Assembly: GCA_024278335.1 (NCBI GenBank)
Contig: JAJRTJ010000001.1
Coordinates: forward strand, 94,020-158,019
Length of the DNA: 64,000 nucleotides
Direction: 5' to 3'
DNA from: an archaeon
GTDB lineage: Archaea > Nanobdellota > Nanobdellia > Pacearchaeales > GW2011-AR1
Shown here: positions 1 through 64,000 of the stretch, one piece after another
Position numbering within the stretch: the stretch's first letter is position 1
Layout: each line of letters begins with the position of its first letter
Notes under the pieces: model-generated
The model's database searches: none
The model's input: only the letters and a program-made list of their open reading frames with translations
What the model was told of the DNA's origin: nothing
Made by a program: the position numbers and the translations under genes

Positions 1-1709
1 ATACTGCAAATCAAATTCAGCATGTTACTCAGCTTTTAAATCAGGGAATTGTTCCAATTGAAGTAGGGACACTTAGTCCAGATGTTTTTGAGCAGATTCC
101 TGACGAGCAATTAAAAGAAATAAATCGTCTTTCAAAATTAACTAATGCAAAAGTTTCTGTTCACGCTCCTATGATTGAGCCATCTGGAATTGCAGAAAAA
201 GGAGGATGGAGTGAGTCAGACCAAAAGCTTGCAGAAAGAAGACTGCAGTCTGTTTTTGAAAGGTCTCGCCAATTAGACCCAAAAGGACATGTTCCAATAA
301 CAATTCATGCATCAAATATTCCTGGAATGGAATTAGAAAAAATAGGCAAAGGAAAACCCCAAACAAAACAAATGATTGCAATTAATCAAGAAACAGGAGA
401 ATTAACTCCTCTAAGAAGGGAGAGAAAATTTTACCCAATACCTTATGATGAAAAAGAAAAAGAGCCTATTCCTCTTACTCTTGACGCAGAAGGAGAAATT
501 TATACTCCAGAGAGAGAGCTGGAAGCATTAAATCACACTAAATGGGATAATGCTGTATCTTCTGCAATTTTTCAAAAAGACAAGGCAGACCAGATTATTG
601 AAACCCACTACCCTCTTGTAAAAGATGTTTATCCAGATATCATTCAAGGAGGGGAAAAATTAAAAGATGCTTTTAAGGGTCCTTATAGAGATGTTATTGC
701 AAGAGTGCAGACTGCACACGAGCATCTTAAGGAAACAGCAATGCAAATGAGGGCTTTATTTAATAAAGCATTTCAATATTCATCTGAAGAAGAAAGGAGG
801 AAATTAATAAAGCTTTCAGAGCAGTATAAAAAAGATTTAGGATATTTTGATAAAAAGAAATCAGAGGAAGAAAGATTACAGGCACAACTTGATTTAGAAA
901 GGCAGTCAAAGGCTCTTCAAAAAATGCTTGAAGGGCTTAAGCAAGTTCAGCCAAAGCTTTATGTGCCTGTTGAAAAATTCGCTGTTGAAAAATCTGCAGA
1001 AACTTTTTCAAATGTTGTATTTGATTCTTTTAAGAAAAATCCAGATTCTGCTCCAAAGCTTTCAATTGAAAATTTTCATCCTGGAAGTGCCTTTGCATAT
1101 GGTAAGCAGTTAAATGAATTAGTTCTTAAAACAAAAGAAAAATTTATTGAAAAGGCAAAAAAACAAGGATTTAGTGAAGAGCTTGCTGCTAAAAAAGCTG
1201 ATGAGCTTATTCAAGTTACTCTTGATATTGGCCATTTAAATATGGCAAGAAAGCACGGCTTTGAAACAGAAGATATTATTAAAGAAGCAGAAGCAATTGC
1301 AAAGCATGTTGGACATGTTCATATAACAGATAATTTTGGATTTTATGACTCTCATCTTCCTCCGGGAATGGGCAATGTTCCAACTAAAGAGATTTTAGAA
1401 AAATTAGAAAAAGCAGGCTTTAAAGGGAGGACAATTGTCGAGGCTGGCGGATGGGTTCAGCATATGGGAACCTCTCCTCATCCTTTTGCATTAGAAGGCT
1501 TGGGAGCCCCTCTTTATGCAGATAAGCCAAGTCCTTATTGGACAGAAGCAATGAGGATGAATGGAGATTATTATGGAGGATATGGTTTAATGCTTCCTCA
1601 GACAAATTATGAGATGTTTGGAGCAGGTTTTGCATCTCTTCCTGCTGAATTAGGCGGTTCAAGAAACGGGGCTAATGGAAGCAGAATGTCTGGAAGACCA
1701 ATGGAGTAA
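1..1709 (+). CDS. Xylose-isomerase/AP-endonuclease-2-like TIM-barrel metalloprotein with a large helical insertion (5' partial)
   Basis: Frame is open from base 3 (TANQIQHVTQLL...VSVHAPMIEP). Metal-ligand-type motifs SIENFH, LDIGH, HVHITDN, DSH, TIVE are present. Confidence 0.75.
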   Translation, partial: TANQIQHVTQLLNQGIVPIEVGTLSPDVFEQIPDEQLKEINRLSKLTNAKVSVHAPMIEPSGIAEKGGWSESDQKLAERRLQSVFERSRQLDPKGHVPITIHASNIPGMELEKIGKGKPQTKQMIAINQETGELTPLRRERKFYPIPYDEKEKEPIPLTLDAEGEIYTPERELEALNHTKWDNAVSSAIFQKDKADQIIETHYPLVKDVYPDIIQGGEKLKDAFKGPYRDVIARVQTAHEHLKETAMQMRALFNKAFQYSSEEERRKLIKLSEQYKKDLGYFDKKKSEEERLQAQLDLERQSKALQKMLEGLKQVQPKLYVPVEKFAVEKSAETFSNVVFDSFKKNPDSAPKLSIENFHPGSAFAYGKQLNELVLKTKEKFIEKAKKQGFSEELAAKKADELIQVTLDIGHLNMARKHGFETEDIIKEAEAIAKHVGHVHITDNFGFYDSHLPPGMGNVPTKEILEKLEKAGFKGRTIVEAGGWVQHMGTSPHPFALEGLGAPLYADKPSPYWTEAMRMNGDYYGGYGLMLPQTNYEMFGAGFASLPAELGGSRNGANGSRMSGRPME

Positions 1710-1747
1710 ATATTTAAATACTGAAAAATATATATTCAAGAATAAAG

Positions 1748-1912
1748 ATGGTGGGTAAAAAAGCACAAACAGGATTAGTTGTTAGAATTATTGCAGGATT
1801 TGTAGATGTTGTTTCCCTACCTTTTTTAATCCTTAATCCTTCAAATGTATATGCTCAGATAAGTTTTGGTTTTGGAAACTTTTTACTTTTGTTGGGAGGT
1901 TTAATAGAATGA
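1748..1912 (+). CDS. Small hydrophobic protein (54 aa) with class III signal/prepilin-like KKAQ motif
   Basis: Hand-translated MVGKKAQTGLVVRIIAGFVDVVSLPFLIL...LLLLGGLIE*. Its stop overlaps the next ATG (ATGA). Confidence 0.55.
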   Translation: MVGKKAQTGLVVRIIAGFVDVVSLPFLILNPSNVYAQISFGFGNFLLLLGGLIE

Positions 1913-2067
1913 TAGAAGCATTAAAATTTGTCCCTCTTGGGATTATGACTCTTACATTAGGAATCCTCTCAAGTTTTAAAAAAACAAGAGAAAATAAAAC
2001 GAGTTTAATAACAGCGTTTATTCTCTGGCTATTAACTTTTTTATTTGCAATAGGAGTTTTTGATTAA
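1909..2067 (+). CDS. Small two-helix membrane protein (52 aa)
   Basis: Hand-translated MIEALKFVPLGIMTLTLGILSSF...LITAFILWLLTFLFAIGVFD*. Tightly coupled to both neighbours. Confidence 0.55.
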   Translation: MIEALKFVPLGIMTLTLGILSSFKKTRENKTSLITAFILWLLTFLFAIGVFD

Positions 2068-2068
2068 A

Positions 2069-2920
2069 ATGCCTAAGAAAAAGACTAGAAAAAAATCTTC
2101 AAAAAAAGAAAAGAAGATAGATGAAAAAAATATTACAACACTTCATATAAAGCATGAATCAGATATTGCTCTTGATTTTGCAACAAAAGTTTACAAGAAC
2201 TTTGACAAAATAATCAAATCAATAATTCTATTTGGTTCAATAGCAAAGCAGAATGCAGAGCCTGGCTCAGATATAGATATTATAATTGTTTTAGATGATG
2301 TTTCAGTTCACTGGGACCAAGAAATGATTGCATGGTATAGAGAAGAGCTTGACAAGATAATTGAAAAAAACCCCTATCAAAAAGAGCTTCATATTAATAC
2401 AATAAAATTAAGCACTTGGTGGGAGGATTTAATGAGAGGAGACCCGACTTTGTTGAATATCCTTCGGTATGGAGAGCCGTTAATTGATTTTGCGGGATTT
2501 TTTGTTCCACTAAAATACCTATTAATTAAAGGAAAAATAAAAGCAACTCCTGAAGCAATTTACAGCTGTTTGCAAAGAGCACCGACCCATCTTGGAAGAA
2601 GCAAAGCAGCTGAGCTTGGAGCAATAGAAGGGCTTTACTGGGCAATGGTTGATTCTGCTCATGCAGCGCTTATGACAGCAAATGTCTCTCCGCCATCTCC
2701 AGAGCATATTCCCATTGATTTAAAAGATGTTTTTGTAGCACAAGGAATGTTAAAAATAAAATATGTTGCATGGTATAGAGACCTTTTAATGCTTCATAAA
2801 AAAATAACTCATGGTTTAATAAGTGATTTAAGGGGAGTTGAATTAGACCTTTGGCAACAAAGAACAGAAGAATTTTTGCAGGTTATGACTGATTTAGTTA
2901 AAAAACAAATTGAAGAATAA
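2069..2920 (+). CDS. Nucleotidyltransferase (Pol-beta/MNT-type) domain fused to a HEPN-like helical domain
   Basis: LFGS...GSDIDIIIVLDD signature followed by a helical C-terminal domain. ATG at 2069 is preferred over the track start. Confidence 0.8.
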   Translation: MPKKKTRKKSSKKEKKIDEKNITTLHIKHESDIALDFATKVYKNFDKIIKSIILFGSIAKQNAEPGSDIDIIIVLDDVSVHWDQEMIAWYREELDKIIEKNPYQKELHINTIKLSTWWEDLMRGDPTLLNILRYGEPLIDFAGFFVPLKYLLIKGKIKATPEAIYSCLQRAPTHLGRSKAAELGAIEGLYWAMVDSAHAALMTANVSPPSPEHIPIDLKDVFVAQGMLKIKYVAWYRDLLMLHKKITHGLISDLRGVELDLWQQRTEEFLQVMTDLVKKQIEE

Positions 2921-2949
2921 GTTTTTAGAAATTAAATTTAAATAAAAAA

Positions 2950-3543
2950 TTACTCAGAGTTTTCTTTTGGTGCAAGAGCCTGTTCAAGAGATTTTCTTGA
3001 TTGGTCAGCTCCTCTTTTAATTGCTTCACCAATACCCTCGGTGGCAATTATTTGCAAGGCATTTCCAACAATTTGTTTCTTTAATTTATTGTCAAGGTCT
3101 TCAATATATTTGTCTTTAAGTTCCCTTGAAACATCTTTTCCCTTTGTTTGAGTAATATCTAAAACATCTCCAACCTTTAAAGCTAAAAAAGAAGACATAT
3201 AAACTCTCTCTGCTGTTTCAAGTAATTTATGTGCTGTAATGTTCCGAGTATGTCCATAAACATCTGCAACCTCTCCTCCCTCTTCTGCTGCCTCCTGTGC
3301 TTCCCTTGCTCCATCTAAAAATGGTTGGGCTAATATTTTAGCAGCATAAGCACTGGGATTAGTAAGAGCATCAATATATTCGTTTGTTGTTGCATAAAGT
3401 CCTGCTTTTCCATAATCTTCTGTGTTCCTTCCTCGTGATGCAATAAAAAATTTTCTTGCCGCACTATCTTCTACAAGTTCCTTATTAAACCTTCTTGCCT
3501 TTTCTCTTATTTCCTCTTCACTTGGTTGATTATTTTCTGCCAT
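2950..3543 (-). CDS. Hypothetical protein
   Basis: 197-aa ORF with normal composition and no recognised motif. Confidence 0.6.
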   Translation of the reverse strand: MAENNQPSEEEIREKARRFNKELVEDSAARKFFIASRGRNTEDYGKAGLYATTNEYIDALTNPSAYAAKILAQPFLDGAREAQEAAEEGGEVADVYGHTRNITAHKLLETAERVYMSSFLALKVGDVLDITQTKGKDVSRELKDKYIEDLDNKLKKQIVGNALQIIATEGIGEAIKRGADQSRKSLEQALAPKENSE

Positions 3544-3622
3544 TTTTTCTTAATATTTCAAGAAATATATCCTTTATAAATCTTTCTATTGTGTTGTTAC
3601 AAAATAATGGTAACAAAATAAA

Positions 3623-4180
3623 TTAATCTTTAGAACTCTCTTTTCTTAAATCCTTATAATCAACTCTTATTTTCCCGGGAAGTTTTGATTTGATTTTTTT
3701 AATTTCTGCTCTTGCAAAAGCAACTGCTTTTTCATTCTCAAGATAAAAAATAAATATCGGAGATTCAGGCTTTAAAATCGCTGCTTTGCCCATAGATTTT
3801 CCAAAAGACAACTGCATCCCTGTCTGCATACGGTCTGCTCCTGCTCCAGTAAGCATTTTATTTTCTCTTTGAATATGATGTGGAAAAGGAACAATCTTAA
3901 ATATATAATTTCCTCCTAATTCAGAATCTAATTTTTTATTTAAATACTGCCTGCATGACTCCATTGCATTATGCCTTAATTGAACTTTTTCAGTTGAAAC
4001 AACAGTTAATTGATGCGGGAGCTTGCCTTTTTTAAGCAAATCTGTTTTTCCCATTGTAAATTTAACAATTTTCTGAGCAGGCACCATTTTAATGAAAGAT
4101 TTTTGCCTTCTCTTGCTCACTCTTGTATAAGGAGTAACTTTTCTCTTTGAATACGCATTTGCTTTTCGCAGTGTTGCCAT
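3623..4180 (-). CDS. rpl10e: 50S ribosomal protein uL16 (L10e)
   Basis: HIQRENKMLTGAGADRMQTGMQLSFGK and AMESCR motifs. Confidence 0.95.
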   Translation of the reverse strand: MATLRKANAYSKRKVTPYTRVSKRRQKSFIKMVPAQKIVKFTMGKTDLLKKGKLPHQLTVVSTEKVQLRHNAMESCRQYLNKKLDSELGGNYIFKIVPFPHHIQRENKMLTGAGADRMQTGMQLSFGKSMGKAAILKPESPIFIFYLENEKAVAFARAEIKKIKSKLPGKIRVDYKDLRKESSKD

Positions 4181-4441
4181 TTATTTTATCTCCACTTTTG
4201 TTGCAATAGCCTGCCCTGGAAGGCCTTTTTCAAAAATAGCTCTTACAACTCCTTTATTTCCATGGACACCAGAAATCTTCCCCCTAATTTCTTTTCCTGC
4301 AGGAGACTTCCAAACAACTTCTTTGCCAATAAATTTCTCTGCTTTCTCCCGATTATCAGAATCCTCTACTTTAATAAGAAAATGCTTCTCAGTAATTGTT
4401 TTTCTTCCTCTTCTAAATTGAATAACTTTTCCACTTGTCAT
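4181..4441 (-). CDS. rpl35ae: 50S ribosomal protein eL33 (L35Ae)
   Basis: GKISGVHGNKGVVRAIFEKGLPGQA motif. Adjacent to L10e. Confidence 0.93.
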   Translation of the reverse strand: MTSGKVIQFRRGRKTITEKHFLIKVEDSDNREKAEKFIGKEVVWKSPAGKEIRGKISGVHGNKGVVRAIFEKGLPGQAIATKVEIK

Positions 4442-4590
4442 GTTAATTAATCAGAAAAATGGTTTATAAATCTTTTCTGAGAAAAATTTATAGTGCAGAA
4501 ACCCAGATTCAAAATCGCAGGGATATTATTTATCTTACGCAGGAAAAGATAATTTCCGAGAGTAAATTAATTATCAATTTCTCTTTCAAC

Positions 4591-5814
4591 TTAATGCTCT
4601 AAAACAAAAATATCTCTTCCAACAGTCTTGCCTTCACGAAATTCCTGAATCGGAAATCCCTCCACAAGCTTTAATCCTGTTTTTTCTAAAATCTTTTCAA
4701 TATTGCAGGAAATTCTCCCTTCTCTTGTCTTAATTAACGGGGATGTAAAAACAAATCTTTTTGAAACAGAATTTTTAAGATTATTCAAAACCTCAATCAA
4801 TAAGCTCTCAAATCCTTCAAGCATTTGCTCTGCTTTTTGTTTTGAATATGTTTTTCGCACAATTTTAATTTTTGTTTTTCTTTCTCTTTTGTCACTCATC
4901 AAAACTTTTCTTAAAGTCATTCCTAAGTCAGGCTCACTAACCAAAACTTCTGCAGGTTTAATTCTTACCTTGCGGGAATCATTATTAATTAAAACATACT
5001 CGCTTTGTTTAAACTTCCCCCAAGCAAGATTTTTCTTAGCTCCTTCAATTGCTTTTTTGTCAATATCAATTCCAATCACTTTCAAATCTTGCAAAAGCGC
5101 TTCATATAAAATAACACCAATTCCGCAAAATGCATCAACCAACTTGCCTGCCCCAGAATTCCGCATTTTGGGGTATGCCGATCGGCTCCCAACCTGAGAC
5201 AGATTAATCATAATCTTAGAAAGTCGAGGAGAAATCGCTAATTCAGACCTTCGCACTGGTTTTTTCATGTCCCTTTTTTCTAATTCCTTATAATCGCAAT
5301 ATTCAATTATCTTTCCAAAATAAAATTCTTCAGATTCAGTAGAGGGTTCTTTTCTTGAAAAAATAAAAAATTGTTCGTCAATCAAAGAAGACCCGACAAT
5401 TGCAACTCTTTTTTCATCTTGCAGTTTCAGCTGGCCAGTTAATTGCTTTTCAGTTGATTTTAATTTTTCAGAATTAAATCTTTTTTTTATATATTCTGAA
5501 ACTTCTAAATAAGCATCATTAGAATAATTCCAAATTACATAATTGAACTTATTGCTCTTCCCAAAATAAAGCTCTTTTTTATCAAGGTTTTTTAGAACAT
5601 CATTTAAATTTCCTATTGATAAAACCTCTCCAATTGCAATTACCCCCCCAAGTTTTTCAAGAGAGTTTTGTTCTAATTTCCGGTCAATTTCCACGATTAA
5701 AGCATTTTCTTTAAGAAAAAAATTAATAATTTTATAATCAAATCTCTGCAAAAAACTCAAAACTTCTGCTTTTGAAAGCTCTACATTTCTCCCCAAAATA
5801 AACAAGTATTTCAT
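4591..5814 (-). CDS. Trm11/Trm-G10-like SAM-dependent RNA methyltransferase
   Basis: N-terminal FILGRN..LSKAE, ISPRLSKIMINL, VDAFCGIGVIL (motif I) and SEPDLG (motif IV-like). Confidence 0.75.
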   Translation of the reverse strand: MKYLFILGRNVELSKAEVLSFLQRFDYKIINFFLKENALIVEIDRKLEQNSLEKLGGVIAIGEVLSIGNLNDVLKNLDKKELYFGKSNKFNYVIWNYSNDAYLEVSEYIKKRFNSEKLKSTEKQLTGQLKLQDEKRVAIVGSSLIDEQFFIFSRKEPSTESEEFYFGKIIEYCDYKELEKRDMKKPVRRSELAISPRLSKIMINLSQVGSRSAYPKMRNSGAGKLVDAFCGIGVILYEALLQDLKVIGIDIDKKAIEGAKKNLAWGKFKQSEYVLINNDSRKVRIKPAEVLVSEPDLGMTLRKVLMSDKRERKTKIKIVRKTYSKQKAEQMLEGFESLLIEVLNNLKNSVSKRFVFTSPLIKTREGRISCNIEKILEKTGLKLVEGFPIQEFREGKTVGRDIFVLEH

Positions 5815-5844
5815 AAAATCAGGAATTAAAAGAGGTTTATAAGA

Positions 5845-7638
5845 TTATTTTATATACCCTCCTCTTTGCAAGTTCCACAACTTTCTATATGGTCCTGGCT
5901 TGCTTATTAATTGTCTGTGAGTTCCTTGCTGAACAATTCTCCCCTTATCCATTACAACAATTTTATCTGCTTTCATAATAGTAGATAATCTATGGGCGAT
6001 TATAATAGAAGTCCTACCTTGCATAAGTTTTTCTAAGTCTTGCTGAATCTCATGTTCTGTCTGCGAATCCAAAGCAGAAGTAGCTTCGTCTAAAACCAAA
6101 ATTTTCTTATTTGCTAAAATAGCTCTTGCTATGGAGACTCTTTGTTTTTCTCCTCCAGATAATTTAACTCCTCGCTCTCCTACAATTGTATTTAACCCAT
6201 TTGGAAAATTCTTGATTATCTTGTCCAACTGAGCAAATTTTATTGCTTTAAGCACTTCCTCTCTTGTTGCAGAGGGATTTGAAAATGCAACATTTTTGTA
6301 AATTGTATCATCAAATAAAACACACTCTTGGGGGACAATAGACATCTCACTCCTTAAGGATTCTTTTTTGACACTTCTAATATCTTTTCCATCTATCTTG
6401 ATTTCCCCAGAATCAACATCATAAAGTCGATAAAGCAGCTTAATCAAGGTTGTTTTTCCGCATCCAGAATGCCCAACTAAAGCAACTTTTTTATTTTTTG
6501 GGATTTTTAAACTAAAGTTTTTAATGACTTTTCTTTTATGATAACTAAAATTAACATCATTAAACTCAATAACCCCTTCCTTAATCTTCAAATTTTTTAC
6601 ATTTGGAGCATTTTTAACTTCATTCTCTATCTTACCATATTCAAAAAGACCATTAAAATCAGCCATTGCCCGATAATAATTTCTAATTCCATGAACAAAA
6701 CTAAATAATGGCCAAAAAATGTTTCCATAAATTGTATAAATGAATACAAGGGTTCCAATAGTTACTTTTCCTTCTAAAAAATCCATTAATGGAAAATAAA
6801 CTAAGAAAAACATTCCAACAGCAAGTATTAAAGATTGACCTGCGTCTTGCCATTTGAAAAAATCCCAGTTTTTAATTGTTGCCTGTTTTGTAAATTCAGA
6901 AACTTTCCTAAAATTATTTTTAATAAGAGATTCTTTTCCAAAATATTTCACAGAATCAATATTAGTAAAAATATCTGAAATCCCTGCTTTTTCCCTGTCT
7001 TCTGCGTCATTTGCCCTTACACTATATTCTTTTTGAATTTTTTGAATAAAGACGCTATAAAAAATAAAGACTGCACAAGTTACAAGAACAACAATCGCAG
7101 GTTTTGCACTAAAATATACTAATGAACCTACAACAATTATTAAATTAAACACCAATGGAGCAACATTAAAGACAAGCACATCAGTCATTCTTTCAATTGC
7201 CCCCCCACTTCTTGTTAGTTTTGAAATCAAACTTCCCGTTTTGTGTGTTGTATGAAACCCATGAGACAACGAGACAATGTGATTAAAATACTTTCTTTTT
7301 AAATCAGCCATTAATCCTGCACTCAGCCGATTGACAAAATGAATATACATCCAGGCAAACACGTTTTTCACAAGTTTTATTACAAGAAATGCAACTGCAA
7401 TGTAAATTAAAATCATGACAAAACCTTCTCTCAATAAATCTCCTGCAAGAAACTCATTACCCTTATCAATGATTATCTTAAAAAGAAATTTATCTACAAC
7501 ATTTCCTGCTTCTACTAAAAAACTAATAAGTAAAATAATCCCAAAAAGAACTTTATATTTTTTTAAAAAATTCCAGTATTCACTAAGATTATACTTATAG
7601 TCTATATTCTCTGAATTTTTTTTATTATTTATTGCCAT
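5845..7638 (-). CDS. ABC exporter, fused permease/ATPase (type IV, MsbA/Atm1-like)
   Basis: TM domain, Walker A GHSGCGKT, signature LSGGEKQR, DEATSALD, AHRLST. Confidence 0.92.
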   Translation of the reverse strand: MAINNKKNSENIDYKYNLSEYWNFLKKYKVLFGIILLISFLVEAGNVVDKFLFKIIIDKGNEFLAGDLLREGFVMILIYIAVAFLVIKLVKNVFAWMYIHFVNRLSAGLMADLKRKYFNHIVSLSHGFHTTHKTGSLISKLTRSGGAIERMTDVLVFNVAPLVFNLIIVVGSLVYFSAKPAIVVLVTCAVFIFYSVFIQKIQKEYSVRANDAEDREKAGISDIFTNIDSVKYFGKESLIKNNFRKVSEFTKQATIKNWDFFKWQDAGQSLILAVGMFFLVYFPLMDFLEGKVTIGTLVFIYTIYGNIFWPLFSFVHGIRNYYRAMADFNGLFEYGKIENEVKNAPNVKNLKIKEGVIEFNDVNFSYHKRKVIKNFSLKIPKNKKVALVGHSGCGKTTLIKLLYRLYDVDSGEIKIDGKDIRSVKKESLRSEMSIVPQECVLFDDTIYKNVAFSNPSATREEVLKAIKFAQLDKIIKNFPNGLNTIVGERGVKLSGGEKQRVSIARAILANKKILVLDEATSALDSQTEHEIQQDLEKLMQGRTSIIIAHRLSTIMKADKIVVMDKGRIVQQGTHRQLISKPGPYRKLWNLQRGGYIK

Positions 7639-7690
7639 TTGTTGTTTTTTATACCTGAAAGCTTAAATATATCAAAACCCTTAAAATATC

Positions 7691-7798
7691 ATGCAAGAAC
7701 GGGTTCCAATACAACATTCAGTTCAACATGAAAGATTATTAGAACTCGATCTAGACAATGAAGACTATTCTATTCAAGAGCCGGACAAAGCTGAATAG
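7691..7798 (+). CDS. Possible small protein (35 aa, or 55 aa to 7858 if the TAG is read through)
   Basis: MQERVPIQHSVQHERLLELDLDNEDYSIQEPDKAE* preceded by an AT-rich TATA-like box. Short, no homology recognised. Confidence 0.3.
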   Translation: MQERVPIQHSVQHERLLELDLDNEDYSIQEPDKAE

Positions 7799-7878
7799 CC
7801 AGATAGTAATCTGTTTAGCAAAATTATGTTTTTAAAGTTTTTGATTTTATTTTATTAAATTTCTTTATCCTATACTAA

Positions 7879-8037
7879 TTAAATAAATTTTTCTCCTTCG
7901 TGCTTCTGCAAGTGTTTCCCAATCCATAAAAAACCCCGGTCCCAACAGTATGGGAATGAAGGCCTATATCCTTCTGGAGGTCTAGCCCAAGGATTTTCTC
8001 CTGTTTTCTTACTTGGTTTTGCTTGTGTTATTATCAT
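7879..8037 (-). CDS. Possible small protein (52 aa)
   Basis: ATG overlaps the TGA of the upstream SixA-like gene. MIITQAKPSKKTGENPWARPPEGYRPSFPYCWDRG... Confidence 0.4.
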   Translation of the reverse strand: MIITQAKPSKKTGENPWARPPEGYRPSFPYCWDRGFLWIGKHLQKHEGEKFI

Positions 8038-8495
8038 TTTATTTTTGAATAAGTTTTATTACTTAAATCAAAGTAAATTCCTTCTGCTTTTTCAAGCTCT
8101 CTAATTTCCAACCTATCCCCCTCAAATTCTTTTGAAAATCTACTATATGGAAGGGTCCCGGAGATAAGGGGCTTATGAGTAACTAAAATCAATGCCTCTG
8201 ATTTATCTTGATACTTTTTTATAATCTTTTTCCAAGTCTCTGGATAAAATTCAAAATTATCTTCAGATAATTCATAGGTCTCTTCTATTTCACAATCCAA
8301 GCAATCTGCTAATACGCAAGAACTTTCTACTGCCCTTTGCTCAGGAGAAGTAAGGATAAAAACAGAAGAATCCTCAACAATACTTTTTATTTTATCCCCC
8401 AGGTCTCTCATTTTTCTCTGTCCTTCAGAAGTTAATTCCCCTCTTGGAGAATAATCTCCATGCCTTATAACAAAAAAAGAACTGAGATTGCTCAT
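8034..8495 (-). CDS. Histidine phosphatase superfamily protein (SixA-like)
   Basis: N-terminal VIRHG, LTSEG, LTSP..RA.ES and LVTH motifs. Confidence 0.82.
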   Translation of the reverse strand: MSNLSSFFVIRHGDYSPRGELTSEGQRKMRDLGDKIKSIVEDSSVFILTSPEQRAVESSCVLADCLDCEIEETYELSEDNFEFYPETWKKIIKKYQDKSEALILVTHKPLISGTLPYSRFSKEFEGDRLEIRELEKAEGIYFDLSNKTYSKIK

Positions 8496-8707
8496 CTCTC
8501 AACATACCTCCTATCAAAATTCTGCATTGTTACAGAAGTATAGACTGTTCCATCTGGGCAGAAGCATAGGGGAAGAGTTCCACTATATTTCTCGTCTGTT
8601 TTCTTATCTAATGTCCGGTTTGCTTCTTTTACTTTTGCAGGCTCACCTACAAAAATTTTCAGGCGTTTTTTTCTGCTACTTCTCTGTATTAAATTTATTT
8701 TTGCCAT
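8492..8707 (-). CDS. Small hypothetical protein
   Basis: 71 aa, with ATGA coupling to the SixA-like gene. Confidence 0.5.
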   Translation of the reverse strand: MAKINLIQRSSRKKRLKIFVGEPAKVKEANRTLDKKTDEKYSGTLPLCFCPDGTVYTSVTMQNFDRRYVER

Positions 8708-8825
8708 TTTCTCTCAAAAGTTTATCACTATGAAATTATTGCCTTAATTCTTATATATAAACATTTGTTCTCCCAATAGGGAGAGGATTAGAAAGATATT
8801 TAAATAACAAAAATTCCCAAATAAC

Positions 8826-9956
8826 ATGCCTTATGAAGAATTAGACGAACTTTTAACAGAAAATGAGAAAAAAATCTACTTAGAATTACTAAAACTCGGA
8901 GAGTCAACTGCAGCCCCAATCCTAAGAAAAACAGGCTTGCAAAATTCTGTATTTTACAGAACAATTCATAGGCTCTTAGAAAAAGGATTTATAAGTTATA
9001 TATTGAAAGGAAAGATAAAACATTTTAAAGCATCAAATCCAGAAGTTTTTTTGACTTTTCTAAAAAACAAAGAAGAAAAAATAAATGAAATCATTCCGCA
9101 ATTAAAAAGCATGCAAAAAATTTCTAAGTCAAAGACAGAAGCAGAAGTATTTTTCGGGATAAAAGGTGTTCTCTCAATGCATTATGCTTTAATTGAAGAT
9201 GCAAAACCAGGAGAGGAATACTATTTCTTTGGACCGGCAGAACAAGTCTTTCAAGAATCTATTGAAAGGGTTTCCATTTCATTTAGGAAATTTAGAGAAG
9301 AGAAGGAGATAAAAGTCTATGGGATATTAAATAAAAATATCAAAGGAAAAATAACAAAATTCAAAAATACAAAAGAAAAATATGTTGATTCTCCTCTTCC
9401 TCCAAACATGGCAATCTTTCGAAATAAAATTGCAATAGCAAGCTGGGGAGAAGTTCCAACAGGAATTCTAATAAAAGGAAAAGATATCGCAGACCAATAC
9501 AAAAAATTATTCAAGGAAATCTGGAATACTCCTGTAAGTGTTCATGAAGGAAGAAAAGAAGAAGATCTAATCAAGGAAATTTTCAATTATCGAGGAAAAG
9601 ACGGAGTTCTCTCTTACGGCAACATGGATGTTCCAGAAGACTTATACCTTGAAGAAACCCAAGCCTTAAGAAAAATGAGATTAGACAAAGGAGTAAAAAT
9701 AAGAATGTTAACCAATAAACTTCCGAAAGAAATAACAAAAGACAAAAGATGGAAAAAATTAACTAAAGTAAGGCTCTCAAATGAAGTCAATAAAATGACA
9801 ACATGGACATATATTTTTGGAAACAAAGTAGCAATAACTTCTCTAAAGAAGAAACTTAGAGGAATTATAATTGAAGATGAAGAATTTGCAAACACTCAAA
9901 GACAAATTTTTGAAAGCATGTGGGGGCAGGCTAAACCACATAAACCAAAGAATTAG
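8826..9956 (+). CDS. TrmB-family transcriptional regulator with a tandemly duplicated effector-binding domain
   Basis: N-terminal LTENEKKIYLELLKLG wHTH and two repeats ending in I..NKIAI/YIFGNKVAI...GI.I....A..Y/Q.F..W. Confidence 0.82.
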   Translation: MPYEELDELLTENEKKIYLELLKLGESTAAPILRKTGLQNSVFYRTIHRLLEKGFISYILKGKIKHFKASNPEVFLTFLKNKEEKINEIIPQLKSMQKISKSKTEAEVFFGIKGVLSMHYALIEDAKPGEEYYFFGPAEQVFQESIERVSISFRKFREEKEIKVYGILNKNIKGKITKFKNTKEKYVDSPLPPNMAIFRNKIAIASWGEVPTGILIKGKDIADQYKKLFKEIWNTPVSVHEGRKEEDLIKEIFNYRGKDGVLSYGNMDVPEDLYLEETQALRKMRLDKGVKIRMLTNKLPKEITKDKRWKKLTKVRLSNEVNKMTTWTYIFGNKVAITSLKKKLRGIIIEDEEFANTQRQIFESMWGQAKPHKPKN

Positions 9957-10001
9957 TTTTTATTTTAAAAAGAATTTCATTCATTTCCCTTGCTATTCAT
10001 C

Positions 10002-11807
10002 CTAAAAAACAACCTCAAAATCTCCCAACTCTCTTTTTATTATTTCAAATACTTGTGGGTTTAATTCAATCCCTTTATTTTCTTTTTTATTTTGAATTGC
10101 CTTTGTAGCTTCCTGAATATTTGAGTCATAAATATTATCTGTTATTTTCTTAATCTCTTTGCCCAAAAAAACATAGCTTTCTCCAGGGCAAATAATCAAT
10201 TCTCCAACTTTGCCGTCAGAAAATTTCAAAACAAGCCTTGTTTTATCAACCATTGCAAGCTCGCATCTCTGAGAATAATCAACAAGAGCATTAATTAAAA
10301 TAACTGCTTTTCTTCTTGCTTCTTCAATCTTGTGCTTGTTTTGTTTTCCTTTCTTATACTCGGCCTTTGCTCCAACAATTTCTTTTAATGCATTTAAATG
10401 AGATTGAGTAAATTTGCCTTTTTTAACAAGCTCTGATTCAAATTCTGCAATAAGTGCTGTTTGGGATTTTTTCCCAAGAATTGCCTCTAAGAGACCCATT
10501 ACTTCCTCATACACCTGCTGGATTGTCTTTCCCTGAGACTGTTTTTCAATTTGTTTTCTTAACTCCCCAAGTCTCTTCAAATAATCTTCTGTTCCTTTAA
10601 TTAGTTTGTCAACTTCTGCTCCCTTTATATCCTTAATTTTCTCATGCTCATAATCTTTGTAAATTCTAATTACTTTTTCTAAAAAATCAATGTGCTTTTT
10701 TTCAATCATTTTTTCTTTTGTATAAAATATTTTTTTAAACTCTTCAACAGTATGTTTTGGAGCAGGAGGAGGTTCTCCATAAAGCATTAGTAAAGCTTGG
10801 GAGGGAGTCAGCACACTCCAATAAATATCATGAACAACAATATCAAGAAGAGTAAATTTAGCTCTTTTAATTGCCTTGTCTCCTCCAGACATAAACATAT
10901 CAATTGCTTCAGGGCTTGGCTTTAGCTTACCCATTCTTAAAAGAGACTTCCAGGGCATAAATGTTCCTCTGTCATGGATTGGAACTCCATCTCTAATAAA
11001 AGTAAAAAAAACAGGGTTGGCATCTTTAACTCCATCCCAAAATTCTGTAAGCAAATAAGGTTGAATATTCAAAAGATTTTTTTTAACTCCTGCAAGCGCA
11101 GTAGCTTCTGAAGCAAACTTATTAACAATAAAGCTTCGCAGTCTTTCTTTAAGCTCCATTCTCGGCATTCTTTTAACATCTGTATCATCAATAACAATAA
11201 AAACATCAATATCAGATTCTTTTTTCACATCTCCCCTAACAAGACTTCCTGCAACAACATAACTCACAATATATTTTTCAAATTTTTGCAAAACCAATGA
11301 TTTATGAATTTCAGCAACACGAATCATTTCCAAAAATCCAGTGTCATAAATTGGATATGAAAGTGCAATTGCAGAATGAAGGTCAAATTTAGAATCCAGA
11401 CAATTCTCCCAAACATCAACAGGAGTTTTAATTTGCAACCAAACTTTTTGTTCATGCCCTTTAGGGTATTTTAGTTTTTCAAGCTGGGGAATTATCTCTT
11501 TTTTAATTTTTGGAATATTCTTAAATTGCTCCTCTGGAATTATCATATACAAATGAATAAATTTTTCTGTTTCTTTTGGAACTTCCTCTTCATCAACAAA
11601 AATCGGGATAGACTGCTGAGGCAAGATGCTTATTGACTGAGTGAACTTGTATTTTTTTACAACCCACTCTTTAAATTTTTCTAATTCTTTTTTTAATTTA
11701 TCTAATTCTTTCTGAACATCAGAAGTATTTTGAGGTATTGGAGATTTTTTAGAAGAATACTTATTCAAATTCATTTCAGGAATTGAATTAGCCCCGTCTT
11801 CAAACAT
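10002..11807 (-). CDS. Large nucleotidyltransferase-domain protein (degenerate plus intact MNT fold, HEPN-like helical domain)
   Basis: VAGSLVRG...SDIDVFIVIDD motif. Paralogous to 2069-2920. ATG at 11807 is chosen because the track start lies inside tRNA-Arg. Confidence 0.8.
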   Translation of the reverse strand: MFEDGANSIPEMNLNKYSSKKSPIPQNTSDVQKELDKLKKELEKFKEWVVKKYKFTQSISILPQQSIPIFVDEEEVPKETEKFIHLYMIIPEEQFKNIPKIKKEIIPQLEKLKYPKGHEQKVWLQIKTPVDVWENCLDSKFDLHSAIALSYPIYDTGFLEMIRVAEIHKSLVLQKFEKYIVSYVVAGSLVRGDVKKESDIDVFIVIDDTDVKRMPRMELKERLRSFIVNKFASEATALAGVKKNLLNIQPYLLTEFWDGVKDANPVFFTFIRDGVPIHDRGTFMPWKSLLRMGKLKPSPEAIDMFMSGGDKAIKRAKFTLLDIVVHDIYWSVLTPSQALLMLYGEPPPAPKHTVEEFKKIFYTKEKMIEKKHIDFLEKVIRIYKDYEHEKIKDIKGAEVDKLIKGTEDYLKRLGELRKQIEKQSQGKTIQQVYEEVMGLLEAILGKKSQTALIAEFESELVKKGKFTQSHLNALKEIVGAKAEYKKGKQNKHKIEEARRKAVILINALVDYSQRCELAMVDKTRLVLKFSDGKVGELIICPGESYVFLGKEIKKITDNIYDSNIQEATKAIQNKKENKGIELNPQVFEIIKRELGDFEVVF

Positions 11808-11861
11808 GCTTAAAAAATGAAAATCCTGTTTATAAATGTTTTTAAATGCACTAGGAAAAAA

Positions 11862-11933
11862 CACCCGGACCAGGATTTGAACCTGGGCCTTCTCGACCGC
11901 AACGAGAAATTCTATCCACTAAACTATCCGGGT
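11862..11933 (-). tRNA. tRNA-Arg(GCG)
   Basis: Cloverleaf ACCCGGA/TCCGGGT, anticodon arm TCTCG-TTGCGGT-CGAGA, T-loop TTCAAAT. No encoded CCA. Confidence 0.93.
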
Positions 11934-11966
11934 AGATTTGTTTTAAATAAACAAAGTTGGCTAAAA

Positions 11967-12046
11967 CGCCTGCACCAGGAATCGAACCTGGGAGCCCAGA
12001 GGGTCATGCTCTCCAAGCATGTGCAATACCATTATGCGATGCAGGC
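11967..12046 (-). tRNA. tRNA-Ser(GGA)
   Basis: GCCTGCA/TGCAGGC acceptor, CATGC-TTGGAGA-GCATG anticodon arm, long variable arm, TTCGATT. Confidence 0.93.
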
Positions 12047-12109
12047 AGATGTAAAAGAAATTATTTTAAAGTTTTTAAATATTAAAAAAAGGATTTTAAA
12101 ATAGAGAAA

Positions 12110-12418
12110 TCAATCTTTCATTTCAATTTTAATATTAACATTCTTTGGAATCCTCATCTTCATGATGTGATGAAGGACTTTTTCATTTGAAGGCAAGTCA
12201 ATGAGTCTTTTATGAATTCTCATTTCATATCTGTCAAAAGTCGCGGTTCCGTCGCCGCAAGGAGATTTCCTTGTTGTAACTTTAAGTTTTTTTGTCGGAA
12301 GCGGCACTGGCCCGCTGATTGGAATTCCTGATTTTTTTGCAATATCTTTGACAGAATCGCAGATTTTATTTAACATGTCAATATCAATGCTGTCAAGTTT
12401 TATTCTTACTTTTGCCAT
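12110..12418 (-). CDS. rpsJ: 30S ribosomal protein uS10
   Basis: SGPVPLPTKKLKVTTRKSPCGDG...YEMRIHKRLIDL motif. Confidence 0.97.
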   Translation of the reverse strand: MAKVRIKLDSIDIDMLNKICDSVKDIAKKSGIPISGPVPLPTKKLKVTTRKSPCGDGTATFDRYEMRIHKRLIDLPSNEKVLHHIMKMRIPKNVNIKIEMKD

Positions 12419-12532
12419 GTTATTTTAATTGAGAAATTGGTTTAAAAGCCTTTTGTCTGGCCATTAAAATCAGCTTGCTAAACCTAAAAAGCTTTTTATA
12501 TGCTCATTGTTTTTATTTAAAGAGGTGATTAA

Positions 12533-14245
12533 ATGGAACAAGTGTTTATCAATTTAGCAATTATTCTTCTTACTGCATTTATTGTAGCATATATTGCCAG
12601 ATTATTGAAACAGCCAATTATTATTGGGTATATTATTGCAGGAATATTGGTTGGTCCTTTTATTTGGGACTTTCATGCTTCAAGTGATTTAATAACAATT
12701 TTTTCTGAATTTGGAATTGCCTTCCTTTTGTTTATGGTAGGATTGCATTTAAATCCAAAAGTCATTAAAGAAATTGGCGGGTCTTCACTCTTAATTGGCT
12801 TGGGACAGATAATTTCAATTTTTATTTTAGGATTTTTTGTATCTTGGAAAATACTCTCTTATAACATGGTCTCTTCTATTTATGTAGGTCTTGTGCTTTC
12901 ATTTAGTAGCACAATTATTGTGATGAAATTGCTTTCTGACAAACAGCATTTTGATACTTTGTATGGAAAAATTGCAATTGGAGTTCTAATTGTTCAAGAC
13001 CTTGTTGCAGTCGGTGCTCTGATGGTTATCTCTTCCCTATCCAAGGGAGAACTGACTTTTGGAGATCTTGCACTTAAAAGCTTAATGTCGGGGATAGGTC
13101 TTTTAATAGTTTTATTTATACTTGGATTTTACTTTCTTCCAAAATTTACAAGAAATTTAGCTAAGTCCCAAGAATTATTGTTTTTATTTTCTGTTTGCTG
13201 GTGTTTTGTCATAGCAGCTGCTTTTATCCTTGCAGGATTTTCTTTGGAAATCGGAGCACTTGTTGCAGGGGTGGCTCTTTCAATCTCTCCTTATAGTGCA
13301 GAAATTAGCGCAAAAATAAAACCTCTTAGAGATTTTTTCCTAATTATCTTTTTTATTATTTTAGGACTAAATATTAATTTAACTAATTTTACAAATGCTA
13401 TCTGGGATGCAGTCATCTTATCGGCATTGGTTCTGATTTTTAAACCTCTGATTTTAATGTCCTTTATGGCACTTGTAGGATATACAAAAAGGACTAATTT
13501 CTTGCTTGGAACAACACTTGCCCAAATCTCTGAATTTTCTTTGATTGTTCTTACTCTTGGAGTTGTTATGGAGCATGTTGGAAAAGAGTTAGTGAGTGTA
13601 ATTACCTTGACAGCTTTAACCACAATAACAATTTCAACCTATGGCATTATTTATTCTGAAAAATTTTATAATTTAGTTAAAAATAAAATCACAATTTTTG
13701 AGAGAAAAAATATTAAAAAAATCAGCATCAAAAAGAAAAAATACAATGCAATCCTATTTGGCTACAATAGAATCGGGTTCAACATTTTAAGGTCACTTAA
13801 AGAATTAAAGAAAAAATATTTAGTTATAGATTATAATCCAGAAACAATCTCTTCTTTAGAAAAGTTTAGAGTCCCTTCTCTTTATGGAGATAGTTCTGAT
13901 TCAGATTTTTTAGAAGATTTGCCTCTTAATTCAATTGAGCTTGCTATTTCAACAATCCCTGATTTTGAAACAAACCAGCTCTTGATTGAAAAGATTAGAG
14001 AAGTAAATAAAAAAGCAATTATTGTTGCAAGAGCTCATCAAATTAGCGACGCTTTGGACTTATACAAAAAAGGAGCAACCTATGTTCTCACTCCTCATTT
14101 TTTAGGAGGGGAATATGTAGCAAAAATGGTTAGAGAATTAAAAACAAATAGAGGTAAATATAATGAAGAAAGGAAAAAGCATATGCAAACACTTTTAGAG
14201 AGAGGAAATAAAGGACAGGAGCACCCAGATATTGAGAGGGATTAA
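12533..14245 (+). CDS. CPA2 cation:proton antiporter (KefB/KefC-like) with C-terminal RCK/TrkA-N domain
   Basis: About 12 TM helices, FLLFMVGL, SSTIIVMKLL, QDL, then GYNRIG...VIDYNP...YGD. Strong SD (GAGGTG). Confidence 0.9.
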   Translation: MEQVFINLAIILLTAFIVAYIARLLKQPIIIGYIIAGILVGPFIWDFHASSDLITIFSEFGIAFLLFMVGLHLNPKVIKEIGGSSLLIGLGQIISIFILGFFVSWKILSYNMVSSIYVGLVLSFSSTIIVMKLLSDKQHFDTLYGKIAIGVLIVQDLVAVGALMVISSLSKGELTFGDLALKSLMSGIGLLIVLFILGFYFLPKFTRNLAKSQELLFLFSVCWCFVIAAAFILAGFSLEIGALVAGVALSISPYSAEISAKIKPLRDFFLIIFFIILGLNINLTNFTNAIWDAVILSALVLIFKPLILMSFMALVGYTKRTNFLLGTTLAQISEFSLIVLTLGVVMEHVGKELVSVITLTALTTITISTYGIIYSEKFYNLVKNKITIFERKNIKKISIKKKKYNAILFGYNRIGFNILRSLKELKKKYLVIDYNPETISSLEKFRVPSLYGDSSDSDFLEDLPLNSIELAISTIPDFETNQLLIEKIREVNKKAIIVARAHQISDALDLYKKGATYVLTPHFLGGEYVAKMVRELKTNRGKYNEERKKHMQTLLERGNKGQEHPDIERD

Positions 14246-14288
14246 AATGTGGGCATGAGAACACCCCCCCCCCAGAAATCAAAAGAAA

Positions 14289-14993
14289 TTAAACTTTTTC
14301 CTCTATGTTTTTTTCATTAATTTCTTGCTTTTCTTTTGTTTGGGTTTCATCAATATCTTCCCATCCAATTAAAGAAAATAAAAAATCAAAAAACCTCAGG
14401 ATAATTTCTAAACCAACAATAAACCCAAGATAGATTAATATTTTATCTATTAAAAGAGGAATTTCTCTAAAATTATTAATGATTCTTTCAAAATCAAAAA
14501 ATCCAGGGTTTAACATTGAAGCTGCTAATAGCATAAAAGGAAGCATTTTTGCCAAATCTTTTGCCAAATCTTCTCCTTTTCCAGGAATATATGAAGCAAG
14601 CCTTATAACTGAAACAATTGTAGCCGCAATAAGAAGAAGCGTTGCTATATTTGCTCCCTCACTTAACAATATTAGAAAAATAACAAATAACGAAAATCCC
14701 AAGAAAATCACTATTGGAGAAATAATAATATATTCAAGAAGATAAAACCCTCCTGTAATAAGCTTTGATAAAAAAGGATGTTCTGAGCGATTGTATTGAT
14801 TTAAATTTAATTCAATTAAATTCTTTTGCGCAATATATTTGTAAGCTTTCCATATAAAAACAGCATAAGCAAAAACCACTAAAACTAATAAAAAAAGATT
14901 AACTATTAATTGCATCCGTAATGGAAGAGATTCAAGGAATAAGTTGTATGCATCAATTGTCTGAGAAATAAATTCTGTAGCCACCTCTACCAT
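14289..14993 (-). CDS. Uncharacterised polytopic membrane protein
   Basis: 234 aa with several hydrophobic helices. Confidence 0.65.
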   Translation of the reverse strand: MVEVATEFISQTIDAYNLFLESLPLRMQLIVNLFLLVLVVFAYAVFIWKAYKYIAQKNLIELNLNQYNRSEHPFLSKLITGGFYLLEYIIISPIVIFLGFSLFVIFLILLSEGANIATLLLIAATIVSVIRLASYIPGKGEDLAKDLAKMLPFMLLAASMLNPGFFDFERIINNFREIPLLIDKILIYLGFIVGLEIILRFFDFLFSLIGWEDIDETQTKEKQEINEKNIEEKV

Positions 14994-15064
14994 TTTATTA
15001 TAGTATAATAAGGGATTTATAAAAGTTTCATTAGATTTAAATATGCTATTTTATTTTCTAAAAT

Positions 15065-16345
15065 ATGATTGACATTAATTTAATTAGAGAAAATCCAGAA
15101 TTAGTGAAAGAAAATATTAAAAAAAAGTTTCAAGATGAAAAACTCCCCCTTGTTGATGAAGTAAAGAAATTAGATGAAGAGTGGAGAAAACTAAAATATG
15201 ATGAAGATAAATTAAGAGCAGACAGGAACAAGATTTCTAAGAAAATTTCTGAATTAAAAAAAGCTAGAAAAAAAGCAGATAAAGAAATGAAAGAAGCAAA
15301 AAGCATTCCAAACAAAATTGCAAAATCTGAGGAAAAGAGAAAAAAACTTGAAGAAAAAATCCATGAGTTAATGCTGCAAATTCCAAATATTATTCATAAA
15401 AGCGTTCCTATTGGAAAAAATGATTCTGAAAATGTTGAGATTAAAAAAATAGGAAAGCCAAAAAAATTTAGCTTTAAAGTAAAAAGCCATGTTGAACTGG
15501 GGGAAGAGTTGGGAGTTTTGGATTTTGATACCCCTGCAAAAACATCTGGAAAAGGATTTTATTATATGAAAGGAGATTTAGCTCGCTTAAATATGGCTTT
15601 GATTAATTTTGCAAGAGATTTTATGGTTAAGCAGGGATTTGAATATATTGAACCTCCGTTGATGATTCGCAAGGAAATCTTAACTGGAGTTTATTCTAAT
15701 GCAGAAATTGATGCAATGTCATATAAAATTGAAGGCGAAGATTTGTATTTAATTGCAACTTCAGAACACCCATTGATTGGGCAGTTTATTGAAAAGACTC
15801 TTGGAGCCAAAGAGCTCCCAATTAAGCAGACAGGTTATAGTATGTGTTTTAGAAAGGAGATTGGGTCTCATGGAATTGATGAGAAAGGAATTTATAGAAC
15901 TCACCAGTTTAATAAGCAGGAGATGATTGTAATTTGCGAGCCTGAGGAAAGTTATGAATGGTATGATAAAATGTTGAATTATTCTATTGAGCTGTTTAAA
16001 GCATTAGAGATTCCAATTCGGGTTTTAGAGTGTTGTTCTGGAGATTTAGCTGACTTAAAGGCAAAGAGTTGTGATTTAGAGGCTTGGAGTCCTCGACAAG
16101 AAAAATATTTTGAAGTTACATCTTTAACAAATATGGAAGAGGCCCAGGCCAGAAGGCTTGGCATTAGAATTGAAAAAGCGGGGAAAAGATATTTTGCACA
16201 CACCTTAAATAATACTGCGATTGCAACTTCTCGTGCTTTAGTTGCAATAATGGAAAACCACCAAAACAAAGACGGTTCAATTAATATTCCAAAAGCTCTT
16301 CAGCCTTATATGAACGGTTTAAAAAAGATTGAAAAGAAAAAATAA
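15065..16345 (+). CDS. serS: Seryl-tRNA synthetase
   Basis: MIDINLIR, IPN, LIATSEHP, FRKEIGSHG...GIYRTHQFNKQE, HTLNNTAIATSR. Confidence 0.97.
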   Translation: MIDINLIRENPELVKENIKKKFQDEKLPLVDEVKKLDEEWRKLKYDEDKLRADRNKISKKISELKKARKKADKEMKEAKSIPNKIAKSEEKRKKLEEKIHELMLQIPNIIHKSVPIGKNDSENVEIKKIGKPKKFSFKVKSHVELGEELGVLDFDTPAKTSGKGFYYMKGDLARLNMALINFARDFMVKQGFEYIEPPLMIRKEILTGVYSNAEIDAMSYKIEGEDLYLIATSEHPLIGQFIEKTLGAKELPIKQTGYSMCFRKEIGSHGIDEKGIYRTHQFNKQEMIVICEPEESYEWYDKMLNYSIELFKALEIPIRVLECCSGDLADLKAKSCDLEAWSPRQEKYFEVTSLTNMEEAQARRLGIRIEKAGKRYFAHTLNNTAIATSRALVAIMENHQNKDGSINIPKALQPYMNGLKKIEKKK

Positions 16346-16378
16346 AATTATTGTTTCAATTTTAGAGGAGAAAAAATA

Positions 16379-16543
16379 ATGACAAAAAACAAAATTTTGT
16401 GGCAGGGATTCACTGCAGGAGCAGTTGCAGGTTTAATTGGGGCAATCCTTGTGGTTGAATTTGCTTGGAGTTTGCTTGGGGTTGGAATTATTGGAGCAAT
16501 TGCAGGTTTGATTGTTGCAGGAATTTTTAGAGCCTTTAGATAA
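16379..16543 (+). CDS. Small glycine-zipper membrane protein (54 aa)
   Basis: MTKNKILWQGFTAGAVAGLIGAILV...GIIGAIAGLIVAGIFRAFR*. SD-like GAGGAG upstream. Confidence 0.65.
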   Translation: MTKNKILWQGFTAGAVAGLIGAILVVEFAWSLLGVGIIGAIAGLIVAGIFRAFR

Positions 16544-16552
16544 ATTTTGAAA

Positions 16553-16870
16553 ATGATTGCAGAGTTAAATAAAGAAAATTTTGAAAAAAAAGTCGGAGGC
16601 TTAGATATCCCAGTAATTATTGATTTTTATGCAGATTGGTGCGGACCATGTCAGGCAATGAAGCCAGTTTTTGAGCAGGTTGCTTTAGAATTTGAAGGTA
16701 AAGTTAAGTTTGCCAAAGTAAATGTTGAGGAAAATCAAGAGATTTCTTCTAGTTTTAGAGTTAGTGGAATCCCTTGTTTGATTATTTTTAAAGATTCAAA
16801 AGAAGTAGCAAGAATGGTCGGTTTTACTCCAGCAGATGTTTTGAGAGAAAAGCTTGAAGGGATTTTGTGA
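16553..16870 (+). CDS. trxA: Thioredoxin
   Basis: IDFYADWCGPC and VSGIP motifs. Confidence 0.95.
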   Translation: MIAELNKENFEKKVGGLDIPVIIDFYADWCGPCQAMKPVFEQVALEFEGKVKFAKVNVEENQEISSSFRVSGIPCLIIFKDSKEVARMVGFTPADVLREKLEGIL

Positions 16871-16880
16871 GTGGGATCTA

Positions 16881-17150
16881 TTATTCTTTAAACCATTCTA
16901 ATTTCTTGAATCGGGGAAGTTTCTTGATTTGATATTCATATTTGCAGGCATCTGATTTATCTTTGCAAGGTTTTGCAAAAAGAAGTTTTTTGAATCCTTT
17001 TTTGTAAACATACTTGCTTCCTTTTCCTTCAGCATGTGCTTTCATTCTTTTATCTTGGTCTTTAGTTACGCCAGTATAATAAGAACCATCTCCACATTCA
17101 AGAATATAGACAAACCATAAATCTTTCTTGGAATCTTTAAAGAATTTCAT
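16881..17150 (-). CDS. GIY-YIG nuclease family protein (YhbQ/YazA-like)
   Basis: VYILECGDGSYYTGVT...RMKAH...G.KY...E.QIKK motifs. Confidence 0.9.
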   Translation of the reverse strand: MKFFKDSKKDLWFVYILECGDGSYYTGVTKDQDKRMKAHAEGKGSKYVYKKGFKKLLFAKPCKDKSDACKYEYQIKKLPRFKKLEWFKE

Positions 17151-17304
17151 AGGGAAGTGAGTGGAGAGGGGCTTAAAAAGACACTTATCAATTGTTTAAA
17201 ATTAATAAAGGGTTCAGTGCAGAAATAAAAAAACTATTCTTCCGATGACTTTGAATTTAGCCCCACATCCCAACGAGAATAAATAGAATGTAAAGCTCCA
17301 TAAA

Positions 17305-17376
17305 CGCCCACGCCGGGAGTTGAACCCGGGTTACGTCCGCGACAGGGACGTGTCATAGCCGTTAGACCACGTAGGC
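17305..17376 (-). tRNA. tRNA-Asp(GTC)
   Basis: GCCTACG/CGTGGGC acceptor, CGTCC-CTGTCGC-GGACG anticodon arm, CCGGG-TTCAACT-CCCGG T arm. Confidence 0.93.
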
Positions 17377-17428
17377 ACATTGCTTCGTGTTAATGCTCAG
17401 TAGAAACTTCGCATAGGCCACGTAGGCA
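17367..17428. repeat. 11-bp direct repeat of the tRNA-Asp 5' end (CCACGTAGGCA at 17367-17377 and 17418-17428)
   Basis: Exact match seen, offset 51 bp. Confidence 0.7.
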
Positions 17429-17567
17429 AATAACTGTGTTGATTTAGATGCCATTCCCAGTAGGCATAAATCAATAATTATCATTGCAGAATTTTGTTTA
17501 AAAGCTTTTCTTTTGAAAAAATTTGATTTATAATTAATTTTATAAATTTCCTTTTCTTTTTTATTCC

Positions 17568-17771
17568 ATGATAGAAGCACTAATATGGTATTTATTTTTG
17601 ATTGATTCTACTGGAGCAAATATTGTAGTCTGGTTTTTTCCAAAGTGGTATAAGAAAAAAGCAGGATGGTTTTACAAACATTTTCCTGCATCAAAAGGAT
17701 GGGCTCTGCTCTATCTGATATTGATTCTTTGGGTTGGAAGTGCCTTGAATAGACTTGGAATTATTTTTTAA
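17568..17771 (+). CDS. Small membrane protein
   Basis: 67 aa, two hydrophobic segments. Confidence 0.55.
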   Translation: MIEALIWYLFLIDSTGANIVVWFFPKWYKKKAGWFYKHFPASKGWALLYLILILWVGSALNRLGIIF

Positions 17772-18009
17772 AAACTTTATACCCTTTTCTAACTTTTTCT
17801 TTTACAACAACCCCAATCTCATCGCCTTTTTTTGCTTTTTGCACTTTCTCTCTATTTATCTGCATGCTTTCAACTTTTTCTTCAAAGTCAGTTTCTCCGC
17901 CACTAATGCGAATAGTGTCACCAACTTTTAACCCAGCAGAAAGCTTTATTGCAGCTGCCTTAACATGTTCAAAGTAGTTTGTGACTACTCCGATTTGTTT
18001 TTCTGCCAT
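17761..18009 (-). CDS. Stand-alone beta-barrel protein (EF-Tu domain II / peptidase U32 C-terminal-like)
   Basis: IGVVTNYF...LKVGDTI.I.G..TDF...VESMQI......AKKGDEIG pattern. Confidence 0.75.
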   Translation of the reverse strand: MAEKQIGVVTNYFEHVKAAAIKLSAGLKVGDTIRISGGETDFEEKVESMQINREKVQKAKKGDEIGVVVKEKVRKGYKVFKK

Positions 18010-18081
18010 ATTTTATTAAAGAAATTATAATATATAAAACTATTCAATAATATTTAAAAAGAATCTTTTTAAAGTATAATA

Positions 18082-18339
18082 ATGCCAATATATGACAGAG
18101 ATTGTTCTTAGAAAAACTGCAATTATGCTGGAGAATATTTGCTTGGGATAAATGAAGCAAACCTAAATTACCCAAAGTGTGGCTCACAACTTGAAATCAT
18201 ACAAGCAAAGGAAAGCTCTCCTTCTTCAAAGATTATTGAAGTAGCAATATCAATAACTATGCAGACAGGCTTCTCAAACAAAGATGAAATTCAAAAAAGA
18301 AATCAAAGAGCAATGCAAGGGCCCCCGACATTTAATTAA
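18082..18339 (+). pseudogene. FmdB-like zinc-ribbon protein interrupted by an in-frame TAG (18109-18111)
   Basis: MPIYDRDCS*KNCNY...LNYPKCGS resembles the MPxY..xC..C...CPxCGS family. One expected Cys is Tyr. Confidence 0.55.
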
Positions 18340-19159
18340 TTATTTCTTAATTCCAAAAAATCTCTTAAAAAATCCAACTACTCCTCCGACTGCTTTTGTA
18401 ACAATATTTTCTTTTGATTCTTCTTCTGGATTTACATATCCCTCTTCCCCAATTCCTGGGCCAGTTCCAGGATCATCCCCGAATTCTTCTGAAGCATCTT
18501 TACACACAACATCAACTATACAATCCCATCCTTCTCCAGAAGGACCTTCTACAGGTTCTCCATAACAATGCTCGCAAGTTTCACATTCTTTTTCTTTTTT
18601 AGTTAATTGCTCGTCATTTAAACAAGGACCTTCATAAAGATAAACACATTTTAACGCACACCTCTGGCAGAGGGCATTTCCAGTTTCACCTTCTTTACTA
18701 CTTCCACAAATTGTTCCAGGACTTTCACTTTCAACACATTTTGTTATACAAAGTTCCTCTGCACTCATCTTAGATTTATCTGGAGCATCGCCTCGCATAT
18801 TGCATTTTGCCTCACATCTTTCTGTATTTCTTCCCTGACATCCAAAGTCATAGTCCCCACATCCCTGCATTACACATTCTTGCATACAAGCCTCTCCTTT
18901 ATCTGAGGTTTTTGGAGGCCCGCTCACCTCAACTCCGCATCTCTGGCCGCACTTGTCTTTATTTAATTCTCTGCATTCTGAAGCAGTCAAATCACATCCT
19001 TCATTAATACAGCTTTGCATGCATTCTTGCTGCTCCATAGTTGGTCCTTCAATCCCTCTTTTACAAAATTTCCTGACAGCTGGCTAATCCTCAATTGACT
19101 GAGAACAGCAAGAAAAAAAGTCCAAGAAATATCAAGAAAAATAACTGCCTCTTTTTCAT
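18340..19159 (-). pseudogene. Cysteine-rich exported protein whose signal-peptide region is frameshifted and contains an in-frame TAG; the 18340-19038 portion is open
   Basis: MKKRQLFFLIFLGL starts at 19159. Removing one base of the A7 run (19113-19119) joins it to the Cys-rich frame, leaving a TAG at 19084-19086. Confidence 0.55.
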
Positions 19160-19230
19160 AATTTATTGAATATAATGAAGTTTAAAAAAGTTTTCAATAT
19201 GTTTTTATACCTTATTAATTTATTTTAATC

Positions 19231-19938
19231 ATGGCTGATAAGAAAAAAGAGTTGATTGTTTTGGAAAATATTTCTAAAATTTATGATATGGGAGAGACAA
19301 AAGTTGTTGCTGTTGATGGACTGAGCTTAAAAGTTAACAAAGGCCAATTTGTTGCAATTATGGGGCCGTCTGGTTCTGGAAAATCTACAAGCATGAACAT
19401 GGTGGGAAGTCTTGATGTTCCAACAAAAGGAAGGATTTTATTAGGCGGAAAAGATATTTCTCATTTAAGTGAATCAGAACTTGCTCAGCTCAGAGGAAAA
19501 AAAATTGGATTTATTTTTCAAAGTTTTAATTTAATTCCAAATTTAACTGCAAAAGAAAATATTATGCTCCCAATGATGTTTCAGGGAATTTCTGCAGAAA
19601 AAAGGATTGCAAGAGCAGAAGAGCTTTTAGAAATGGTTGATTTAAAAGATAGAATGGACCATTATCCAAATCAGCTTTCAGGAGGACAACAGCAAAGAGT
19701 TGCAATTGCCAGAAGCCTGTCTAATGACCCAGATGTCATTTTAGCAGATGAACCAACTGGAAATCTTGATACAAAAACTGGAGAAATTGTTATGTCTTTT
19801 TTAGATAAGCTGAACAAACAAGGAAAAACAATTGTTATGGTTACGCATGACCCTGATTTAGCAAAAGAGCATGCAGATGTTGTTTATTGGTTAAGGGATG
19901 GAAAGTTAGAGAAAGTTACAAAAAAAAGGAGGAAATAA
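19231..19938 (+). CDS. ABC transporter ATP-binding protein (LolD/MacB-type)
   Basis: GPSGSGKST, LSGGQQQRVAIAR, ADEPTGNLD, VTHD. Confidence 0.95.
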   Translation: MADKKKELIVLENISKIYDMGETKVVAVDGLSLKVNKGQFVAIMGPSGSGKSTSMNMVGSLDVPTKGRILLGGKDISHLSESELAQLRGKKIGFIFQSFNLIPNLTAKENIMLPMMFQGISAEKRIARAEELLEMVDLKDRMDHYPNQLSGGQQQRVAIARSLSNDPDVILADEPTGNLDTKTGEIVMSFLDKLNKQGKTIVMVTHDPDLAKEHADVVYWLRDGKLEKVTKKRRK

Positions 19939-21156
19939 ATGCTCTATGATTATTTTCTCTTGGCATTTAGAAATCTTAAAAAAAGAGGTTTAAGAAGTTG
20001 GTTGACTTTATTAGGAATTGTAATTGGTGTGACTGCAGTAGTTTCATTAATCTCTCTGGGAACAGGCTTGCAAATTGCAATTACTTCTCAATTTGGAATT
20101 AGCTCAACAGAAGTTATCACAGTGCAGGCAGGAGGAATAAATTTTGCAGGACCTCCTGGTTCAGCTGTTTCAAAACCCCTCACAATTGATGATGTAAAGG
20201 CAATAGAGAGACTTGGAACAGTAAAAAGAGCAATCCGCAGAAACATTCCTACTGGAAAAATAGAATTTAATAACAAAGTTATTTTTGGATTTGTTGCAAA
20301 CATTCCTCCAGGAGAAGAAGGAGAAATTGTTTATGATATTTTTCAGCTAAAAACCTTAAAAGGAAGGCTCTTGGGAGACAGAGACAAAAAAAATATCGTT
20401 GTAGGGTATAATTTTTATGCGAATAAAGTTGGCTTTGACAAAAAAGTTGAAGTAGGAGATAAAATTTTAATTCAAGATAAAAATTTCAAGGTGATTGGAA
20501 TTATGAAGAAAAAGGGAAGTTTTATTTTTGATAATATTGTTTTCATGAATTCTGAATCTCTTGAAGAATTAATGGGATATGGAGACGAAGTTGGATTAAT
20601 CGCAGTTATTGTAAAAGATAAAAGTTTGATGGAAAAAGCAAAAAAAGAAATTGAAGATTTATTGAGAAAGAGAAGAAAAGTCAAAAAAGGAGAGGAGGAT
20701 TTTGAAGTTTCAACTCCTGAAGCAGCGCTGGACACAGTTAATGACATTCTTAGAGGCGTTCAGATTTTCGTTGCAATTATTGCATTTATTTCAGTTTTTG
20801 TAGGAGCAATTGGAATCACAAACACAATGACTGCGTCAGTTTTAGAAAGAAAAAAAGAAATAGGAATTATGAAAGCAGTTGGGGCAAAAAACAGCCAAAT
20901 CTTTTCTCAATTTTTAATTGAATCTGGATTTTTAGGATTAGTCGGAGGAATTATTGGAGCAATATTTGGAACATTAATTGGAATTTTTGGAACTCATGCC
21001 ATTAATAATCTTGTAGGGGCTACAGCCAATATAGAAATCAATTTTGCTCTTATTTTTGCTGCTTTAACAGGAAGTTTTTTAATCGGAGCAGTTGCAGGAA
21101 TCATCCCTGCAATGAATGCAGCAAAACAAAATCCCGTGGAGGCATTAAGAGAATGA
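19939..21156 (+). CDS. ABC transporter permease (MacB/FtsX-type)
   Basis: RSWLTLLGIVIGV, periplasmic-type domain, ITNTMTASVLERKKEIGIMKAVGA. Confidence 0.92.
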   Translation: MLYDYFLLAFRNLKKRGLRSWLTLLGIVIGVTAVVSLISLGTGLQIAITSQFGISSTEVITVQAGGINFAGPPGSAVSKPLTIDDVKAIERLGTVKRAIRRNIPTGKIEFNNKVIFGFVANIPPGEEGEIVYDIFQLKTLKGRLLGDRDKKNIVVGYNFYANKVGFDKKVEVGDKILIQDKNFKVIGIMKKKGSFIFDNIVFMNSESLEELMGYGDEVGLIAVIVKDKSLMEKAKKEIEDLLRKRRKVKKGEEDFEVSTPEAALDTVNDILRGVQIFVAIIAFISVFVGAIGITNTMTASVLERKKEIGIMKAVGAKNSQIFSQFLIESGFLGLVGGIIGAIFGTLIGIFGTHAINNLVGATANIEINFALIFAALTGSFLIGAVAGIIPAMNAAKQNPVEALRE

Positions 21157-22358
21157 TAAGCACAGAAACACTAAAATACTCTTTGAAAAACCTTGTTCAT
21201 AGAAAAGCAAGAAGCTCTTTAACAATCTTATCTATTTTTATAGGAATTGTAACTATTTTTATTTTTGTTAGTTTTGGAATCGGGCTTTTTAATTTTGTAA
21301 ACAACTTTGCATCAGAAACTTCTGCGGATAAAATCATCATTCAAGCTAAAGGAGGAGGAATGCCTGGATTAGACGACACTTTTGCTCTGACAGAAGAAGA
21401 ATTAAAAATCATTCAAGATACTCCCGGAGTTATTGAAGCCACAGGCGTTAAATTCAAGACAGCAGAAATTAAAAAAGGCAATAAAAATTTCTTCTCCTTT
21501 GTAATCTCTTATGACCCTGAAAAACCCTTGATTTTAGAGTTATCTGATATTGATATTATAGAAGGAAGAGGATTAAGAAAAAAAGACCTTGGAAAAGTAG
21601 TTGCAGGATATAATTACATGCTTGATGATAAAATCTTTTCAAAAGCCTTGAAAGTAAATGACAAAATTGAAGTGCAGGGGCAGAAATTAAAAATAATAGG
21701 GTTTTTTGATAAAGTAGGCAATCCTCAGGATGATTCTCAGCTTTATGTAACAGAAGAGCAGTTGGACTTGCTTTACCCAGGAAATAATTCTTTTGGATGG
21801 ATAGTTGCAAGAATTGATTTAAAAAAAATAAACACTACAATTGAAAAAATAGAAGAAAATCTAAGAGAACACAGGAATTTGGAAAAAGGAAAAGAAGATT
21901 TTTTTGTCCAATCTTTTGAAGATTTAATTGCAAGTTTTAGCAGTGCTCTGAACATTGTGGTGTTTTTTGTAGTTTTAATTGCACTCATCTCTGTAATTGT
22001 TTCTGCAATTAATACTGCAAATACAATGATTACTTCTGTTTTAGAGAGATATAAAGAAATTGGGATTATGAAGGCAGTTGGCTCTTCAAACTTGGTCATT
22101 TTTAATATATTCTTGCTTGAATCTTCAATTCTTGGGTTTATTGCAGGAGTGCTTGGGGTTTTAGTTGGATGGGCGCTAAGTGCTTTTGCTGGAAATGTTT
22201 TAAACAACCTTGGATGGGGGTTTTTAAGCCCTGCTTTTCCTGCTTCTCTGTTTATCGGATGTATTTTATTTGCAACTATAACTGGAGCTGTTTCTGGAGC
22301 AATTCCTGCATGGCAGGCATCAAAAACAAATATTGTTGATGCGCTTAGATATGAATGA
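21153..22358 (+). CDS. ABC transporter permease (MacB/FtsX-type), second paralog
   Basis: RSSLTILSIFIGI, NTMITSVLERYKEIGIMKAVG, ALRYE end. Confidence 0.92.
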   Translation: MISTETLKYSLKNLVHRKARSSLTILSIFIGIVTIFIFVSFGIGLFNFVNNFASETSADKIIIQAKGGGMPGLDDTFALTEEELKIIQDTPGVIEATGVKFKTAEIKKGNKNFFSFVISYDPEKPLILELSDIDIIEGRGLRKKDLGKVVAGYNYMLDDKIFSKALKVNDKIEVQGQKLKIIGFFDKVGNPQDDSQLYVTEEQLDLLYPGNNSFGWIVARIDLKKINTTIEKIEENLREHRNLEKGKEDFFVQSFEDLIASFSSALNIVVFFVVLIALISVIVSAINTANTMITSVLERYKEIGIMKAVGSSNLVIFNIFLLESSILGFIAGVLGVLVGWALSAFAGNVLNNLGWGFLSPAFPASLFIGCILFATITGAVSGAIPAWQASKTNIVDALRYE

Positions 22359-22435
22359 TTTTAAATATTTAGCTTTTTTAATTAAAGACATACTTGTTCT
22401 TGCGTAATAAAAAATTTGAGAGAGCGAAAGCGAAC

Positions 22436-22492
22436 CTCTTAACCTTTGTTAGACGAAATTTTAATTTCGTGAGTTCTTTGGTCGGTTAAGAG
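22436..22492. repeat. Structured motif copy 1: stem-TTTGTTAG-hairpin-GAGTTCTTT-stem
   Basis: CTCTTAACC/GGTTAAGAG outer stem and ACGAAAT/ATTTCGT inner stem. Same layout as 23332-23400. Confidence 0.65.
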
Positions 22493-22946
22493 AAGTTTTT
22501 CTGCGAGGCGAAGCCGAGACTATCTGTGCGAAGCACTAAGGCGGCTCACCTTTTTTACAACAATTTCTACAATTTAGGGGCGGGTGGTCGGGGGTTTTAA
22601 AGTGTTCTCTCCCAACTTTTAACTCAACAATTTAGAGAATTTGCAATTACGCCTAACATATGCGATTAAGAGAAGTAACAATCCCTCCAAAATTTATCCT
22701 CTGGAATGAAATGACGAGCTGAGAAATTTTTGAGAGCTGGATTGACATTTGGGTTAATTTCTGGTTTTCAAAAAGAAAATTTGCAAAGCAAAAAGAAATT
22801 TTCCGCTTAATCTGCTGTTGCTTGACCTGAAGCGAAGCGAAAGGCTCGGGCTGGCACCCAAAGTGCCCCCGAGAGTTGAGATTTCGTTCTCAGCCGATTT
22901 CGTAGCGTAGTTGCTAAAAAAAATAGAAAAAGGAAGAACCGAAATA

Positions 22947-22954
22947 TTTAAATA
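22947..22954 (+). promoter_or_regulatory. Archaeal TATA box (TTTAAATA) with upstream BRE-like CGAAA
   Basis: Lies 22 nt before the ATG at 22976, consistent with a leaderless transcript. Confidence 0.55.
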
Positions 22955-22975
22955 CTACTAAGTAATGACAATAAT

Positions 22976-23302
22976 ATGATAAAAATAGATTTTGATGAAT
23001 TAGCAAAAAGATTAAGTCACGACTTAGAATTTACTTTAGATGCGAAAGGACCTATGACTAATTTAATCTTGCCCGCTGAAGAAGAAGCAAAAAGATGGCA
23101 ACAGTGGAGAGATAGAAGAATGACTGCCATCAACGAAGCAGAAGCAAGATATCAGGCAAGATTAAAAAATGCTTACAAAGCTGAGGAAATAGACGGAATG
23201 GAATTAGCAAAGCATTCAACCAGCGGAATTTTTAGTCCTTTCGAAAGAATGAGGCAAAGAACAAGACAGACTTATGCCGAAAATGCAAAATCTGTTTTTT
23301 GA
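22976..23302 (+). CDS. Orphan hypothetical protein flanked by structured repeats
   Basis: 108-aa ORF with its own TATA box. Helical and charged. Confidence 0.6.
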   Translation: MIKIDFDELAKRLSHDLEFTLDAKGPMTNLILPAEEEAKRWQQWRDRRMTAINEAEARYQARLKNAYKAEEIDGMELAKHSTSGIFSPFERMRQRTRQTYAENAKSVF

Positions 23303-23331
23303 GGTTCTTCACAAAATAATCCTTCAGCAAT

Positions 23332-23400
23332 TTCGTTAAAATTTTGTTAGGCAAAGTTGCGTAGCAATTTTGAAAGCGAGTTCTTTATGATTTTAACGAA
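23332..23400. repeat. Structured motif copy 2: stem-TTTGTTAG-hairpin-GAGTTCTTT-stem
   Basis: TTCGTTAAAAT/ATTTTAACGAA outer stem and AAAGTTGC-GTA-GCAATTTT inner hairpin. Confidence 0.65.
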
Positions 23401-23639
23401 GCAAGAAATCAAAGGGCTGAGAATTACTTGCAACCTAAAGGGCAGGGAGCGGGGACAGAAAACGCAAGGTAAGAAATTGAGGGGAAGGCAAGTAACCCGG
23501 AGGGCGAAATCTCAATTTGGGCGAAGCCAAGCAACACCTTTTAATCTCAATTTCTTTTTCATAATAATTAATTAGTAAAAATAAAACTATCGAAATATAT
23601 AATAAGAATTCTTAAAAACGATAAAAAAATTTAATTTCA

Positions 23640-23852
23640 ATGAATTTTTGCGAAAAAGCTGTTCAAAAAAGAAAAGCTTCCTTAGAGGCTCTTGCAAAAG
23701 AGTTAGCTCCTGAACAAGCGATGAGATTATATGGAGAAGCTGAAGCTTTTTATATTATAGGGAAAATGGATGGAGAAAATGGATTTTCTGAAGAAAACTG
23801 GGGAGAATATCTTGCTGAAAAACAAAGGCAGATTCAAAAAAGAATAGATTAA
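23640..23852 (+). CDS. Small hypothetical protein
   Basis: 70-aa ORF with a TATA-like AT run upstream. Confidence 0.5.
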   Translation: MNFCEKAVQKRKASLEALAKELAPEQAMRLYGEAEAFYIIGKMDGENGFSEENWGEYLAEKQRQIQKRID

Positions 23853-23855
23853 AAA

Positions 23856-24686
23856 TTATTTCTTATGTTTTCTTTTCTTTTTCCAATAAACAAGTCCAAT
23901 AATAATCAAAACCGAAAGAATCCACTTCCAAAGAGAACTGCCTTCAGAATCTTCTAATTTAAAATTATCTCTTTCAAAAGCAACAGTTGTTGAAACCTCT
24001 CTTCTTTGATTATTTATGTCTGAATAAATTAAATTTACTTTTATTTCAGAAAGTGTTGTAAACAGCTTAAAATCAGCAGAAGTGTCTTCATTTGAATCTA
24101 AATCACCGACAATATTTTTGTTTGCACCCTTTATTTCAATACCTTCTTGCTTTGGTATTTCAATTGTTAAAGCCTCTATTTCTTCTTTTCCTGTATTTAA
24201 AATATTGAATGTTATTTCCCCTGTAGAAGGATTGTAATCTTTTACAAAGATTTCAAAACTTGCCCTTACATCCTGAACTTCAATATTAAAAGATTTTGTC
24301 TGCTGGCTTGGATTAATTACTCCATAGCTATATTTAATTTCAATTGGATTTTCTCCATCTAATGCATTTTTATCCACTCTTACTTTGAATGGAGCAAGAA
24401 ATGTGCTGCTGAAATCTTTTGAAAATGTGCCAGACTTTATTTGATAAAATTTCTCAGAACCAGGGTCAAGAGTAAATGGATATTGCTCCAACAACTCCAC
24501 TTTTAAATTTGAACAGGAAGTTGATTCAATTCCTTTTATCTGAAAAACTAATTTTACTAAATCCCCCTGAACTGCAGGATAAGGCTCTTGATTTAAAAGC
24601 TCCACATCAACATCACATACTTCCTGTGCTGCAACAAAATTAATTAAAAGAACTAATGCTATTAATATTGCTAACCCCTCTTTCAT
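23856..24686 (-). CDS. COG1361-like S-layer/surface protein (signal peptide, Ig-like domains, C-terminal TM anchor)
   Basis: Signal peptide, LLNQEPYPA..G..VKL, ..IVGDLDSNED.SADF, C-terminal TM helix plus basic tail. This family is typically linked to MacB-type ABC systems. Confidence 0.75.
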   Translation of the reverse strand: MKEGLAILIALVLLINFVAAQEVCDVDVELLNQEPYPAVQGDLVKLVFQIKGIESTSCSNLKVELLEQYPFTLDPGSEKFYQIKSGTFSKDFSSTFLAPFKVRVDKNALDGENPIEIKYSYGVINPSQQTKSFNIEVQDVRASFEIFVKDYNPSTGEITFNILNTGKEEIEALTIEIPKQEGIEIKGANKNIVGDLDSNEDTSADFKLFTTLSEIKVNLIYSDINNQRREVSTTVAFERDNFKLEDSEGSSLWKWILSVLIIIGLVYWKKKRKHKK

Positions 24687-24723
24687 AGAGGAAAAATAGT
24701 TTTTCAGTTTATATAGTTTTTGA

Positions 24724-25749
24724 TTAAGAAATTTTCTTTAATAATTTTTTGAGGTATTTCTCCCAAGAGTATTTTTTTGCTTCTTTAATTGAAGCCAGCC
24801 CCATTTTTTCTCTTAGTTCTTTGTCTTCCAAAAGAAGGTTTATTTTTTCAGCCATTTCTTTTTTGTCTTTAACTAAAAATCCGGTTTTATCATTAATAAT
24901 GATTTCATCTGAAGCAGTAATTATATTTTTTCCATCTGGCTTAAATGCTATGCAGGGCAGTCCAGAAGCCATAGCTTCTAAAAGAACCAGCCCAAAAGCC
25001 TCATATCTTGAAGGAAGAACATAAATTTTTGATTTTTCATAATACTCTTTAGAAGGCTGTCTTCCCAATAAATTGACTTTTAATTTTTTATTCTCAATTA
25101 TTTTTAAATATTCTTCTTTTAACTTCCCGTCTCCTAAAACAAAAAAACCAGCATTTGAAATCTCTGCTATTTGTAAAAGCAAATCTATCCCTTTCCTCTG
25201 ATCATTTAAATTTGCCACAGTAAGCACATCAAAATCTTTTTCTTTTCCCGGCTTGAATTTTTTAAGGTCCACCCCATGAGGAAGAACTATTCCTTTTGTG
25301 ATTCCATATTCTTCTTTTGCTTGTTTTTTTAAAATTTCGCTTGGATATATTATTTGAAAACATTTTTTCATTCCTTCTTTTTCTTTTTTCACCGCATCAT
25401 TTTTTGAAATTTTTTTAAGGCCCATTGATTTCAAGCTTGTAGCTCTTATAGATGGGGCAATGTAAACAACTTTTCTTTGATATTTTGTCGCAGCTTCAAG
25501 AAAAACATACCATCTTGCAATAACTATATCAAACTTTTTTGAATTAAAAAAATTGTCCAATCCCTGCTTACTTAACCTATTTATTGGAATTCCATTGAGG
25601 GTTTCTTTTGTTTTTTGATTGGGATAAAGAAGGGAGAGTATTTCTATTTCATGTTCTTTTTTTAGAACTTTTGAAAGATTTTCACAATATTGGGCAATCC
25701 CTCCCAATCCAGGATAAATGTCCGAGCATAGAAGTATTTTCATATTCAA
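24724..25749 (-). CDS. Glycosyltransferase family 4 (GT-B)
   Basis: HGVD, KGID, LPSRYEAFGLVLLEAMASGLP. Confidence 0.92.
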   Translation of the reverse strand: MNMKILLCSDIYPGLGGIAQYCENLSKVLKKEHEIEILSLLYPNQKTKETLNGIPINRLSKQGLDNFFNSKKFDIVIARWYVFLEAATKYQRKVVYIAPSIRATSLKSMGLKKISKNDAVKKEKEGMKKCFQIIYPSEILKKQAKEEYGITKGIVLPHGVDLKKFKPGKEKDFDVLTVANLNDQRKGIDLLLQIAEISNAGFFVLGDGKLKEEYLKIIENKKLKVNLLGRQPSKEYYEKSKIYVLPSRYEAFGLVLLEAMASGLPCIAFKPDGKNIITASDEIIINDKTGFLVKDKKEMAEKINLLLEDKELREKMGLASIKEAKKYSWEKYLKKLLKKIS

Positions 25750-25757
25750 AAACCGCC

Positions 25758-26357
25758 TTAATTATCTGAGTTTTTGCTCAAAACTTCTTTTTTTTGTTTG
25801 TTTTGAGTTAAGATTAAAAGAAGACCCAATGTAGCAGTAATTATTAGAATTATTGTGTTCATTACTTTTTCATCTAAAATAATTAAAGCAAGCCTTAATG
25901 AGTAAATTCCAAAAATATACAAAACAAAATAATAAACAATTTTAGAAAAAATCTCCCAATCATTTACTTTTGAATCTTTGATTACTTCCTTAAGATAAAC
26001 TGCAATAGCAAAGCCAAAAGTCAAAACAAGAAGCGCTCCTGTAAATGCAGGTATAATCAACAATGCTCCTTCTGTAATGTAATTTAAAATAGAAATTTCA
26101 AGCTGTTTTATTGCAAAATTTATAAAAATTATATAAATTGACCAGCGGATAATCACCAAAAACAAATCAATAAAACTTGGGCGGACATATTTTTTAAGCT
26201 CTAATTTTTCAGCAATTTTCTGAAAAAGCCTTCCAATGAGCCTACCTAAAACAATCCCCAGAAAAAGAATTATTAGTGAAAATACCAAATTTGAAAAAAA
26301 GGTTTTAATAATAGGTTGAGTGAAATTAATACTCAAAAGGTTTTTTAATTCTGCCAT
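25758..26357 (-). CDS. Membrane protein with MscS-associated 'conserved TM helix' repeats (CmpX-like)
   Basis: Repeated LIILFLGIVLG / LIIPAFTGALLVL..G pattern. No cytoplasmic MscS domain. Confidence 0.6.
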   Translation of the reverse strand: MAELKNLLSINFTQPIIKTFFSNLVFSLIILFLGIVLGRLIGRLFQKIAEKLELKKYVRPSFIDLFLVIIRWSIYIIFINFAIKQLEISILNYITEGALLIIPAFTGALLVLTFGFAIAVYLKEVIKDSKVNDWEIFSKIVYYFVLYIFGIYSLRLALIILDEKVMNTIILIITATLGLLLILTQNKQKKEVLSKNSDN

Positions 26358-26391
26358 CTCAAATTATAAAAAAAGATTTAGTTTTTAAAGC

Positions 26392-27624
26392 TTAGGTTTT
26401 TAATTTTCTGGATAATTTTTTTGATATCTCTTTGAATTTTTTAACTGAGAGTTTCTTCCAAGGATTTGTTCCTAAAAGACCTGTCTTTGTCTTATTTTTC
26501 TTTTTTGGGACAATATGAAAGTGAACATGCGGAATCCATTGCTCTGCAAGTTTTCCGTTATTTAAAATAATATTAGCTCCGCCATATTCTTTTCTAAGCA
26601 CCCCTGCAACTTTTGCACTAAATTCAATTAAGCTGGAAAGGATTTTAGCTGGAACATTCTCTATAAATTCGTAATGCTTTTTTGGAATTACAAGCAAATC
26701 TGATTCATCATTGTTTTTTGGAGGAGTTAAAAAACAAATAAGAGTCTTATCTTCATATAAAAATTCAACAGGATATTTTTTTTCTTTTCTTGCGGGATGA
26801 AATTTTATTTTTTTTTGAATGAATTTTTCAAATAAATCTCCCGATTTTTTAAAATAAGACAAATTTTTTATCTTTTCAAAGATTTTTTTCTTTGATTTTG
26901 CTTTTTGAATTGAATCTTTTGTTATTTGGTTTTCATGAATTCTGTATTTATAAAAATATTTGTTAATATGCTTGATTTTATATCCTGCTCCAATCATTTG
27001 ATACCAAAAATCATAATCTTGAATTGTTTTGAGAGATTCATCAAATTTTAAATTTTCAAAAACCTCCTTCCTGATCATTACAGAACATCCGGCAATTATT
27101 CCGGGATCTTCTTTGCCTGATGCAAAAACAGCATGTTTTTCATTCATTAATTTTTTTAGAGAAAATTCCGATGCTTTTCTGAGTTTTTCCCTCAAATCTT
27201 TGCTTTCAAGTATTTTTGTTTTTCCTTTGATCCCTTTTTCAGAAAAAACCACTGCCCCCCCATAAACCATATCCACATCAGGATGCTCTTCAAGAAACTT
27301 AACTTGAAAACCTGTTTTATCTGGAAAATAAATATCATCTGCATCTAAAAAAGAAACATATTTTCCCTTGGATTTTCTTATTCCAGTATTAAGAGCCCCC
27401 GAACGAAATTTTGATTCTTTATGATTAATTAATCGCACATTTTTGCTTTTCTTCATCAAATTCTCAATAATCTCTTTAGTTTTATCTGTTGAAGCATCAT
27501 TAACAACAATTATTTCTATATTTTTATAAGTTTGAGCCAGTGCCGAATTAATTGCCTGAAAAATATATTTTTCTCCGTTTTTAACTGGGATTATTATCGA
27601 CACCAGAGGATTATGTAAACCCAT
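26392..27624 (-). CDS. Glycosyltransferase family 2 fused to a C-terminal HIT hydrolase domain
   Basis: SIIIPVKNG, VVNDASTD, FLDADD, then LLVIPKKH...NNG...Q.IPHVHFHIVP. Confidence 0.85.
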   Translation of the reverse strand: MGLHNPLVSIIIPVKNGEKYIFQAINSALAQTYKNIEIIVVNDASTDKTKEIIENLMKKSKNVRLINHKESKFRSGALNTGIRKSKGKYVSFLDADDIYFPDKTGFQVKFLEEHPDVDMVYGGAVVFSEKGIKGKTKILESKDLREKLRKASEFSLKKLMNEKHAVFASGKEDPGIIAGCSVMIRKEVFENLKFDESLKTIQDYDFWYQMIGAGYKIKHINKYFYKYRIHENQITKDSIQKAKSKKKIFEKIKNLSYFKKSGDLFEKFIQKKIKFHPARKEKKYPVEFLYEDKTLICFLTPPKNNDESDLLVIPKKHYEFIENVPAKILSSLIEFSAKVAGVLRKEYGGANIILNNGKLAEQWIPHVHFHIVPKKKNKTKTGLLGTNPWKKLSVKKFKEISKKLSRKLKT

Positions 27625-28885
27625 ATTTATCTTCTCCTTTTTTCAAATCTTTGGTTATTTTTTTATAAACTATAAGTGTCATTTTAGTCATTTCTGACCA
27701 AGTAAACTTTTTTGTTTTTTCCAAAGCTCTCTTAGAATATTTTTCTCTTAATTTTGGACTTTTTGACAATTTTAATATTTCTTTTGCAAAATATTTGCTG
27801 TTAAATGGAACAAGAATTCCGGCATTCTGAACTAACTCCGGCATTCCCCCTCTTGTTGAGCAAATTACTGGCTTTCCTGTTGACATAGCCTCTAAAACAC
27901 ACAAAGGACAGGCCTCATATCTTGATGGCTGAATATAGATAGAAGACTCCTTGTAGATTTTTGCTAATTCTTCTCTTGAAATTTTTTCTCTATGCCAGAT
28001 AAATCTTTCTCCATATTTCTCTTGAAGCTGCAAAAACTGCTTTTGAATTTTTTGAAGCTGGGCAGGAATATTTTTATCAGAAGCAATTATTTCTAATTTT
28101 AATTCTTTATCTTTTTCCAATATTTCTTCAGCAATTTTTGTAATTAAATCAATCCCCTTCTCTAAACTAAACCTTCCAACATAAAGAACTTTTTTACCTT
28201 TAGGAGTGTTGTCTTTTTCATTAAAAAGAGTTCTATCAACCCCATTTGGGATACAATAAATCTTTTCTTTTTTAATTGGATAATTTTCAATAGCCTCCTG
28301 CTTAATTTGGTCTGATACAGAAATAATTGCATCTGCATGATTAATCGTCTGTTCAACCCATGAAGCCAAAGGAAAATATTTCTTACTCTCTTTGCTCATT
28401 TCCTTGATTCTGTTTTTTTCTAATGCATGGAGAGTATGAACCCATTTTATATTATTAAGGTATTTTGCAAGAAACGCCCCACCTGTAAGCCATCCATGAG
28501 TATGAATTATCTTAAAAGGAATTATTGAATTTTCTTTTGTTATTTCATTCAAAACCTTGTTGTCAAAAATAAAATGAGAAATCCTTAGTTTTACCATCTT
28601 ATCTGGAATTGAATTTGCGTCCTTTGTATCTATTTTATGAATTGTTATTTTCCCCTTATCAAAATAAACTTTCTCAATACCCTTTTTTTCCGCTTTTGTA
28701 AAAACATGAACATTGCATCCAAGCTTAGCCAGTTCTCTTGAAAGATAAAACGCATGAATAGCAACCCCATTATTCATCTTTTCTTTTTTTGTAGGATAAT
28801 AAAAAGAGACAATCCCGACTTTATATGGAGAAGTAAACAAAAACCTTGTATCTACTATTATTTTCCTAAATAAATTCTTTAGCAT
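27611..28885 (-). CDS. Glycosyltransferase family 4 (GT-B)
   Basis: IHTHGW, IPNGVD, VGRFSLEKG, PSRYEACPLCVLEAMSTGKPVI. Confidence 0.92.
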   Translation of the reverse strand: MLKNLFRKIIVDTRFLFTSPYKVGIVSFYYPTKKEKMNNGVAIHAFYLSRELAKLGCNVHVFTKAEKKGIEKVYFDKGKITIHKIDTKDANSIPDKMVKLRISHFIFDNKVLNEITKENSIIPFKIIHTHGWLTGGAFLAKYLNNIKWVHTLHALEKNRIKEMSKESKKYFPLASWVEQTINHADAIISVSDQIKQEAIENYPIKKEKIYCIPNGVDRTLFNEKDNTPKGKKVLYVGRFSLEKGIDLITKIAEEILEKDKELKLEIIASDKNIPAQLQKIQKQFLQLQEKYGERFIWHREKISREELAKIYKESSIYIQPSRYEACPLCVLEAMSTGKPVICSTRGGMPELVQNAGILVPFNSKYFAKEILKLSKSPKLREKYSKRALEKTKKFTWSEMTKMTLIVYKKITKDLKKGEDKYGFT

Positions 28886-29722
28886 TTAAACATATTCTCC
28901 TTTTTTTAATTTATTAAAAATATATTCTTTTGCCTCTTTCATTTTCTCAGGATTTTTTGATTTTTGATCAGGATGTATTCTATATTTAAATGCAATCAGA
29001 TCTAATTTTTTAAGAATAAAACCTTTTCCTATTATTTGAAATATAAAATCCATATCTTCATTATTTCTTAATTTTGAATCCATCTTTACCCCTGCTTCAA
29101 TAATTTTTCTTCTAAAAAGAGCGCTCGAAGGAGGTATGTAATTAGATTTATCAAGTATTTGGTAAGACTTCTCTATTTTTTTCAAACTCTCTTTTGCTTT
29201 TTTCAGTCTTTGAAGGGGTTCTTTTGTTGATTTAAATCCAAGGGCCTCTCTTATTATCTCCTCCCCATTTTGATTTAAAAACACAAAATTTGAAAATACC
29301 ATATCTACTTTGGGATTTTTTTCCAAAAAATTAAACTGTTTTTCTAATCTTCCAGGATACATTAAATCATCTGCATCAAAAATGCAAATATACTTTCCTC
29401 TTGAAATTTCCAAACCCCTATTTACTGCTCCTGCTTTGCCGATATTTTCTTTATTTTGAAGAATAGTAATTCTTGAATCTCCCTTTTTCAGCTTCTTTAA
29501 TATTTCATAACCTCCATCTGTTGATTTATCATCTATAATTATTAACTCGATATTTAATGAAGAATTGGTTAAAATAGAATTAATTGTCTTCTCCAAATAC
29601 CTCTCTCCATTATATACTGAAATAATCACTGAAATATCTGGGCGAATTTGTTTTATGGCCCCTATGTGTTTAAAAGAATTATTTTCATCATTAGAGCCCT
29701 CTTCTTCGTCCTTTTTTGACAT
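28886..29722 (-). CDS. Glycosyltransferase family 2 (paralog of the GT2 part of 26392-27624)
   Basis: SVIISVYNG, IIDDKSTD, FDADD, EDMDF, YRIHPDQ. Confidence 0.9.
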   Translation of the reverse strand: MSKKDEEEGSNDENNSFKHIGAIKQIRPDISVIISVYNGERYLEKTINSILTNSSLNIELIIIDDKSTDGGYEILKKLKKGDSRITILQNKENIGKAGAVNRGLEISRGKYICIFDADDLMYPGRLEKQFNFLEKNPKVDMVFSNFVFLNQNGEEIIREALGFKSTKEPLQRLKKAKESLKKIEKSYQILDKSNYIPPSSALFRRKIIEAGVKMDSKLRNNEDMDFIFQIIGKGFILKKLDLIAFKYRIHPDQKSKNPEKMKEAKEYIFNKLKKGEYV

Positions 29723-29842
29723 ATTTAGAGAACCTGTCTTTCACTTAAAAAGCTTACTATCTCATGTCTTTATTAATCAGTAAGACAAAAAGTTTAAAAA
29801 CGGAAATTATGTCATAAAGCTAATTAAATGAGGTTAAAATAA

Positions 29843-30097
29843 ATGGAAGAAGAAAACCAAGAAACTCCTCAGGAAGAGTCTTCTGAAGCTCCAGCTGAAG
29901 AAGCTACAGAGGATAATTCTGAAGAATCAAGCGAAGAATCTTCAGAAGAATCAAGCGAAGAAGAATCTACTGAAGAGTCAAATGAAGAAGCACCAAGTGA
30001 GGGATCTTCAGAAGAATCAAGCGAAGAAGAATCTACTGAAGAAGAATCTACTGAAGAAGAATCATCTGGTGAAGAATCTGCTGAAAACGCAGAGTAA
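29843..30097 (+). CDS. Extremely acidic low-complexity protein (E/S/A/T repeats)
   Basis: 84 aa with no Lys/Arg. Tandem EESSEE/EESTEE units. SD-like GAGGT upstream. Confidence 0.7.
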   Translation: MEEENQETPQEESSEAPAEEATEDNSEESSEESSEESSEEESTEESNEEAPSEGSSEESSEEESTEEESTEEESSGEESAENAE

Positions 30098-30161
30098 AAT
30101 TTCTTTTTATAATATTTATTTTTTTAATAAGTTTTAAATAACAATTCCCCTTGTCCTTTTC

Positions 30162-31064
30162 ATGGGATTTAAAGGGGTCTTAATTTTTTTATCTGCATTA
30201 TTTATAATCCAATTATTATTTTTCTATTGGGTTGTTCCTTTAAGAGAATTAGACTTTTCCTCTGAACCTAAAAATTTTAGTTTTAATATAGGAAAAAATG
30301 ATTCTTTGCAATTTTATCCAAATATGCGTTTCGCAGACAGAAATATTGGTTATTCAATTTCAAAAAAATGCACCTTGCAAAAACAGCAGGAGATGAAAGA
30401 GGCTTTTGATATTTTAGAACAAAAAACTTTGCTGAATTTTTACAGTTCTCCAAATCCTCAAATTGAAATCAGCTGTGGAAGCAGGCAAAAAATTGAAAAT
30501 GGAATGTTTATTGCAGGAGAAGGAGGGCCAAAAAATATAACTTTTGTCGGAAAATATTCCTTAATTCTTGAAGGAGAGATTTCTTTGATTCGTGCTTCAA
30601 ATTGTCCAACTCCGAATATAGCTCTCCACGAATTACTGCATGTTCTTGGATTTAAACATTCCAACAACCCAAATAATATTATGTATAATTACAGCAACTG
30701 CAAGCAAGAAATTGGAAAAGAGATTATTAATTTACTTAACTCTCTTTACAAAGAAGGGGGCTTGCCGGACCTTGTCTTCAAAAGTGCGTTGGCAAAAGTG
30801 CACGGAAGATTTCTTGATGTTAATTTTTCTATAAGTAATTTTGGATTAATTGATGCTCCTGCTTCAGAAATAGAAATTAATATAAAAAATTCAACTATTA
30901 AGAAAATTAATATCAAACCATTAAAAACAGGGTATGGGCTTGTTGTTTCAATGGCAAATATAAAAGTTCCAAGAGGAGAAATTCAGGAAATTGAAATGAA
31001 TATTAAAACAAATTTTAAAGAAATAAATAAAAAAAATAATAAAATAAAATTAAAAATAAATTAA
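30162..31064 (+). CDS. Matrixin-like (metzincin) metalloprotease with C-terminal CARDB/Ig-like domain
   Basis: HELLHVLGFKH zinc motif, NIMY Met-turn, LPDL..., N-terminal TM helix. Confidence 0.88.
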   Translation: MGFKGVLIFLSALFIIQLLFFYWVVPLRELDFSSEPKNFSFNIGKNDSLQFYPNMRFADRNIGYSISKKCTLQKQQEMKEAFDILEQKTLLNFYSSPNPQIEISCGSRQKIENGMFIAGEGGPKNITFVGKYSLILEGEISLIRASNCPTPNIALHELLHVLGFKHSNNPNNIMYNYSNCKQEIGKEIINLLNSLYKEGGLPDLVFKSALAKVHGRFLDVNFSISNFGLIDAPASEIEINIKNSTIKKINIKPLKTGYGLVVSMANIKVPRGEIQEIEMNIKTNFKEINKKNNKIKLKIN

Positions 31065-31156
31065 TCCAAATCTAACTCATCTACTGTCTCATCAAAGCTG
31101 TCATCAGAAATAGCAGAAGGATCAACTTCTTCAACAATAGGTATGTTTTCCTCCAT
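31061..31156 (-). CDS. Short acidic peptide (31 aa)
   Basis: MEENIPIVEEVDPSAISDDSFDETVDELDLD*, with SD-like GAGGT upstream. Confidence 0.45.
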   Translation of the reverse strand: MEENIPIVEEVDPSAISDDSFDETVDELDLD

Positions 31157-31287
31157 GTTAACCTCGTTTTTTTCTATTTTTGTTTTGTAAAAAAGGGTTT
31201 ATAAGTATTTCGCAAATTAAACATATTCTTCAAATCCTCGACGAGCCGATTCTTTCCTCTTTTACTATTTAAAAGGGATGATTAATC

Positions 31288-31785
31288 TCAATTTTTTGTA
31301 TCTTTAAGAGAAGCTTCTTCCCACCCTGGTTGAATTTTTTTTAATATTTTTATCAATCCTGGAGAAAATTTATTCTTCCAAGTATCAACTATTTCATCAA
31401 TTAATTTTCCTTCACTTGATTTATCATGTGATACTGCAATTAGAGAATTTTTCCTCACTAAGTTCATTGCAATTGAAATCATTTTTGAAACTTCTTTTTT
31501 ACCTTCATCAGAAAGTTTTTTGCATTCTGTCAATGAAATAAGGTCCTGAGGGTTTGGTATTAAAAAATTGTGCAGTGTTCCAATCCAAGAAGTATAAATA
31601 TCAAGCATTCTTCCGCACAACTGCCTTGCAAAAAACTTTTCACTCACAAAACCCTCTTTAATAATATTTTCTGTGAGATAAAAATTCTTTTCTATTTCTT
31701 CAAATGTTGCCTTAAATTTAAGTTCCTTTTTTGTCTTTTCAAACGCTTCTTTAACTTCCTTTCCTAATTTCTCTGAATCTCCCAT
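31288..31785 (-). CDS. Hypothetical protein
   Basis: 165-aa helical ORF with a TATA-like box upstream. Confidence 0.65.
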   Translation of the reverse strand: MGDSEKLGKEVKEAFEKTKKELKFKATFEEIEKNFYLTENIIKEGFVSEKFFARQLCGRMLDIYTSWIGTLHNFLIPNPQDLISLTECKKLSDEGKKEVSKMISIAMNLVRKNSLIAVSHDKSSEGKLIDEIVDTWKNKFSPGLIKILKKIQPGWEEASLKDTKN

Positions 31786-31895
31786 GTATTGTTTAGGAAA
31801 TAAAGAGTATTTAAGAGTTTCTTAAACCCCAAAAGTGCCAGACCAATACTCTTATAAACCCTCATTTTCCTTTATTTATATCATATACAGGTAAA

Positions 31896-31944
31896 AGTCC
31901 TTGGGCATGTGTCGTAAAGGACTGTGTTCAAGATTGATTCTTGA
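31896..31944 (+). promoter_or_regulatory. Two-hairpin 5' leader of the DEAD-box helicase gene
   Basis: AGTCCTT(31896)/AAGGACT(31917) and TCAAGA(31928)/TCTTGA(31939) stems lie directly before the ATG at 31962. Confidence 0.4.
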
Positions 31945-31961
31945 TAACAGATATATTGCAA

Positions 31962-33296
31962 ATGAAAACATTTAAAGAACTCGGACTAAGTTGTGAATTT
32001 GTTTCTGTGCTTGAAAAAGCAGGAATTACAACTCCGTCAGAAATTCAGGAAAAGGCAATTCCTTCAGTATTGGCTGGAAAAGACGTAATAGGAGGTTCTG
32101 CAACCGGTTCGGGAAAAACCCTTGCATTTGCTTCAAGCATTATAGAAAACATAGAGAAAAATAAGCAGATTCAGGCATTAATTTTAACTCCAACAAGAGA
32201 GCTTGCAGAACAAGTTGCAAATGCTATCATAAAATTATCTCCACACAAAAGATTAAATGTTCTGCCAATTTATGGAGGAGTTAGCATTAGCAATCAAATT
32301 AGACTTTTAAAAAACTCAGATGTTGTAGTTGGAACCCCTGGAAGAATCTTAGACCACTTAAATAGGAGAACTCTAAATTTAAAGGGAATTAAATTTCTTG
32401 TTTTAGATGAAGTAGACAGGATGTTTGATATGGGTTTTCAAATTGATGTTGAAAAAATTTTAAAAGAGTGTCCAAAAGAAAGGCAGACAATGCTTTTTTC
32501 AGCAACAATTTCTTCAGAAATAGATTATTTAGCTCAAAAATATACTAAAGAGCCAGTAGAAGTTTCTGTAGAATCCCATGTAGATGCTTCAAAACTAAAG
32601 CAAATTTATTATGATGTTCCAAATGGGTTGAAATTTTCTTTATTTGTCCACTTATTAAAACAAGAAAAAGCAAAACTAGTCATGGTATTTTGTTCTACCC
32701 GAAGAAATGTTGATTTTGTAACTAAAAATTTGAATAATCTCGGGATTAATGCAAAGGCAATTCATGGAGGATTGCACCAGAATAAAAGAAACAATGTTTT
32801 AAATGAATTTAATGGCGAGGGAGGAATAAGTGTTTTAGTATGCACTGATGTTGCTGCAAGAGGGCTGGATATTCAGAGGGTAAGCCATGTTTATAATTAT
32901 GACCTGCCGAAAACAAGTGAAGAATATATTCATAGAATCGGAAGAACTGCACGAGCAGGAAAAGACGGAATTGCAATTAACATTTTAGCAAGCAGAGATT
33001 ATGAAAATTTTAGTAATATTCAAAAAGATGAAAAATTAAAAATTGAGGCAGTTAAGCTTCCGCGAGTGAAGAGAGTTAGGATTATCATAGATTCTCCTCG
33101 CTCACGCAAGGGTTTCGGTCCTCGTAGGAATTTTAAAGGAAGAAAAAATTCTAATGGAAGTTGGAGGCATAAAGTCCAGGATTTTAAAAAAGGACCTATG
33201 CGTGATAGAAAAATCAGAAAGCATAGACAAAATAATCAAAATAGAGATTCAAGAAAAAGTGGCTCTAAAAATCAGGGAAAAAGTGGGCGATATTAA
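31962..33296 (+). CDS. DEAD-box RNA helicase (DeaD/CshA-like; motif II = DEVD)
   Basis: ATGSGKT, PTRELA, TPGR, DEVD, SAT, TDVAARGLD, HRIGRTAR, basic tail. Confidence 0.95.
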   Translation: MKTFKELGLSCEFVSVLEKAGITTPSEIQEKAIPSVLAGKDVIGGSATGSGKTLAFASSIIENIEKNKQIQALILTPTRELAEQVANAIIKLSPHKRLNVLPIYGGVSISNQIRLLKNSDVVVGTPGRILDHLNRRTLNLKGIKFLVLDEVDRMFDMGFQIDVEKILKECPKERQTMLFSATISSEIDYLAQKYTKEPVEVSVESHVDASKLKQIYYDVPNGLKFSLFVHLLKQEKAKLVMVFCSTRRNVDFVTKNLNNLGINAKAIHGGLHQNKRNNVLNEFNGEGGISVLVCTDVAARGLDIQRVSHVYNYDLPKTSEEYIHRIGRTARAGKDGIAINILASRDYENFSNIQKDEKLKIEAVKLPRVKRVRIIIDSPRSRKGFGPRRNFKGRKNSNGSWRHKVQDFKKGPMRDRKIRKHRQNNQNRDSRKSGSKNQGKSGRY

Positions 33297-33344
33297 AAAC
33301 AATAATAAAAATCTTTAAAAACAGGCTCTAACTTTCTTATTTAT

Positions 33345-33496
33345 CCCTCCATAGCTCAGTGGTTTAGAGCGCCTGGCTGTAGAATAGGGCGGATATTCCA
33401 TTATGTTCATGGAAATTAAATGAAGCCTGAGAAGCCAGTCCTGTTACTGCGTATGCAGTTCCCGGGAGATCCCCAGTTCGAATCTGGGTGGAGGGA
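33345..33496 (+). tRNA. tRNA-Tyr(GTA) with a 78-nt intron at 37/38 (33383-33460)
   Basis: CCCTCCA/TGGAGGG acceptor. Anticodon stem CCTGG/CCGGG. Bulge-helix-bulge: CTGT/GCAG helix, AG|A and TT|C bulges, ATA/TAT outer helix. Confidence 0.9.
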
Positions 33497-33499
33497 TAT

Positions 33500-33518
33500 A
33501 TGGGGCATAAAGCCCCAT
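33500..33518 (+). terminator. GC hairpin after tRNA-Tyr
   Basis: ATGGGGC-ATAAA-GCCCCAT. Confidence 0.4.
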
Positions 33519-33667
33519 TAAATATTCCTTTAGATTAAATACTGGTTAAATTCAAATATTTTTTAAATCTGTGATTTTATCCCTTGTTCGACGAGTTTTT
33601 AGAGAAGTGAGAAATTAACAACTATAAATAACAGCTTCTCTGAAAAGGAGCGGGGGGGGATATTCTC

Positions 33668-35044
33668 TCATTCAGCTTTTTCATCTCTTGTTTCTGAAAT
33701 AAAAAAAGCTCTATTTGATTGAGATTCTTGAATCTCTCCATCTCTCTCATAAATTGCAATTGCAGAAGGAAGAGCAAATTTTCCTAAAACTCCTACCTTT
33801 GAATAAATTATATAACTCAACACCCTTGTTTCCCCATTTTCAAGCTTTTGAAAATTCCACCTTATTGTCCTTGTTTTTTCATTAATCTTTGAGGGAATTT
33901 GTGTCCCAAATTTTTCATAAACCTGAACCATTGCAGGAAACCGGTCTGTAACGCCAATATTCTCTAAATATTTTCTTGCCTTTAAATAAATAGAAATCCT
34001 TAAAGCAAATTCCCCGCCTTTTGTCCTGACATACGAAACCTTTTTCTTCATTATTAAATCAGTTTCCTTGTATTTTTTTGCAAGAACAATAATTGCTACA
34101 ATCAGAATCAAAATAAAAAATGGAAGAAACCAGTTTGTTTTAGCAGTTATTTTTTTTGTTTCTCCTGGATTTAATTTTAAATTCCAGACATAAGTTGTTT
34201 TCCATCCATTTCTGGTGACTGAATCTGGCTCTTGGCTAAAAGAAGTAAATAATCTTGAAATAATATTTTTCTCAATTCTAACTTGAGAGGTTTTTGGAAC
34301 ATTTCCTTTGTTTGTTTTTTCAATAATTGTGCTTATCACAAAAAATCCAGATTTGATTTCATCTGTTGTCAATCCCTCTTTTGCAGAAAACTCTATTATT
34401 CCCTGAATATCTGCTTTCTTGCCTTGCACTTCTACAAATCCTTGGATAGTGTAAAACCCTGCACTTAAAAATTTAGATTTTTCTCTGTCTAAATCAATTG
34501 TAAGATTCTTTTTTTCAAAAGAACTTAAAGAAAATTCTTTTTTAAAATTAAAAAAACTTGAAGATAATTCTAATGTAAGGTTTTCAAATTCTATATTTTC
34601 CTTGTTTTGAAACTGAATATGAATTTGGTCAGAAATTGGGTAAATTGGCTCTGCGTCTAAAGAAAAAGCATCTCTTAAAGACACAAATCTTATGTAAGCA
34701 GTTTCAATTACTTCTGAATCATCTGAGGCCCTTATTCTAAATTCCAAAGGATAAGTATTTTTTACTTCAACATCCTCCCGAGGGTAAATTATCAAGGAAA
34801 TCTCTTTTGTCTCATTTGCTTTTACTTTAATTGACTTTGAGGGATACATTTCAAATCCCAACAAATTATAAAACCTGAATTCATCTGTTTTACCATAATT
34901 TGTAATTATTAATTCATAAGTTGCTGGAGTAGGCAATTCCTTAATCATAACTGGCCGAGTGCTTACTTTTTCAACTTTAATATTAATTGCCAATACTGCC
35001 GGAATTAAGCACAATATTAATGCAAATAAGAGGATTTTTTTCAT
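33668..35044 (-). CDS. Exported membrane-anchored multi-Ig-like-domain protein
   Basis: Signal peptide MKKILLFALILCLIPAVLA, a TM helix near residue 310 and a cytoplasmic beta domain. Confidence 0.7.
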   Translation of the reverse strand: MKKILLFALILCLIPAVLAINIKVEKVSTRPVMIKELPTPATYELIITNYGKTDEFRFYNLLGFEMYPSKSIKVKANETKEISLIIYPREDVEVKNTYPLEFRIRASDDSEVIETAYIRFVSLRDAFSLDAEPIYPISDQIHIQFQNKENIEFENLTLELSSSFFNFKKEFSLSSFEKKNLTIDLDREKSKFLSAGFYTIQGFVEVQGKKADIQGIIEFSAKEGLTTDEIKSGFFVISTIIEKTNKGNVPKTSQVRIEKNIISRLFTSFSQEPDSVTRNGWKTTYVWNLKLNPGETKKITAKTNWFLPFFILILIVAIIVLAKKYKETDLIMKKKVSYVRTKGGEFALRISIYLKARKYLENIGVTDRFPAMVQVYEKFGTQIPSKINEKTRTIRWNFQKLENGETRVLSYIIYSKVGVLGKFALPSAIAIYERDGEIQESQSNRAFFISETRDEKAE

Positions 35045-35138
35045 AAAAGAATTATCTCTAATTTCTATTTAAGGATTTCGGTGATTTATTGTAATTAGAA
35101 AAGAAAAAGAGAGGAATTCGGCTAATAAAAGACCAGTT

Positions 35139-35369
35139 TTAATGAGTTAATGATTTTTCTAATTCTTCTGGTTCAGACTTTCTAGTTTGGACTGGAATTA
35201 ACTCTCCTGTAATTGGATCTGGCTCACACCTAGCTGTTTTAACTCCCTTTGGAAGAAAATACATTTTATGTGCTTGTTCAGATGTTGTATCAGGGTCATA
35301 GGCTCCAGCATTACCATAGAGATCCCTTCTAAATCTTTCACATTGAGGTTCAAAATCTACATTATACAT
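35139..35369 (-). CDS. Small hypothetical protein
   Basis: 76 aa. ATG immediately follows the upstream stop. Confidence 0.5.
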   Translation of the reverse strand: MYNVDFEPQCERFRRDLYGNAGAYDPDTTSEQAHKMYFLPKGVKTARCEPDPITGELIPVQTRKSEPEELEKSLTH

Positions 35370-35876
35370 TTATTTTCTTCCCTCTAAATCTAAAAATGCT
35401 TTGGCTTGTGAAATAAACTCATCGCAGTTTTCTGCTACAATATCTTCCATTTGTTCAACTCTGCTTGGAATTACCCATTTTTCATAAATTGAACGCAAAA
35501 ATTTAAGTCTTGGACCAGATTCAAACTTTCCTTCATAGTCTCTTATAAGTGTTCCTTTAACAGTCATCTTAAGCAACCCATTGTTCATTGTTTTTTTAAC
35601 CCCGCCTTGTTCAACCTCAACTTTTTTCATACCTAAAATTTTAAATGTAACCTTCATACCAAATTTAAAATAATCTGAAAGCTTGATTGAACCTTCCCAA
35701 AGAATATCCAAATCTTTTGCATCTCCACTTATTTTTTCATTATATTCTTTTTCAGCAAGATTACTCATCCCAATTTGCTCGGTTATCCAATCATAGCAAA
35801 ATTGATAAAAGTCTTTAAAATCAAAATTTCCTACATGTTTGATTGAACTTGAAAATATCTGTTCTTTTTCTGCCAT
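35370..35876 (-). CDS. Hypothetical protein
   Basis: 168-aa ORF with a TATA-like box upstream. Confidence 0.65.
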   Translation of the reverse strand: MAEKEQIFSSSIKHVGNFDFKDFYQFCYDWITEQIGMSNLAEKEYNEKISGDAKDLDILWEGSIKLSDYFKFGMKVTFKILGMKKVEVEQGGVKKTMNNGLLKMTVKGTLIRDYEGKFESGPRLKFLRSIYEKWVIPSRVEQMEDIVAENCDEFISQAKAFLDLEGRK

Positions 35877-36011
35877 TTAACTATCCTCTTCTTTATAAGA
35901 AAAACAGGTTATTTAAATATTTAACTAATAATGATTATTGGAAAATTCTAATTTATTGTGTTCTCAGATTTATCCTATATGCAGTAAATTAATAAAAGAG
36001 AACAAAGCAAA

Positions 36012-36566
36012 CTAAATCTCTTCCCTACAGTTTTCACAAAGAAGCTGGCCATTTACTCTGAATAGAATATCAAAATTACCGCACTCTTCACACATACCTT
36101 CAATCCTTGATTTGGCTTTTGCAATTCTTTTAAGCTTTTTTGTCTCTTCCCTGATTTCTGCAAATTCTTTAAACTCAGGATAAAGTTCTGGATGAAAATT
36201 CAAAATATCTCTTATAGTTATCATTCCAACTAATTGGCTTTCTTTGATTACTGGAAGCCTCCCAAACTTAAGCTTTCTCATTTTTTCAAACGCTTCTCTT
36301 ACTCCGGCATTTGGTCTTATTGTTGCAATCTTTCTAGGAGAGATATCTATTGCTTTTATTTGTCCAAGACCCTCTTTAGATTTTTTAATTAATGCCCAAA
36401 GAATATCTTTTTGAGAAATTATCCCTACAAGTTTTTTATTTTTGACCAAAAGAAGACTCCCCACCCTCTTTCTAACCATTTTTCTCGCACATTCAAGCAA
36501 ATTAGTTTCAGGAGGAATTGTTATTGGCTCCCGAGTCATGATGTCTGCAACAAGCAATTGTTCCAT
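36012..36566 (-). CDS. CBS-domain protein with C-terminal zinc ribbon
   Basis: VADIMTREP, two CBS repeats, GMCEECG...LLCENC. Confidence 0.88.
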   Translation of the reverse strand: MEQLLVADIMTREPITIPPETNLLECARKMVRKRVGSLLLVKNKKLVGIISQKDILWALIKKSKEGLGQIKAIDISPRKIATIRPNAGVREAFEKMRKLKFGRLPVIKESQLVGMITIRDILNFHPELYPEFKEFAEIREETKKLKRIAKAKSRIEGMCEECGNFDILFRVNGQLLCENCREEI

Positions 36567-36665
36567 TATTTTTTATAAACACCCAAACTTATAAGGATTA
36601 TCATAATCAGGTTATATTGCCTTTAATGTAATAATCTTTAAAAGATAATCTTCAAAAGTATAAGT

Positions 36666-38276
36666 ATGACAAATGACAAGCCAGTAGTTCTTATGCCTGA
36701 AGATATACAAAGAATAATGGGAAAAGATGCGCAAAGAAACAATATTCTTGCTGCACGCATGGTTGCAGAAGTTGTAAAAACCACTCTTGGTCCAAAAGGA
36801 ATGGATAAAATGCTTGTTTCTCCAACAGGGGAAATTGTTGTTACAAATGACGGAGTGACTATTTTACAGGAAATGCAGATTGAACATCCTGCTGCAAAAA
36901 TGATGGTTGAAGTAGCAAAGACACAAGAATCAGAAGTAGGAGACGGAACAACAACAGCAGTTATGATTGCAGGCAAGCTTTTGGAAAATGCAGAAAAACT
37001 TTTAGATAATAAAATCCACCCAACAATTATAACAAAAGGATATCAGCTTGCAGCGGAAAAAGCCCAGAAGATTTTGCAAGAAATTTCAATGCAGATTACT
37101 CCTGAAAATGAAGATATTCTTAGGCAGATTGCAATGACTTCTATGACTGGCAAGGGGGCAGAAGGTTCAAAAGAGAAATTTTCTAAGATTATTGTCAAGG
37201 CAGTTAAGCAGATTGAAGAAGGGGGCAGATATGATTTAGATAATATTAAGATTGAGAAAGCTCAAGGAGAAGGGGTGCATGATACTGAATTGATTTCAGG
37301 AATTGTTTTAGACAAAGAAAAAGTTTCTCAAGACATGCCAAAAAAATTAGGAGATGCGAGAATTGCCTTAATTGATTTTCCCTTAGAGCTGAAAAATCCA
37401 GAAATTGACACTAAAATTTCTATTTCAAGCCCAGAGCAGTTGCAGAATTTTTTAAATCAAGAAGAAGAGGCAATTAAAGAAATGGTTGAAAAAATCCAAA
37501 AATCAATGGCAAATGTTGTTTTTTGCCAAAAAGGAATTGATGACTTTGCCCAGTTCTTGCTTGCAAAAGCAGGAATATATGCATGCAGGAGAGTTGCTAA
37601 ATCAGACTTGGAAAAAATTGCAAAGGCAACAGGAGGAAAAATTGTCAGTAATTTAACTGAACTTAACCCAGAAGTTCTTGGAAAAGCAGAAGTTGTTGAA
37701 GAAGTAAAACAAGGAGAAGATTATATGACTTATGTCAGAGGATGCCAAAATCCAAAAGCATTAAGTATCTTAATTCACGGAGGAACAGAGCATGTCATGG
37801 ATGAAATTGAAAGAGCATTAATGGATGGGCTCGGTGATGTTGTTTCGTCCTTAAAAACAGGGTTGATTGTTCCTGGAGGAGGGGCAATTGAAATAGAAAT
37901 CGCAAGAAGGCTCAGGCAGTTTGGCCAGACTCTTACTGGAAGAGAACAATTAGCAGTTGAAGAATTTGCTTCTGCTTTAGAATTTATACCTGTAACATTG
38001 GCAGAAAATGCCGGAATGGACCCTATTGATGTCTTGACAGAATTAAAATCGCGCCATGATTCAGGAGACAAAAATGCAGGACTAAATCTATTTACAAATA
38101 AAATTGAAAATGTTTTAGAAGCAAGAATCTTGGAACCATATAAAATCAAAAGCCAGGCAATCAACTCTGCTTCAGAAGTTGCAACAATGATTTTGAGAAT
38201 AGATGATGTTATTGCTTCTGAAGAATCTGGAAATCAAAATCAACCAGGTTCTTCAAACATAACTGGTTTAGAGTAA
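36666..38276 (+). CDS. ths: Thermosome (group II chaperonin) subunit
   Basis: [41 protein letters not shown]. No GGM tail. Confidence 0.96.
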
Positions 38277-38579
38277 ATGAATGATAATTCCTTAAGAACC
38301 TTAGAAGAATCTTGTTGCTATCTTAGGGATAGCTTAAGAAGATATTTGCCAGAAGAAACTCTTAAAAGGTTTAATGGAGGGATTTTTGATGTTGTTGATG
38401 AAAATACCTCCCGAGAAATACTCCGAAGAGAAAGAAATTTTAAACAAAGATTTCTTCAAACAAAGGCAAGTTTTTATTCTGTTATGTTAAAATTTTTTGA
38501 AGGAGAAGAATCTGCTGGAAGATACTGGGATTTTTCGCGAGAAACCCCTTTGGAGGAGAGGGGGGAGTTTGAAAATTAA
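38277..38579 (+). CDS. Hypothetical protein
   Basis: 100 aa, directly coupled to the thermosome stop. Confidence 0.5.
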   Translation: MNDNSLRTLEESCCYLRDSLRRYLPEETLKRFNGGIFDVVDENTSREILRRERNFKQRFLQTKASFYSVMLKFFEGEESAGRYWDFSRETPLEERGEFEN

Positions 38580-38586
38580 AACACCC

Positions 38587-39072
38587 TTAACACTCAAAAA
38601 CCCACTTCTTATTAATTGGGTAAACAATAAAGGAAAGTAAAAGTGTTATTAAAGGAATTGAAAGAATATAAGTTATTTTAAAGGAAAGTAAATAAACCAA
38701 AATCCAATTAACCACATAAAAACCAGTATAAAGCCAAATAAACTTCTTTATCATTATTGACCTTTGAATATAATTAACTCTAAAGGTTATTTTCTCATGA
38801 AAACAAAAAAGAAGAAGCATTCCGAGGAGAAGAGAAAGAACATAAGCAACATTATGATTAAAGTAAAAAAGTTCTGTTAAAAGAATTGTCAAAAGCCATT
38901 CAAAAAGAAAAACAATTGTTCCCCCAATCATAAATTTTGTATAGCGGTGGCCTAAAACACATCTAACTTTTTTTCTCATTAATGCAAAAGCAAATTTTTG
39001 CTTATAAAGATTTTTGTCAAGTCTTAAAAATTTATATATCCCAATTATTCTTTTTTCATTATGTATTGGCAT
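38587..39072 (-). CDS. GtrA-like membrane protein (true start may be the internal Met near 38979)
   Basis: KFMIGG....F....L....F......F, four TM helices, INKKWVF end. Confidence 0.7.
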   Translation of the reverse strand: MPIHNEKRIIGIYKFLRLDKNLYKQKFAFALMRKKVRCVLGHRYTKFMIGGTIVFLFEWLLTILLTELFYFNHNVAYVLSLLLGMLLLFCFHEKITFRVNYIQRSIMIKKFIWLYTGFYVVNWILVYLLSFKITYILSIPLITLLLSFIVYPINKKWVFEC

Positions 39073-40173
39073 TTGATTTTAACAGAAAAATGCAACTCAG
39101 AATGCAAATATTGCTATGAAAAATCATTAAAAGAATTTGATAATGGTTTGCAGGAAAAGTTTGAATTTGATTTTAATATTCCTTGTGAAAGTAAAATAAA
39201 CATAAAAAAATTAAAGAATTTTCTAAAGCAGGACAAAAACCCTGTTTTAATTTTTTATGGAGGAGAGCCTTTACTAAATATTTCTAAAATAATTAAAATA
39301 ATAAATTCGCTTGGCAAAGGTGTTAAATATTGTATGCAGACAAATGGCAAACTATTAGATAAATTGCCTAAAAAATACATGAATCAATTTTCAAAAATTC
39401 TTATTTCTATTGACGGAGACAAAGAAAGAACAGATTTTAACAGAGGAAAAGCAACATATGAAAAAGTTATACAAAATATTAAATTAATTGGAAAAAATGG
39501 ATTTAAAGGAGAACTTGTTGCTCGAATGACAATATCTCAAGAATTTCCAGATTTATACCAGCAAGTAAAAAACATTTTAAAATTAAATTTATTTGATTCT
39601 ATCCACTGGCAGATTGATGCAGGTTTTTATAAAAATGATTTTAATAAAAAAGGATTTTCAAGATTTGTTGAAAAATACAATCAATCTTTAACCAAATTAG
39701 CTGGTTTTTGGATTAATAATATCAAAAAAGGAAATGTTCTAAAAATATACCCTTTTTTAGGAATCTATGACAGATTAACTCAAGGAGGAACCGGACTTCA
39801 ATGCGGAGCAGGAGATAAAGGCTATGCAATCACAACAAACGGAATTATAACTGCATGTCCAATCATGAATAATATAAAAAACTTCTATGCAGGGGATTTA
39901 AATTCTAATCTAAATCAATTAAAAAAATTTAAAATAATAGAACCCTGTGAATCCTGCAAATACCTGCAAGTTTGTGGGGGGAGATGCCTTTATTCTAATT
40001 ATGCAAAACTTTGGCCTAAACAAGGAAAGGATTTAATTTGCAAAACCATTAGACACTTAATTCATGAAATACAAAAACACTTGCCAGAAATAAAAAACTG
40101 CCTAAATAAAAAAATTATAAAAAAACAAGATTTTGAATTTGAAAAATATTTTGGACCTGAAATTATTCCTTGA
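39061..40173 (+). CDS. Radical SAM/SPASM protein (resembles the AF0577/TIGR04084 family)
   Basis: CNSECKYC, FYGGEPLL, QTNG, ISIDG, CGAG, TACP, CESC...CGGRC SPASM cysteines. Confidence 0.85.
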   Translation: MYWHLILTEKCNSECKYCYEKSLKEFDNGLQEKFEFDFNIPCESKINIKKLKNFLKQDKNPVLIFYGGEPLLNISKIIKIINSLGKGVKYCMQTNGKLLDKLPKKYMNQFSKILISIDGDKERTDFNRGKATYEKVIQNIKLIGKNGFKGELVARMTISQEFPDLYQQVKNILKLNLFDSIHWQIDAGFYKNDFNKKGFSRFVEKYNQSLTKLAGFWINNIKKGNVLKIYPFLGIYDRLTQGGTGLQCGAGDKGYAITTNGIITACPIMNNIKNFYAGDLNSNLNQLKKFKIIEPCESCKYLQVCGGRCLYSNYAKLWPKQGKDLICKTIRHLIHEIQKHLPEIKNCLNKKIIKKQDFEFEKYFGPEIIP

Positions 40174-40930
40174 TCTGAAAAACCTTCTTAAAATTCTCTT
40201 CAATTTGTTTTTCAACTTTTTCTTCAGACATATTCCAAATATTAGCCATTATTTTTATTGTCTCCCTTATATAAGCTGGCTCGCTCTTTTTTCCTTTAAA
40301 AGGAGATAAATAAGGAGCATCAGTTTCTGTCAAAATCTTTTCTTTTGAAACAAGCTCTAAAAGTTTTTGAAAATTTTGCATTCTATTTACTGAACAAGGA
40401 ATAGAAAAATAACATCCCTGTTGTTCTGCTTTTTTAGCCAATTTCATATTACCGCAAAAGCAATGAAGAATTTTCTTTAATTTAGGAAAATCTTTCAAAA
40501 CCCCTATAACCTCTTTTTCTGCCTTTCTTGTATGAATAATTGCAGGAACTCCAAGTTTTTCTGCAAACAAAAGTTGTTGCCTGAATAATTCTTCCTGCCC
40601 CTCTTTATCTTTTCCAGAAGAAAAATCCATTCCAATTTCTCCAATAGCAAAAACAGATTTCTTGTTTTTTAAAACAAATTTTTTCAAATCCTGAAAACTA
40701 TCTTTTATTTTCTTATTTGTTTCTCTTGAAAGTGCGTCTTGAGGGTAAAATCCAAATGCACATTTAACCAGAGAATATTTTTTTGAAATTTCCAAGTTTT
40801 TCCTGCAGGAATTTAAATCAACTGAATTTGAAATAACTGCTCCAATACTCTGTTTTTTTGAATTTTCAATTATCTTTTTCAATTCTTTCTCATTAAATAA
40901 ATCAAGATGAGCGTGGCAGTCATAAATCAT
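40163..40930 (-). CDS. tatD: TatD-family deoxyribonuclease
   Basis: DCHAHL, AIGEIGMD, IIHTRKAE, ILHCF, LTETDAPY. Confidence 0.92.
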   Translation of the reverse strand: MIYDCHAHLDLFNEKELKKIIENSKKQSIGAVISNSVDLNSCRKNLEISKKYSLVKCAFGFYPQDALSRETNKKIKDSFQDLKKFVLKNKKSVFAIGEIGMDFSSGKDKEGQEELFRQQLLFAEKLGVPAIIHTRKAEKEVIGVLKDFPKLKKILHCFCGNMKLAKKAEQQGCYFSIPCSVNRMQNFQKLLELVSKEKILTETDAPYLSPFKGKKSEPAYIRETIKIMANIWNMSEEKVEKQIEENFKKVFQIKE

Positions 40931-40931
40931 T

Positions 40932-41789
40932 TTAAGCTAATATTGCATAAAGAACACAGGCAATTATAACAATCGCTGCCAAGATGTTTCGTTTATCTAA
41001 TTTTTCTTTTAAGAAAATTCTTGCAAAAGCATAAACAAAAACTGGTCCTAAAAGTAAAAGCAAGGTTGTAAAAATAACTCCAAGCTGGATATATCCATAA
41101 TAGACCATTACTCTATAAAAAACCCAAAGCGCACCAGTAACAAATATCTGCCATTTAATTTTTGTGTTAATTGCAGAAAGTTTTGGTCTAAATAAGAAAA
41201 AAGCAACAATAAAAATTGAAAGACATCTGAGAAAATAAAAAGAAATTGGAGTATAATAATCAAGAATTAATTTTGTCAAAACCAATTCCAAGGCAAAGAA
41301 AAAACTCGCTCCTATTGCTGCAAGAAAATATTTGTTAAAATCAAGATGGTGCTTTTTTATATGTGAAAAAACCAGTGCAAGAGATGCAATTATGGCAGGA
41401 AAAATTACATTAAAATTTCTTTGAAATAATATTGTGCCAAAGATAAAACTAAAAACCAGTGCAAGAAGAATTGTAAATAATGGCTCTAAAATTATCGCAG
41501 GTTCAAGGGTTGTTATCTTCTCCCATTTGATTGCAAAAAACAAAAGAAGATTGGCTGTAAGTGAAGAAATAATAATTAAAAAAAAGATAAACAAATTTTT
41601 TAATTCAAATGCTTGTGCATCAAGTTTCCAAAAAAAGTAAATAAATGGAAGCATAACAATAATTGTTGCCAAAAAAGTAGCACTTACAAAAGTCTGAGAA
41701 TTAATTTTCTTTTTTCCTAAAATAATTTTTTCCATTAAAGTAAGAGTTGCAAAAGCCAATGCTCCAAAAATAGGGAGATAAATTATCAT
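40932..41789 (-). CDS. DMT/EamA-family transporter
   Basis: About 10 TM helices in two repeats, ending ARIFLKEKL. Confidence 0.8.
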   Translation of the reverse strand: MIIYLPIFGALAFATLTLMEKIILGKKKINSQTFVSATFLATIIVMLPFIYFFWKLDAQAFELKNLFIFFLIIISSLTANLLLFFAIKWEKITTLEPAIILEPLFTILLALVFSFIFGTILFQRNFNVIFPAIIASLALVFSHIKKHHLDFNKYFLAAIGASFFFALELVLTKLILDYYTPISFYFLRCLSIFIVAFFLFRPKLSAINTKIKWQIFVTGALWVFYRVMVYYGYIQLGVIFTTLLLLLGPVFVYAFARIFLKEKLDKRNILAAIVIIACVLYAILA

Positions 41790-41809
41790 TTAATGTCCGC
41801 AGTTCATTT

Positions 41810-42181
41810 TTACTTTTTAAGAATCTTTTTTATTTTTTTCAATTTCTCTTCATCTTTTTCCACATCTTTAGAGCCAAATTTATGCACTTCCTCGGCTGCT
41901 TTTTGAATAAGGTATTTTGTAGCTGAAGAAAAAAGATAAAAAGCCATTCCAATTCCAATAAACGGGAAAATCATAGTAAAAATTTTTCCAATTGTTGTGA
42001 CCGGAGCAAAATCCCCATATCCAATTGTTGTTACAGTTACAATTGTGAAATAAAGAGAATCAAAATATGACCACCCTTCAGCTCTATGATAAACATATGT
42101 CCCTGCTAAAATTAAAATAATAAATGCTAAAAAAGTAAACCAAAATCTTAGCACTACATCCCCTTTTTCTAATTTAGCCAT
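41810..42181 (-). CDS. Two-TM potassium channel (KcsA-like)
   Basis: DSLYFTIVTVTTIGYGD selectivity filter. Confidence 0.92.
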   Translation of the reverse strand: MAKLEKGDVVLRFWFTFLAFIILILAGTYVYHRAEGWSYFDSLYFTIVTVTTIGYGDFAPVTTIGKIFTMIFPFIGIGMAFYLFSSATKYLIQKAAEEVHKFGSKDVEKDEEKLKKIKKILKK

Positions 42182-42221
42182 AGGTAGTAATAGAAATTAA
42201 GGTTTAAAAGTTTTAGGAAAA

Positions 42222-42292
42222 TGCGCGGACCGGGAATCGAACCCGGCTCACATCGTTGGCAACGATGCATTCTACCAATAAACTACCCACGC
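42222..42292 (-). tRNA. tRNA-Gly(GCC)
   Basis: GCGTGGG/TCCGCGC acceptor, CATCG-TTGCCAA-CGATG, CCGGG-TTCGATT-CCCGG. Confidence 0.93.
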
Positions 42293-42396
42293 ATTAAATT
42301 ATTTACTGCTTAGAGTTTAAAAGTTTAATCAAATTAATAAAAATTCCTCAAACAAATAGTTTTAAAAATCTAAAATCTAACTTGTTTATATAAAAG

Positions 42397-42469
42397 GGTC
42401 CCATGGTCTAGTGGTTATGACGACTCGTTTACACCGAGTAGATCGACGGTTCGATTCCGTCTGGGACCA
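42397..42469 (+). tRNA. tRNA-Val(TAC)
   Basis: GGTCCCA/TGGGACC acceptor, ACTCG-TTTACAC-CGAGT, GACGG-TTCGATT-CCGTC. Confidence 0.94.
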
Positions 42470-42559
42470 TTTAGGAATCGAACTTTAGTTTATGCGAAGC
42501 AACTGCGTTGATGAGTATAGGGGAGAACTTTGTTCAAGCCCGATTCCGTCTGGGACCAT
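42452..42559 (+). repeat. 19-bp exact direct repeat of the tRNA-Val 3' end (att-like scar)
   Basis: CGATTCCGTCTGGGACCAT at 42452-42470 and 42541-42559. Confidence 0.85.
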
Positions 42560-42575
42560 ATTAATATTTTATTTG

Positions 42576-43694
42576 TTATGTAAAAAAATCTCCAACCTTT
42601 TTTTCAGCTTCTTTTCTTTTTTCTTTGTGTGTCTTTAAAAAAGCATTTATCTTATCAATCAGATATTTCTTTAATTCTCCTGTAAGCATTTTTCCAGACC
42701 GATAGTCTTCCTCAATCTTTGCTAATTTCCCATCATCTGGCTCAAAAAACATTTTCAAATATTGAAAACTAACATCAACATCTGGATTTCCTCCAAACTT
42801 TCTGTGTTCCTCAATAGTATCTCTTCCTCCAGAAAAAGTATATTTGTTTATCTTTCTAGCAACTTCTTTTGGAGAGTCTGTCATAGCAATATATGAAGTT
42901 GGATCAGAAGAAGACATTTTTCCGTTTCCTTTTAAACCAGGTAAAAATAAATTATAAGTTGAAGCAATAGGAATAAATTTGTGGTCCTTATTTCGTTTTG
43001 CCATATCTCTAGCTATCCTAATGTGAGGATCTTGATCAACTCCCACAGGAATAAAAGTAGGAACAGGTTTTCCCTCAAACTCTGGAAGCTGAGGATGATA
43101 CATATCTGCTGCCTGTAACAAAGAAGCATTCATCTTTCCAGGAGAAATATCTCCATAAACAGCTTTAAACTCATTAAAAGTTGCATAACGGGAAAAATTC
43201 GAAGCTAGCCGATAATAAGCATTTGCTTTTTTTGCATCGTCACTTCTCTCACTTTGAAAATAAAAATTAACTTTCTTTGGATCTAATCCCAAAGCAACAA
43301 AATTTGTCAAATATTGTTCTATTGCAATTTTCTTCAATTCCTCTAAACTCTTTTGCCGGGTATTATATGCCTCTAAGTCTGCAACAGCAATATAAATTTT
43401 AGCGCCAAGATTCTGATAAAAAGCAAGTTGCTGTCCAACCAACATATGCCCTAAATGAAAATCTCCTGAAGGCATCATTCCAGTCATCATAACAAAAGGT
43501 TTTTTGTTCTTAATTGCATTTAGAATAATTTCAAAATCTCTTTGCGCAAAAAAAACCCCTCTTCTAAATAAAACATTTTCCATAAAAATCTCTGGAAGTT
43601 TAGGCATCTTTTTTATTCCAAATTCTTTCATTAATCGGATGTAATCAATTTTCCCAAAAACATCCCAAGGAGTTACTTTAAATTTCTTTACCAT
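42576..43694 (-). CDS. trpS: Tryptophanyl-tRNA synthetase
   Basis: MPSGDFHLGH, QAAD, GVDQDPH, KMSSS, TFSGGRDT. Confidence 0.96.
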   Translation of the reverse strand: MVKKFKVTPWDVFGKIDYIRLMKEFGIKKMPKLPEIFMENVLFRRGVFFAQRDFEIILNAIKNKKPFVMMTGMMPSGDFHLGHMLVGQQLAFYQNLGAKIYIAVADLEAYNTRQKSLEELKKIAIEQYLTNFVALGLDPKKVNFYFQSERSDDAKKANAYYRLASNFSRYATFNEFKAVYGDISPGKMNASLLQAADMYHPQLPEFEGKPVPTFIPVGVDQDPHIRIARDMAKRNKDHKFIPIASTYNLFLPGLKGNGKMSSSDPTSYIAMTDSPKEVARKINKYTFSGGRDTIEEHRKFGGNPDVDVSFQYLKMFFEPDDGKLAKIEEDYRSGKMLTGELKKYLIDKINAFLKTHKEKRKEAEKKVGDFFT

Positions 43695-44700
43695 ACGCTT
43701 CTTTATACAACCTCTTTAATTTCTTTGATTTTCTAAACTTCTCAAGTAACTCAATTATCTCTCTTGCTACCATGTTCTTTAAGTCAAGAGGGTGTAATTT
43801 CTTCTCAACAAAATCTTTTTCTAATTCTTCATAATTAGAATATTCTAAATCTCCCCCAAACTTTTCAGGACGATTGACAATAATTTTCTCTTTTTTAATA
43901 AAAATCAAATATTTTAAAAGAGCCATTAACCCATTGTCAGGATTTCCTGCAATACACTCTGCCTTGTTTATCTTTGATTTAATCTTTTCTTCGCTCTCTA
44001 ACAAATCAATCTTGGTCCCTTCAATACTTGAACTCATTTTTTCTCCAATTAATCCTCTAATCATAGGATTCATTAATTCCACCCTTGCTTTATAACCAAT
44101 TTTAGGAAGATACTCCCGAGCATACATCATAATTTTCCTCTGGTCAACTCCTGCAAATTGCATGTCCACTTTAAGATATTCTTCATCAAGTGCCTGCATC
44201 AAGGGATAAACCATTCCTGCAAGCTTCACATTTTCCCCTACTGCACTTTTAACACCCTCTGAAGCTGCTTTCTTAGAATCATGCAGACTAGTCAAAGTAG
44301 TTAATTTAAGCAAATCATGAAAATAATCTTTATTTAATTGAATATCACTTCCTCTTACAAATTCAAGTTTAGAAACATCAACATCAATGGTTTTTAAAAT
44401 TGTTAAAATTGCTTCTTTATAATATTCGTATCTCTTATCCAAAATATCCCAATCAACACTATCTAAAGCTGCATGCAAATCTGCGATCAAAATTTTAACC
44501 CTTAATCCTGCTCTTAAAAAATCAGCAATTTTCATCATTGGAAAAAAATATGCAATAGAGATGCTCCCCGTAGGCATAGTCCCCCAATAAACAGAAATAC
44601 TCTTCTTAGACTTCACTAAAGATTTTAATTCGCCTTCTTGAACCACCTCCTGTAAATTACGGGTTATCAACTCAATTTTTTCATCAACACTTAATCCCAT
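43678..44700 (-). CDS. tyrS: Tyrosyl-tRNA synthetase (archaeal/eukaryote-type)
   Basis: YWGT.PTG, ADLHA, YPLMQALD, GVDQRK, KMSSS, LHPLDLK. Confidence 0.94.
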   Translation of the reverse strand: MGLSVDEKIELITRNLQEVVQEGELKSLVKSKKSISVYWGTMPTGSISIAYFFPMMKIADFLRAGLRVKILIADLHAALDSVDWDILDKRYEYYKEAILTILKTIDVDVSKLEFVRGSDIQLNKDYFHDLLKLTTLTSLHDSKKAASEGVKSAVGENVKLAGMVYPLMQALDEEYLKVDMQFAGVDQRKIMMYAREYLPKIGYKARVELMNPMIRGLIGEKMSSSIEGTKIDLLESEEKIKSKINKAECIAGNPDNGLMALLKYLIFIKKEKIIVNRPEKFGGDLEYSNYEELEKDFVEKKLHPLDLKNMVAREIIELLEKFRKSKKLKRLYKEAYGKEI

Positions 44701-44952
44701 AAATAATAAAAAGAATTCTTATTCTTAAAAGTTTCTAATTAGTTGATTTTAAGCCCTCATATTTTCAAAATAACTCTTCTCTGCAGGATACACTCCAACT
44801 CCCCTATATGTAACAAGAGGAAAATTCTTAAAAACTTCTCAAAAACATCTCTTAGAGGGGGCTCAACAACAATCCCCAACTACCCTATTCCTCACTAAAC
44901 AAAACAGGGTTCTTTTCAACAATTTTAAAAATCCTTTTTTTCTTTTATCTGC

Positions 44953-45507
44953 ATGAAACTCAAAAAGCCAACCATAATATTTATAATCCTTCTAATAATT
45001 CTAATCCTACTCTTTAATGCAGATAAAATGACTGAATCAAAAAACACAATCATAACTCTTGAAACAAATTATGGAAACATTACCCTCGAATTGTATTCAA
45101 AACAAATGCCGATAACAGCAGGAAATTTTGAAAGCCTTGCCAAAAAAGGAACTTATGATGGAGTTATTTTTCATAGGGTCATAGATGGGTTTATGATTCA
45201 GGGAGGAGACCCCACAGGAACAGGTTATGGAGACCCTTCAATTCCAACAATTCAGGATGAATTTACAAATACAGAATTAGACAAAAATAACAGAGGGACA
45301 ATCTCAATGGCAAATGCAGGCCCAAACACAGGATCTTCGCAATTCTTCATAAATTTAATTGATAATAATTTTTTAGATGGAAAACACCCTGTTTTTGGAA
45401 AAGTTATAGAAGGAATGAATGTTGTAGATACAATTGCAAAAGTCCCAACAGACTCTCAAGACAGACCTTTAAAAGAAGTTAAGATAATTAAGGCAATTGT
45501 AAAATAA
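44953..45507 (+). CDS. ppiA: Cyclophilin-type peptidyl-prolyl isomerase with N-terminal signal/anchor
   Basis: FHRVIDGFMIQGGDP, SMANAG..T.SSQFFI, LDGKHPVFGKV. Confidence 0.93.
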   Translation: MKLKKPTIIFIILLIILILLFNADKMTESKNTIITLETNYGNITLELYSKQMPITAGNFESLAKKGTYDGVIFHRVIDGFMIQGGDPTGTGYGDPSIPTIQDEFTNTELDKNNRGTISMANAGPNTGSSQFFINLIDNNFLDGKHPVFGKVIEGMNVVDTIAKVPTDSQDRPLKEVKIIKAIVK

Positions 45508-45546
45508 CACACAAAACTTTATAAAATAAAAAAGGCTGATTCTTTT

Positions 45547-45873
45547 ATGGAAAAAGACATTGGAAAAATAAAGAAAAACGACCAATCAGATATTGTAATT
45601 AGAATAGATGATTTTGGAGGAGAGAGAGGTCTTACAATTAGAGAATTTGTGACTTCTGACAGATATACTGGATTTACAAAAGCAGGAGTAAGAATCAAAG
45701 CAGAAGATTTTCCAGCTTTTAAAGAAATGATAAATTCAATTTCTGAAGAAGATATGAAAAACGAACTTCCTCCAGAACAAGAGACTTTAGACAAAACAGA
45801 ATTAGAACCTAAAGAAGATTCTGGGGAAAAGCCAGCAGAACAGCCCGATTCTAAAGATTTACCGGATTATTAA
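45547..45873 (+). CDS. PC4/p15-like ssDNA-binding protein with acidic tail
   Basis: IVIRIDDFGG...TIREF......GFTKAGVRI matches the PC4 fold pattern. Confidence 0.65.
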   Translation: MEKDIGKIKKNDQSDIVIRIDDFGGERGLTIREFVTSDRYTGFTKAGVRIKAEDFPAFKEMINSISEEDMKNELPPEQETLDKTELEPKEDSGEKPAEQPDSKDLPDY

Positions 45874-45975
45874 ATCGCAGATGCAACTATAAAGAGAAAG
45901 CCTATCAGGATTGAAGAAAACCAATCCCTTCAATGAAACTAATTACATCAAAAGCTTTTAAAAGAAAACATTCTA

Positions 45976-46332
45976 ATGAAATCCATGGCAAAAGAAAAAA
46001 AGAAATGGGTGACAATCGGGGCAATACTAATAATTCTTGTTTTTGCATTCATAGTTTTAAATAAGCACTCTGCACCAACTTCAGAAGAAATAGCAAAATG
46101 CATTGGGCAAAACTCCAAACTCTACATTCAAACAGGTTGTATTCATTGTGAAAATCAATTAAAACTTTTTGGAGAAAATCAGAAATATCTTAATATTTAT
46201 AATTGCATGGATGACAACTGGAAAACTTGCAGAGAGTTAGAACTCCTAGGCACTCCTACCTGGATAATTAAAGGAACAAAGTATACTGGAAAACAATCAA
46301 TTGAAAATCTTCAGAAATTAACTGGTTGTTGA
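45976..46332 (+). CDS. Membrane-anchored thioredoxin-fold protein
   Basis: N-terminal TM helix, GCIHC, GTPTWII, LTGC end. Confidence 0.8.
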   Translation: MKSMAKEKKKWVTIGAILIILVFAFIVLNKHSAPTSEEIAKCIGQNSKLYIQTGCIHCENQLKLFGENQKYLNIYNCMDDNWKTCRELELLGTPTWIIKGTKYTGKQSIENLQKLTGC

Positions 46333-46333
46333 A

Positions 46334-47041
46334 ATGGCTTCGGAAATATTTGGAATTGGAAAAATAACTGCCCTTGCTCTTGTTGATGCAATTAACCCTT
46401 GTGCAATAGCAGTTTTGGTTTTAATTTTAATTGCAATTATGACTGCAAACCCTGAAAAAAAGAAAAAAGTTCTATTCGGAGGCCTTGCATTTGTATCTGC
46501 GATATTTATCGGATATTTATTTTATGGAACAGTTATGATTCAGCTTTTTAGTACATTAACAGAAGCAACAAAATCAAATTCAATTTATATTTACAATACC
46601 CTTGCAATCCTTGCTATGATAATTGGAGCTCTTCAAATTAAAGATTATTTTAATTACAGCCCAGGAGGGCTTGCAACAGAAATGCCTCTTTGGATGAGAC
46701 CTTATTTAAAAATACTAACAAAAAGCATCACTTCAACTTGGGGAGCATTCATCATCGGATTTTTAGTGACAATTTTTTTACTGCCATGCACAATCGGACC
46801 TTATGTAATAGCATCTGGAATTATGTCGGAAATAGGAATTCTAAAGGCAATTCCTTGGCTGCTTTATTATAATTTTATTTTCATTCTTCCAATGCTAATA
46901 ATTGTCTTATTAATCTATTTTGGATTTTCAAAAGTAGAAGAAATTTCAGGATGGAAAGAAAAAAACATCAAAAAACTCCACTTAATTGCAGGAATACTCA
47001 TGTTTTTAGTTGGAATCTCTATTTTACTTGGATGGATATAG
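46334..47041 (+). CDS. CcdA/DsbD-like transmembrane electron transporter
   Basis: DAINPC and LPCT..PY conserved Cys pair, six TM helices. Confidence 0.8.
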   Translation: MASEIFGIGKITALALVDAINPCAIAVLVLILIAIMTANPEKKKKVLFGGLAFVSAIFIGYLFYGTVMIQLFSTLTEATKSNSIYIYNTLAILAMIIGALQIKDYFNYSPGGLATEMPLWMRPYLKILTKSITSTWGAFIIGFLVTIFLLPCTIGPYVIASGIMSEIGILKAIPWLLYYNFIFILPMLIIVLLIYFGFSKVEEISGWKEKNIKKLHLIAGILMFLVGISILLGWI

Positions 47042-47095
47042 TTGTCTTTCAAAGTAGTTATAAGTTTTTAAAAAAGTTTTATTCTTAAAAAGCAG

Positions 47096-48133
47096 ATGAT
47101 AATTGGATTAACAGGAACAAAAGCATCTGGAAAAGGAGCTGTTGCAGATATTTTAAAAGAAAGGGGTTTCACTTATTCTTCCACTTCAGACAGAGTTAGA
47201 GAAGAAGCAGTTTCAAGAGGAATCCCGAATTACACAATTAAAGAGCTTCAGGAAATCGGAAATGAAATAAGAGAAAAATTCGGAGAAGCAGAGCTTGTAA
47301 AAAGAACTTTTGCAAAACTCAAAGATGAAAAAAACATTGTAATAGACGGAATTAGAAATCCCGGAGAAATCAAAGAATTAAAAAAACACAATGCTACGAT
47401 TATTGCAGTTGATGCGCCACTGAAAACAAGATTTGCAAGATTAATAAAAAGAGCAAGAGCCTCTGACCCAAAAGATTGGCAGGGTTTTTTAGAAATGGAT
47501 AAAAGAGATAAAGGAGAAGGAGAAAAAAATTCAGGACAGCAAGTTTCTGTGTGCATCTCTCTTGCAGATTACAAAATAGAAAATAATGGGACAATTGAAG
47601 AATTAAGGGCAAAAATTGAGAATATTTTAACAAAAATAAATAAAAAAGTAGAAAAAAGAAAGGATTACCTCTCATGGGACGAGTATTTTATGGGAATTGC
47701 TGTTTTATCTGCCCAAAGAAGTAAAGACCCAAATACTCAAGTTGGAGCTTGTATTGTCACTCCTGATAAAAAAATTGTAGGAACAGGATATAATGGATTT
47801 CCCCTTGGATGTTCTGATGACAATCTCCCTTGGGCAAGAGAAGGAGAATTTTTAGAAACAAAATATCCTTATGTTGTTCATGCAGAACTAAATGCAATCT
47901 TAAACAGCACACAAAAATTAGATAATTGCACAATTTATGTAGCCTTATTTCCATGTAATGAATGTGCAAAAGCAATAATTCAATCTGGAATAAAAGAAAT
48001 TGTTTATCTCTCAGATAAATATGCAGAAACAAAAGAAATAAAGGCCTCAAAGAAAATGTTAAAACAAGCAGGAATTAAATTAAGACAGCTTTTTTTAAAT
48101 AAGAATAAAATTGAAATCATTTTCTCACAATAA
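47096..48133 (+). CDS. P-loop nucleotide kinase-like domain fused to dCMP deaminase
   Basis: [20 protein letters not shown], then WDEYFM, SKDP.TQVGAC, HAELNAI, PCNEC. Confidence 0.88.
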
Positions 48134-48199
48134 CTCCTTCTTTAACAAAAATCAAATTAGGACAATAATAAATAAAAACCATTAAACTGATAATTTTTT

Positions 48200-48892
48200 A
48201 TGTTTAATAGAAGAAAGGACTTAGCACAAACAGGCGTGCCAACAAAAGAATTATCAAATCGGGGATTTGTAGAAGTAAAATTTTCAGACCCACGTGGAAA
48301 AAACCCCTCTCCTGTAATGGCGAGGTTTGTCAGAGAATATGATAAAGATAATTCTGGAGAAAAAATTATAGTTTATGAGCCAGGAAAAAAAGAAGGAACA
48401 TGGGATTATAGAGGACAGTTTATAGAATCAGACCTGGCAATTATCCCTCCCAGAAAAACATTTTATCCAAAAAAACAAACCCCCCCAGAAGGAGTTCCTC
48501 TATCAGAAAAAAGAGGTTCTGCAATGAGCCTTCTTAGAAGATTGGAAATACAAAGAAAACAAGAAGAAAGAAGAATTTTATCAAAGATTTTTAATCAATC
48601 CATGGAAGAAATTCAAAAACCCTGTGTTGTTGCAGAAGAAGACCTAAAAAAAAGAGGATATATCTCCCACAATAGAATATCTGGATGTTATCTAAAATCC
48701 TATGTTTTAGAAGAAGAAGGGGAAGAAAGAACATATACGGCTTATTTTAGAGAAAGGGGGGATGGAAGATATGAACTTGAAAAAATAGTAGACAGGACAA
48801 GAGAAGTAGAAAAGAAACGAAGAGAACAAGAAAGAGTAAGAGCCGAGAGAATTTTAAGGCAAAGAGGGGGAGGGCTAATAACCCTGGATTAA
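48200..48892 (+). CDS. Hypothetical protein
   Basis: 230-aa charged ORF with a possible internal repeat (KRG.V/I...Y..E...E). Confidence 0.6.
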   Translation: MFNRRKDLAQTGVPTKELSNRGFVEVKFSDPRGKNPSPVMARFVREYDKDNSGEKIIVYEPGKKEGTWDYRGQFIESDLAIIPPRKTFYPKKQTPPEGVPLSEKRGSAMSLLRRLEIQRKQEERRILSKIFNQSMEEIQKPCVVAEEDLKKRGYISHNRISGCYLKSYVLEEEGEERTYTAYFRERGDGRYELEKIVDRTREVEKKRREQERVRAERILRQRGGGLITLD

Positions 48893-49168
48893 TTCATTAT
48901 GTCCAAATTGAAAAATTAAATCAATTTCTTTTTCAATACTCTTTCCCAGCAAAGGAGTATCGCAGGCCCCATAACAGCTTCCAAACCAAATTAAAAATTC
49001 TGCACCTGTTTTATCTCCCAAATAATCTACAACAGAAGTTGCATAAGGCTTTAATCCATCAGGAAACTGAAGCAAAACCAACTTTGCATTTTTCTTATTA
49101 ATTTCTCTCACAACTCTATCTAATTCTAAATCATATAATTCATCAAGATGTTTCAAATCATTCTCCAT
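48875..49168 (-). CDS. Stand-alone N-terminal domain of diphthamide biosynthesis protein Dph2
   Basis: VLLQFPDGLK and SCYGACD motifs. Only 97 aa, with a clean stop. Confidence 0.8.
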   Translation of the reverse strand: MENDLKHLDELYDLELDRVVREINKKNAKLVLLQFPDGLKPYATSVVDYLGDKTGAEFLIWFGSCYGACDTPLLGKSIEKEIDLIFQFGHNELIQGY

Positions 49169-49366
49169 TTATAATTCCTCCATAAGTTTTCTTCGCAAAA
49201 AAGCAGAAACATGTTCATCAGAAAAATCAGGAACATTTTCATTTGAATTCACCTGGGACATTGGATAACAAGCTAAAAAATCAAATTCTCCCGGAAAAGC
49301 AACTGGTTCAACAAAAATCCTCAAACAAGCCCTTTCAGAGTGTGGGGTTCCAATATAAATTTTCAT
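49169..49366 (-). CDS. Small hypothetical protein
   Basis: 65 aa, stop abuts the Dph2-N ATG. Confidence 0.45.
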   Translation of the reverse strand: MKIYIGTPHSERACLRIFVEPVAFPGEFDFLACYPMSQVNSNENVPDFSDEHVSAFLRRKLMEEL

Positions 49367-49491
49367 TAAGAAACAGAGAATTAGCCAAATATAAAACTTT
49401 GCATTAATCTGTTACCAAACAAAATTTTTCTTATCGTCTGTTGAAATCTCTTAAAAACAAGCTTTAAAAATACTTTAGTGCTTCAAAAGAT

Positions 49492-51246
49492 ATGACTAAG
49501 ATTAGACAGCCAATTGTAACAGTTTGCGGTCATGTTGACCATGGAAAAACATCAATCCTTGATTGTCTTAGAGGCTCTTGTATTCAAAAACAAGAAGCAG
49601 GGGGAATAACTCAAAAAATCTCTTTTACACTATATCCAACAACTCAGCTCAAACAAGCCTGTCCTTTAATTGAAAGTTCTGGTATAAAACTCAATATTCC
49701 AGGATTTCTTTTAATAGACACACCCGGACATGCTGCATTTACAAATTTAAGAAAAAGAGGAGGCTCTTTGGCAGATTTAGCAGTCTTAGTTATTGATATT
49801 ACTGAAGGAATAAAACCCCAAACAGCAGAAGTAATTCAAATTTTAAAATTAAATAAAACTCCATTTATAATTGCATTAAATAAGATAGATAAAATCTCTG
49901 GATGGAGAACAGATAAAGAAATTTCATTAAAGCAATCTATTGAATCTCAAGCCCAGCATGTCCAGCAAAGATTTCAAGAGCTTTATATGACTCTTATTGG
50001 CTCTTTAAACTCACATGGTTTTGACGCAGATTTATTTTACAATATCAAAGACTTTACTCAAAAAATAGCCCTTATTCCAACTTCTGCAGAAACAAAGCAA
50101 GGAATACCAGAATTAATAATGATGCTCTGCGGATTAAGCCAAAAATATCTTGAAAACAAGCTCAAACTAGGGAAAGAGGCAAAAGGGGTAGTTCTTGAAG
50201 TTAAAAAAGAAAAATCAATGAATTATGCTGAAGCTATTCTTTACGACGGAACACTTTCAAAAAAAGATGAAATAGCAATTTCAGATTTTCAAGGAAACCC
50301 AATAATCAGCAAAATAAGAATTTTAGAAGAAATCCAGCCCCTTTGCGCAAGATTTGCCCCAAAAGAAAAAGTAGAAGCATCAACAGGATTAAGACTTCAA
50401 TTAATAACTAAAGAAGAAATTCCTGCAGGAATGCCTTTTGTTATCTATAAAAACAACCTTGAAGAAATAAAAAAAGAATTTAAAAAACAAGTCTCTGAGA
50501 CACTCTCTTCTTTTTTATCCAAACAAGGAATCATCGCAAAGGCAGACTCTTTAGGAAGTTTAGAAGCTTTGCTGGTGTTGTTAAAGCAAAGCAATATTCC
50601 AGTTCTTAAAGCAGGAATTGGAAAAATAAATAAAACAGACATAATTTCAGCCAAAGCAAATCTTGACATAAATGAATTAGACGCACTTATTGTTGGATTT
50701 AATGTAGAGCCAAACCAAGAAGCTAAAGAGCTGTTGGCAAGCTATGGAGAAAAATCAAAAATAAAAATCTTGACAGGAGAAGTGATTTATAAATTAATTG
50801 AAGACTTGGCAGAAATCAGAGAAAAAAGAAAAAGAGAAATAGAAAAACAAAGAATTATGGCTCTTAGCACTATTGCAAAAATAGAAATCTTGCATGAATA
50901 TGTTTTTAGAAACACAAATCCAACTATTTTTGGAGTTAGAATCATAGCAGGCAAATTAAAACAAAATTTAATGCTAATAAATAAACAAGGAGAAAAAGTT
51001 GGTAAAACAAAAGCAATCCAGTTAGACAAAAAGCCGGTTGAAGAAGCAACTGAAGGCCAGGAAGTTGCACTTTCTGTTTCTGGAACAAATTATGAAAGAC
51101 AGCTTAAAGACAAAAAATATCTTTACACAGATTTAGGAGAGTCTGCATTTAAAGAATTTAAAGAAAATAAAGACCTCTTAACAGAAACTGAAAAAAAAGC
51201 TCTTGCAGAAATCGCAGATATTAAAAGAAAATTAAACCCTGATTAG
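49492..51246 (+). CDS. infB: Translation initiation factor aIF5B
   Basis: RQPIVTVCGHVDHGKT, ITQ, DTPGH, NKID, ADSLGSLEAL. Confidence 0.96.
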   Translation: MTKIRQPIVTVCGHVDHGKTSILDCLRGSCIQKQEAGGITQKISFTLYPTTQLKQACPLIESSGIKLNIPGFLLIDTPGHAAFTNLRKRGGSLADLAVLVIDITEGIKPQTAEVIQILKLNKTPFIIALNKIDKISGWRTDKEISLKQSIESQAQHVQQRFQELYMTLIGSLNSHGFDADLFYNIKDFTQKIALIPTSAETKQGIPELIMMLCGLSQKYLENKLKLGKEAKGVVLEVKKEKSMNYAEAILYDGTLSKKDEIAISDFQGNPIISKIRILEEIQPLCARFAPKEKVEASTGLRLQLITKEEIPAGMPFVIYKNNLEEIKKEFKKQVSETLSSFLSKQGIIAKADSLGSLEALLVLLKQSNIPVLKAGIGKINKTDIISAKANLDINELDALIVGFNVEPNQEAKELLASYGEKSKIKILTGEVIYKLIEDLAEIREKRKREIEKQRIMALSTIAKIEILHEYVFRNTNPTIFGVRIIAGKLKQNLMLINKQGEKVGKTKAIQLDKKPVEEATEGQEVALSVSGTNYERQLKDKKYLYTDLGESAFKEFKENKDLLTETEKKALAEIADIKRKLNPD

Positions 51247-51310
51247 GGAATCTAAGTTCTCGCTAATTCATCAGAGATAAACTAAAGAAAATCCGGAATT
51301 GGGAGTTTAA
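51229..51310 (+). repeat. Recoded duplication of the aIF5B C-terminal codons (KLNPD*GI* / KENPELGV*)
   Basis: 51229-51255 versus 51284-51310, offset 55, 19/27 nt identical. Confidence 0.7.
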
Positions 51311-51440
51311 TTCCCCTAACAAAAAACAACAATTTTAAAAACTATCTCCAAAAACAAATTTTATGATATTAAACCAATTATTAAAACCAATAAAAAGAAT
51401 TTTGAGAATACAGGTGACCAAGAAACTTCCATAACTCAGA

Positions 51441-51713
51441 TTGTCTTCTCCAGGAACAAAAACCTGCACAAAGTCTTGCTTATATTTTAATCCAGCAGGA
51501 AATTCAGACCCTTTAAAAAACACCTGTTTTTTTCTCTCTGCTCTTAAAGAAATACATCCCCCAGAAACAGATTATCAAGCTTTTAAAGGGCAAGGGCCTT
51601 CATTAATTCCTCCTGAAAATAGACCCTGTATTTATGAATTAGAAAAAGGAGAAACACTAAAGTTGGCAAGGCTAAGAATATCATCAAAATTTGGGGTTTT
51701 TAAAACCAAATAA
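51441..51713 (+). CDS. Small Cys-containing hypothetical protein (start uncertain)
   Basis: 90-aa ORF with a TTG start. Confidence 0.35.
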   Translation: MSSPGTKTCTKSCLYFNPAGNSDPLKNTCFFLSALKEIHPPETDYQAFKGQGPSLIPPENRPCIYELEKGETLKLARLRISSKFGVFKTK

Positions 51714-51749
51714 TTTAAAAACCAATTCTTCAATTAATCTATATCAAAA

Positions 51750-52250
51750 ATGGCTTTTAAAATAAATATTTCAGAAAAATCAGGAAAAACTTACAAGTTA
51801 GAAGTAGAAGAAAATATCTTAAATGATAAAAAACTTCACGACAAAATCCAAGGAAATATTTTAAACCCAGATTTAGAAGGATATGAGCTAGAAATTACTG
51901 GAGCAAGCGACAAGTCAGGCTTTACTGCAATGGAAGGAGTTGCAGGAATTGGTTTAAAAAAAGTTCTTTTAGGATATGGAAAAGGAATGAAAAAAAGACC
52001 AAAAAAAGAGGGGAAAAAAGAATACTCCAACAAAACTCCAAAAGGATTAAGACTTAGAAAAACAGTTAGAGGAGAAGTCATTTCTTCTGCAATTGTTCAA
52101 ATAAATCTTAAAGTTCTTAAAGAAGGTTCAAAAAAACTTGAAGAAATCTTCAAAACAAAAGAAGCTTCAAAAGAAGGAGAAGCACCTGCACAAGTAACAC
52201 AGGAAGAAAAACCTGCTGAAGCGCCAAAGCAAGAAGAAGTTAAAAAATAA
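51750..52250 (+). CDS. rps6e: 30S ribosomal protein eS6
   Basis: LEITGASDKSGF...G.R.RKTVRGEVI...QINLKV. Confidence 0.93.
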   Translation: MAFKINISEKSGKTYKLEVEENILNDKKLHDKIQGNILNPDLEGYELEITGASDKSGFTAMEGVAGIGLKKVLLGYGKGMKKRPKKEGKKEYSNKTPKGLRLRKTVRGEVISSAIVQINLKVLKEGSKKLEEIFKTKEASKEGEAPAQVTQEEKPAEAPKQEEVKK

Positions 52251-52315
52251 ACAAATTCTTCGTAAGATAAATTACAACCCAAAACTCTTAAAAACTCTTT
52301 CTTCACTTTATTCAT

Positions 52316-53500
52316 ATGAAAAATCTTCCTGAATTAATTGTAGGAGTTGTAGGCCATATTGACCATGGAAAAACCACTCTTCTTAGTCAGTTGACTGGAA
52401 AATTTACAGACACTCATTCTGAAGAATTAAAAAGAGGAATAACAATTAAGCTCGGTTATGCAGATATCACAATTTCAAAAGATAAAAACACCTTTAATAA
52501 TCAAGGAAAAGGAGAGCCTCAAAGATATGTTTCATTTATAGATGCTCCTGGACATGAAATGCTAATGGCAACAATGCTTTCTGGAGCTGCAATAATTGAC
52601 GCTGCAATTTTAGTTATTGCGGCAAACGAAGGAATAAAGCCCCAGACCCAAGAGCACTTTATGGCTCTGCAGGCAAAAAAAATAAAAAATTTAATAATTG
52701 TCCAAAACAAAATAGACCTTGTCTCAAAAGAGCAGGCTCTTGAAAACTACAAAAAAATAAAAGAATTTGTAAAAGGAAGTTTTGCGCAAGACTCTCCAAT
52801 AATTCCTGTTTCTGCCCAGCAAGGAATTAATATTGACAAGATTCTTGAAGAATTATGCAAAATAAAAATTCCTGAAAGACCAATTAATACTGGCCCAATT
52901 TTTCTTATTGCAAGAAGTTTTGATATCAATAAGCCAGGAAAAGAGATCTCAAAATTAAATGGAGGGATTCTGGGAGGAATTTTAAAACAAGGAAAACTAA
53001 AAACAGGAGATGAAATTGAAATAAAGCCTGGCTTAATTGAAAAAAAGAACAACCAAACTAGCTACCAGCCTCTTACAACAAAAATATTATCTATTTACAA
53101 AGGTTCAAAAAAAGTAAATGAAGTAAAACCAGGAGCAAGTATTGCAATAGAAACATCACTTGACCCAATATTAACAAAAACAGATTCCTTAACAGGTGGG
53201 CTTGTTTCAAAAAAAGGAATCTTGCCTGAGATTAAAAACAAAATAACAATCAAAGCAGAGCTCTTTGAAAACCTTTCTGGAACAGAAGAGCATGAAAAAA
53301 TCCAGTCATTTAAAACAAAAGAAATGTTAATGCTCTCTATAAACACCACAATAACTGTGGGAATAGTTGAAAAAATCTTAAACAAAGAAATAGAGCTTTC
53401 TCTAAACCTTCCAATCGTAGCAATCAAAGGAGACAATCTTGGAATTGCAAGAAACATCAACAACCACTGGAGATTAATCGGCTATGGCGAAATAGTTTAA
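52316..53500 (+). CDS. eif2g: Translation initiation factor aIF2 gamma subunit
   Basis: GHIDHGKTT, HSEELKRGITIKLGY, DAPGHE, NKID, RSFDINKPG, WRLIGYG. Confidence 0.96.
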   Translation: MKNLPELIVGVVGHIDHGKTTLLSQLTGKFTDTHSEELKRGITIKLGYADITISKDKNTFNNQGKGEPQRYVSFIDAPGHEMLMATMLSGAAIIDAAILVIAANEGIKPQTQEHFMALQAKKIKNLIIVQNKIDLVSKEQALENYKKIKEFVKGSFAQDSPIIPVSAQQGINIDKILEELCKIKIPERPINTGPIFLIARSFDINKPGKEISKLNGGILGGILKQGKLKTGDEIEIKPGLIEKKNNQTSYQPLTTKILSIYKGSKKVNEVKPGASIAIETSLDPILTKTDSLTGGLVSKKGILPEIKNKITIKAELFENLSGTEEHEKIQSFKTKEMLMLSINTTITVGIVEKILNKEIELSLNLPIVAIKGDNLGIARNINNHWRLIGYGEIV

Positions 53501-53578
53501 AAGTGAGAAAATTAAAAATAACCAATAACAGCTTTTGAACTATTGGGCAGAGATTATTCAATAGAGAGAAATTAGTTA

Positions 53579-53896
53579 TTAATAACAGCTTTTAAATGAT
53601 TGAGGAGCTTCTCTTTTATTTTTAAAATAATTTATTCCTGGTAAGAGAGAAAGAGCAAGTGCTGTTGCTCCAAACCTATAAGCCCAAGTCTCAAAATATC
53701 CAGAAGTTCCTGTAAAATAAGCTTCTTCATATTTTTCTCCACGAATCCCTGCCTGTCTTGCTCTCCAAGAATCAGTAGCAGACATTCCAGCACAAGCAGA
53801 AAAAAGAGCAAATGTCCCTCCAAGAACCACATTCAAAACAAGTTTCTTTAAGCGTGAATTTCTTCTTGATTGTTTCATGAATTTAAAGGCAAACAA
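53579..53896 (-). CDS. Small membrane protein
   Basis: 105 aa with two hydrophobic segments. Confidence 0.5.
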   Translation of the reverse strand: MFAFKFMKQSRRNSRLKKLVLNVVLGGTFALFSACAGMSATDSWRARQAGIRGEKYEEAYFTGTSGYFETWAYRFGATALALSLLPGINYFKNKREAPQSFKSCY

Positions 53897-53969
53897 GGGT
53901 TTAAAAAATTTTGCAAAATACCTAAAAGTAACAATAAAACTTTATTAACTCAGATTTTTACACAACATA

Positions 53970-54821
53970 ATGGGAAAATATTCACATTCTAAACTTTCAA
54001 CTTTTGAACAATGCCCATTTAGATTTAAACTAAGATATATTGACAAAATAAAGCCAGAAATAGAAAAATCAATTGAAGCCCATCTTGGGACGGCAGTTCA
54101 TGATACATTAGAATGGATTTATCTTAAAGCACAAAAACAAAATCCCCCAAAAATTGATGAAGTAATTGCTTTTTATACTGACTCATGGAAAAAAGATTTC
54201 TCAGAAAATATTGAAATTGTCAAAGACTTAACCCCTGAAGATTATTTTAACAAAGGTGTGCAGTTTCTTCTTAATTATTATCAAAGGCATTTTCCATTTC
54301 AAGATGGAACAATTGAGCTTGAAAAAGAAATCTCAATCAAGCTTGGGCAGAATAAATAGCATCAAATAAGGGGATTTATAGATCGGCTGGTTTTCAACCC
54401 TGCAACACAAGAATATGAAATTCACGACTATAAAACTGCAAACACTCTGCCGACAAAAGAAAAAATAGAACAAGACCGCCAGCTTGCACTTTATTCTATT
54501 GCCATAAAAGAGCAGTTTGGACAAGAAAAAGAAGTAAAACTTGTCTGGCACTACCTTGCTCATGACACGCAAATAGAATCAAAAAAATCAAATCAACAGC
54601 TTGAAGAATTGAAACAAGAAATAATAAACTTAATTGAAAAAATAGAATCAGCTGAAGAATTTCCAAAACAAGAGTCAATTCTCTGCAAGTGGTGTGAATA
54701 CAAAAATCTCTGCAAAGAATTTTCAATACAAGAACAGCAACAAAAAGAAAAACTCTTAAAAGAAAAATTTCCAACAGCAAGTAAATATATTAAAAAAGAA
54801 TTTCACAATATTTTGGAATAA
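53970..54821 (+). CDS. PD-(D/E)XK nuclease (Cas4/AddB-like, Fe-S staple) interrupted by one in-frame TAG at 54357-54359
   Basis: SHSKLSTFEQCP, GTAVH, EK, then after the TAG: GFIDRL, IHDYKT, QLALY, CKWCEYKNLC in the same frame. Confidence 0.85.
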
Positions 54822-54822
54822 A

Positions 54823-57270
54823 TCACTCTTTTTTTTCTGCTTCTTCAACAACTCTTACGACATCACTAACCCTATCCCCTGGTTGGAGTTTGACAATTCT
54901 AACTCCTTGTGCAGCACGGCCCATCACACGAATATTTTTCAATCCAGTTCTAATTACCATTCCTTTGGCAGTTGTAATAATAATGCTGTCTTTATCTGTA
55001 ACTGCCACTGTATTAACAACATTTCCTGTTTTCTAGGAAACCTTTAAATTAATAACTCCTTTTCCAGCACGAGCAGTTTTTCTATAATCTTCAACAGCAG
55101 TTCTTTTTCCATAGCCTTTTTCTGTAACAGTTAAAATATTTGCAGTCCCTAAAACTTCTAAACTCACAACTTCGTCATTTGGTTTTAGCTTTATTCCTGC
55201 CACACCATAACTTGCCCTGCCCATTGCCCGAACATCATCAGCATTAAACCTAATTGCCTGACCTTTTTTTGTCGCCAGAGTAACTTCCTGCCCTTCTTTA
55301 AGAACCTCTACTCCAATTAAATTATCAGAATGGTCTGCCGGAAGATTAATTGCCCGCACTCCTGAAGCACGAGGCTTTGAAAAATGACTTAATGCAATTT
55401 TCTTAACAATTCCTTTTTTAGTTGCCATAAATAAATAATCATCAAAAGATTTAACAGAGATTACACTTGTTACTTCTTCGTTCTTTAATCCAAGCAAATT
55501 AGTCAAAGCCCTTCCTTTGCTGTATCTTTCTGCTTCTGGAATATCATGCGCCTTAAGCCATAAAACTCTTCCCCGAGAAGTAAAAAACATTAAATAATCC
55601 AAAGTAGAACAGCTAATCAACTGCCTTGTAAAATCGTCGGTAGCAAGATTGCTTCCAATAACTCCTTTCCCTCCTCTCCTCTGTTGCCTATAAGATGAAA
55701 CATCCATTCTTTTAACATAACCTTTGTCAGTAATCGTTACAATAACGTCCTTTTTTTGCACAAGGTCTTTCTCAGAAATCTCATTAATTTTCTTTAAAAC
55801 CCGAGTCCTTCTTTCATCTCCATATTTATTCTTTAATTCCTTGACTTCTTTTACAATAATTTTAATAACTTCTTTAATATCTCCAAGAATATTGTCTAAT
55901 TCTTTAATTAACTTCTTCAATTCCTCTTCCTCTTTTTTCAACTTATCAACTTCAAGGGAAGTCAATTGCTGTAACCGGGTTTCCAAGACTGCTTCTGCCT
56001 GCCTTTGGCTTAACTTATATTTTTTCATTAAGCCTTCCATTGCTTCATTTTTAGTCTTGGATTTTTTAATCAAAGAAATAACAGCATCAATGTTTTTTAA
56101 AGCAATTAAAAGCCCTTCAACAAGCTCTTTTCTTTCTTTTGCTTTCTTTAATTCAAATTCAGTTCTTTTTGTAATAATTTTTTTTCTGTATTCAACATAT
56201 TCCTTCAAAACCTGCTTTAATCCAAGAACTTTTGGTTGTCCATTTACAAGAGCCAGAAAATTAACACTAAAAGAATCTTGAAGCCGGGTATATTTATACA
56301 GCGCATTTACAATTAAATCAGGATTTGCACCTTTTCTTAATTCAATTACAATTCTAATCTGGCCTTTAGAAGACTCGTCTCTCAAATCAGAAACGTCCCT
56401 AATTTTTTTATCCCTAACCAATACAGCTATTTGCTCAACCAAAGTAGACTTATTTACCATATAAGGTATTTCAGTAATAACAACTGCATCTTTTTTCTTA
56501 ATTGTCTCTATTTTAGTCTTTCCTCTTAAAATAAGCCTTCCTCTTCCAGTTTCATAAAGTTCTTCCATATCCCCAGAAACACTTCCTCCAGTAGGAAAAT
56601 CAGGACCAGTAATAATCTTTGTAAGTTCCTTTATTTCAATATTTGGTTTATTAACATAAGCAATAATCGCGTCGCAGACCTCTGTTAAATTATGGGGAGG
56701 AATGTTTGTTGCCATTCCTACTGCAATTCCTGTTGCTCCATTAAGCATTAAAGCGGGAAGTTTTCCTGGAAGCAGGCTCGGCTCTTTCAAGGAAGCATCA
56801 TAATTTGGGACAAATTTGACAGTCTCTTTATCAATATCTGCAAGCAACTCGCTTGAAATAGGCATTAATTTGGCTTCTGTATATCTCATTGCTGCGGCCT
56901 CATCTCCGTCAATAGAGCCAAAATTACCTTGTCCAAAAACAAGGGGATATCTTAATGAAAACTCTTGGGCCATACGCACCATTGTTTCATAAACTGCAGA
57001 ATCTCCATGAGGGTGATACTTACCAATCACATCTCCCACAATTCTTGCTGACTTTTTTGTAGAAGTATTTGGCTTTAATCCCATTGCCTGCATTGAATAA
57101 AGAATCCTTCTCTGAACTGGTTTCAAACCATCCTCAATTGCAGGAATTGCCCGAGAAACAATAACACTCATTGCATAATCCAAATAAGCTTTTTTCATTT
57201 CCTCAGACACTTCTGCTTGAATAATCCCTTTCTCTATCTCATTAATTTTGTCTGTTTCTGACGGAGTCAT
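54823..57270 (-). CDS. gyrA: DNA gyrase subunit A, interrupted by one in-frame TAG at 55033-55035
   Basis: [20 protein letters not shown], GyrA-box QRRGGKG. The final blade (...[12 protein letters not shown]) continues in frame after the TAG. Confidence 0.95.
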
Positions 57271-57581
57271 GCTATTTCTTCTCCTTTTTTATCTAAATAT
57301 TCCATAAGCTCGTCTTCTGTGAATTCTTTTTTAACAATATCGGCCCCTTTCCATTTGCATTTATGGCACTCCCACTCTTCTCCCCCTCCTATTTCAGAAT
57401 CTTTTCCACTTAAAACAACCCCCACATCATCACTCCCACATTTTGGACATTCCCTGATTGTAAATGTTTTGCCTTTTTTCTTTTTTCGCACTTTTTTGCC
57501 AGTAGCCTTAGCATATTCTTCAGGAGAATCATATCCTTCCCTTATCCAATCTGGTGTTGATAATTTTGATTTCTTCGCCAT
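57267..57581 (-). CDS. Zinc-ribbon protein
   Basis: CPKCGS...WECHKC, with ATGA coupling to gyrA. Confidence 0.7.
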
Positions 57582-57582
57582 T

Positions 57583-58194
57583 TTATAACTTACCCTTTAA
57601 TTCTTTTTTAAATCTTTCAATAAACTGCTCTGCAAAATCATATCTTGCTTTAGCAAGCTCTTGAGCTTTTTTTGTATTAAAATTTTCTGGATTAACTTTT
57701 TTATTTCTCTCTTCAATGTATTTTATTACACTTTCTCCCTCTTCATCATAAAAAGGATGATTATACAAATATGCTGAAGAAAAAGCTCTTGCAATTAATA
57801 TTGCTCCAAGGGAGTCAAGGCGGTCTGCATCTTGAAGAATTTTCGCTTCTTTGGACTCTGCTTTTAATCCCTTGCTAAGACGATGAGTTCTTATTGCGTC
57901 TGTTATTATCTTAATTTTCTCTTCAGAAATATCTTCAAATTCTTTTAAAATTTCTTCAGCCATTTTAGCCCCTTCCTCTGCATGGCATGTTGTCTCATTA
58001 TTCGCTTCTTTTATCCTTGCAATATCATGTAAGAGCGCTGCTATTTTGATTGCATCAATATCCCCTCCTTCACTATCTGCAATTTCAACAGCATTGTTTA
58101 ATACCCTCTCAGTATGCCCAAATTCATGGCTTTCTCCAGTTTTAAAGTAAGGAAGTATTCTTTCTTTTAATAAAATTAAAAAATCTTCTTTCAT
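57583..58194 (-). CDS. HD-domain phosphohydrolase
   Basis: HEFGHTERV, AALLHDI, HA, H, LQDADRLD. Confidence 0.9.
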   Translation of the reverse strand: MKEDFLILLKERILPYFKTGESHEFGHTERVLNNAVEIADSEGGDIDAIKIAALLHDIARIKEANNETTCHAEEGAKMAEEILKEFEDISEEKIKIITDAIRTHRLSKGLKAESKEAKILQDADRLDSLGAILIARAFSSAYLYNHPFYDEEGESVIKYIEERNKKVNPENFNTKKAQELAKARYDFAEQFIERFKKELKGKL

Positions 58195-58195
58195 T

Positions 58196-58289
58196 TTACA
58201 CGTCTAAATCTGCCTCCCTGGTTTGGCTCATCAGAGACGAGCTAGTGGCGGCAAATCGAGATTCTCTACACATCGAGATTTGCCTCCCG
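58196..58289 (-). repeat. Recoded duplication of the gyrB C-terminal codons (REANLDV* / READLDV*)
   Basis: 58266-58289 versus 58196-58219, offset 70, 18/24 nt identical, 6/7 aa identical. Confidence 0.8.
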
Positions 58290-60158
58290 AGCATTTTCTG
58301 CAATAAACTCTTTTCTGCCAGCAACATCACTTCCCATAAGCATAGTAAATACCTGGTCTGCCTCTACTGCATCTTCAACATGAATCTTTTTTAACTTTCT
58401 TGTTTTAGGATTCATTGTTGTTTCCCAAAGCTGAGAAGCACTCATCTCTCCCAACCCCTTGAATCTTGTAACATTTGGGTTGGCAACTCCCTTAGTTAAT
58501 TCCTTTAATTCCTCCTCGCTGTAAACATAGTGGTCAGTTTTTTTCCTGACTCTAAACAAAGGAGGCATTGCTCCATAAACATATCCTTTTTCAACAAGCT
58601 CGGGCATAAACCTGTAAAAAAAAGTTAAAAGAAGTGTCTTAATATGCCCCCCATCAACATCTGCATCAGTCATAATAATAATTTTATTGTATCTTAATTT
58701 ATCTATATTAAATTCATCTCCAACTCCGGTCCCAATTGCAGTTATTAAATTAGCAATTTCTTCAGACGAAAGAGCCTTGGCAGGATTTACTTTTTCAACA
58801 TTCAAAATTTTTCCTCTTAAGGGAAGAATGGCCTGAGTTTCCCGATTTCGCGCAGTTTTTGCAGAACCACCTGCTGAATTACCTTCTACAATATAAAGCT
58901 CAGTATTTTCAGATTTTTTGCTTGAGCAGTCAGCCAACTTTCCTGGAAGCCCCCCAACACCAAAAGCATTTTTTCTCCTAACCAAATCTTTTGCCTTTTT
59001 AGCAGCTAATCGCGCTTTAGCAGAATCCATTGCCTTAGCAACAATTTTCTTTGCAGCAGCAGGGTTTTCTTCTAAATATTCTGACAATGCAATTGAACAC
59101 GCAGAATCAACATATCCTTTAATCTCAGAATTTCCCAGTTTTGTCTTAGTCTGCCCTTCAAACTGAGGATTGGCCAGCTTAATGCTGATAACTGCAGTAA
59201 CCCCTTCCCGAACATCGTCTCCAAGCAAAGTTCCGCTTTTCAAAGTTCCTTTTTTCTTAGCATAATCATTCACTGCACGAGTCAAAGCAGTTCTAAAACC
59301 AGTAACATGAGTTCCCCCTTCAACAGTATTAATTGTATTAACAAAACCAAAAATATTTTCTTGATATGCACTTGTATACTGAAATGCAATTTCTATCATT
59401 ACTCCTTCAACCTCTCTCTTGAAATAAAAAGGCTTATGCAATGGCTCCCTTGACTTATTCAACCATTTTACAAAATCCACCAAACCTCCTGCAGCAAAAA
59501 ATTCTTCTTTCTTGTTTGGCTTATCTTTTCTTTTATCTTCAAGAAAAATTCTTAGTCCAGCATTTAAAAAAGTAGTCTCCCTAAACCGAGTCTCTAAAAC
59601 TTTATAATCAAAAACCAACGTAGAAAAAATTTCTGGGTCAGGATAAAAAGTAATTTTAGTCCCACTTTCCTTAGTTTTCCCAACTTCTTTAAGTTTAGTC
59701 AAAGGCTTTCCTCTTGAATATTCTTGTTTGTAAATCTTTCCCCCTCTTTTAATTTCAAGAATTAATTTTTCTGAAAGGGCATTTACACAAGAAACCCCTA
59801 CACCATGAAGCCCTCCTGAAATTGCATAAGACTTGCTGTCAAATTTTCCTCCTGCATGAAGTTTTGTTAATGCAACCTCGCAGGCAGGAATTTTAAACTG
59901 AGGATGCTTGTCAACAGGAATCCCCCGCCCATTATCTTCAATTGTAATAGAACCATCTTCATTCAAAGTTACAAAAATCTTGTCGCAATATCCCGCCATT
60001 GCCTCATCAACAGCATTATCAACAACTTCCCAGACAAGATGATGAAGCCCTTCCTTTGAGGTGCTTCCAATATACATTGCAGGCCTCATTCTCACCCCTT
60101 CAAGACCTTCTAAAACCTTAATTGCCTTTGCGCCATAATCACTTTTTTTATCTGCCAT
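58266..60158 (-). CDS. gyrB: DNA gyrase subunit B
   Basis: EVVDNAVDE, DNGRGIP, LHAGGKF, GGLHGVG, IVEGNSAGGS, PLRGKILN, MTDADVDG, KGLGEM. Confidence 0.96.
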   Translation of the reverse strand: MADKKSDYGAKAIKVLEGLEGVRMRPAMYIGSTSKEGLHHLVWEVVDNAVDEAMAGYCDKIFVTLNEDGSITIEDNGRGIPVDKHPQFKIPACEVALTKLHAGGKFDSKSYAISGGLHGVGVSCVNALSEKLILEIKRGGKIYKQEYSRGKPLTKLKEVGKTKESGTKITFYPDPEIFSTLVFDYKVLETRFRETTFLNAGLRIFLEDKRKDKPNKKEEFFAAGGLVDFVKWLNKSREPLHKPFYFKREVEGVMIEIAFQYTSAYQENIFGFVNTINTVEGGTHVTGFRTALTRAVNDYAKKKGTLKSGTLLGDDVREGVTAVISIKLANPQFEGQTKTKLGNSEIKGYVDSACSIALSEYLEENPAAAKKIVAKAMDSAKARLAAKKAKDLVRRKNAFGVGGLPGKLADCSSKKSENTELYIVEGNSAGGSAKTARNRETQAILPLRGKILNVEKVNPAKALSSEEIANLITAIGTGVGDEFNIDKLRYNKIIIMTDADVDGGHIKTLLLTFFYRFMPELVEKGYVYGAMPPLFRVRKKTDHYVYSEEELKELTKGVANPNVTRFKGLGEMSASQLWETTMNPKTRKLKKIHVEDAVEADQVFTMLMGSDVAGRKEFIAENAREANLDV

Positions 60159-60277
60159 ATTATAAAAACCTAAATTTTATTAAAATTTTCAGTTTATAAA
60201 ATAAGAAAATCAGGTTAGTTTATAAACCTTTTTGTGTTTTTTATCGTCGATAAAACGATTTTTAGAGAAAAATTTCC

Positions 60278-60469
60278 TTAATCTCTAATCCCAAATCTTT
60301 CAGAAATCTCATGGCTACTTATTTCTCTTAATTTCCCAGTTTTATACATTTCATCAAATATTCTAAGCCAATAATTGCCATCCATCAACTCATAAACTCT
60401 CTTAAAAAATTCAACAACTCCCCTTTTACCCCCAATAATCCTTCTAACATAAAATAAATAATCCAACAT
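60278..60469 (-). CDS. Small hypothetical protein
   Basis: 63 aa; start uncertain. Confidence 0.35.
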   Translation of the reverse strand: MLDYLFYVRRIIGGKRGVVEFFKRVYELMDGNYWLRIFDEMYKTGKLREISSHEISERFGIRD

Positions 60470-60517
60470 ATTATTTAAAGATATTTATAAAATTATTATA
60501 ATAAATTCAAAACACCC

Positions 60518-62146
60518 CTAATTCAAAACTTGTTTCATTCTGTTTTGAAGCTCTAATTCTAACTCTAATTTCTTTCTTTTCAATTCTTCTTCATACTCTT
60601 GAATATGCTGTCTTAATTTTAATTCATATTCATTGTTTAATTCCTGCCTCAAAAGTTTCTCTTTTTTAGCAATTGCTTTATGAAGTTCTTTTTTAAATTT
60701 CTCAGAAAACTTAGTATGAAGCTCCTGCTTTTTTTGATTTAAAATCTTATTAGAATTCTGAACAAGTTTTTTCTTCTCTATTTCAAAATTTTTCTTAGCA
60801 AACTCAATTTCTCTGCTTTTTTTCTCTAATTGAGATTGCTCTTTTTTAAATTTCTCTTCCAACTGCTTTTGTTTGTTCTTAAACTTTGTCTCCAAAGCAC
60901 TTAATTTATTTTTAATCTTTTTATCAAAAACAGCCTTGATAATTGCTTTTTTCTTTTTTATTTCTTGGTCAGCATGAGATTTTAACTGAGATTTATATTT
61001 TTCTGCCAAAGAAACTTTAATATTTTCTAACTTTTCCCTTAATTCCTTGTGAAATTTCTCTGACAAGCTTTTCTGAATCTCATCATGAAGCTTGGACTTG
61101 GTTTTGCTCTTATATTCTTCAGAAAGCTGAATTTTTGCTTCTTTAATCCTTTTTTGAAGCATAGAATAAAATTTCTTAGCAACTTCTTTCTGCAGTTGTT
61201 CTCTGACCTTTTTCTGATATTCCTGCTCCAAAATATTTTTCTTTTTTTCTAAAAGCAACTCGTTTTGCTTTTTCCTCTTCTCAAGCTCTTTTTCTAATTT
61301 TAATTTTCTTTTCAAATATTTTTTATTTTCCTGCAGTTCTTTTTCTTTTGCTTCTTTCTTTAATTTCTGCCTTAATTCCTCTAATTTTCTTTTTAATTCA
61401 AGGCAGTCTTTATCTTTTCTTAACTGCTCCTCAATCTTTTTTGCATATTCTTTTTCAAGGCTTTTTTGTGCTCTCTGTCTTTCCTTTAAAGACTCTTGAG
61501 CCATTTTAATGTGTTCTCTTTCAAGTTCTTCCCTTAATTTTCGCTCTTTAGCATCAAATTCTTTTTCCAAAGCAAGGCGATATTTCTTCAAATCATTTTT
61601 CATCTTTTGTTTTTTAGAATTAAATTTCTTAACTAACTCAGCATATTTCTCTTTATACACACTTTCCCGCTCATCTAAATCTTTTCTTAAAGAAGCTTCA
61701 ATTTCAAGCTCTTTCTTTTTAATTCTCTCAGAAAGGGAAGTTTCAAGATTCTTGATAAAGGAATCAAAGTCATGCTCTACTAAAATTTCTACATTTTTAT
61801 CCACGGGCCCTATTTTTTTCTGTTGAAACTTGTCAATCTTAGAACTTAATTCCCCAACTTCTTGTTTTATTTTAATTAAATCTTTATTTGAATTATTCCT
61901 CTTTTTCTTTTTTGGAGAAAACTTATGATTTATTTTTAATTTCAATTCTTTTAATTTTTGTTCAATTAAAGGGATATCAGAAACATTTTTTAATCTAGCT
62001 CTAATTGCCTGCTCTTCTCTAGCAAAACCTCTTGTATCAAGACTATTAAGCTCTTGCTCTAACTCTTTCAGGCGCTCAACTCCCCTTGCATAAATCTCAA
62101 AATCTTTCTTAGCTTGCACTGGAGTTTTCACAACTCTTTTCACCAT
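60518..62146 (-). CDS. Long K/E-rich coiled-coil protein
   Basis: 542 aa, nearly continuous heptad-like K/E/L/Q helix with no TM segment. Confidence 0.75.
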   Translation of the reverse strand: MVKRVVKTPVQAKKDFEIYARGVERLKELEQELNSLDTRGFAREEQAIRARLKNVSDIPLIEQKLKELKLKINHKFSPKKKKRNNSNKDLIKIKQEVGELSSKIDKFQQKKIGPVDKNVEILVEHDFDSFIKNLETSLSERIKKKELEIEASLRKDLDERESVYKEKYAELVKKFNSKKQKMKNDLKKYRLALEKEFDAKERKLREELEREHIKMAQESLKERQRAQKSLEKEYAKKIEEQLRKDKDCLELKRKLEELRQKLKKEAKEKELQENKKYLKRKLKLEKELEKRKKQNELLLEKKKNILEQEYQKKVREQLQKEVAKKFYSMLQKRIKEAKIQLSEEYKSKTKSKLHDEIQKSLSEKFHKELREKLENIKVSLAEKYKSQLKSHADQEIKKKKAIIKAVFDKKIKNKLSALETKFKNKQKQLEEKFKKEQSQLEKKSREIEFAKKNFEIEKKKLVQNSNKILNQKKQELHTKFSEKFKKELHKAIAKKEKLLRQELNNEYELKLRQHIQEYEEELKRKKLELELELQNRMKQVLN

Positions 62147-62187
62147 CTTTTATATTTTGTAAAATATATTTTAACTTTTATATGTTT

Positions 62188-63396
62188 CTATCCAGTTAAA
62201 ACGCTTGTATCATATCCTTGTTTTTCAAGATTTTGAGCAGAAAATTTTTTTGAACCTAAAACATCTCCTAATCCTAATTCCTTAATATCATACCCCTCTT
62301 CTTTCCATTGTTTTAGCTTCTTTTTAATCAAATCATGTTTCTTGGCTTTTTTCAAAGATTGAACTGTCTTTTTTCTTTCTTGATATTTATGAACAATTTT
62401 TTTGAGAGCTTTTTTATGAAGGTGCTTGAATTTTTTCTTAATTTTCTTTCTCTGTTCCTTTGTTCTTGCTTGAGAAAGTCTTCTCAACCTTTCTCTTTTA
62501 AGTGCAAAACTAACTGAATGAATCTCTCTTCGTTGTTGCCTTCTCAATTCTCCAACAATTGCAATTCTCTCATAAATTAAGAAAATAATTACTAAAAAAA
62601 CTATTAGAAAAAGAGCAAAGACAATTATCATCAAATAAGTAAAGGAAACATTTGTAGATTGCCTTTCTTTTTTAGAAACTGAAAACAAATAATTAGAAGA
62701 ACTCATCATATCTTCTCTCCCTCCAATTAAAACAGCCAAAACATAATCGCCGAATTCAGTATTTTTTGGAAGAGTCAGAGTCTTTGTAAAGGAAGTTTGT
62801 GACCCTCCAAGAACCATGGATTCTTCTTCAGATAAAAGTAGTTCTGAATCAAGATTATAAACAAGATAAGAAACTGTAACTGCATGTTCATTTGTATCAT
62901 TAAGATTAAATGCACTTACTTCAATAAAAAGATTCTCTCCCGGGCTTGTTTGTTTGTATTCAGGAGCAATTTTTAAATCAAGGACAAATAAAGGATTATT
63001 GCTTCTGATTTCAAGAATAACAGGAATGTTTTTTTTATCCCTCTCAGATTGAACAATCAAAGAACCAATATAAACCCCCGGGCCATAGGTGAGGTTTTCA
63101 TCTTCAAAATTAATTAAAATCTCTTTTTTCCCACGGGCATTTACCTTAAATTCAGAAGGATTTATCTGAACAAGACCTTTTAAGTTTTTAGAATTTATTT
63201 TAAAAGTTTCTTCTTTGTCTTCTTTATTGAAAATAGTGAACCCAGTAGTAATTTCCTCTCCTTGCTTTAAAGAATATTTTAATAAAAGTGTATTAACTTC
63301 AAAAGATTCAGAAGTTTTATCCGGAAAAAACAGATAAGAAAATCCTGCAATAATAACAATTAATAAAGAGAATCCGATAATAATTCTTTTATTCAT
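62188..63396 (-). CDS. Membrane-anchored Ig-like-domain protein with a very basic cytoplasmic tail
   Basis: N-terminal TM helix, beta-rich middle (GVYIGSL, GDYVL), second TM helix, R/K-rich tail with W.EEGYD. Confidence 0.7.
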   Translation of the reverse strand: MNKRIIIGFSLLIVIIAGFSYLFFPDKTSESFEVNTLLLKYSLKQGEEITTGFTIFNKEDKEETFKINSKNLKGLVQINPSEFKVNARGKKEILINFEDENLTYGPGVYIGSLIVQSERDKKNIPVILEIRSNNPLFVLDLKIAPEYKQTSPGENLFIEVSAFNLNDTNEHAVTVSYLVYNLDSELLLSEEESMVLGGSQTSFTKTLTLPKNTEFGDYVLAVLIGGREDMMSSSNYLFSVSKKERQSTNVSFTYLMIIVFALFLIVFLVIIFLIYERIAIVGELRRQQRREIHSVSFALKRERLRRLSQARTKEQRKKIKKKFKHLHKKALKKIVHKYQERKKTVQSLKKAKKHDLIKKKLKQWKEEGYDIKELGLGDVLGSKKFSAQNLEKQGYDTSVLTG

Positions 63397-63397
63397 T

Positions 63398-64000
63398 TTA
63401 CCCCTTCCTTTCTTTTAATTGATTAAGAATCTTTTTATATCTTATGATTAGGAAAATAATGATTAAAAAAATTGCAGATAAAATCCCTATTATAATGTAA
63501 AGTAAAGAAGAAGGGCTTTCATCTTTTCCTTTGATTTTGAATTGAGAGCTTGCAGTTGCAATCCCCCCAGAATAAATAACTTCTGCTCCAAGAATATATG
63601 TCCCTGCAGGAAGCTCTGCAACAGAGAAATCCCGAGAATAAGATTTTTGCTTAAACACTGCAATTGTCTCGCTTTCACTTAAATAAGTCTTTCCAGCAAA
63701 ATCTTTGATAGTATACTTCACGGTTACGTCTGCTTCCTCCTGCAATCCTGCCTGCAATAAAGAAATTTGAGCAGTTAATTTTTCTTGATTTTGAATAACT
63801 TTAAATTCATTTAAAAGGTCTACAGAAATATCAAACAAGCTTTTTTCTGAATTAACATTAAGAGTTACAGGAATTTGAAATTCAGTTCCCTTTGCTTTTA
63901 AGATAATCTTTCCAGTATAAATTCCGGTTTCCTTTGGAGAATGAATCGTAAATTCTAAAATTTTCCTTTGTCTTGATGCAAGAACAACCGCTTTTTGATT
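63398..64000 (-). CDS. Membrane-anchored Ig-like-domain surface protein (5' partial)
   Basis: Frame is open to the window edge (GIYTGKI...LFDISV...GTYILG) with a C-terminal TM helix. Similar beta pattern to 62188-63396. Confidence 0.7.
   Translation of the reverse strand, partial: NQKAVVLASRQRKILEFTIHSPKETGIYTGKIILKAKGTEFQIPVTLNVNSEKSLFDISVDLLNEFKVIQNQEKLTAQISLLQAGLQEEADVTVKYTIKDFAGKTYLSESETIAVFKQKSYSRDFSVAELPAGTYILGAEVIYSGGIATASSQFKIKGKDESPSSLLYIIIGILSAIFLIIIFLIIRYKKILNQLKERKG

Follow-up and report, generated by a model that had tools for sequence, protein, structure and literature searches.

Integrative elements that target the 3' ends of tRNA and protein genes include archaeal pNOB8- and SSV-type plasmids and viruses, as well as bacterial genomic islands. 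Integron attC cassettes and CTX-phi are small enzyme-less units; their recombinase is encoded elsewhere and acts on an imperfect single-stranded hairpin. Casposons are Cas1 transposons that target tRNA 3' ends and the end of the EF-2 gene, and produce 14–15-bp duplications. Insertion with a long, variable target duplication has also been described (Nobusato et al. 2000; Furuta et al. 2010, PMC2853133).

Here, we analyze a window of 64,000 nucleotides, the whole stretch under study, from a 575-kb archaeal genome. The genes for tRNA-Asp, tRNA-Val, aIF5B, and gyrB in the window have ends duplicated around short spacers, which a sequence-only reading had listed as four copies of one family of insertions. 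All four duplications are real, with repeats far exceeding the expectation from shuffled sequence, and the number four is a large undercount, as the genome contains at least 25 gene-end insertions of approximately 50–150 nt each. We found no published description of such miniature gene-end-replacing mobile DNA. The sites are probably integrated copies of miniature, gene-less, hairpin-bearing elements, which belong to several module families and target conserved gene ends.

Duplicated tRNA ends in the window

The tRNA-Val gene is separated by a hairpin module from a displaced copy of its own 3' end:

42397–42470, + strand: functional tRNA-Val(TAC), identified by ARAGORN and Rfam
42452–42470, + strand: proximal repeat, from C56 of the T-loop to one base beyond the tRNA 3' end
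42471–42540, + strand: module-A insert of 70 nt, without counterpart at the tRNA-Val of 10 other genera
42474–42483, + strand: T-loop-complementary arm of the insert, GGAATCGAAC
42488–42521, + strand: core of the insert, GTTTATGCGAAG...GATGAGTATAGG
42541–42559, + strand: displaced distal copy of the 3' end, next to the native AT-rich trailer

The repeat is an exact 19-mer (42452–42470 and 42541–42559) with an offset of 89, and the insert has the terminus GTTCAAGCC. The tRNA-Asp gene is struck at its 5' end, where the insertions are nested:

17304–17377, − strand: functional tRNA-Asp(GTC), identified by ARAGORN (Rfam tRNA, 57.3 bits)
17363–17377, − strand: proximal 5'-end copy, the first 15 nt of the tRNA
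17378–17413, − strand: inner spacer, a module-A variant with the hairpin CCTATGCGAAG...CTGAGCAT
17414–17428, − strand: middle, displaced 5'-end copy TGCCTACGTGGcCTA, offset 51 from the functional copy
17427–17455, − strand: outer spacer, with the module-G hairpin AAATCAACACAGTTATTTG at 17427–17445
17456–17466, − strand: outermost 5'-end copy TGCCTACTGGG (TGCCTAC-TGGG)

The sequence CCACGTAGGCA occurs at 17367–17377 and, with an offset of 51, at 17418–17428; the match extends to 15 nt with one mismatch. The third, outer copy of the 5' end is a fifth duplication in the window. It lies at the native distance from a TATA-like box, CTTTTAAACA (17496–17505), and a TTTAAAAA-type box is found at the same distance from the uninterrupted tRNA-Asp in seven relatives. 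Over 20 of 20 nt, the outer spacer matches exactly the spacer at gyrB in genus G007.

Module A forms both the tRNA-Val insert and the inner tRNA-Asp spacer. The string TATGCGAAG, noted earlier as common to these two spacers, belongs to this real module and is shared, according to the alignment, with three other tRNA spacers. The description of the spacers as hairpin-rich holds only moderately. The z-scores of predicted DNA folding are −2.65 for the tRNA-Asp spacers (17378–17472), −2.4 for tRNA-Val, −1.6 for gyrB, and −0.4 for aIF5B, the last two being not clearly better than shuffled sequence.

Recoded ends of protein genes

In the two protein genes of the window, the duplicated part is the 3' end:

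51229–51255, + strand: proximal aIF5B end, in use, K L N P D stop G I stop
51256–51283, + strand: aIF5B spacer of 28 nt, weakly folding, with TCATCAGAGA at 51268–51277
51284–51310, + strand: displaced distal aIF5B end, K E N P E L G V stop, out of frame with the gene
58266–58289, − strand: proximal gyrB end, in use, R E A N L D V stop
58220–58265, − strand: gyrB spacer of 46 nt
58196–58219, − strand: displaced distal gyrB end, R E A D L D V stop, offset 70

The distal aIF5B end is offset by 55 nt from the proximal copy, in which the conserved Trp codon TGG has become TAG, the working stop at 51244–51246. The aIF5B C-terminus reads WG(I/V/M/L/A/N)-stop in 13 of 15 relatives, preceded mostly by E, D, or a small residue, and differs in the other two. 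The distal end resembles this usual C-terminus (for example ...KNPEWGI-stop in relative G002), with W replaced by L. Judged by these comparisons, the duplication of aIF5B, weak-looking in nucleotides, is nevertheless real. In the gyrB spacer, an arm at 58250–58262 is complementary to the proximal gyrB end (10/12), and a second hairpin ends in ...CTGATGAGCC, with a loose likeness to module B (AGAATCTCG...CTGAGC). After the distal gyrB TAA, a single A precedes the start codon ATG of the next gene (58192–58194), a layout shared with relatives. The 10-mer TCATCAGAGA, taken earlier as a link between the gyrB and aIF5B spacers, does occur in only those two places in 575 kb, which is thin evidence and does not make it a family marker. 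The proposed shared motif TGATGA is trivial.

Empty sites exist in relatives at all four genes. The gyrB insertion is missing in 28 of 29 other genera, and those at tRNA-Val, tRNA-Asp, and aIF5B are missing in the other genera compared. The distal copy is the ancestral gene end. Because it holds the ancestral context at each site, the incoming part consists of the working end together with the spacer. The incoming ends are recoded largely synonymously, in agreement with the sequence-only reading. The copies of seven duplicated protein ends differ in 29 codons, of which 21 are synonymous and 8 nonsynonymous, whereas random substitution predicts about 6 and about 23, respectively; none of 20,000 simulations did as well. 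Six of the eight nonsynonymous changes are conservative swaps; the remaining two, the L/E and Trp-codon changes, belong to aIF5B. All five recoded ends considered (5/5) have a perfectly identical block of 8–9 nt at the inner edge, chosen post hoc as the longest run. Third codon positions differ in 0 of 10 cases within the block and in 17 of 26 in the tail (p = 4e-4, a generous value given the post hoc block).

A target duplication accompanies every insertion, with repeats of 8–48 nt. Most repeats stop at the exact gene end, between −2 and +1 at six tRNA 5' ends and at the stop codon of gyrB. Several are perfect and reach non-conserved flanks: 48 nt at tRNA-Arg(CCT), 33 nt at tRNA-Ile, 42 nt at a NOL1-type methyltransferase gene, and 34 nt at locus L074, including 13 nt of leader. 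These long repeats look more like a target duplication made at insertion than like an imported end. They favor a transposon-like insertion, in which an enzyme would nick the strands 10–50 nt apart at the gene end, a hairpin would be joined, and gap filling would duplicate the target, so that both copies would be native and identical at birth. The elements also have one conserved, precise terminus, abutting the displaced old end, and a variable opposite end, as in one-ended or target-primed insertion, and insertion with long target duplication has a precedent in restriction-modification genes (PMC2853133). We nevertheless consider this explanation unlikely, since it does not account for the near-exclusively synonymous differences between older copies, the confinement of identity to the inner block, or the repeats that stop at the exact gene end. 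Neither Cas1 nor a casposase is available for it in the genome, and the IS200-type TnpA does not track the elements. The data fit site-specific integration of non-autonomous mini-elements that bear their own gene end.

A genome-wide class of short insertions

Further copies, which the sequence-only reading proposed to look for, are present throughout the genome. Insertions are hosted by 15 of 36 tRNA genes and by seven protein-gene ends, five of them 3' and two 5'. The targets include tRNAs, GyrB, aIF5B, EF-2, ribosomal protein uS2, and RuBisCO, and, in other genomes, RNase P RNA. Gene 5' ends and D-loops are struck as often as 3' ends. Direct repeats of at least 14 nt with an offset of 35–200 number 36 genome-wide, compared with 0–5 in shuffled sequences, and 15 of the 36 sit at tRNA ends. 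Four duplications of a C-terminal peptide plus stop were observed, compared with 0.2 expected. The unit of repeat copy and spacer, equal to the offset between copies, measures 51–150 nt, and the inserts alone 23–137 nt. From the gene body outward, an insertion consists of the new gene end in use, a short variable linker, the hairpin module, the old end, and the native flank. The linker often bears an arm complementary to the target. In module-A copies, this arm is perfect over 9–12 nt; module-B copies have an imperfect version, and L074 has none.

The spacers are made up of short hairpin modules, designated A, B, C, and G, which are reused at different targets and also occur in other Woese-, Pace-, and Nanoarchaeota genomes. 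The module-B cap has at least six copies here (four matched, plus tRNA-Lys(CTT) and tRNA-Lys(TTT)), with 90–97% pairwise identity among those that BLAST aligned, and is found at 9 loci in 8 other MAGs. Module G gave 15 exact pattern matches in 7 of 201 genomes; the reversed control pattern gave none. The same site has been struck independently in different genomes. In genus G007, the GGAGGC codons of gyrB that are targeted here also harbor an insertion, of 55 nt and with another spacer. A module-G insertion occupies the G-L-(A/S)-E codons of EF-2 both in G165 and in this genome, and the D-loop position struck here is shared by a module-B insert in the tRNA-Asp of another MAG. The present genome also contains in-frame palindromes of the RPE kind.

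Two features could point to an RNA-level role of the inserts, as bulge-helix-bulge introns, small RNAs, or selected structures of leaders or trailers, instead of mobile DNA: G:T pairs are used in module A on the tRNA-sense strand, and 5' inserts must be transcribed as leaders. We regard such a role as very improbable. The polarity of the element tracks the gene body and not the direction of transcription, with module B flipped between 5' and 3' insertions, and the tRNAs adjoining inserts are complete without splicing; on both grounds, an archaeal bulge-helix-bulge intron was rejected. By reasoning, equivalent splice points in two identical copies could not form the 4-bp central helix of such an intron. 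In addition, the spacers match no Rfam family, and the T-loop-complementary arm would compete with tRNA folding.

The sequence-only reading preferred a mini-element family over decayed islands. Tiny uniform sizes and recurring modules bear this out; the notion of one family does not hold for the four spacers, which fall into module A (tRNA-Val and inner tRNA-Asp, the outer tRNA-Asp spacer being module G), a loose relation to module B (gyrB), and an unclassified sequence (aIF5B). The repeats, recoded ends, and short identical core are exactly the traces left by integrases, and could be attachment scars of large integrative plasmids or viruses whose attP bore the gene end and whose interior was later deleted. 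Deletion bias is plausible in so reduced a genome. We consider this origin quite unlikely because the more than 25 scars are all within the tight range of 51–150 nt without intermediate-sized remnants, and because the same modules of approximately 30 nt recur immediately beside the distal repeat, both at targets unrelated to one another and in other genera. Genome-wide, no gene-end copies lie 0.2–5 kb from their gene; all off-gene tRNA-end copies are within 200 nt, and the stray tRNA-end 12-mer closest to its gene is about 8 kb off. Nested insertions at tRNA-Asp, tRNA-Lys, tRNA-Phe, and tRNA-Thr also speak against eroded scars, and no integrase remnant adjoins any site. Neutral decay or random island erosion does not fit the data.

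Possible integration route and comparison with known systems

As the sequence-only reading had stated, none of the sites in the window has a recombinase or transposase gene nearby. Of the cognate enzymes that it proposed to look for elsewhere in the genome, two Xer-like tyrosine recombinases, the only Phage_integrase genes of the genome, and an intact IS200-type TnpA are encoded on other contigs. Y1_Tnp is present in 2 of 7 module-G genomes compared with 62 of 201 overall (31%), and its presence does not track the elements. To our knowledge, Xer-like recombinases are near-universal in archaea, and their presence therefore says little.

We hypothesize that the mini-element brings its own copy of the gene end, as does the attP of a tRNA-integrating plasmid or virus, and that recombination with the chromosome would take place within the short identical core. 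By this route, integration would therefore swap the gene end and leave the gene unbroken. An element this small can neither code for an enzyme nor bend into a double-stranded circle. We therefore propose a folded single strand as the integrating form, whose target-complementary arm would rebuild a duplex-like site. The reaction would be performed by a recombinase supplied in trans, for which we infer the two Xer-like enzymes as candidates, in a mode resembling that of integron attC cassettes or of CTX-phi at dif. At 5' insertions, the native promoter would drive a long leader that RNase P would have to remove. A bolder reading, tentative and rather doubtful, is a hitherto unrecognized DPANN integration system that would write folded single-strand cassettes of 50–150 nt into essential gene ends by base-pairing-aided targeting and a host recombinase. 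The site would be set by an arm of the cassette that resembles the target, together with the complement of this arm. As every cassette brings a functional gene end, such a system would also move terminal codons of housekeeping genes between lineages.

If active, these elements would be smaller than any other site-specific integrative element known, amounting to hardly more than an attachment site, and even a 575-kb symbiont-type genome would sustain a busy mobilome, with 42% of its tRNA genes struck. A recombinase able to act on hairpin substrates this minimal, at sites defined in part by the cassette's sequence, would be of interest as a genome-writing tool. The insertions also affect annotation, shifting true gene ends, tRNA leaders, and promoters by 50–150 nt, and the stranded ends are a record of past gene ends. 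The insertions may also explain how archaeal stable-RNA genes gain inserted sequence.

Like MITEs, REP/REPIN-RAYT, and Rickettsia palindromic elements, the insertions are short, multi-copy, hairpin-forming, non-autonomous, and found in small genomes. Unlike these, they insert strictly at gene ends, which they restore in recoded form, and they show neither terminal inverted repeats nor an association with Y1 transposase. A MITE was rejected since one element end is precise and the other variable, and the variable repeats provide no fixed short target duplication; a REPIN/RAYT or IS200/IS605-derived palindromic element was rejected since Y1 does not co-occur and the target is always duplicated. 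Casposons share the target classes EF-2 and tRNA 3' ends, and a duplication longer than that of ordinary transposons. A casposon or mini-casposon was rejected, as the genome has no match to Cas1 (PF01867) and the repeats vary in length instead of measuring 14–15 bp; the insertions differ further in their recoded ends and lack of terminal inverted repeats. The inserts with long target duplications (PMC2853133) likewise have long variable repeats, often over a gene 3' end, and no recognizable mobility gene, but are kilobase restriction-modification units in bacteria, with no shared hairpin modules or recoding reported.

Integron attC cassettes and CTX-phi provide a working analogy for the target-complementary arm and predicted hairpin; unlike in integrons, neither an IntI-type integrase nor an attI platform is known here, and the targets are many different gene ends, not one. 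Compared with tyrosine-recombinase elements, the insertions are 51–150 nt long, are not near an integrase, strike 5' ends and D-loops as often as 3' ends, and reach dozens of copies in a 575-kb genome; they encode nothing, and an element with its own integrase was rejected. They resemble tyrosine-recombinase elements in the attL/attR-like direct repeats that flank the insert and duplicate the target end, the working replacement end that leaves the gene intact, the apparent limitation of identity to a short putative core, the T-loop position of the presumed crossover, and the choice of conserved housekeeping genes as targets.

Duplicated gene ends in the window and across the genome

The sequence-only reading proposed four miniature gene-end-restoring insertions, at tRNA-Asp, tRNA-Val, aIF5B and gyrB. 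All four duplications are real. The count of four is too low, as the window holds a fifth duplication at tRNA-Asp and many more occur genome-wide. Here, the end in use is the copy attached to the gene body, and the distal copy is the displaced end beyond the spacer.

tRNA genes with duplicated ends in the window
42397-42469, plus strand: tRNA-Val; duplicated stretch of 19 nt, starting at T-loop C56 and ending one base beyond the 3' end
17304-17377, minus strand: tRNA-Asp

At tRNA-Val, the 19 nt of 42452-42470 are repeated exactly at 42541-42559. A copy of the first 11 nt of tRNA-Asp is found 51 nt upstream, at 17418-17428 (the match extends to 15 nt if one mismatch is allowed), and a third, outermost copy of the 5' end, TGCCTACTGGG, is located at 17456-17466. 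A TATA-like box lies at promoter spacing from the outer copy, as it does from the uninterrupted tRNA-Asp genes of seven relatives. The gyrB C-terminus in use (...AREANLDV*) occupies 58266-58289. A second gyrB end, READLDV*, is positioned out of frame 70 nt downstream (58196-58219), and a single A separates its TAA stop codon from the ATG of the next gene. The nucleotide-level match between the aIF5B copies is unimpressive, and that duplication was settled as real because the C-termini of relatives match. aIF5B ends in WG(I/V/M/L/A/N)* in 13 of 15 relatives, including ...NPEWGI* in genome G002 and ...NPVWGV* at locus L099. In the window it reads ...KLNPD*GI*, the Trp codon now being TAG and the end of the protein, and KENPELGV* is encoded in another frame 55 nt beyond the end in use.

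The 575 kb genome consists of four contigs (C1-C4) with 32% GC, and the window corresponds to C4:94020-158019. A genome-wide search for tRNA-end repeats and duplicated terminal codons revealed many further copies. There are 36 direct repeats with a length of 14 nt or more and offsets of 35-200, compared to 0-5 in shuffled sequence, and 15 of them are at tRNA ends. When shorter repeats are counted too, at least one duplicated end is present in 15 of 36 tRNA genes. The duplications are nested at tRNA-Phe, tRNA-Lys(TTT), tRNA-Thr(GGT) and tRNA-Asp, and tRNA-Asn and tRNA-Thr(TGT) have one at each end. No tRNA-end copies were found 0.2-5 kb from their own gene, every real copy lying within 200 nt. 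A C-terminal peptide with its stop codon is repeated within 160 nt in four genes (0.2 expected), which encode gyrB, EF-2, ribosomal protein uS2 and a NOL1/Nop2-type methyltransferase; aIF5B brings the duplicated protein 3' ends to five. Two protein 5' ends are duplicated, those of form-III RuBisCO and a small zinc-ribbon gene.

The tRNAs are the only Rfam matches over the whole window. The tRNA-Tyr gene (33345-33496) contains a 78-nt intron at the canonical position. Direct repeats at 16418/16493 and 41367/41451 were set aside as ordinary intragenic repeats.

Other structured repeats of the genome
Window 5149-5186 (minus-strand ORF), C1:35095, C2:77620, C2:217725, C2:228085, C4:90166: GCCCCAGAATTCCGCATTTTGGGGTATGCCGAGCGGC double hairpin, 38/39 nt
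C1:61801-61880, C4:8941-9018, C2:231984-232059: family D, structured repeat of about 80 nt
C2:23152-23255, C2:188460-188563, C2:9127-9166: family F, repeat of about 100 nt

The GC-rich double hairpin is in frame within six housekeeping ORFs and is translated in all three frames, as with Rickettsia palindromic elements. One copy of family D adjoins the 3' end of tRNA-Ile(TAT), and another is bounded by an 18-nt direct repeat. Family F starts exactly at gene starts and holds an internal AAAACAACCTAAGC repeat and a CTGCGAAGCG hairpin.

Ancestral copies and recoded ends

The nearest relatives compared belong to other genera of the same family, and empty sites were found among them for gyrB, tRNA-Val and tRNA-Asp. 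The gyrB stop codon is followed by the ATG of the next gene within 0-5 nt in genomes G015, G008, G005 and G002; the TAAAATG of G015 is identical to that at the distal copy here. No second gyrB end is present within 1.5 kb in 28 of 29 other genera, nor a second tRNA-Val end in ten or a second tRNA-Asp start in seven. Beyond the distal aIF5B copy there is a TTTTAAAAAC box, similar to the one after aIF5B in G006 and G014. These comparisons show that the distal copy lies in the native context in every case, and that the end in use arrived together with the spacer.

Metagenome contigs yielded neither an empty-site nor a filled allele of the gyrB end, and the protein encoded downstream of gyrB had no exact match on record. 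The gyrB frames of several relatives (loci L018, L026, L027, L035 and others) span 1060-1580 aa, which suggests inteins; gyrB of this genome is 630 aa long and has no intein.

Recoding was assessed in seven duplicated protein ends, the five of this genome together with gyrB of G007 and EF-2 of G165. The copies differ in 29 codons, 21 of them synonymously and 8 nonsynonymously, and six of the nonsynonymous differences are conservative (N/D, V/I, D/E, I/V, L/I, G/A). About 23 nonsynonymous differences are expected under random substitution, and the observed value was reached in 0 of 20,000 simulations. All six differences between the EF-2 copies are silent, at third positions. The pattern is unlike the neutral decay of a useless stranded copy, and both copies of the protein ends must have evolved while serving as functional ends. 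An identical run of 8-9 nt is found at the inner edge in all five recoded cases (GGGAGGCA, ATGGAGGC, GGGCTGGC, TTTATCTGA, TGGACTGG). Third positions differ in 0 of 10 instances within this run, which was chosen post hoc, compared to 17 of 26 beyond it (p = 4e-4). A recoded tail with a short core is the signature expected of an element-borne replacement end joined through the core, as in attP/attB.

Spacer modules and their layout

The spacers are built of short hairpin units, here named modules A, B, C and G.

Spacer modules and their sites in this genome
Module A, GTTTATGC...GA(T/C)GAGCATAGG...(A)GCC: tRNA-Val, tRNA-Arg(CCT), tRNA-Ile(GAT), tRNA-Thr(GGT); shortened at tRNA-Asp
Module B, GCTCAGAAAATCTCTACGAGATTCTGGCT: tRNA-Phe, tRNA-Asn, two tRNA-Lys genes, tRNA-Cys, RuBisCO
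Module C, ...GGGATGACC-hairpin-GGCC: tRNA-Ile(TAT), tRNA-Lys(TTT), tRNA-Arg(TCG)
Module G, GCAAATCNACRCAGTNATTTGCATA: outer tRNA-Asp spacer, EF-2 spacer, tRNA-Thr(TGT), one further site

Module A is preceded by an arm complementary to the T-loop of the same tRNA; matches to its degenerate pattern in 150 genomes, with one mismatch allowed, were almost all noise and uninformative. Copies of module B aligned by BLAST share 90-97% pairwise identity. Outside this genome, module B occurs at nine loci in eight other MAGs, at tRNA 5' ends, at one tRNA 3' end, in the interior of RNase P RNA and beside a module-A core. Module G has 15 exact matches in 7 of 201 family genomes (reversed control, 0). Its sites elsewhere, at gyrB (G007), EF-2 (G165), an aminoacyl-tRNA synthetase end (G206) and tRNA-Ile (G006), are in each case flanked by a gene end and its duplicate. 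The MAGs with close matches to the short modules carry the labels Woesearchaeota, Pacearchaeota or Nanoarchaeota.

The four sites do not share one spacer family: module A is common to tRNA-Val and the inner tRNA-Asp spacer, but the gyrB spacer is only loosely module-B-like and that of aIF5B fits none. The 10-mer common to gyrB and aIF5B is present in both and nowhere else in the genome, but provides no basis for a family. Checked by eye, the TGATGA...CTGA motifs lack the partner motifs required of box C/D or k-turn elements, as does CTGATGAG those of a hammerhead. In other genera, module-A cores and module-G hairpins occur in tandem within apparently coding lysine-rich ORFs at loci L082 (G005:C8), L113 and L115 (G134), and modules A and G may also be able to insert in frame.

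In evolutionary terms the modules are mobile, since the same module is found at different targets, the same target carries different modules, and the distribution across genera is patchy. From the gene body outwards, the order is the end in use, a variable short linker, the hairpin module and the displaced end. The linker often contains a target-complementary arm, which is perfect over 9-12 nt in module A, imperfect in module B and missing at locus L074. The far terminus of the hairpin module (..AAGCC, ..GAGC, ..TTTGCATA) precisely adjoins the displaced end. Junctions of modules A, B and C coincide with T-loop position 55/56, and those of 5' insertions fall within the D-loop; tRNA-Asp of two genomes has the same junction position with different modules. 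At locus L083 (G006:C8), the tRNA-Gly(GCC) 3' end and about 22 nt of trailer are duplicated around a 13-nt filler, CATAACATTCAGC, a minimal version of this layout. The layout is on the sense strand for 3' insertions and on the antisense strand for module-B 5' insertions. It therefore tracks the gene-body DNA and not the transcript, and we consider an RNA-level role of the inserts very improbable.

Putative mechanism and known systems

We hypothesize that each unit is a non-autonomous integrative cassette, barely more than an attachment site and a spare gene end, which a recombinase would integrate in trans. The favoured substrate would be a folded single strand, as a duplex circle of 50-150 nt would be unable to bend and a target-complementary arm is located beside the hairpin. 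Integron attC sites, and CTX-phi at dif, are known examples of this mode. The insertions are uniformly tiny, and it is decidedly unlikely that they are eroded islands.

Long perfect repeats reaching into non-conserved flanks do not fit the cassette neatly (tRNA-Arg(CCT), 48 nt; methyltransferase, 42 nt; L074, 34 nt including 13 nt of leader) and look like duplication of the local target. They are either young copies that arose in-lineage and then spread to diverged lineages, or products of staggered cuts whose distal copies were kept coding. A staggered-cut mechanism duplicating the target would account for this resemblance but needs something else to keep the distal copies coding, and we regard it as unlikely.

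The sequence-only reading supposed mobilization in trans. A search for a recombinase or HUH enzyme elsewhere in the genome identified two Xer-like genes and one intact TnpA, but the Y1 enzyme has no link to module G.

Candidate enzymes in the genome
C1:6898-7821, plus strand: Xer-like tyrosine recombinase
C3 about 40616-41545, minus strand: Xer-like tyrosine recombinase, paralogue
C1:285-734 (intact), C2:41652-42014 (4 stops), C4:1134-1286 (fragment): IS200/IS605-type Y1 transposase

Most archaea have a single XerA. IS200/IS605 Y1 transposases are present in 2 of the 7 module-G genomes, compared to 31% of the 201 genomes overall; this lack of co-occurrence argues against Y1 as the mobilizer. 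The right-end hairpin of the intact Y1 copy holds GATGCGAAGCATC, which has ATGCGAAGCA in common with the tRNA-Val spacer core. Module B is absent from IMG/VR, where module G matches only by chance within coding DNA of viruses, and the scans therefore yielded no viral 'master' element.

The literature was searched for such miniature elements, and no description was found. New here are the synonymous-recoding statistics, the 8-9-nt core, the size distribution and the negative enzyme tests, together with the native status of the distal copy as proved by relatives, the rescue of the aIF5B case, and module G with its repeated EF-2 and gyrB insertions. The inserts are not MITEs: terminal inverted repeats are missing, and the duplication varies in length. 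REPINs are excluded by the duplicated target and the missing Y1 link, and casposons by the absence of Cas1/casposase from the genome. The nearest description of the repeats is that given for restriction-modification genes as 'insertion with long target duplication', in which the units are kilobases long and have no hairpins in common (PMC2853133). The inserts described here behave like integrase-type elements directed at gene ends, but lack an integrase within the element, a defining feature of that class.

Follow-up and report, generated by a model that had tools for sequence, protein, structure and literature searches.

Two stem-loops of the same design stand on either side of a small gene, ORF108, in this archaeal genome, and we asked what they are and how they came to be there. 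The window we analysed is a stretch of 64,000 nucleotides, to which the coordinates below refer; features lie on its forward strand unless stated otherwise. Our preferred answer, which we consider rather probable, is that the stem-loops are junction sites of a small satellite array without a recombinase, part of an Xer-type system of gene cassettes found widely across this DPANN order.

A recurrent structured motif

Copy 1, a type 1 site, spans 22436–22495. Its 5' arm CTCTTAACC (22436–22444) is followed by the box TTTGTTAG (22445–22452), a 7-bp inner hairpin ACGAAAT-TTTA-ATTTCGT (22453–22470), the string GAGTTCTTTGGTC, made up of the box GAGTTCTTT (22471–22479) and then GGTC, the 3' arm GGTTAAGAG (22484–22492), and AAG. 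Copy 2, a type 2 site, spans 23331–23401 and reads arm TTTCGTTAAAAT, TTTGTTAG, imperfect hairpin, GAGTTCTTTATG, arm ATTTTAACGAAG. Within it, the 5' arm TTCGTTAAAAT occupies 23332–23342, the first box 23343–23350, the inner hairpin falls within 23351–23377, the box GAGTTCTTT is at 23378–23386 and is followed by ATG, and the 3' arm ATTTTAACGAA (23390–23400) is followed by G. Both copies thus have an outer stem that encloses, in order, TTTGTTAG, an inner hairpin and GAGTTCTTT, with a centre of 39–47 nt. The pattern TTTGTTAG-N(10-40)-GAGTTCTTT matched twice in the window versus 0.00 matches expected from 100 shuffles, which confirmed the recurring layout with identical unpaired strings noticed in an earlier, sequence-only reading of this DNA. 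When the pattern was shortened to TTGTTAG-N(8-45)-GAGTTCTT, these two copies were the only matches in the whole 574,732-base genome. Under RNA as well as DNA parameters, each copy was predicted to adopt the drawn structure whichever strand was folded (z about −1.5 to −3.4). The sequence-only reading had also held that the stems differ completely and still pair. The pairing stood; the complete difference did not, because the outer stems of the two copies share the same pairing register and a common TTAA core, and AAG follows both.

We built a covariance model of the motif (R1), on which copy 1 scored 79 bits and copy 2 scored 55 bits. A model scan of this kind had been proposed as a check, and it detected the motif in 76 of 251 genomes across the order, representing 51 of its 113 genera, and in 12 of 41 close relatives, at 1–7 copies per genome. 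In an outer-stem alignment assembled by hand out of BLAST hits, 91% of cells pair compared with 73% in shuffles, and both sides have changed in 7 of 12 pairs; orthologues of copy 1 likewise show compensatory changes in the arms. These compensatory changes bore out the claim of a selected recurrent structure. Of the 14 aligned copies, 13 carry AAG directly 3' of the stem, and simple hairpins form the upper stems. The arm complementarity may have been inherited from palindromic protein-binding sites, and therefore does not in itself prove folding; the G-T versus A-C mismatches in the outer stem are ambiguous as to strand.

Neighbouring copies have the same orientation in 13 of 14 pairs. The types represented by copies 1 and 2 occur elsewhere singly or in other combinations, and one copy (in genome G047) is a mosaic in which one arm variant is joined to the other. 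Relatives of copy 2 are found 3' of unrelated small ORFs in three genomes (G017, G010 and G003), and in G011 no ORF precedes the copy.

An inserted block of shuffled modules

The stretch 22359–23855 is an insertion between macB2, the permease gene of the left chromosomal flank (21153–22358; Pfam MacB_PCD and FtsX), and a 276-aa gene on the right flank (23856–24686, minus strand), which lies convergently beside macB2 in about 30 metagenome loci. The gap between the two genes measures 32–85 nt in about 10 related metagenome loci versus 1498 nt here. These loci supply the empty site for which the sequence-only reading had recommended a search, and its suggestion that the motif travels on mobile DNA was upheld, with the whole block being inserted. 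The block is absent from most relatives. In an unrelated lineage (L089), this gap likewise holds modules of the same kind and one copy of the motif, but its cargo is different.

Module a opens with a leader (AAAAATTTG.G.GAGCGAAAGCGAAC; 22406–22435) that marks the array's left edge: cross-genus homology begins there, and the same leader is found 3' of macB2 in L089. After copy 1, the module a tail (22496–22556) contains a T5 run, the mini-hairpins GGC-GAA-GCC (22507–22515) and GTGC-GAA-GCAC (22526–22536), GGCGGCTCACC and a T6 run; it recurs in conserved form in G036, G014, G002, G047, G027 and G021, where the hairpin stems covary. The string GCGAAGC is enriched in the block (4 occurrences versus 0.05 expected), and C-GNA-G mini-hairpins are abundant in the non-coding modules around motifs. 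Module b (22557–22676) carries a G-rich box GGGGCGGGTGGTCGGGGG (22577–22594) and ends in the half-site TAACATATGCGATTAAGAGAAGT (22654–22676). Its copies in G036, G002, G047 and G030 (82–96% identity) are separate from module a, and homology stops directly past AAGT. Modules c and d (22677–22914), which contain the complementary half-site CCGCTTAATC (22803–22812) and then TGCTGTTGC, have counterparts of 81–89% identity in G011, G015, G036, G226 and G105.

ORF108 (22976–23302) sits with its promoter (BRE/TATA CGAAATATTTAAATA, 22940–22954) in an insert at 22915–23326, flanked by the stem AGTTGC (22909–22914) / GCAATT (23327–23332). At the same point the one comparator locus, in G011, has only the hairpin AGTTCTC-GAA-GAGAATT. 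That is, ORF108 and its own promoter occupy the position of a small hairpin loop, and copy 1 belongs to another module and is found alone elsewhere; the suggestion that the two copies are the ends of one ORF108 element was therefore not supported. ORF108 does lie between the copies, as described earlier, but it is not alone, since about 480 nt of conserved non-coding modules lie there too. Nor is it an orphan: six remote homologues were found, the best of which (52% identity) occurs in a different context without the motif.

Beyond copy 2 lies module e (23402–23532), which is G+C-rich and hairpin-dense. A 23-mer at 23514–23536, comprising the last 19 bases of module e and the next 4, is identical in G002, G226 and G105, and the sequence past its AACA(T/C) varies with context. 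The adjoining string AACACCTTTTAATCTCAATTT (23533–23553) corresponds to the left arm alone of the palindrome standing before the site-linked recombinase gene of this genome; exact copies are found on the minus strand at C3:41473–41493, before that gene, and at C4:70146–70166. An A+T-rich spacer and ORF70 complete the block (23554–23855; BRE/TATA CGAAATATATAATAA at 23591–23605, ORF70 at 23640–23852). A Pfam search with ORF70 returned no match. Because the short-gap relatives have no space for ORF70, we assigned it to the insertion, and it is probably the last gene of the block. The modules recur in other genera at 75–96% identity, in shuffled order and sometimes kilobases apart. Much of the conserved material in the block is non-coding, and any role for it as a cassette is putative.

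Comparison of window positions 22653–23553 with C4:71268–70146 revealed two units with a common 26-nt left end (96%) and a common 21-nt right end (100%). Their cargo differs, being ORF108 in the window versus a 272-aa methyltransferase-domain gene in C4, and the common right end is found again before the C3 recombinase gene. Genes carried near sites are of the accessory or defence type (DNA methylases, Mrr nuclease, SNase, HerA-like ATPase and orphans). We applied a circular-cassette rule to candidate units. The segment between the copies failed it, with no complementarity between its ends, TTAAGAGAAG and TTTCGTTAAAAT, or between the two half-sites around it; the rule holds for 22662–23549 and for the C4 unit. 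Two further candidates were discarded. A shared promoter module, considered as the cassette border of small ORFs, is generic archaeal BRE/TATA and also precedes the motif-free ORF108 homologue. A regulatory element of the macB operon was set aside with the motif present in only 2 of 71 macB loci, both of the same sequence.

Association with an Xer-type recombinase

No recombinase gene adjoins the window's own two sites; the site-linked recombinase gene of this genome, whose product has 270 aa, is at the end of contig C3. All four arrays that were fetched solely for their clustered copies have a co-oriented Xer-like gene at the end, 0.2–2.5 kb past the last site, and a recombinase is likewise found at the array end in C3, G002, G011, G021 and G047. 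For the first six sites, the linkage between recombinase and site had P ~ 1e-6. The site-linked recombinases form clades apart from housekeeping XerA: all eight fell outside the clade containing the genome's own C1 gene and genes with an adjacent classical dif palindrome (split support 100/98). Their domains are Pfam Phage_integrase and a SAM-like N-terminal domain. The C3, C1 and G011 recombinases pass the archaeal XerA model NF040815 (NCBIfam XerA_Arch; 229–242 versus a cut-off of 220). On the integron-integrase model TIGR02249 they score 191–215 bits, below the cut-off of 265, matching in two pieces and skipping profile positions ~194–237. A collection-wide scan with the recombinase alignment was dropped as too general, because it returned mainly bacterial XerC/D; the four archaeal loci found all lacked an R1 match.

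Palindromes with a short centre, such as ACGGATATTAACC-TTTTAG-AGGTTATATATCCGT, stand directly before the site-linked genes, and copy 1 can be written for comparison as CTCTTAACC-TTTGTTAG-(hairpin)-...-GGTTAAGAG. Classical dif-like palindromes (TTCGCTTAA-N6-TTAAGCGAA) adjoin housekeeping-type genes in relatives. On this comparison, the motif resembles the palindromic dif-like core in front of a dedicated recombinase gene, but with an expanded centre. That core has two arms, with TTAA/TTAACC at their heart, on either side of a short T-rich spacer; in the motif, a variable hairpin and a pair of conserved boxes would enlarge the centre.

Alternative explanations

Among the alternatives the best survivor, though in our view an unlikely one, is that the motif and the hairpin-rich modules are structured non-coding RNA genes or domains, perhaps riding mobile DNA, whose loop strings bind protein or RNA. 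The covarying stems and conserved unpaired strings agree with this, as do module tails whose GNRA-like and GNA loops sit on stems with compensatory changes, and cross-genus identities of 80–96%, on par with stable RNA genes. T-runs at the ends of modules a and e, together with several plus-strand G-U pairs in the predicted b-module helix, fit a transcript equally well. However, the Rfam scan recommended by the sequence-only reading, run with gathering and with E-value thresholds, placed no family above its gathering threshold in 22300–23700. The best hit, RAGATH-33 in module e, reached 20.5 bits versus a cut-off of 120.4 and was dismissed as a chance-level match. The motif also lacks the upstream BRE/TATA consensus that both block ORFs have, the shuffled modules can lie kilobases apart, the block is an insertion missing in most relatives, and copies are tightly linked to, and co-oriented with, a recombinase gene. 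Moreover, C-GNA-G triloops are a hallmark of ultra-stable DNA mini-hairpins and are not favoured RNA loops. A search of the block for tRNA or split tRNA found none, and RNase P-like strings in module e (ACAGAA...GCAAGGUAAG) were discounted, having no supporting Rfam RNase P match. We also rejected an archaeal H/ACA guide RNA. The motif resembles one in its 9–10 bp lower stem, two-sided internal loop, upper stem and conserved trinucleotide past the stem; however, the trinucleotide is AAG instead of ACA, K-turn and K-loop are absent, and the 3' loop strand exceeds the usual 14–16 nt spacing.

We consider it improbable that the hairpins act passively at 3' ends, as terminators, mRNA-stabilising stem-loops or protein-binding sites, and were spread along with mobile DNA without being substrates for recombination. 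Nine of 12 inspected copies do sit 30–80 nt past the stop codon of a co-oriented ORF, and T5 follows type 1 copies while T5 runs precede type 2 copies. This explanation nevertheless leaves unaccounted for the likeness to palindromes before recombinase genes, the arrays all ending at a recombinase gene, and the copies without an upstream co-oriented gene in G011, G014 and G002.

By far the least credible, and largely refuted, is the original proposal, in which an HUH (Y1) transposase mobilises a non-autonomous IS200/IS605- or REP-type element that has one copy as its left end and the other as its right. Such elements share sub-terminal hairpins in one orientation and small size with the motif, and the TnpA/RAYT search that had been advised did find one intact and two broken Y1_Tnp genes in the genome, but the genome's own IS200-like ends have different hairpins, the copies occur singly and in other combinations instead of pairing as unit ends, ORF108 replaces a hairpin loop downstream of other modules, and Y1_Tnp is not associated with the motif, being present in 4 of 12 motif-bearing (absent from the other 8) versus 8 of 29 motif-free genomes.

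Comparison with integrons and Xer/dif elements

Integrons, cassette arrays and CALINs have been reported from archaea (Ghaly et al. 2022, PMC9668308), and attC sites are composed of R''/R' boxes (RYYYAAC / GTTRRRY), an unpaired central spacer, L boxes with extrahelical bases, and a variable terminal structure (Bouvier et al. 2009, PMC2727003). The arrays described here are similar in that accessory genes are separated by co-oriented imperfect palindromes with a 9–12 bp outer stem, unpaired centre, inner stem and variable terminal loop. A co-oriented site array stands beside a tyrosine recombinase gene at its end, and satellite arrays without a recombinase resemble CALINs. The arms of copy 1 follow YYYYAAC ... 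GTTRRRR, and its candidate attC boxes, TCTTAAC ... GTTAAGA, each match at 6 of 7 positions; copy 2 shows the opposite GTT/AAC polarity. The arrays also differ from integrons. The recombinase passes the XerA model, falls below the integron-integrase cut-off and lacks the additional domain specific to IntI, and its gene follows the sites in the same orientation. The motif has a larger unpaired centre (8 x 9–13 nt) with a conserved sequence, and conserved extrahelical bases were not observed. Unlike integron cassettes, those between the present sites (0.9–2.6 kb) hold several genes in both orientations with their own promoters, and long conserved non-coding modules lie beside the sites.

IMEX elements that use Xer and dif offer a second parallel, having an Xer-family enzyme, dif-like arms in the sites, insertions one after another beside a site, and a hairpin with bulged centre as a possible substrate. 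The recombinases here are also of the Xer family. In contrast to IMEX, however, the enzyme is a dedicated paralogue and not the housekeeping XerA, there is no phage or plasmid backbone, and the sites recur in arrays and at a second chromosomal locus. The motif is not itself a dif site, which would have inverted arms around a 6–8 bp centre and be served by the host's chromosome-resolution enzyme; its centre is far longer and its linked enzyme is the paralogue.

A candidate gene-cassette system

Under the cassette explanation, we infer that the recombinase would act in trans from the end of contig C3 on sites such as those in the window, possibly once these are folded as hairpins or cruciforms. 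Integron attC sites and CTX-phage attP recombine folded, the CTX phage attP from single-stranded DNA. The boxes TTTGTTAG and GAGTTCTTT would occupy the position of the strand-exchange (spacer) region, which would account for their identity between partner sites despite differing arms. The outcome would be that blocks of accessory genes and non-coding modules are inserted, lost and reshuffled.

More tentatively, and with somewhat less than even confidence, we suggest that DPANN archaea possess a gene-capture platform parallel to the integron, built from an XerA-like paralogue without the IntI insert, dif-derived foldable sites, boxes that serve in exchange, and modules that serve as cassettes. 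If true, integron-style gene capture can come from an ordinary Xer/dif system, and the 'integrase-less' attC-like arrays reported earlier in Nanoarchaeota would gain a candidate enzyme. For annotation, the system would explain G+C-rich, hairpin-dense intergenic islands that otherwise resemble unknown RNA genes. For the organisms themselves, it would give very small symbiotic archaea a major means of acquiring and shedding defence and surface genes.

Layout and conservation of the stem-loops

The two motif copies lie on the forward strand and have the same layout. Copy 1 (type 1, 22436–22495) consisted of a 5' arm CTCTTAACC (22436–22444), box 1 TTTGTTAG (22445–22452), an inner hairpin of 7 bp with a 4-nt loop (22453–22470), box 2 GAGTTCTTT (22471–22479) followed by GGTC, and a 3' arm GGTTAAGAG (22484–22492) followed by AAG. 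In copy 2 (type 2, 23331–23401) the corresponding parts were TTCGTTAAAAT (23332–23342), the same TTTGTTAG (23343–23350), an imperfect hairpin within 23351–23377, GAGTTCTTT (23378–23386) followed by ATG, and ATTTTAACGAA (23390–23400) followed by G. The recurrence, noticed in a sequence-only reading, was borne out by the sequence at both sites. The two-box pattern matched twice in the window against 0.00 matches expected from shuffled controls, and a slightly shortened pattern occurred only at these two places in the 574,732-base genome. Under RNA as well as DNA parameters, each copy took up the drawn fold on both strands (z −1.5 to −3.4). The outer stems, described as differing completely yet pairing, did pair, but they were not wholly unrelated: they had the same pairing register and a common TTAA core, and AAG followed both.

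We aligned 14 copies from 12 genomes, hand-picked from BLAST hits, so that the test leans towards structure. In the 12-pair outer helix, 91% of cells paired versus 73% in shuffles, seven pairs changed on both sides, and every slid register was far worse. Despite the hand-picking, compensatory arm variants were unambiguous (CTTTTATCC/GGATAAAAG, GTTAAAC/GTTTAAC, GTTTAT/ATAAAC); the proposal that the stems are a selected structure thus gained support from covariation of the outer stem. A covariance model (R1) found three copies in the own genome, the third at C3:41552–41614. Scanning of DPANN genomes with R1 gave further instances in 12 of 41 close relatives and in 76 of 251 genomes from the order (51 of 113 genera, 1–7 copies each).

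Conserved modules and a possible RNA role

G+C-rich patches were found at 22450–22600, 22800–22900 and 23400–23550 in this 32% G+C genome. When 22360–23640 was searched by BLAST against 60 genomes from other genera, matches had 75–96% identity over 50–270 nt, several per genome and many at contig ends. Alignment resolved four modules: module a (22406–22556), comprising the leader and copy 1 together with a pair of C-GNA-G mini-hairpins and a T-run; module b (22557–22676), with a G-rich box and ending in TAACATATGCGATTAAGAGAAGT; and modules c and d (22677–22914), which hold the complementary half-site CCGCTTAATC. Module combinations varied between genomes, with modules sometimes kilobases apart; G002 carried two genes between modules a and b. 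Tail hairpin stems changed compensatorily (e.g. GTGC/GCAC, ATCAC/GTGAT, CCC/GGG), and GCGAAGC occurred four times in the block versus 0.05 expected. The module b box GGGGCGGGTGGTCGGGGG (22577–22594) was almost invariant across genera and, because it has four G-tracts, is a possible G-quadruplex or else a protein site.

The main rival to a recombination-site reading is that the motif and modules act as RNA. T-runs and G-U pairs on the plus strand are compatible with transcript function; however, Rfam held no family at the block coordinates. Arm complementarity may derive from palindromic binding sites rather than from selection for folding. Elsewhere in the window, Rfam placed a tRNA at 33345–33496 that was absent from the ARAGORN output; as it spans 152 nt, it would have a long intron.

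Insertion between macB2 and the 276-aa gene

Homologues of the macB2 permease gene (21153–22358, plus strand), taken from metagenome contigs, showed a conserved order in which the 276-aa gene (23856–24686, minus strand) comes next, convergent to macB2. The empty site looked for in relatives was found: the two genes were 32–85 nt apart in ten metagenome loci versus 1498 nt in the window. R1 matched in only two of 71 macB loci (L089 and L090, one sequence seen twice). Alongside a motif copy, the L089 gap contained the leader found in module a and a module resembling d, with cargo genes other than those of the window. Other long gaps held unrelated small genes (e.g. L069). From the short gaps in ten loci and the varied content of long ones, we conclude that 22359–23855 is acquired DNA at an insertion-prone spot. 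More than one route brings genes into this gap. In L089, from an unrelated lineage, one minus-strand gene in the gap lies between two direct copies of a 75-nt repeat (3700–3775 and 4505–4575) that contains a G-rich box (GGTTG.GGGAGGACGGTGGGACGACC). In the closest macB relative (L069, 65% identity), positions 2300–3110 held two small promoter-bearing genes, one GIY-YIG-like by the look of its N-terminal sequence alone, and no hairpin modules.

The 108-aa ORF (ORF108, 22976–23302, plus strand) had been called an orphan. It had no Pfam match and no word-based homologue, but exhaustive HMMER search found six remote relatives, the best of which (52% identity) adjoins an aCPSF-like gene in a motif-free context and shares the generic promoter of ORF108. 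In G011, our one comparator locus, modules c and d were followed by a small hairpin (AGTTCTC-GAA-GAGAATT) and directly by a type 2 motif, whereas in the window the equivalent stem AGTTGC (22909–22914)/GCAATT (23327–23332) encloses 412 nt with a BRE/TATA promoter (22940–22954) and ORF108. The suggestion that copies 1 and 2 terminate an element carrying ORF108 did not hold. Small unrelated ORFs of 91, 116 and 135 aa each preceded a type 2 motif (G017, G010, G003), so that the motif recurs on the 3' side of genes that differ from genome to genome. A second unit, at C4:70146–71270 and some 23 kb ahead of the window, has the same 26-nt left and 21-nt right ends as window 22653–23553, with a 272-aa methyltransferase-domain gene in place of ORF108.

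The proposal of an IS200/IS605 or REP-type element recognised by HUH transposases was not supported: Y1_Tnp genes of IS200/IS605 type do occur in the own genome (C1:345–698, C2:41652–42014, C4:1134–1286; one intact, two degraded), but the hairpins at their element ends are unrelated to the motif, and Y1_Tnp was not associated with it (4 of 12 motif-bearing versus 8 of 29 motif-free genomes).

Linkage to a Xer-type recombinase

The own genome has two tyrosine recombinase genes, one of which (C3:40619–41428, minus strand) is at the end of a contig and has the third motif copy 124 nt upstream of it. The 21-mer AACACCTTTTAATCTCAATTT precedes this gene, and also closes the window block (23533–23553) and the second unit (C4:70146–70166). 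A 281-aa tyrosine recombinase gene begins 180 nt after the motif in G011, and copies lie 2.7–11 kb upstream of a same-strand recombinase gene in G002, G021 and G047; six linked cases among 19 sites have a chance probability of ~1e-6. For an independent test, arrays in G226, G109, G248 and G105 were chosen only for clustered R1 copies. All four ended in a co-oriented Xer-like gene 0.2–2.5 kb after the last site. In the order-wide R1 scan, neighbouring copies were co-oriented in 13 of 14 pairs.

In a maximum-likelihood tree, all eight site-linked genes fell outside the clade of the own C1 gene (100/98 support), which also holds genes next to the classical dif-like palindrome TTCGCTTAA-N6-TTAAGCGAA. 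The tested recombinases all passed NCBIfam XerA_Arch and scored below the integron-integrase cut-off, with a two-piece match skipping the IntI-specific insert. On the separate clade, the XerA_Arch pass and the missing insert, we regard the linked enzyme as a dedicated XerA-like paralogue, not IntI; apparently it is not the housekeeping enzyme. Contigs C1 and C3 probably abut, since ~130 nt at the end of C1 are identical to those at the start of C3; long runs of (ATT)n/(AAT)n open C1 and C2.

Palindromes directly upstream of site-linked genes had 12–13-bp arms, 4–6-nt centres and a preceding AACA(T) (e.g. ACGGATATTAACC-TTTTAG-AGGTTATATATCCGT and AGATTATCAATA-GTTTAT-TATTGATAATCT). Copy 1, ordered CTCTTAACC-TTTGTTAG-hairpin-GAGTTCTTTGGTC-GGTTAAGAG, appears to be a palindrome of this type whose centre is expanded. 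TTTGTTAG would then occupy the spacer position, which would explain why boxes are identical and arms different between copies. A 23-mer (23514–23536) was 100% identical in G002, G226 and G105, and the sequence after its AACA(T/C) was context-specific, being either a half-site (right-arm or left-arm) or a complete palindrome. Such homology breakpoints fit an expanded-palindrome site. Within the own genome, window 22653–23553 and C4:71268–70146 have both ends in common and differ in cargo. In L232 (G248, 10500–10950) and L231 (G109, 7250–7650), non-coding units of ~200 nt occur as tandem duplicates a short way upstream of the recombinase gene. Each begins with AACAT and a half-site resembling the right arm, and the units have the appearance of cassettes that lack a gene.

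In the own genome and G002, arms of 16 and 13 nt enclose 55–58 nt with the recombinase promoter and start codon. The former is a perfect inverted repeat (within C3:41101–41632; TTTTAATCTCAATTTT/AAAATTGAGATTAAAA) and the latter its covarying equivalent (TTTAATCGAACTT/AAGTTCGATTAAA), which suggests that the recombinase might regulate, or flip, the region from which it is expressed.

Archaeal attC clusters without integrases have been reported (PMC9668308); the published papers searched held no description of the Xer-type arrangement found here. We consider it moderately probable, and the best-supported reading, that both stem-loops serve as junction (recombination) sites in a satellite array belonging to a Xer-type cassette system, which would be of the integron/IMEX kind.

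What the first reader, a model, noticed from the sequence alone, without database searches (positions are those of the whole stretch)
51229..51319. aIF5B ends twice: recoded duplicate C-terminus, with a TAG in the used copy
Seen: AAA TTA AAC CCT GAT TAG GGA ATC TAA (KLNPD*GI*) is followed 55 bp later by AAA GAA AAT CCG GAA TTG GGA GTT TAA (KENPELGV*), in a different frame. The TAG aligns with TTG (Leu) of the second copy, so the protein as encoded lacks its last 3 residues. The region is extensively self-complementary (TTAGGGAAT 51243-51251 with ATTCCCCTAA 51310-51319; GGAATT/AATTCC), and the spacer carries the 10-mer shared with the gyrB insert.
Basis: partly seen in the sequence, partly recalled or inferred. 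Interest (0 to 1): 0.65.

Follow-up and report, generated by a model that had tools for sequence, protein, structure and literature searches.

The report
Small insert duplicates aIF5B gene end
In this tiny DPANN archaeon the essential translation factor gene aIF5B has its last nine codons twice around a roughly 30-40-base insert, one of at least 15 such "double ends" in the genome, and the copy in use has a stop codon where all relatives have a conserved tryptophan, most simply a point mutation or an assembly error.

Summary
aIF5B (49492-51246) ends KLNPD-TAG-GI-TAA. A second end, KENPELGV-TAA, lies 55 nt downstream in another frame. Both match the family's C-terminus (…KRxxxx[DE]-W-G-[IVM]-stop). 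The second copy is the second-best match to that tail among 1.15 million six-frame positions of the genome.

The TAG sits on a Trp found in 108 of 119 close homologues and in the solved Methanothermobacter and Pyrococcus aIF5B chains. As assembled, the protein therefore lacks W-G-I.

This is not an isolated oddity. Four other housekeeping genes (gyrB, aEF-2, uS2, an RsmB-type methyltransferase) and 10 of 36 tRNA genes in this 575-kb genome carry a terminal segment twice around a 38-89-nt insert. The aIF5B spacer resembles the tRNA-Val insert (empirical p about 0.001) and shares a genome-unique 10-mer with the gyrB insert.

Best reading: an old, degenerate miniature insertion that duplicated or replaced the gene end and left an orphan copy.

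The TAG is not evidence of recoding:
- There is no tRNA-CUA.
- TAG ends 66 of 524 long ORFs.
- In-frame TAA, TGA and TAG also interrupt S4e, deoxyhypusine synthase, ArgRS, GyrA and a PD-(D/E)XK nuclease.

"Recoded" is not shown for this pair (p = 0.30).

The parts
49492..51246 (+). aIF5B (IF-2/eIF5B) coding sequence as encoded: 584 aa, ending at TAG
   Evidence: ORF list and translation. Pfam GTP_EFTU, IF-2, GTP_EFTU_D4 and GTP_EFTU_D2. 41 of 41 related genomes hold an orthologue.
51229..51255 (+). Proximal (used) gene end, copy 1: K L N P D TAG G I TAA
   Evidence: In frame with the ORF. Scores 15.1 bits as read and 24.6 bits with Trp at the TAG on the relatives' tail PSSM. Leu at position -7 is seen in none of 108 homologues.
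51244..51246 (+). TAG at the position of the conserved Trp codon (TGG in relatives)
   Evidence: Alignment of 29 relatives' ends with their codons. 108 of 119 homologues end in WGx. PDB 1G7R has ...KRKKNPDWGM and 7YYP/7ZAG have ...KEDPFW.
51248..51287 (-). Spacer or core of the insert, read on the minus strand: CTTTAGTTTAT-CTC-TGATGA-ATTAGC-GAGAACTT-AGATTC. It probably shares ancestry with the insert after tRNA-Val (42483-42535, + strand).
   Evidence: Local alignment score 37.5: 3 of 1000 shuffles and 32 of 31,056 real genomic windows reach it. The composite pattern occurs only at these two sites in the genome and once in 300 other genomes of the order. Caveat: a profile built from the four tRNA inserts alone does not detect it.
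51284..51310 (+). Distal orphan gene end, copy 2: K E N P E L G V TAA, frame +1, preceded by an in-frame TAA (R*TKENPELGV*)
   Evidence: Second-best PSSM hit in the genome. 22 of 27 bases identical to the nearest relative's end, against 18 of 27 for copy 1. No relative has such a second end.
51230..51312 (+). Long-range helix: 51230-51244 pairs with 51296-51312. An alternative pairs 51243-51251 with 51310-51319. There is also a local hairpin, GGAATT 51295-51300 with AATTCC 51309-51314.
   Evidence: Fold: -20.9 kcal/mol, z about -2. The unusual TTA (Leu) codon of copy 1 supplies two of the base pairs, with the TAA of copy 2 (read directly from the sequence).
51311..51616 (.). About 300 nt of unexplained extra sequence between the orphan end and the conserved upstream region of the S6e gene
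   Evidence: Only 51617-51760 aligns with the aIF5B-S6e spacer of L031. No Pfam match for its ORFs. No repeat or relative found. No Rfam match beyond a chance-level one.
42452..42559 (+). Comparison locus: the tRNA-Val 3' end (19 nt, exact) occurs twice around a 70-nt insert at 42471-42540
58196..58289 (-). Comparison locus: gyrB ends twice, AREANLDV-TAG then a 43-nt spacer containing TCTCTGATGA then TREADLDV-TAA

Best explanation
The 3' end of aIF5B carries an old, partly decayed miniature insertion of a kind that is pervasive in this genome.

Shown:
- A short non-coding insert sits between two direct copies of the gene's terminal segment.
- The proximal copy keeps the reading frame closed, so the gene stays whole.
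- The distal copy is an untranslated orphan.
- The same layout occurs at gyrB, aEF-2, uS2, an RsmB-type methyltransferase and 10 of 36 tRNA genes.

Inferred:
- The aIF5B insert belongs with the tRNA-Val-type inserts.
- The event is old: the two copies now differ at 8 of 27 bases and the core is shortened.
- The element has no gene of its own. It was placed either by a recombinase acting in trans (two tyrosine recombinases are encoded elsewhere) or by a hairpin or template-switch process.
- Whether the proximal copy was duplicated in place or brought in from another lineage is unresolved.

The TAG is a separate, later event. It is a single-base change, TGG to TAG, in the used copy that removes the conserved W-G-I tail. 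The orphan copy has TGG to TTG. The TAG is one of at least six in-frame stops in conserved genes of this assembly. It is therefore either a real nonsense mutation that is tolerated or a consensus error, not a decoding signal.
For: - Both copies are real aIF5B tails.
- No second end exists in 29 relatives or in the nearest relative L031.
- Genome-wide scan: 4 other ORFs repeat their last 8 residues plus stop within 200 nt, with 0.2 expected.
- 10 of 36 tRNA genes carry exact terminal duplications of 11-48 nt around 40-89-nt inserts.
- The aIF5B spacer resembles the tRNA-Val insert (p about 0.003 by shuffles and 0.001 against real genomic windows). The composite pattern is private to these two sites.
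- TCTCTGATGA occurs only in the aIF5B and gyrB spacers.
- The tRNA-Arg(CCT) duplication is 48 nt, exact, and includes 29 nt beyond the tRNA, so at least some duplications are of host sequence.
- Both aIF5B copies share the rare Asn-Pro state, found in 5 of 108 homologues.
- On the TAG: no tRNA with a CUA anticodon even when introns are allowed. TAG ends 66 of 524 long ORFs.
- In-frame TAA in S4e and deoxyhypusine synthase lies inside single Pfam domains. There is also a TGA in ArgRS and TAGs in GyrA and a PD-(D/E)XK nuclease.
- The GyrA stop is absent from all 24 relatives, which have Glu, Ala or Asp there rather than Trp.
Against: - A profile built only from the four clear tRNA inserts does not find the aIF5B spacer. 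Its family membership therefore rests on one pairwise match and a 10-mer.
- The core is inverted relative to aIF5B but co-directional with tRNA-Val and gyrB. A simple site-specific model does not predict this.
- When polarised with L031, about 6 of the 8 differences fall on the used copy and about 2 on the orphan. Duplication in place followed by neutral decay of the orphan would predict the opposite. This fits an imported proximal copy or one reshaped to pair with the distal copy.
- In uS2, aEF-2 and gyrB the differences between copies are biased to silent sites (p = 0.002-0.02). Plain target duplication does not explain that.
- No autonomous parent element, excised form or empty-site allele was seen.
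- Three TAGs within 6 kb (51244, 54357, 55033) is a cluster that I cannot explain.
Confidence: 0.65

Rival explanations
1. Replacement-end integration. The proximal copy plus spacer was brought in by a site-specific integrative element, since reduced to a stub, that carries its own copy of the aIF5B end from another lineage. The distal copy is the native end. The TAG came in with the untranslated, element-borne copy.
For: - Copy 2 is closer to the nearest relative (22/27 against 18/27) and to 26 relatives on average (16.9 against 15.9 of 27).
- Most polarisable changes are on copy 1, which carries a Leu never seen in 108 homologues.
- There is a silent-site bias between copies in uS2, aEF-2 and gyrB.
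- The targets are highly conserved genes and tRNAs, as for integrases.
- Two tyrosine recombinases are present in the genome.
- Partial duplication of tRNA genes by integrating elements, and stubs that keep attL and attR (CIMEs), are documented (PMC9897764, PMC5704250).
Against: - There is no silent bias in the aIF5B pair itself (p = 0.30).
- Both copies share the rare Asn-Pro state.
- The best-preserved relatives of the insert (tRNA-Arg 48/48, including 29 nt of flank; tRNA-Val 19/19) have exact duplications.
- The core is inverted relative to the gene.
- No parent element was found in 300 genomes of the order or in 185,000 species genomes.
Confidence: 0.2
2. The TAG is decoded. Either UAG is read through or recoded (as Trp or another residue), possibly helped by the helix that contains it, or the A is edited, so that the full ...NPDWGI tail is made.
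For: - The two codons and the TAA after the TAG still fit the family consensus (G, I, stop).
- The TAG lies inside a long helix.
- Two neighbouring conserved genes (PD-(D/E)XK nuclease at 54357, GyrA at 55033) also have an in-frame TAG followed by intact coding sequence.
Against: - There is no tRNA-CUA.
- TAG ends 66 of 524 long ORFs, and the sequence after those stops is not coding-like apart from neighbouring genes in the same frame.
- Relatives have Glu, Ala or Asp at the other two TAGs, not Trp.
- In-frame TAA and TGA also occur in essential genes, so the phenomenon is not specific to TAG.
- Relatives use TAG as the aIF5B stop.
- Two preserved codons after the TAG carry little weight.
Confidence: 0.07
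3. The 55 nt are removed or bypassed at the RNA or translation level (a bulge-helix-bulge intron, another processing step, or a ribosomal hop). The distal copy would then be the real end and the proximal one only a fallback.
For: - Deleting exactly 55 nt puts copy 2 in frame and gives ...IKRKENPELGV.
- Copy 2 is at least as well preserved as copy 1.
- In other genomes of this scan the unused copy was reported to evolve like coding sequence (unchecked notes).
Against: - No bulge-helix-bulge motif stands above background, and none has the required 55-nt spacing (6 relaxed hits against about 29 expected per 187 nt).
- Copy 2 also lacks the conserved Trp (TTG).
- There is no Rfam family here.
- There is no matched take-off and landing codon pair next to the stop.
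Confidence: 0.04
4. Artefact or chance. The second end is a coincidental match, or an assembly join of two strain variants.
For: - The genome is a metagenome-type assembly (4 contigs, 83% complete) with several improbable in-frame stops in essential genes.
- The copy 1 against copy 2 DNA alignment alone is not significant.
Against: - Copy 2 is the second-best tail match in the genome and matches the nearest relative's DNA (0 of 2000 shuffles).
- The spacer is unique sequence related to another insert, not a strain variant of the gene.
- The same layout recurs at 14 other loci.
Confidence: 0.04

Closest known systems
Integrative elements that enter the 3' end of a gene and carry a replacement end (prophage e14 and phage 21 in E. 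coli icd; tRNA- and tmRNA-targeting prophages and islands)
   Same: Direct repeat of the target gene's terminal segment on both sides of the insert. The gene stays complete. The targets are tRNA genes and highly conserved housekeeping genes. Partial tRNA duplication by integrating elements is documented (PMC9897764). The icd case is from my own knowledge.
   Different: Here the insert is 28-55 nt with no integrase or any other gene. The core is inverted relative to the gene. The best-preserved family members duplicate host flank sequence exactly. No excised or autonomous form is known.
CIMEs (cis-mobilizable elements): decayed ICEs or IMEs that keep attL and attR but have lost their integration and transfer genes (PMC5704250)
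   Same: A gene-less stub flanked by two copies of the target gene's end that could, in principle, be moved by a recombinase in trans. The genome encodes two tyrosine recombinases.
   Different: CIMEs are kilobases long, are bacterial, and are derived from identifiable ICEs. Here there are 15 stubs of 40-90 nt in a 575-kb archaeal genome and no parent element was found.
MITEs and small palindromic repeats (REP/BIME, Rickettsia palindromic elements)
   Same: Tiny, non-coding, hairpin-prone, multi-copy inserts in compact genomes that leave genes functional.
   Different: MITEs make 2-10-bp target duplications and have terminal inverted repeats. Here the duplications are 11-48 nt of the gene's end, and the inverted repeats involve the duplicated gene sequence itself.
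Amber/W sites (UAG in place of UGG) and programmed stop-codon readthrough or reassignment (pyrrolysine, suppressor tRNAs, hepatitis delta amber/W editing)
   Same: A UAG exactly at a conserved Trp codon, inside a helix, followed by intact codons.
   Different: No decoding machinery was found. TAG is a normal terminator here. The other in-frame stops are of all three kinds and lie at non-Trp positions.

Membership tests
aIF5B / IF-2 / eIF5B | GTPase domain, domain II, IF-2 domain and domain IV | tested here: met
   Pfam GTP_EFTU, GTP_EFTU_D2, IF-2 and GTP_EFTU_D4. PDB 1G7R, 7YYP and 7ZAG match.
aIF5B / IF-2 / eIF5B | C-terminal tail ...KRxxxx[DE]-W-G-x-stop of the archaeal proteins | tested here: not met
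   The gene stops at TAG in place of the Trp codon. The tail is complete only if the TAG is read as a residue.
Gene-3'-end integrative elements with a replacement end | Direct repeat of the target gene's 3' end flanking the insert | tested here: met
   Copies at 51229-51255 and 51284-51310, both matching the family tail.
Gene-3'-end integrative elements with a replacement end | Integrase or recombinase gene inside the element | tested here: not met
   The insert is at most 55 nt. The 300 nt beyond it have no Pfam match. Tyrosine recombinases exist only elsewhere, at C1:7291-7779 and C3:40664-41140.
Gene-3'-end integrative elements with a replacement end | The proximal copy is foreign: it differs from the native distal copy mainly at silent sites | tested here: inconclusive
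   p = 0.30 for aIF5B; significant for uS2, aEF-2 and gyrB. Copy 2 is nearer to relatives, but both copies share the rare Asn-Pro state.
CIME (attL/attR stub) | A related autonomous element that uses the same site | tested here: not met
   The core pattern is absent from 300 genomes of the order, and exact core matches in 185,579 species genomes are unrelated coding sequence.
CIME (attL/attR stub) | Excision or mobilisation in trans | not testable with these tools
   This needs reads with empty or circular forms, or an assay.
MITE | Short (2-10 bp) target-site duplication and terminal inverted repeats of the element itself | tested here: not met
   The duplications are at least 27 nt here and 11-48 nt at tRNAs. 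The inverted repeats are made of the duplicated gene sequence.
G000 tRNA-3'-end insert family (Arg-CCT, Ile-GAT, Thr-GGT, Val-TAC) | Blocks TAGTTTATG ... GAYGAGCATAGG ... TTCAAG..GCC, preceded by the complement of the target's own T-loop | tested here: inconclusive
   The pairwise match to the Val insert has p about 0.001 and shares the blocks CTTTAGTTTAT, TGATGA and GAGAACTT. A profile of the four tRNA inserts does not hit aIF5B at E <= 10.
Stop-codon reassignment or suppression of UAG | A tRNA with a CUA anticodon, or pyrrolysine machinery | tested here: not met
   ARAGORN with and without introns finds 36 tRNAs and none has CUA. The genome is 83% complete, so absence is not proof.
Stop-codon reassignment or suppression of UAG | TAG not used as a terminator; many in-frame TAGs at conserved positions | tested here: not met
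   66 of 524 ORFs of at least 120 aa end in TAG. Only 3 in-frame TAGs were found, alongside in-frame TAA and TGA.
Archaeal bulge-helix-bulge intron in an mRNA | hBHBh' motif at both boundaries, with spacing that restores the frame | tested here: not met
   A relaxed scan gives 6 hits, none with 55-nt spacing, against a background of about 29 per 187 nt.
C/D box sRNA | C (RUGAUGA) and D (CUGA) boxes with C'/D' and guide spacing | tested here: not met
   Only a C-like CTGATGA on the minus strand (read directly from the sequence). Rfam finds no C/D family here; the nearest, snR76 at 50842-50930, has E = 5.1 and lies elsewhere.

The most novel reading that the evidence does not exclude
The double ends mark a class of gene-less miniature mobile elements of ultra-small archaea, not described in the literature I could search. 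The elements would insert at the ends of tRNA and essential protein genes and rebuild the gene end as they do so. They would pick their sites through a short segment complementary to the target: the complement of the target's own T-loop in the tRNA inserts, and ATTCCCCTAA or GGGAGTTTAATT against the aIF5B end here. aIF5B would then be a secondary site, because its conserved tail sequence (AAATCC....TTGGG.G) resembles a tRNA T-loop-to-acceptor segment.
Probability: 0.12. Interest if true: 0.85.

Novelty: new variant of a known kind. Interest (0 to 1): 0.5.

Why it matters
If the class is real, about 15 gene-less inserts of 40-90 nt in a 575-kb genome all sit at the very ends of tRNA and core information-processing genes without breaking them. 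That would be a mode of genome parasitism or repair in streamlined genomes that I could not find described in the literature I could search. It could also confound gene calling, tRNA counts and pseudogene calls in DPANN and CPR assemblies.

The aIF5B case adds a possible bridge between the tRNA inserts and the protein-gene inserts. It also shows that such an insert can leave a damaged gene end: a deeply conserved Trp is lost.

The cluster of in-frame stops matters in its own right. Either this assembly has base errors that create stops, or a reduced archaeon tolerates or reads through stops in S4e, GyrA, aIF5B and others.

Tried and rejected
- Rfam at a permissive threshold over 50500-52000 gave nothing relevant.
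- BLAST of the region against the whole genome showed it is not a repeated element. Most shared 10-mers are at chance level.
- The tRNA-Lys and tRNA-Asn 5' insert module is unrelated to the aIF5B spacer.
- Bulge-helix-bulge intron: no signal above background.
- C/D box sRNA or hammerhead reading of CTGATGA: the partner boxes are missing (by eye, from the sequence).
- DGR-type adenine-specific mutagenesis between the copies: the differences are not adenine-specific (by eye, from the sequence).
- TAG = Trp or another sense codon: rejected, as set out under the TAG rival.
- The profile of the four tRNA inserts does not hit aIF5B.
- Searches for the core in 300 genomes of the order and in 185,579 species genomes gave only chance hits.
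- The 300 nt after copy 2 have no homology, no Pfam match and no repeat.
- KHKGDWGI*, the top PSSM hit, is an out-of-frame chance match inside what I read by eye as a TYW1-like gene (not searched).
- Folding of all the double-end loci gave only modest z-scores, -0.7 to -2.7, so no strong common structure.
- No closer relative than 77% protein identity exists in the 5.8-billion-protein collection, so no same-species allele could be compared.
Full report
**What is there**

The window comes from a 575-kb, 4-contig, 32% G+C assembly of a Pacearchaeota-type DPANN archaeon. aIF5B is the 584-codon ORF 49492-51246.

Its end reads AAA TTA AAC CCT GAT TAG GGA ATC TAA (51229-51255). Fifty-five bases further on, in frame +1, lies AAA GAA AAT CCG GAA TTG GGA GTT TAA (51284-51310). 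Nineteen of 27 bases agree. The region folds into a long helix, 51230-51244 with 51296-51312, at -20.9 kcal/mol, which is only moderately better than shuffles (z = -2.06).

**Are both copies real gene ends?**

Yes.

- In 26 of 29 orthologues from related genomes the protein ends ...IKRxxxx[D/E/T]-W-G-[I/V/M/L]-stop, and the Trp codon is always TGG.
- 108 of the 119 closest database homologues (68-77% identity) end in WGx.
- The motif is old. The solved M. thermautotrophicus aIF5B has ...IAEIKRKKNPDWGM, and the Pyrococcus chains have ...KAKEDPFW.
- Copy 1 is K-L-N-P-D-[TAG]-G-I-stop and copy 2 is K-E-N-P-E-L-G-V-stop. The TAG and the TTG both stand on the Trp codon, each one base away from TGG.
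- A PSSM made from 25 relatives' tails ranks copy 2 second of 1.15 million six-frame positions. Reversed and shuffled genomes give about 0-1 hits that strong. The one better hit is an out-of-frame accident inside another gene.
- At the DNA level the copy-2 region matches the 3' end of the nearest relative's gene (L031; protein 77% identical; same aIF5B-S6e-aIF2-gamma-nuclease order) better than any of 2000 shuffles.
- None of the relatives has a second end.

**Context: this genome is full of double ends**

A systematic scan of 672 ORFs found four more genes whose last eight residues plus a stop recur within 200 nt, with 0.2 expected:

| Gene | Agreement between copies |
|---|---|
| RsmB-type methyltransferase | 42-nt repeat, 41 of 42 identical |
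| Ribosomal protein uS2 | 21 of 27 |
| aEF-2 | 20 of 27 |
| gyrB | 19 of 27 |

aEF-2 was named from its sequence motifs only.

Ten of 36 tRNA genes carry a copy of one of their ends around a 40-89-nt insert. The copies are exact 16-mers in nine; tRNA-Asp has two mismatches in 16, and its exact repeat is 11 nt.

- Six have a copy of their 3' end downstream: Arg-CCT (48 nt, of which 29 nt lie beyond the tRNA), Arg-TCG, Asn, Ile-GAT, Thr-GGT and Val-TAC.
- Four have a copy of their 5' start upstream: Phe, Lys, Glu-TTC and Asp.

The Arg-CCT, Ile, Thr and Val inserts form one clear family. In order, each consists of:

- the complement of its own tRNA's T-loop;
- TAGTTTATG;
- a variable hairpin;
- GAYGAGCATAGG;
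- TTCAAG..GCC.

Earlier notes of this scan had flagged gyrB, tRNA-Val and the tRNA-Lys and tRNA-Asn cases in this genome, and similar inserts in other DPANN and CPR genomes. I treated those notes as leads and re-derived the local cases independently.

**Does the aIF5B insert belong with them?**

Probably, but the evidence is moderate.

For:
- Read on the minus strand, the spacer is CTTTAGTTTAT-CTC-TGATGA-ATTAGC-GAGAACTT. The tRNA-Val insert has CTTTAGTTTAT-...-TGATGA-...-GAGAACTT in the same order.
- The alignment score is reached by 3 of 1000 shuffles and by 32 of 31,056 real genomic windows, several of which are true family members.
- The composite pattern occurs only at these two sites in the genome, once (by chance) in 300 other genomes of the order, and never in the reversed control.
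- TCTCTGATGA occurs only in the aIF5B and gyrB spacers. The pairwise aIF5B-gyrB score is weak, however (p about 0.011).

Against:
- A profile built from the four tRNA inserts alone does not detect the aIF5B spacer.
- The core is inverted relative to aIF5B, whereas it runs with tRNA-Val and gyrB.

I read the aIF5B copy as a short, old, degenerate member.

**How did the two copies arise?**

Two models remain.

*Duplication of host sequence at insertion, followed by divergence.* Support:
- The tRNA cases have exact duplications, one of which includes 29 nt of flank.
- Both aIF5B copies share the rare Asn-Pro state, found in 5 of 108 homologues.
- The differences between the aIF5B copies show no silent-site bias (p = 0.30).

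*An imported replacement end, as in e14 or phage 21 at icd.* Support:
- Copy 2 is nearer to relatives than copy 1 (22 against 18 of 27 with L031; mean 16.9 against 15.9 over 26 relatives).
- About six of the eight differences map to the used copy.
- Copy 1 has a Leu never seen in 108 homologues.
- The differences between copies in uS2, aEF-2 and gyrB are biased to silent sites (combined p about 1e-4).

The odd TTA (Leu) codon of copy 1 supplies two base pairs with the TAA of copy 2 in the long helix. The used copy may therefore have been shaped by, or for, pairing. I cannot decide between the models without closer relatives, and none exists above 77% identity in the collections searched.

No recombinase lies in or next to the insert. 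Two tyrosine recombinases are encoded elsewhere. No parent element was found.

**The TAG**

As encoded, the protein lacks W-G-I. I found no sign that TAG is decoded:

- No tRNA-CUA was found among 36 tRNAs, with introns allowed.
- TAG terminates 66 of 524 long ORFs.
- Relatives use TAG as the aIF5B stop.

Two neighbouring genes do have an in-frame TAG with intact coding sequence after it: a PD-(D/E)XK nuclease (54357) and GyrA (55033). Relatives have Glu, Ala or Asp at those positions, and none of 24 relatives has a stop in GyrA.

In-frame stops are also not confined to TAG. S4e and deoxyhypusine synthase carry a TAA inside a single Pfam domain, and ArgRS has a TGA at a domain border.

The simplest reading is therefore a set of single-base changes, real or introduced by assembly. 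Several of them fit G-to-T at the first position of Glu or Gly codons; that is my inference. The aIF5B TAG is one of this set, a G-to-A change. Three TAGs within 6 kb remains an unexplained cluster.

**Rejected readings**

- No bulge-helix-bulge intron with the needed spacing.
- No Rfam family.
- No C/D box partner motifs.
- No adenine-specific mutagenesis pattern.
- Not a chance match and not a plausible assembly join, because the spacer is unique sequence and the layout recurs at 14 other loci.

**Comparison with known systems and verdict**

The layout works like integration into a gene's 3' end with restoration of that end (icd and tRNA-targeting elements; PMC9897764). It also resembles gene-less attL/attR stubs, the CIMEs (PMC5704250).

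It fails their membership tests on several counts: size, lack of any recombinase or parent element, exact duplication of host flank, and variable orientation of the core. It also fails the MITE definition, because the duplications are long.

I rate it a new variant of a known kind. The aIF5B locus is one degenerate instance plus an unrelated point change at a conserved Trp.

Interest is moderate. The class is worth pursuing. This instance adds a possible link between the tRNA inserts and the protein-gene inserts, and a count of about 15 loci in one genome. The TAG itself is most likely mundane.

Noticed in passing
window 55033-55035 (gyrA, - strand, gene 54823-57288): In-frame TAG 69 codons before the end of GyrA, with intact beta-pinwheel sequence after it. 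All 24 relatives searched have no stop and carry Glu, Ala or Asp there.
   Followed up: yes
window 54357-54359 (PD-(D/E)XK / Cas4-like nuclease, 53949-54821, +): In-frame TAG at codon 137. A single Pfam PDDEXK_1 match spans it. The nearest relative has GAA (Glu) there.
   Followed up: yes
genome C1:55100-55102 (-), C2:91651-91653 (+), C4:14420-14422 (-); all outside the window: In-frame TAA inside the S4e domain of ribosomal protein S4e, in-frame TAA inside deoxyhypusine synthase, and in-frame TGA between the catalytic and DALR domains of ArgRS. With the three TAGs, that makes at least six in-frame stops in conserved genes. They raise the question of base errors in the assembly, or of tolerated or read-through stops.
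   Followed up: partly
genome-wide: C1:14619-14865 (Arg-CCT), C2:96348 (Arg-TCG), C2:114844 (Asn), C2:132066 (Ile-GAT), C2:185864 (Thr-GGT), window 42397-42559 (Val), and 5' cases C1:128253 (Phe), C2:155805 (Lys), C4:52440 (Glu-TTC), C4:111323 (Asp): 10 of 36 tRNA genes have a copy of their 3' end downstream or of their 5' start upstream (repeats of 11-48 nt, exact except Asp) around a 40-89-nt insert. The Arg-CCT, Ile, Thr and Val inserts share a core and each begins with the complement of its own tRNA's T-loop.
   Followed up: partly
genome C2:163530 (-), C3:5295 (-), C4:40887 (-); window 58196-58289 (gyrB): An RsmB-type methyltransferase, ribosomal protein uS2, aEF-2 and gyrB each end twice. 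In uS2, aEF-2 and gyrB the two copies differ mostly at silent sites (p = 0.002-0.02), which plain duplication followed by decay does not explain.
   Followed up: partly
window 51311-51616: About 300 nt between the orphan aIF5B end and the conserved S6e upstream region have no counterpart in the nearest relative, no convincing ORF, no Pfam or Rfam match and no repeat elsewhere.
   Followed up: partly
genome C1:7291-7779 (+) and C3:40664-41140 (-): Two tyrosine recombinase genes (open frames of 307 and 309 aa) in a 575-kb genome. One is presumably XerA. The other is a candidate for moving the gene-less inserts in trans.
   Followed up: no
window 51284-51303 compared with genome C1:14691-14709: The aIF5B tail sequence AAATCC-GGAA-TTGGGAG resembles the tRNA-Arg(CCT) T-loop-to-acceptor segment AAATCC-TTCC-TTGGGCG (12 of 17). 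This could make the aIF5B end a secondary target for a tRNA-directed insert. Its significance was not tested.
   Followed up: no

Follow-up and report, generated by a model that had tools for sequence, protein, structure and literature searches.

The window is the whole stretch of archaeal DNA analysed here, 64,000 nucleotides long (contig JAJRTJ010000001.1 of assembly GCA_024278335.1, positions 94,020 to 158,019), and comes from a metagenome-assembled Pacearchaeales genome of 575 kb that is divided between 4 contigs and is 83% complete. Alongside eIF2-gamma and aIF5B-type genes and an intron-bearing tRNA, the window contains an operon in which gyrB is followed by an HD-domain gene, a 104-aa zinc-ribbon ORF and gyrA. 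By translation, gyrB (58266–60158, minus strand) encodes 630 amino acids ending in ...AENAREANLDV, and the HD-domain gene downstream (57583–58194, minus strand), which matches Pfam family PF01966, encodes 203 amino acids from an ATG at 58194. Relatives of gyrB are 62–77% identical over the full length, the nearest being 73–77% identical, so the genome is without a close relative. Homologues of the HD protein are at best 64% identical, and the nearest named ones are labelled Pacearchaeota or Nanoarchaeota; an exact look-up of this protein returned no record, and the homologue search returned no population-level variants.

A preliminary description of this DNA had claimed that gyrB ends twice, with a period of 70 nt and with the second ending 1 nt before the HD ATG, and the sequence of the minus strand bears this out. 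The first copy (X1) consists of the last seven gyrB codons and the stop codon in use (CGG GAG GCA AAT CTC GAT GTG TAG, CGGGAGGCAAATCTCGATGTGTAG; 58289–58266, minus strand), and is followed by a 46-nt spacer (AGAATCTCGATTTGCCGCCACTAGCTCGTCTCTGATGAGCCAAACC; 58265–58220, minus strand) and by the second copy (X2; AGG GAG GCA GAT TTA GAC GTG TAA, AGGGAGGCAGATTTAGACGTGTAA; 58219–58196, minus strand), which abuts the HD gene start with a single A between its stop codon and the ATG. The repeat finder reports the two copies as a 22-nt direct repeat with a period of 70 and 82% identity. They differ at 6 of 24 nt, and their longest identical stretch is the 8-nt GGGAGGCA. Five of the six differences are synonymous, counting the stop codon, and the sixth changes Asn to Asp, as expected from the earlier statement that the differences are almost all synonymous. 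Codon usage in this genome upholds the distinction drawn there between rare codons in X1 and host-like codons in X2: CGG makes up 4% of Arg codons, CTC 4.8% of Leu codons and TAG 11% of stops, while the X2 equivalents AGG, TTA and TAA stand at 21%, 39% and 68% respectively. The CTC of X1 is the sole CTC of gyrB.

The spacer forms a local G+C peak (~50%, compared with 32% for the genome) and takes part in two hairpins, both of which the preliminary description had noted. Its first part, ATCTCGATTTGCCGCC (58247–58262, minus strand), is complementary to X1, with which it forms a hairpin with TAG in the loop, and also to X2. The repeat finder places the inverted repeat at 58247–58262 and 58272–58287, with 16 nt that are 81% complementary around a 9-nt loop containing the used TAG, and fold analysis and the repeat finder both indicate that this part of the spacer can pair alternatively with X1 or X2. 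In two related genomes, G206 and G122, the spacer complement tracks each genome's own third codon. The same part overlaps a third direct copy of the tail, an incomplete one at the spacer start (AATCTCGATTTG, 58263–58252, corresponding to AATCTCGATGTG in X1), which the preliminary description had missed. The later part of the spacer is occupied by a 27-nt hairpin module, CACTAGCTCGTCTCTGATGAGCCAAAC (58221–58247, minus strand), which has BLAST matches at other gene ends and contains the stem-loop GCTCGTC-TCT-GATGAGC (58242–58226, minus strand), present as stated in the preliminary description. The local fold energy is ordinary (z = −1.6). The only inverted repeats are the X1–spacer hairpin, detected by the repeat finder, and the internal 7-bp hairpin, read from the sequence, so that the insert has none at its ends; no tRNA or tRNA half was found at the locus. 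A known RNA or ribozyme was considered and rejected: the spacer contains the hammerhead-like CUGAUGAG, but no Rfam family matched, the best E value of the Rfam 15 covariance models against the locus being 0.13, far under the gathering score.

Double gyrB ends recur among relatives. The strict two-copy pattern, defined as two E-A-x-L-D-[IVL]-stop units lying 5–150 nt apart, is present at the gyrB end in 17 of 401 genomes of the order, spread over 14 genera, and gave 0 matches in a reversed control; all strict matches follow a recognisable gyrB 3' end except that in G020, whose repeats lie 30 nt from a contig end. In a first set of 25 relatives' gyrB ends, a clear duplicate was seen only in this genome and in G007, whose spacer and downstream gene both differ from those found here. 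In one genus for which many genomes are available, two or three copies are present at 7 of 33 gyrB ends, with at least three types of spacer, and the sister genomes G206 and G348 bear different spacers. Tandem arrays also occur, made of identical units in G020 and G076, and of three copies with two different spacers in G202 and G516. One spacer type is 93–95% identical between non-sister genomes whose gyrB genes are ~73% identical, which indicates recent horizontal movement or strong constraint of the spacer sequence. The gyrB end is a family-wide hotspot, and offers more than 20 natural variants for study.

Single-copy junctions in relatives show what the undivided arrangement looks like. No more than 10 nt separate the gyrB stop from the next ATG in 38 of 49 single-copy relatives, which agrees with the earlier assignment of X2 to the ancestral junction, and the single gyrB–HD junction that had been predicted is seen in the relative L365 (...VDI-TAA-G-ATG-HD), whose HD gene is 61% identical to the HD protein of this genome. 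Two-copy relatives lacking spacer homologues elsewhere had been named as evidence that would speak against an inserted element; the two-copy relatives are instead patchily distributed, with varied spacers, and spacer homologues exist. A simple tandem duplication of the junction was rejected, the spacer being unlike the HD gene start. The source is a metagenome-assembled genome and the differences between copies are mostly synonymous, like those of strain alleles, so an assembler might have joined two strain variants of the gyrB end in tandem; however, the 46-nt spacer copies neither flank, the two copies have no identical stretch above 8 nt that could serve an assembler as a joining point, and over 20 independent assemblies have the same architecture, which also occurs at other loci. 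Such an artefact is barely credible.

The distribution of differences within the copies bears on which of them is native. Among 20 pairs, the codons for Glu, Ala and x differ between X1 and X2 in 5, 10 and 7 cases, compared with 16 for Leu, 12 for Asp, 15 for Ile/Val and 11 for the stop, so that the distal codons have diverged to about the level expected of unrelated tails. Because the distal codons have diverged and the proximal ones less so, the pattern fits a junction near codon 3 or 4, which would make the distal part of X1 a part of the insert. Comparison of G206 with its sister G348 shows gyrB to be the same up to codon 3, after which the distal X1 of G206 (CTCGACATTTAA) is the outlier and the other three distal sequences cluster. 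The rare codon CTC is enriched in X1 across several genomes. X2 copies sometimes alter residues that are invariant in real gyrB tails (Ala to Ser in G301, Leu to Ser in G318), and for this reason selection on X2 looks relaxed. The direction drawn from these comparisons is that X1 was probably imported and that X2 is probably native.

Several observations favour a different origin, in which a MITE-like hairpin element at the gyrB–HD junction duplicated a target of ~24 nt on the spot, and both copies then diverged under selection at the peptide level, with X2 translated as the end of a small ORF. Most pairs of copies are diverged; identical pairs occur in G076, G020 and L079 and at a locus of contig C2 of this genome, as on-the-spot duplication would give. 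Despite strong synonymous divergence, X1 and X2 have lineage-specific residues in common (Ala/Ala in G171 and G220, Lys/Lys in G122, Glu/Glu in G111 and Thr/Thr in G516), which is awkward for a distant donor and would require either entry guided by homology or selection acting on both copies. In G341 and G409 each genome's two copies resemble one another more closely than orthologous copies do across genomes, in G007 and G045 the duplicated stretch extends into the start of the next gene, and X2 lies in an ATG-initiated open frame at most two-copy loci (see below). The pair in G154, whose longest identical stretch is 4 nt, has no recognisable core and also sits poorly with an insert that enters at conserved codons. 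Local duplication is nevertheless unlikely as the general explanation. The duplicates range in length from about 9 to more than 40 nt across loci, unlike the fixed target-site duplication of a transposase, and terminal inverted repeats are absent; the unequal divergence of distal and proximal codons, the enrichment of CTC in X1 and the weaker constraint on X2 all run counter to it, and tRNA ends are duplicated as well, where translation cannot constrain the copies. From the shared lineage-specific residues and the identical pairs it follows that an insert appears to depend on proximal-codon homology for its entry, or that some inserts are local duplications.

A feature that the preliminary description did not foresee is a small reading frame through the spacer, here called the relay ORF. 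Its ATG (58273–58271, minus strand) lies inside GAT GTG TAG, with the GGAGG of X1 9 nt upstream, and opens a frame of 25 codons (MCRESRFAATSSSLMSQTREADLDV; 58196–58273, minus strand) in the +1 frame, which is open throughout and ends at the X2 stop, 1 nt before the HD ATG. An ATG positioned between −10 and +17 nt of the X1 stop, in the frame of X2 and open to the X2 stop, is present at 17 of the 21 two-copy gyrB loci, compared with 0 and 1 for the other frames. The spacer is stop-free in the X2 frame at 18 of the 21 loci, where the other frames give 10 and 7 and shuffled spacers 0.47. In-frame small ORFs are therefore in strong excess. The relay ATGs arise in various ways according to locus (within the tail, as ATATGA at the stop, by duplication of the next gene's start or within the hairpin), and the N-terminal part of the ORF varies even where the spacers are homologous, as in MLHPSVAKS, MLRPSMAKS and MLCPGVAKS. 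Because of this variety of origins and lack of conservation, selection is read as acting on a ribosome path that ends at the old stop, and not on a particular peptide. The relay ORF probably keeps the next gene translationally coupled, a function suggested by its placement; there is a low probability that the peptide itself mimics the GyrB tail.

A selected device would give the arrangement a more specific role, in which the structure and small ORF regulate the coupling of gyrB to the next gene, or a product of 17–26 aa bearing the GyrB tail regulates gyrase at the GyrA docking site. The strongly non-random small ORF, the fact that its last 6–7 residues copy the universally conserved GyrB tail, the pairing of the first spacer part with X1 or X2 and the hotspot at the gyrB end would all suit such a device, but the same duplication affects many unrelated genes and tRNAs, its distribution is patchy with spacers that are non-homologous between types, the N-terminal part of the ORF is unconserved and X2 shows signs of decay. 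A regulatory device of this kind is improbable.

The position of the used stop codon in a hairpin loop also raises the question of recoding or RNA removal, in which the insert would be bypassed by ribosomes or excised as a bulge-helix-bulge intron, with both copies serving as the gyrB end. The bypass cassette of phage T4 gene 60 and the 'byp' elements of Magnusiomyces mitochondria are hairpin inserts of 27–55 nt, richer in GC than their surroundings, that are tolerated by translation. The insert described here shares with them its small size, raised GC content and hairpin structure, its location in a topoisomerase gene and the presence of a stop codon within a stem-loop; the bypass-type match consists of GTG-TAG and GTG-TAA with the stop in the loop, and GGAGG precedes X2. 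It differs from them in that gyrB ends before the insert and is complete without recoding, so that bypass is unneeded, and in that a small ORF runs across it. The last sense codons of the two copies are mismatched at most other two-copy loci, and the frame relation between X1 and X2 varies between loci (0, +1 or +2); ribosomal bypass was rejected, the take-off and landing codons not being conserved among two-copy loci. Archaeal bulge-helix-bulge introns, which transpose between tRNA genes, are likewise small and structured and accompany tRNA genes in archaea, DPANN included. Here, in contrast, the insert follows a complete reading frame and the motif is absent at the locus: scans for two 3-nt bulges and a 4-bp helix gave 0 matches under strict settings and 10 under relaxed settings, compared with 10.6 for shuffled sequence, and an intron of this type was rejected as not above chance. 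With the lack of an Rfam match, recoding or RNA removal is very improbable.

Duplicated gene ends extend beyond gyrB, which again had not been foreseen. In this genome, 8 of 810 ORFs have a downstream duplicate of their tail (at most 6 mismatches to the last 24 nt, within 200 nt downstream), and the reversed-tail control gave 1. The proposed search for the spacer gave a divided answer: the 46-nt spacer has no second copy within this genome, but the 27-nt module within it recurs, matching in G289, G449 and G294, which belong to three other genera, in a BLAST search of 400 family genomes. In all three genomes the module (CACTAGCTCGTCT..GAGCCAAAC) sits between the new and old ends of other genes; the new ends read into the module (..Ser-His-TAG), and a recoded copy of 8–20 codons follows directly after. 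This gives the earlier idea of an inserted element with a recoded terminus a counterpart at other genes; its remaining part, the import of X1 as opposed to a local duplication, we infer. In G289 and G449 the module lies in orthologous genes, and the new end in one genome is similar to the old end in the other (KEREAK.KRLIEI and KERV.KI.RLIE); because new and old ends cross-match in this manner, the sequences suggest that gene ends have been exchanged between lineages. Modules related to the 27-nt module are also contained in the gyrB spacers of G301 and G516.

The 20-nt core of the module (CGTCTCT.ATGAGCCAA) also occurs in frame near the N-terminus of pilin-like genes at L355 (in G274) and L357 (in G409), where it encodes ..SLMSQ(T/R)KG... 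The relay ORF peptide contains SSSLMSQTR, the same motif as the module peptide of the pilin-like genes. The consensus fold of the hairpin-module family is weak (−3.5 kcal/mol) and is not relied on. Collections of genome and metagenome contigs scanned with GCTCGTCNNNGATGAGCCAA gave only chance matches, in ABC-transporter Walker B coding sequence.

At four other loci of this genome, outside the window, a different palindrome of 28 nt, GACGCAAATCCACGCAGTGATTTGCATA, lies directly before the displaced copy (C4:40844-40867, C2:233546-233569, C2:239113-239136 and C2:66414-66437). Three of these are protein-gene ends, with the pairs KGLAENQ*/KGLAENQ*, AIEIVCR*/CIEIVTR* and KGAYS*/REAYS*, the last of which encodes its Ser by TCA in one copy but by AGT in the other, and the fourth is the 5' end of a tRNA gene. 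The palindrome is present in 21 of 301 family genomes with 1–7 copies each, this genome having 5, and the control gave 0; positions 8 and 16 of its stem covary as C-G, A-T or G-C. Of the copies sampled, roughly half have the sequence after them duplicated close by, and the duplicate can be a tRNA 3' end. Two hairpin families, the 27-nt module and this palindrome, are common to several loci.

The window itself holds a copy of the palindrome, TAAATCAACACAGTTATTTGCCTA (17423–17446, minus strand), near the tRNA-Asp gene (17304–17377, minus strand). Joined to this copy is a second tRNA-Asp 5' end, GCCTACGTGGCCTA, and the genuine end, GCCTACGTGGTCTA, lies 37 nt further on; a further GCCTAC upstream stands at promoter distance from a TATA-like box. 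Elsewhere in the window (14221–14291, plus strand), a 571-aa ORF ends in HPDIERD-TAA and is followed by AATGTGGGCATGAGAACACCCCC and, 23 nt downstream, by a diverged second tail, PPEIKRN-TAA.

The reuse of these modules also bears on whether a mobile element is needed at all. A recombination scar would arise if DNA of a related lineage replaced the 3' part of gyrB through one homologous and one illegitimate crossover, leaving the resident end behind. Such a scar would account for the foreign-looking codons of X1 and for the cross pattern of new and old ends in G289 and G449. The same hairpin modules are found, however, at unrelated genes in several genera, over 20 genomes have the junction at the same codons, and tandem arrays are present in G020, G076, G202 and G516; since random illegitimate joins would not yield recurrent modules, a fixed junction and arrays, a scar is disfavoured and has only a slight chance of being correct.

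On balance, the evidence tilts somewhat towards a miniature mobile insert having brought a spare gyrB terminus to this locus and displaced the original end downstream. The insert, of ~70 nt at the gyrB–HD junction, is of a kind recurrent at gene termini in this Pacearchaeota-type DPANN family, and would have three components: a replacement for the last few gyrB codons and the stop (the distal part of X1), a stretch complementary to this replacement that places the new stop in a hairpin loop, and the 27-nt hairpin module present at other gene ends in other genomes. The proposed mode of entry is a recombination event inside the conserved Glu-Ala-x codons near the end of gyrB, which would account for the gene staying intact. 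The original last codons and stop (X2) would have been pushed 70 nt downstream, still 1 nt before the next ATG. The ATG over the new stop opens the 25-codon frame through the insert to the old stop and most likely hands ribosomes to the HD gene, so that coupling would be unbroken by the insert. Besides the residues shared by X1 and X2, the identical pairs and the coreless pair of G154, two further findings weigh against this insert: the 46-nt spacer is unique in this genome, and the two tyrosine recombinases of the genome are both on other contigs, no recombinase or transposase being linked to the insert.

The closest parallels are integrative elements that enter the 3' ends of genes and restore their target, such as e14 and phage 21 in the icd gene of E. 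coli, and the SSV- and pNOB8-type elements of archaeal tRNA genes. As with these elements, the target end is duplicated around the insert, the copy on the insert side completes the gene with a different spelling and an orphan end is left downstream; tRNA genes and the 3' ends of protein genes both serve as targets, tandem arrays form at one site, and empty sites are found in relatives, here as 49 single-copy gyrB ends that include a gyrB–HD junction. Unlike them, the inserts are of ~50–130 nt (70 nt at gyrB, with only a 25-codon ORF) and have no linked integrase, the duplicated length varies, and one site is used by several hairpin modules that are unrelated to one another. MITEs and palindromic repeats, among which the palindromic elements of Rickettsia insert in frame into genes, are similarly very short, structured and protein-less and are spread over many genes of small genomes, and the in-frame module core of the pilin-like genes is a further likeness. 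The insert differs from them in lacking terminal inverted repeats and a target duplication of fixed length, and in its position at gene termini with a recoded spare end; unlike a MITE, its spacer is single-copy in this genome and its hairpin module recurs only in other genomes. The insert works like a miniature gene-end replacement of the attachment-site type, and falls outside both integrase elements and classical MITEs.

A broader proposal, which is tentative and doubtful as a whole, is that DPANN archaea host undescribed, protein-less mobile cassettes of less than ~130 nt. Such cassettes would target the conserved last codons of essential genes, or tRNA ends, via short homology or base pairing, and would bring a recoded spare terminus and, in operons, a relay ORF, with gyrB as a hotspot and a relay micropeptide carrying the GyrB tail. 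No description of such inserts was found in the literature searched. If the proposal is true, the essential genes of highly reduced archaeal genomes are routinely invaded at their last codons by insertion modules smaller than any seen so far, which measure tens of bases and contain no gene, and the invasion is harmless because the module supplies a spare gene end. This would constitute a new route for short sequences to pass between lineages, and a source of annotation and assembly puzzles such as orphan gene ends and apparent duplications. The relay ORF would further imply selection for coupling across inserts, and the rules of coupling in DPANN archaea would become testable.

Some minor observations concern the surrounding genes. 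The 104-aa ORF between the HD gene and gyrA (57267–57581, minus strand) has a weak match to the Cas12f/TnpB-like zinc-ribbon (TNB) domain, at E = 4.6e-4 and below the cut-off, and may be the remnant of an IS200/IS605-type gene. A tRNA gene match at 33345–33496 (plus strand) spans 152 nt, which implies a long intron, and the intron sequence is unrelated to the hairpin modules. In G014, G012, G027, G030, G018, G011, G040 and G009, the gyrB match is split near residue 432 within open frames of 794–1578 aa (loci L026–L031 cover the first five of these genomes), which points to at least one intein at about residue 432 of gyrB in many relatives; the gyrB of this genome is free of it. The metagenome contigs at L363 and L364 differ by 1 nt in a T run that splits the same gyrB into two called genes, and this split is probably a sequencing or assembly error.
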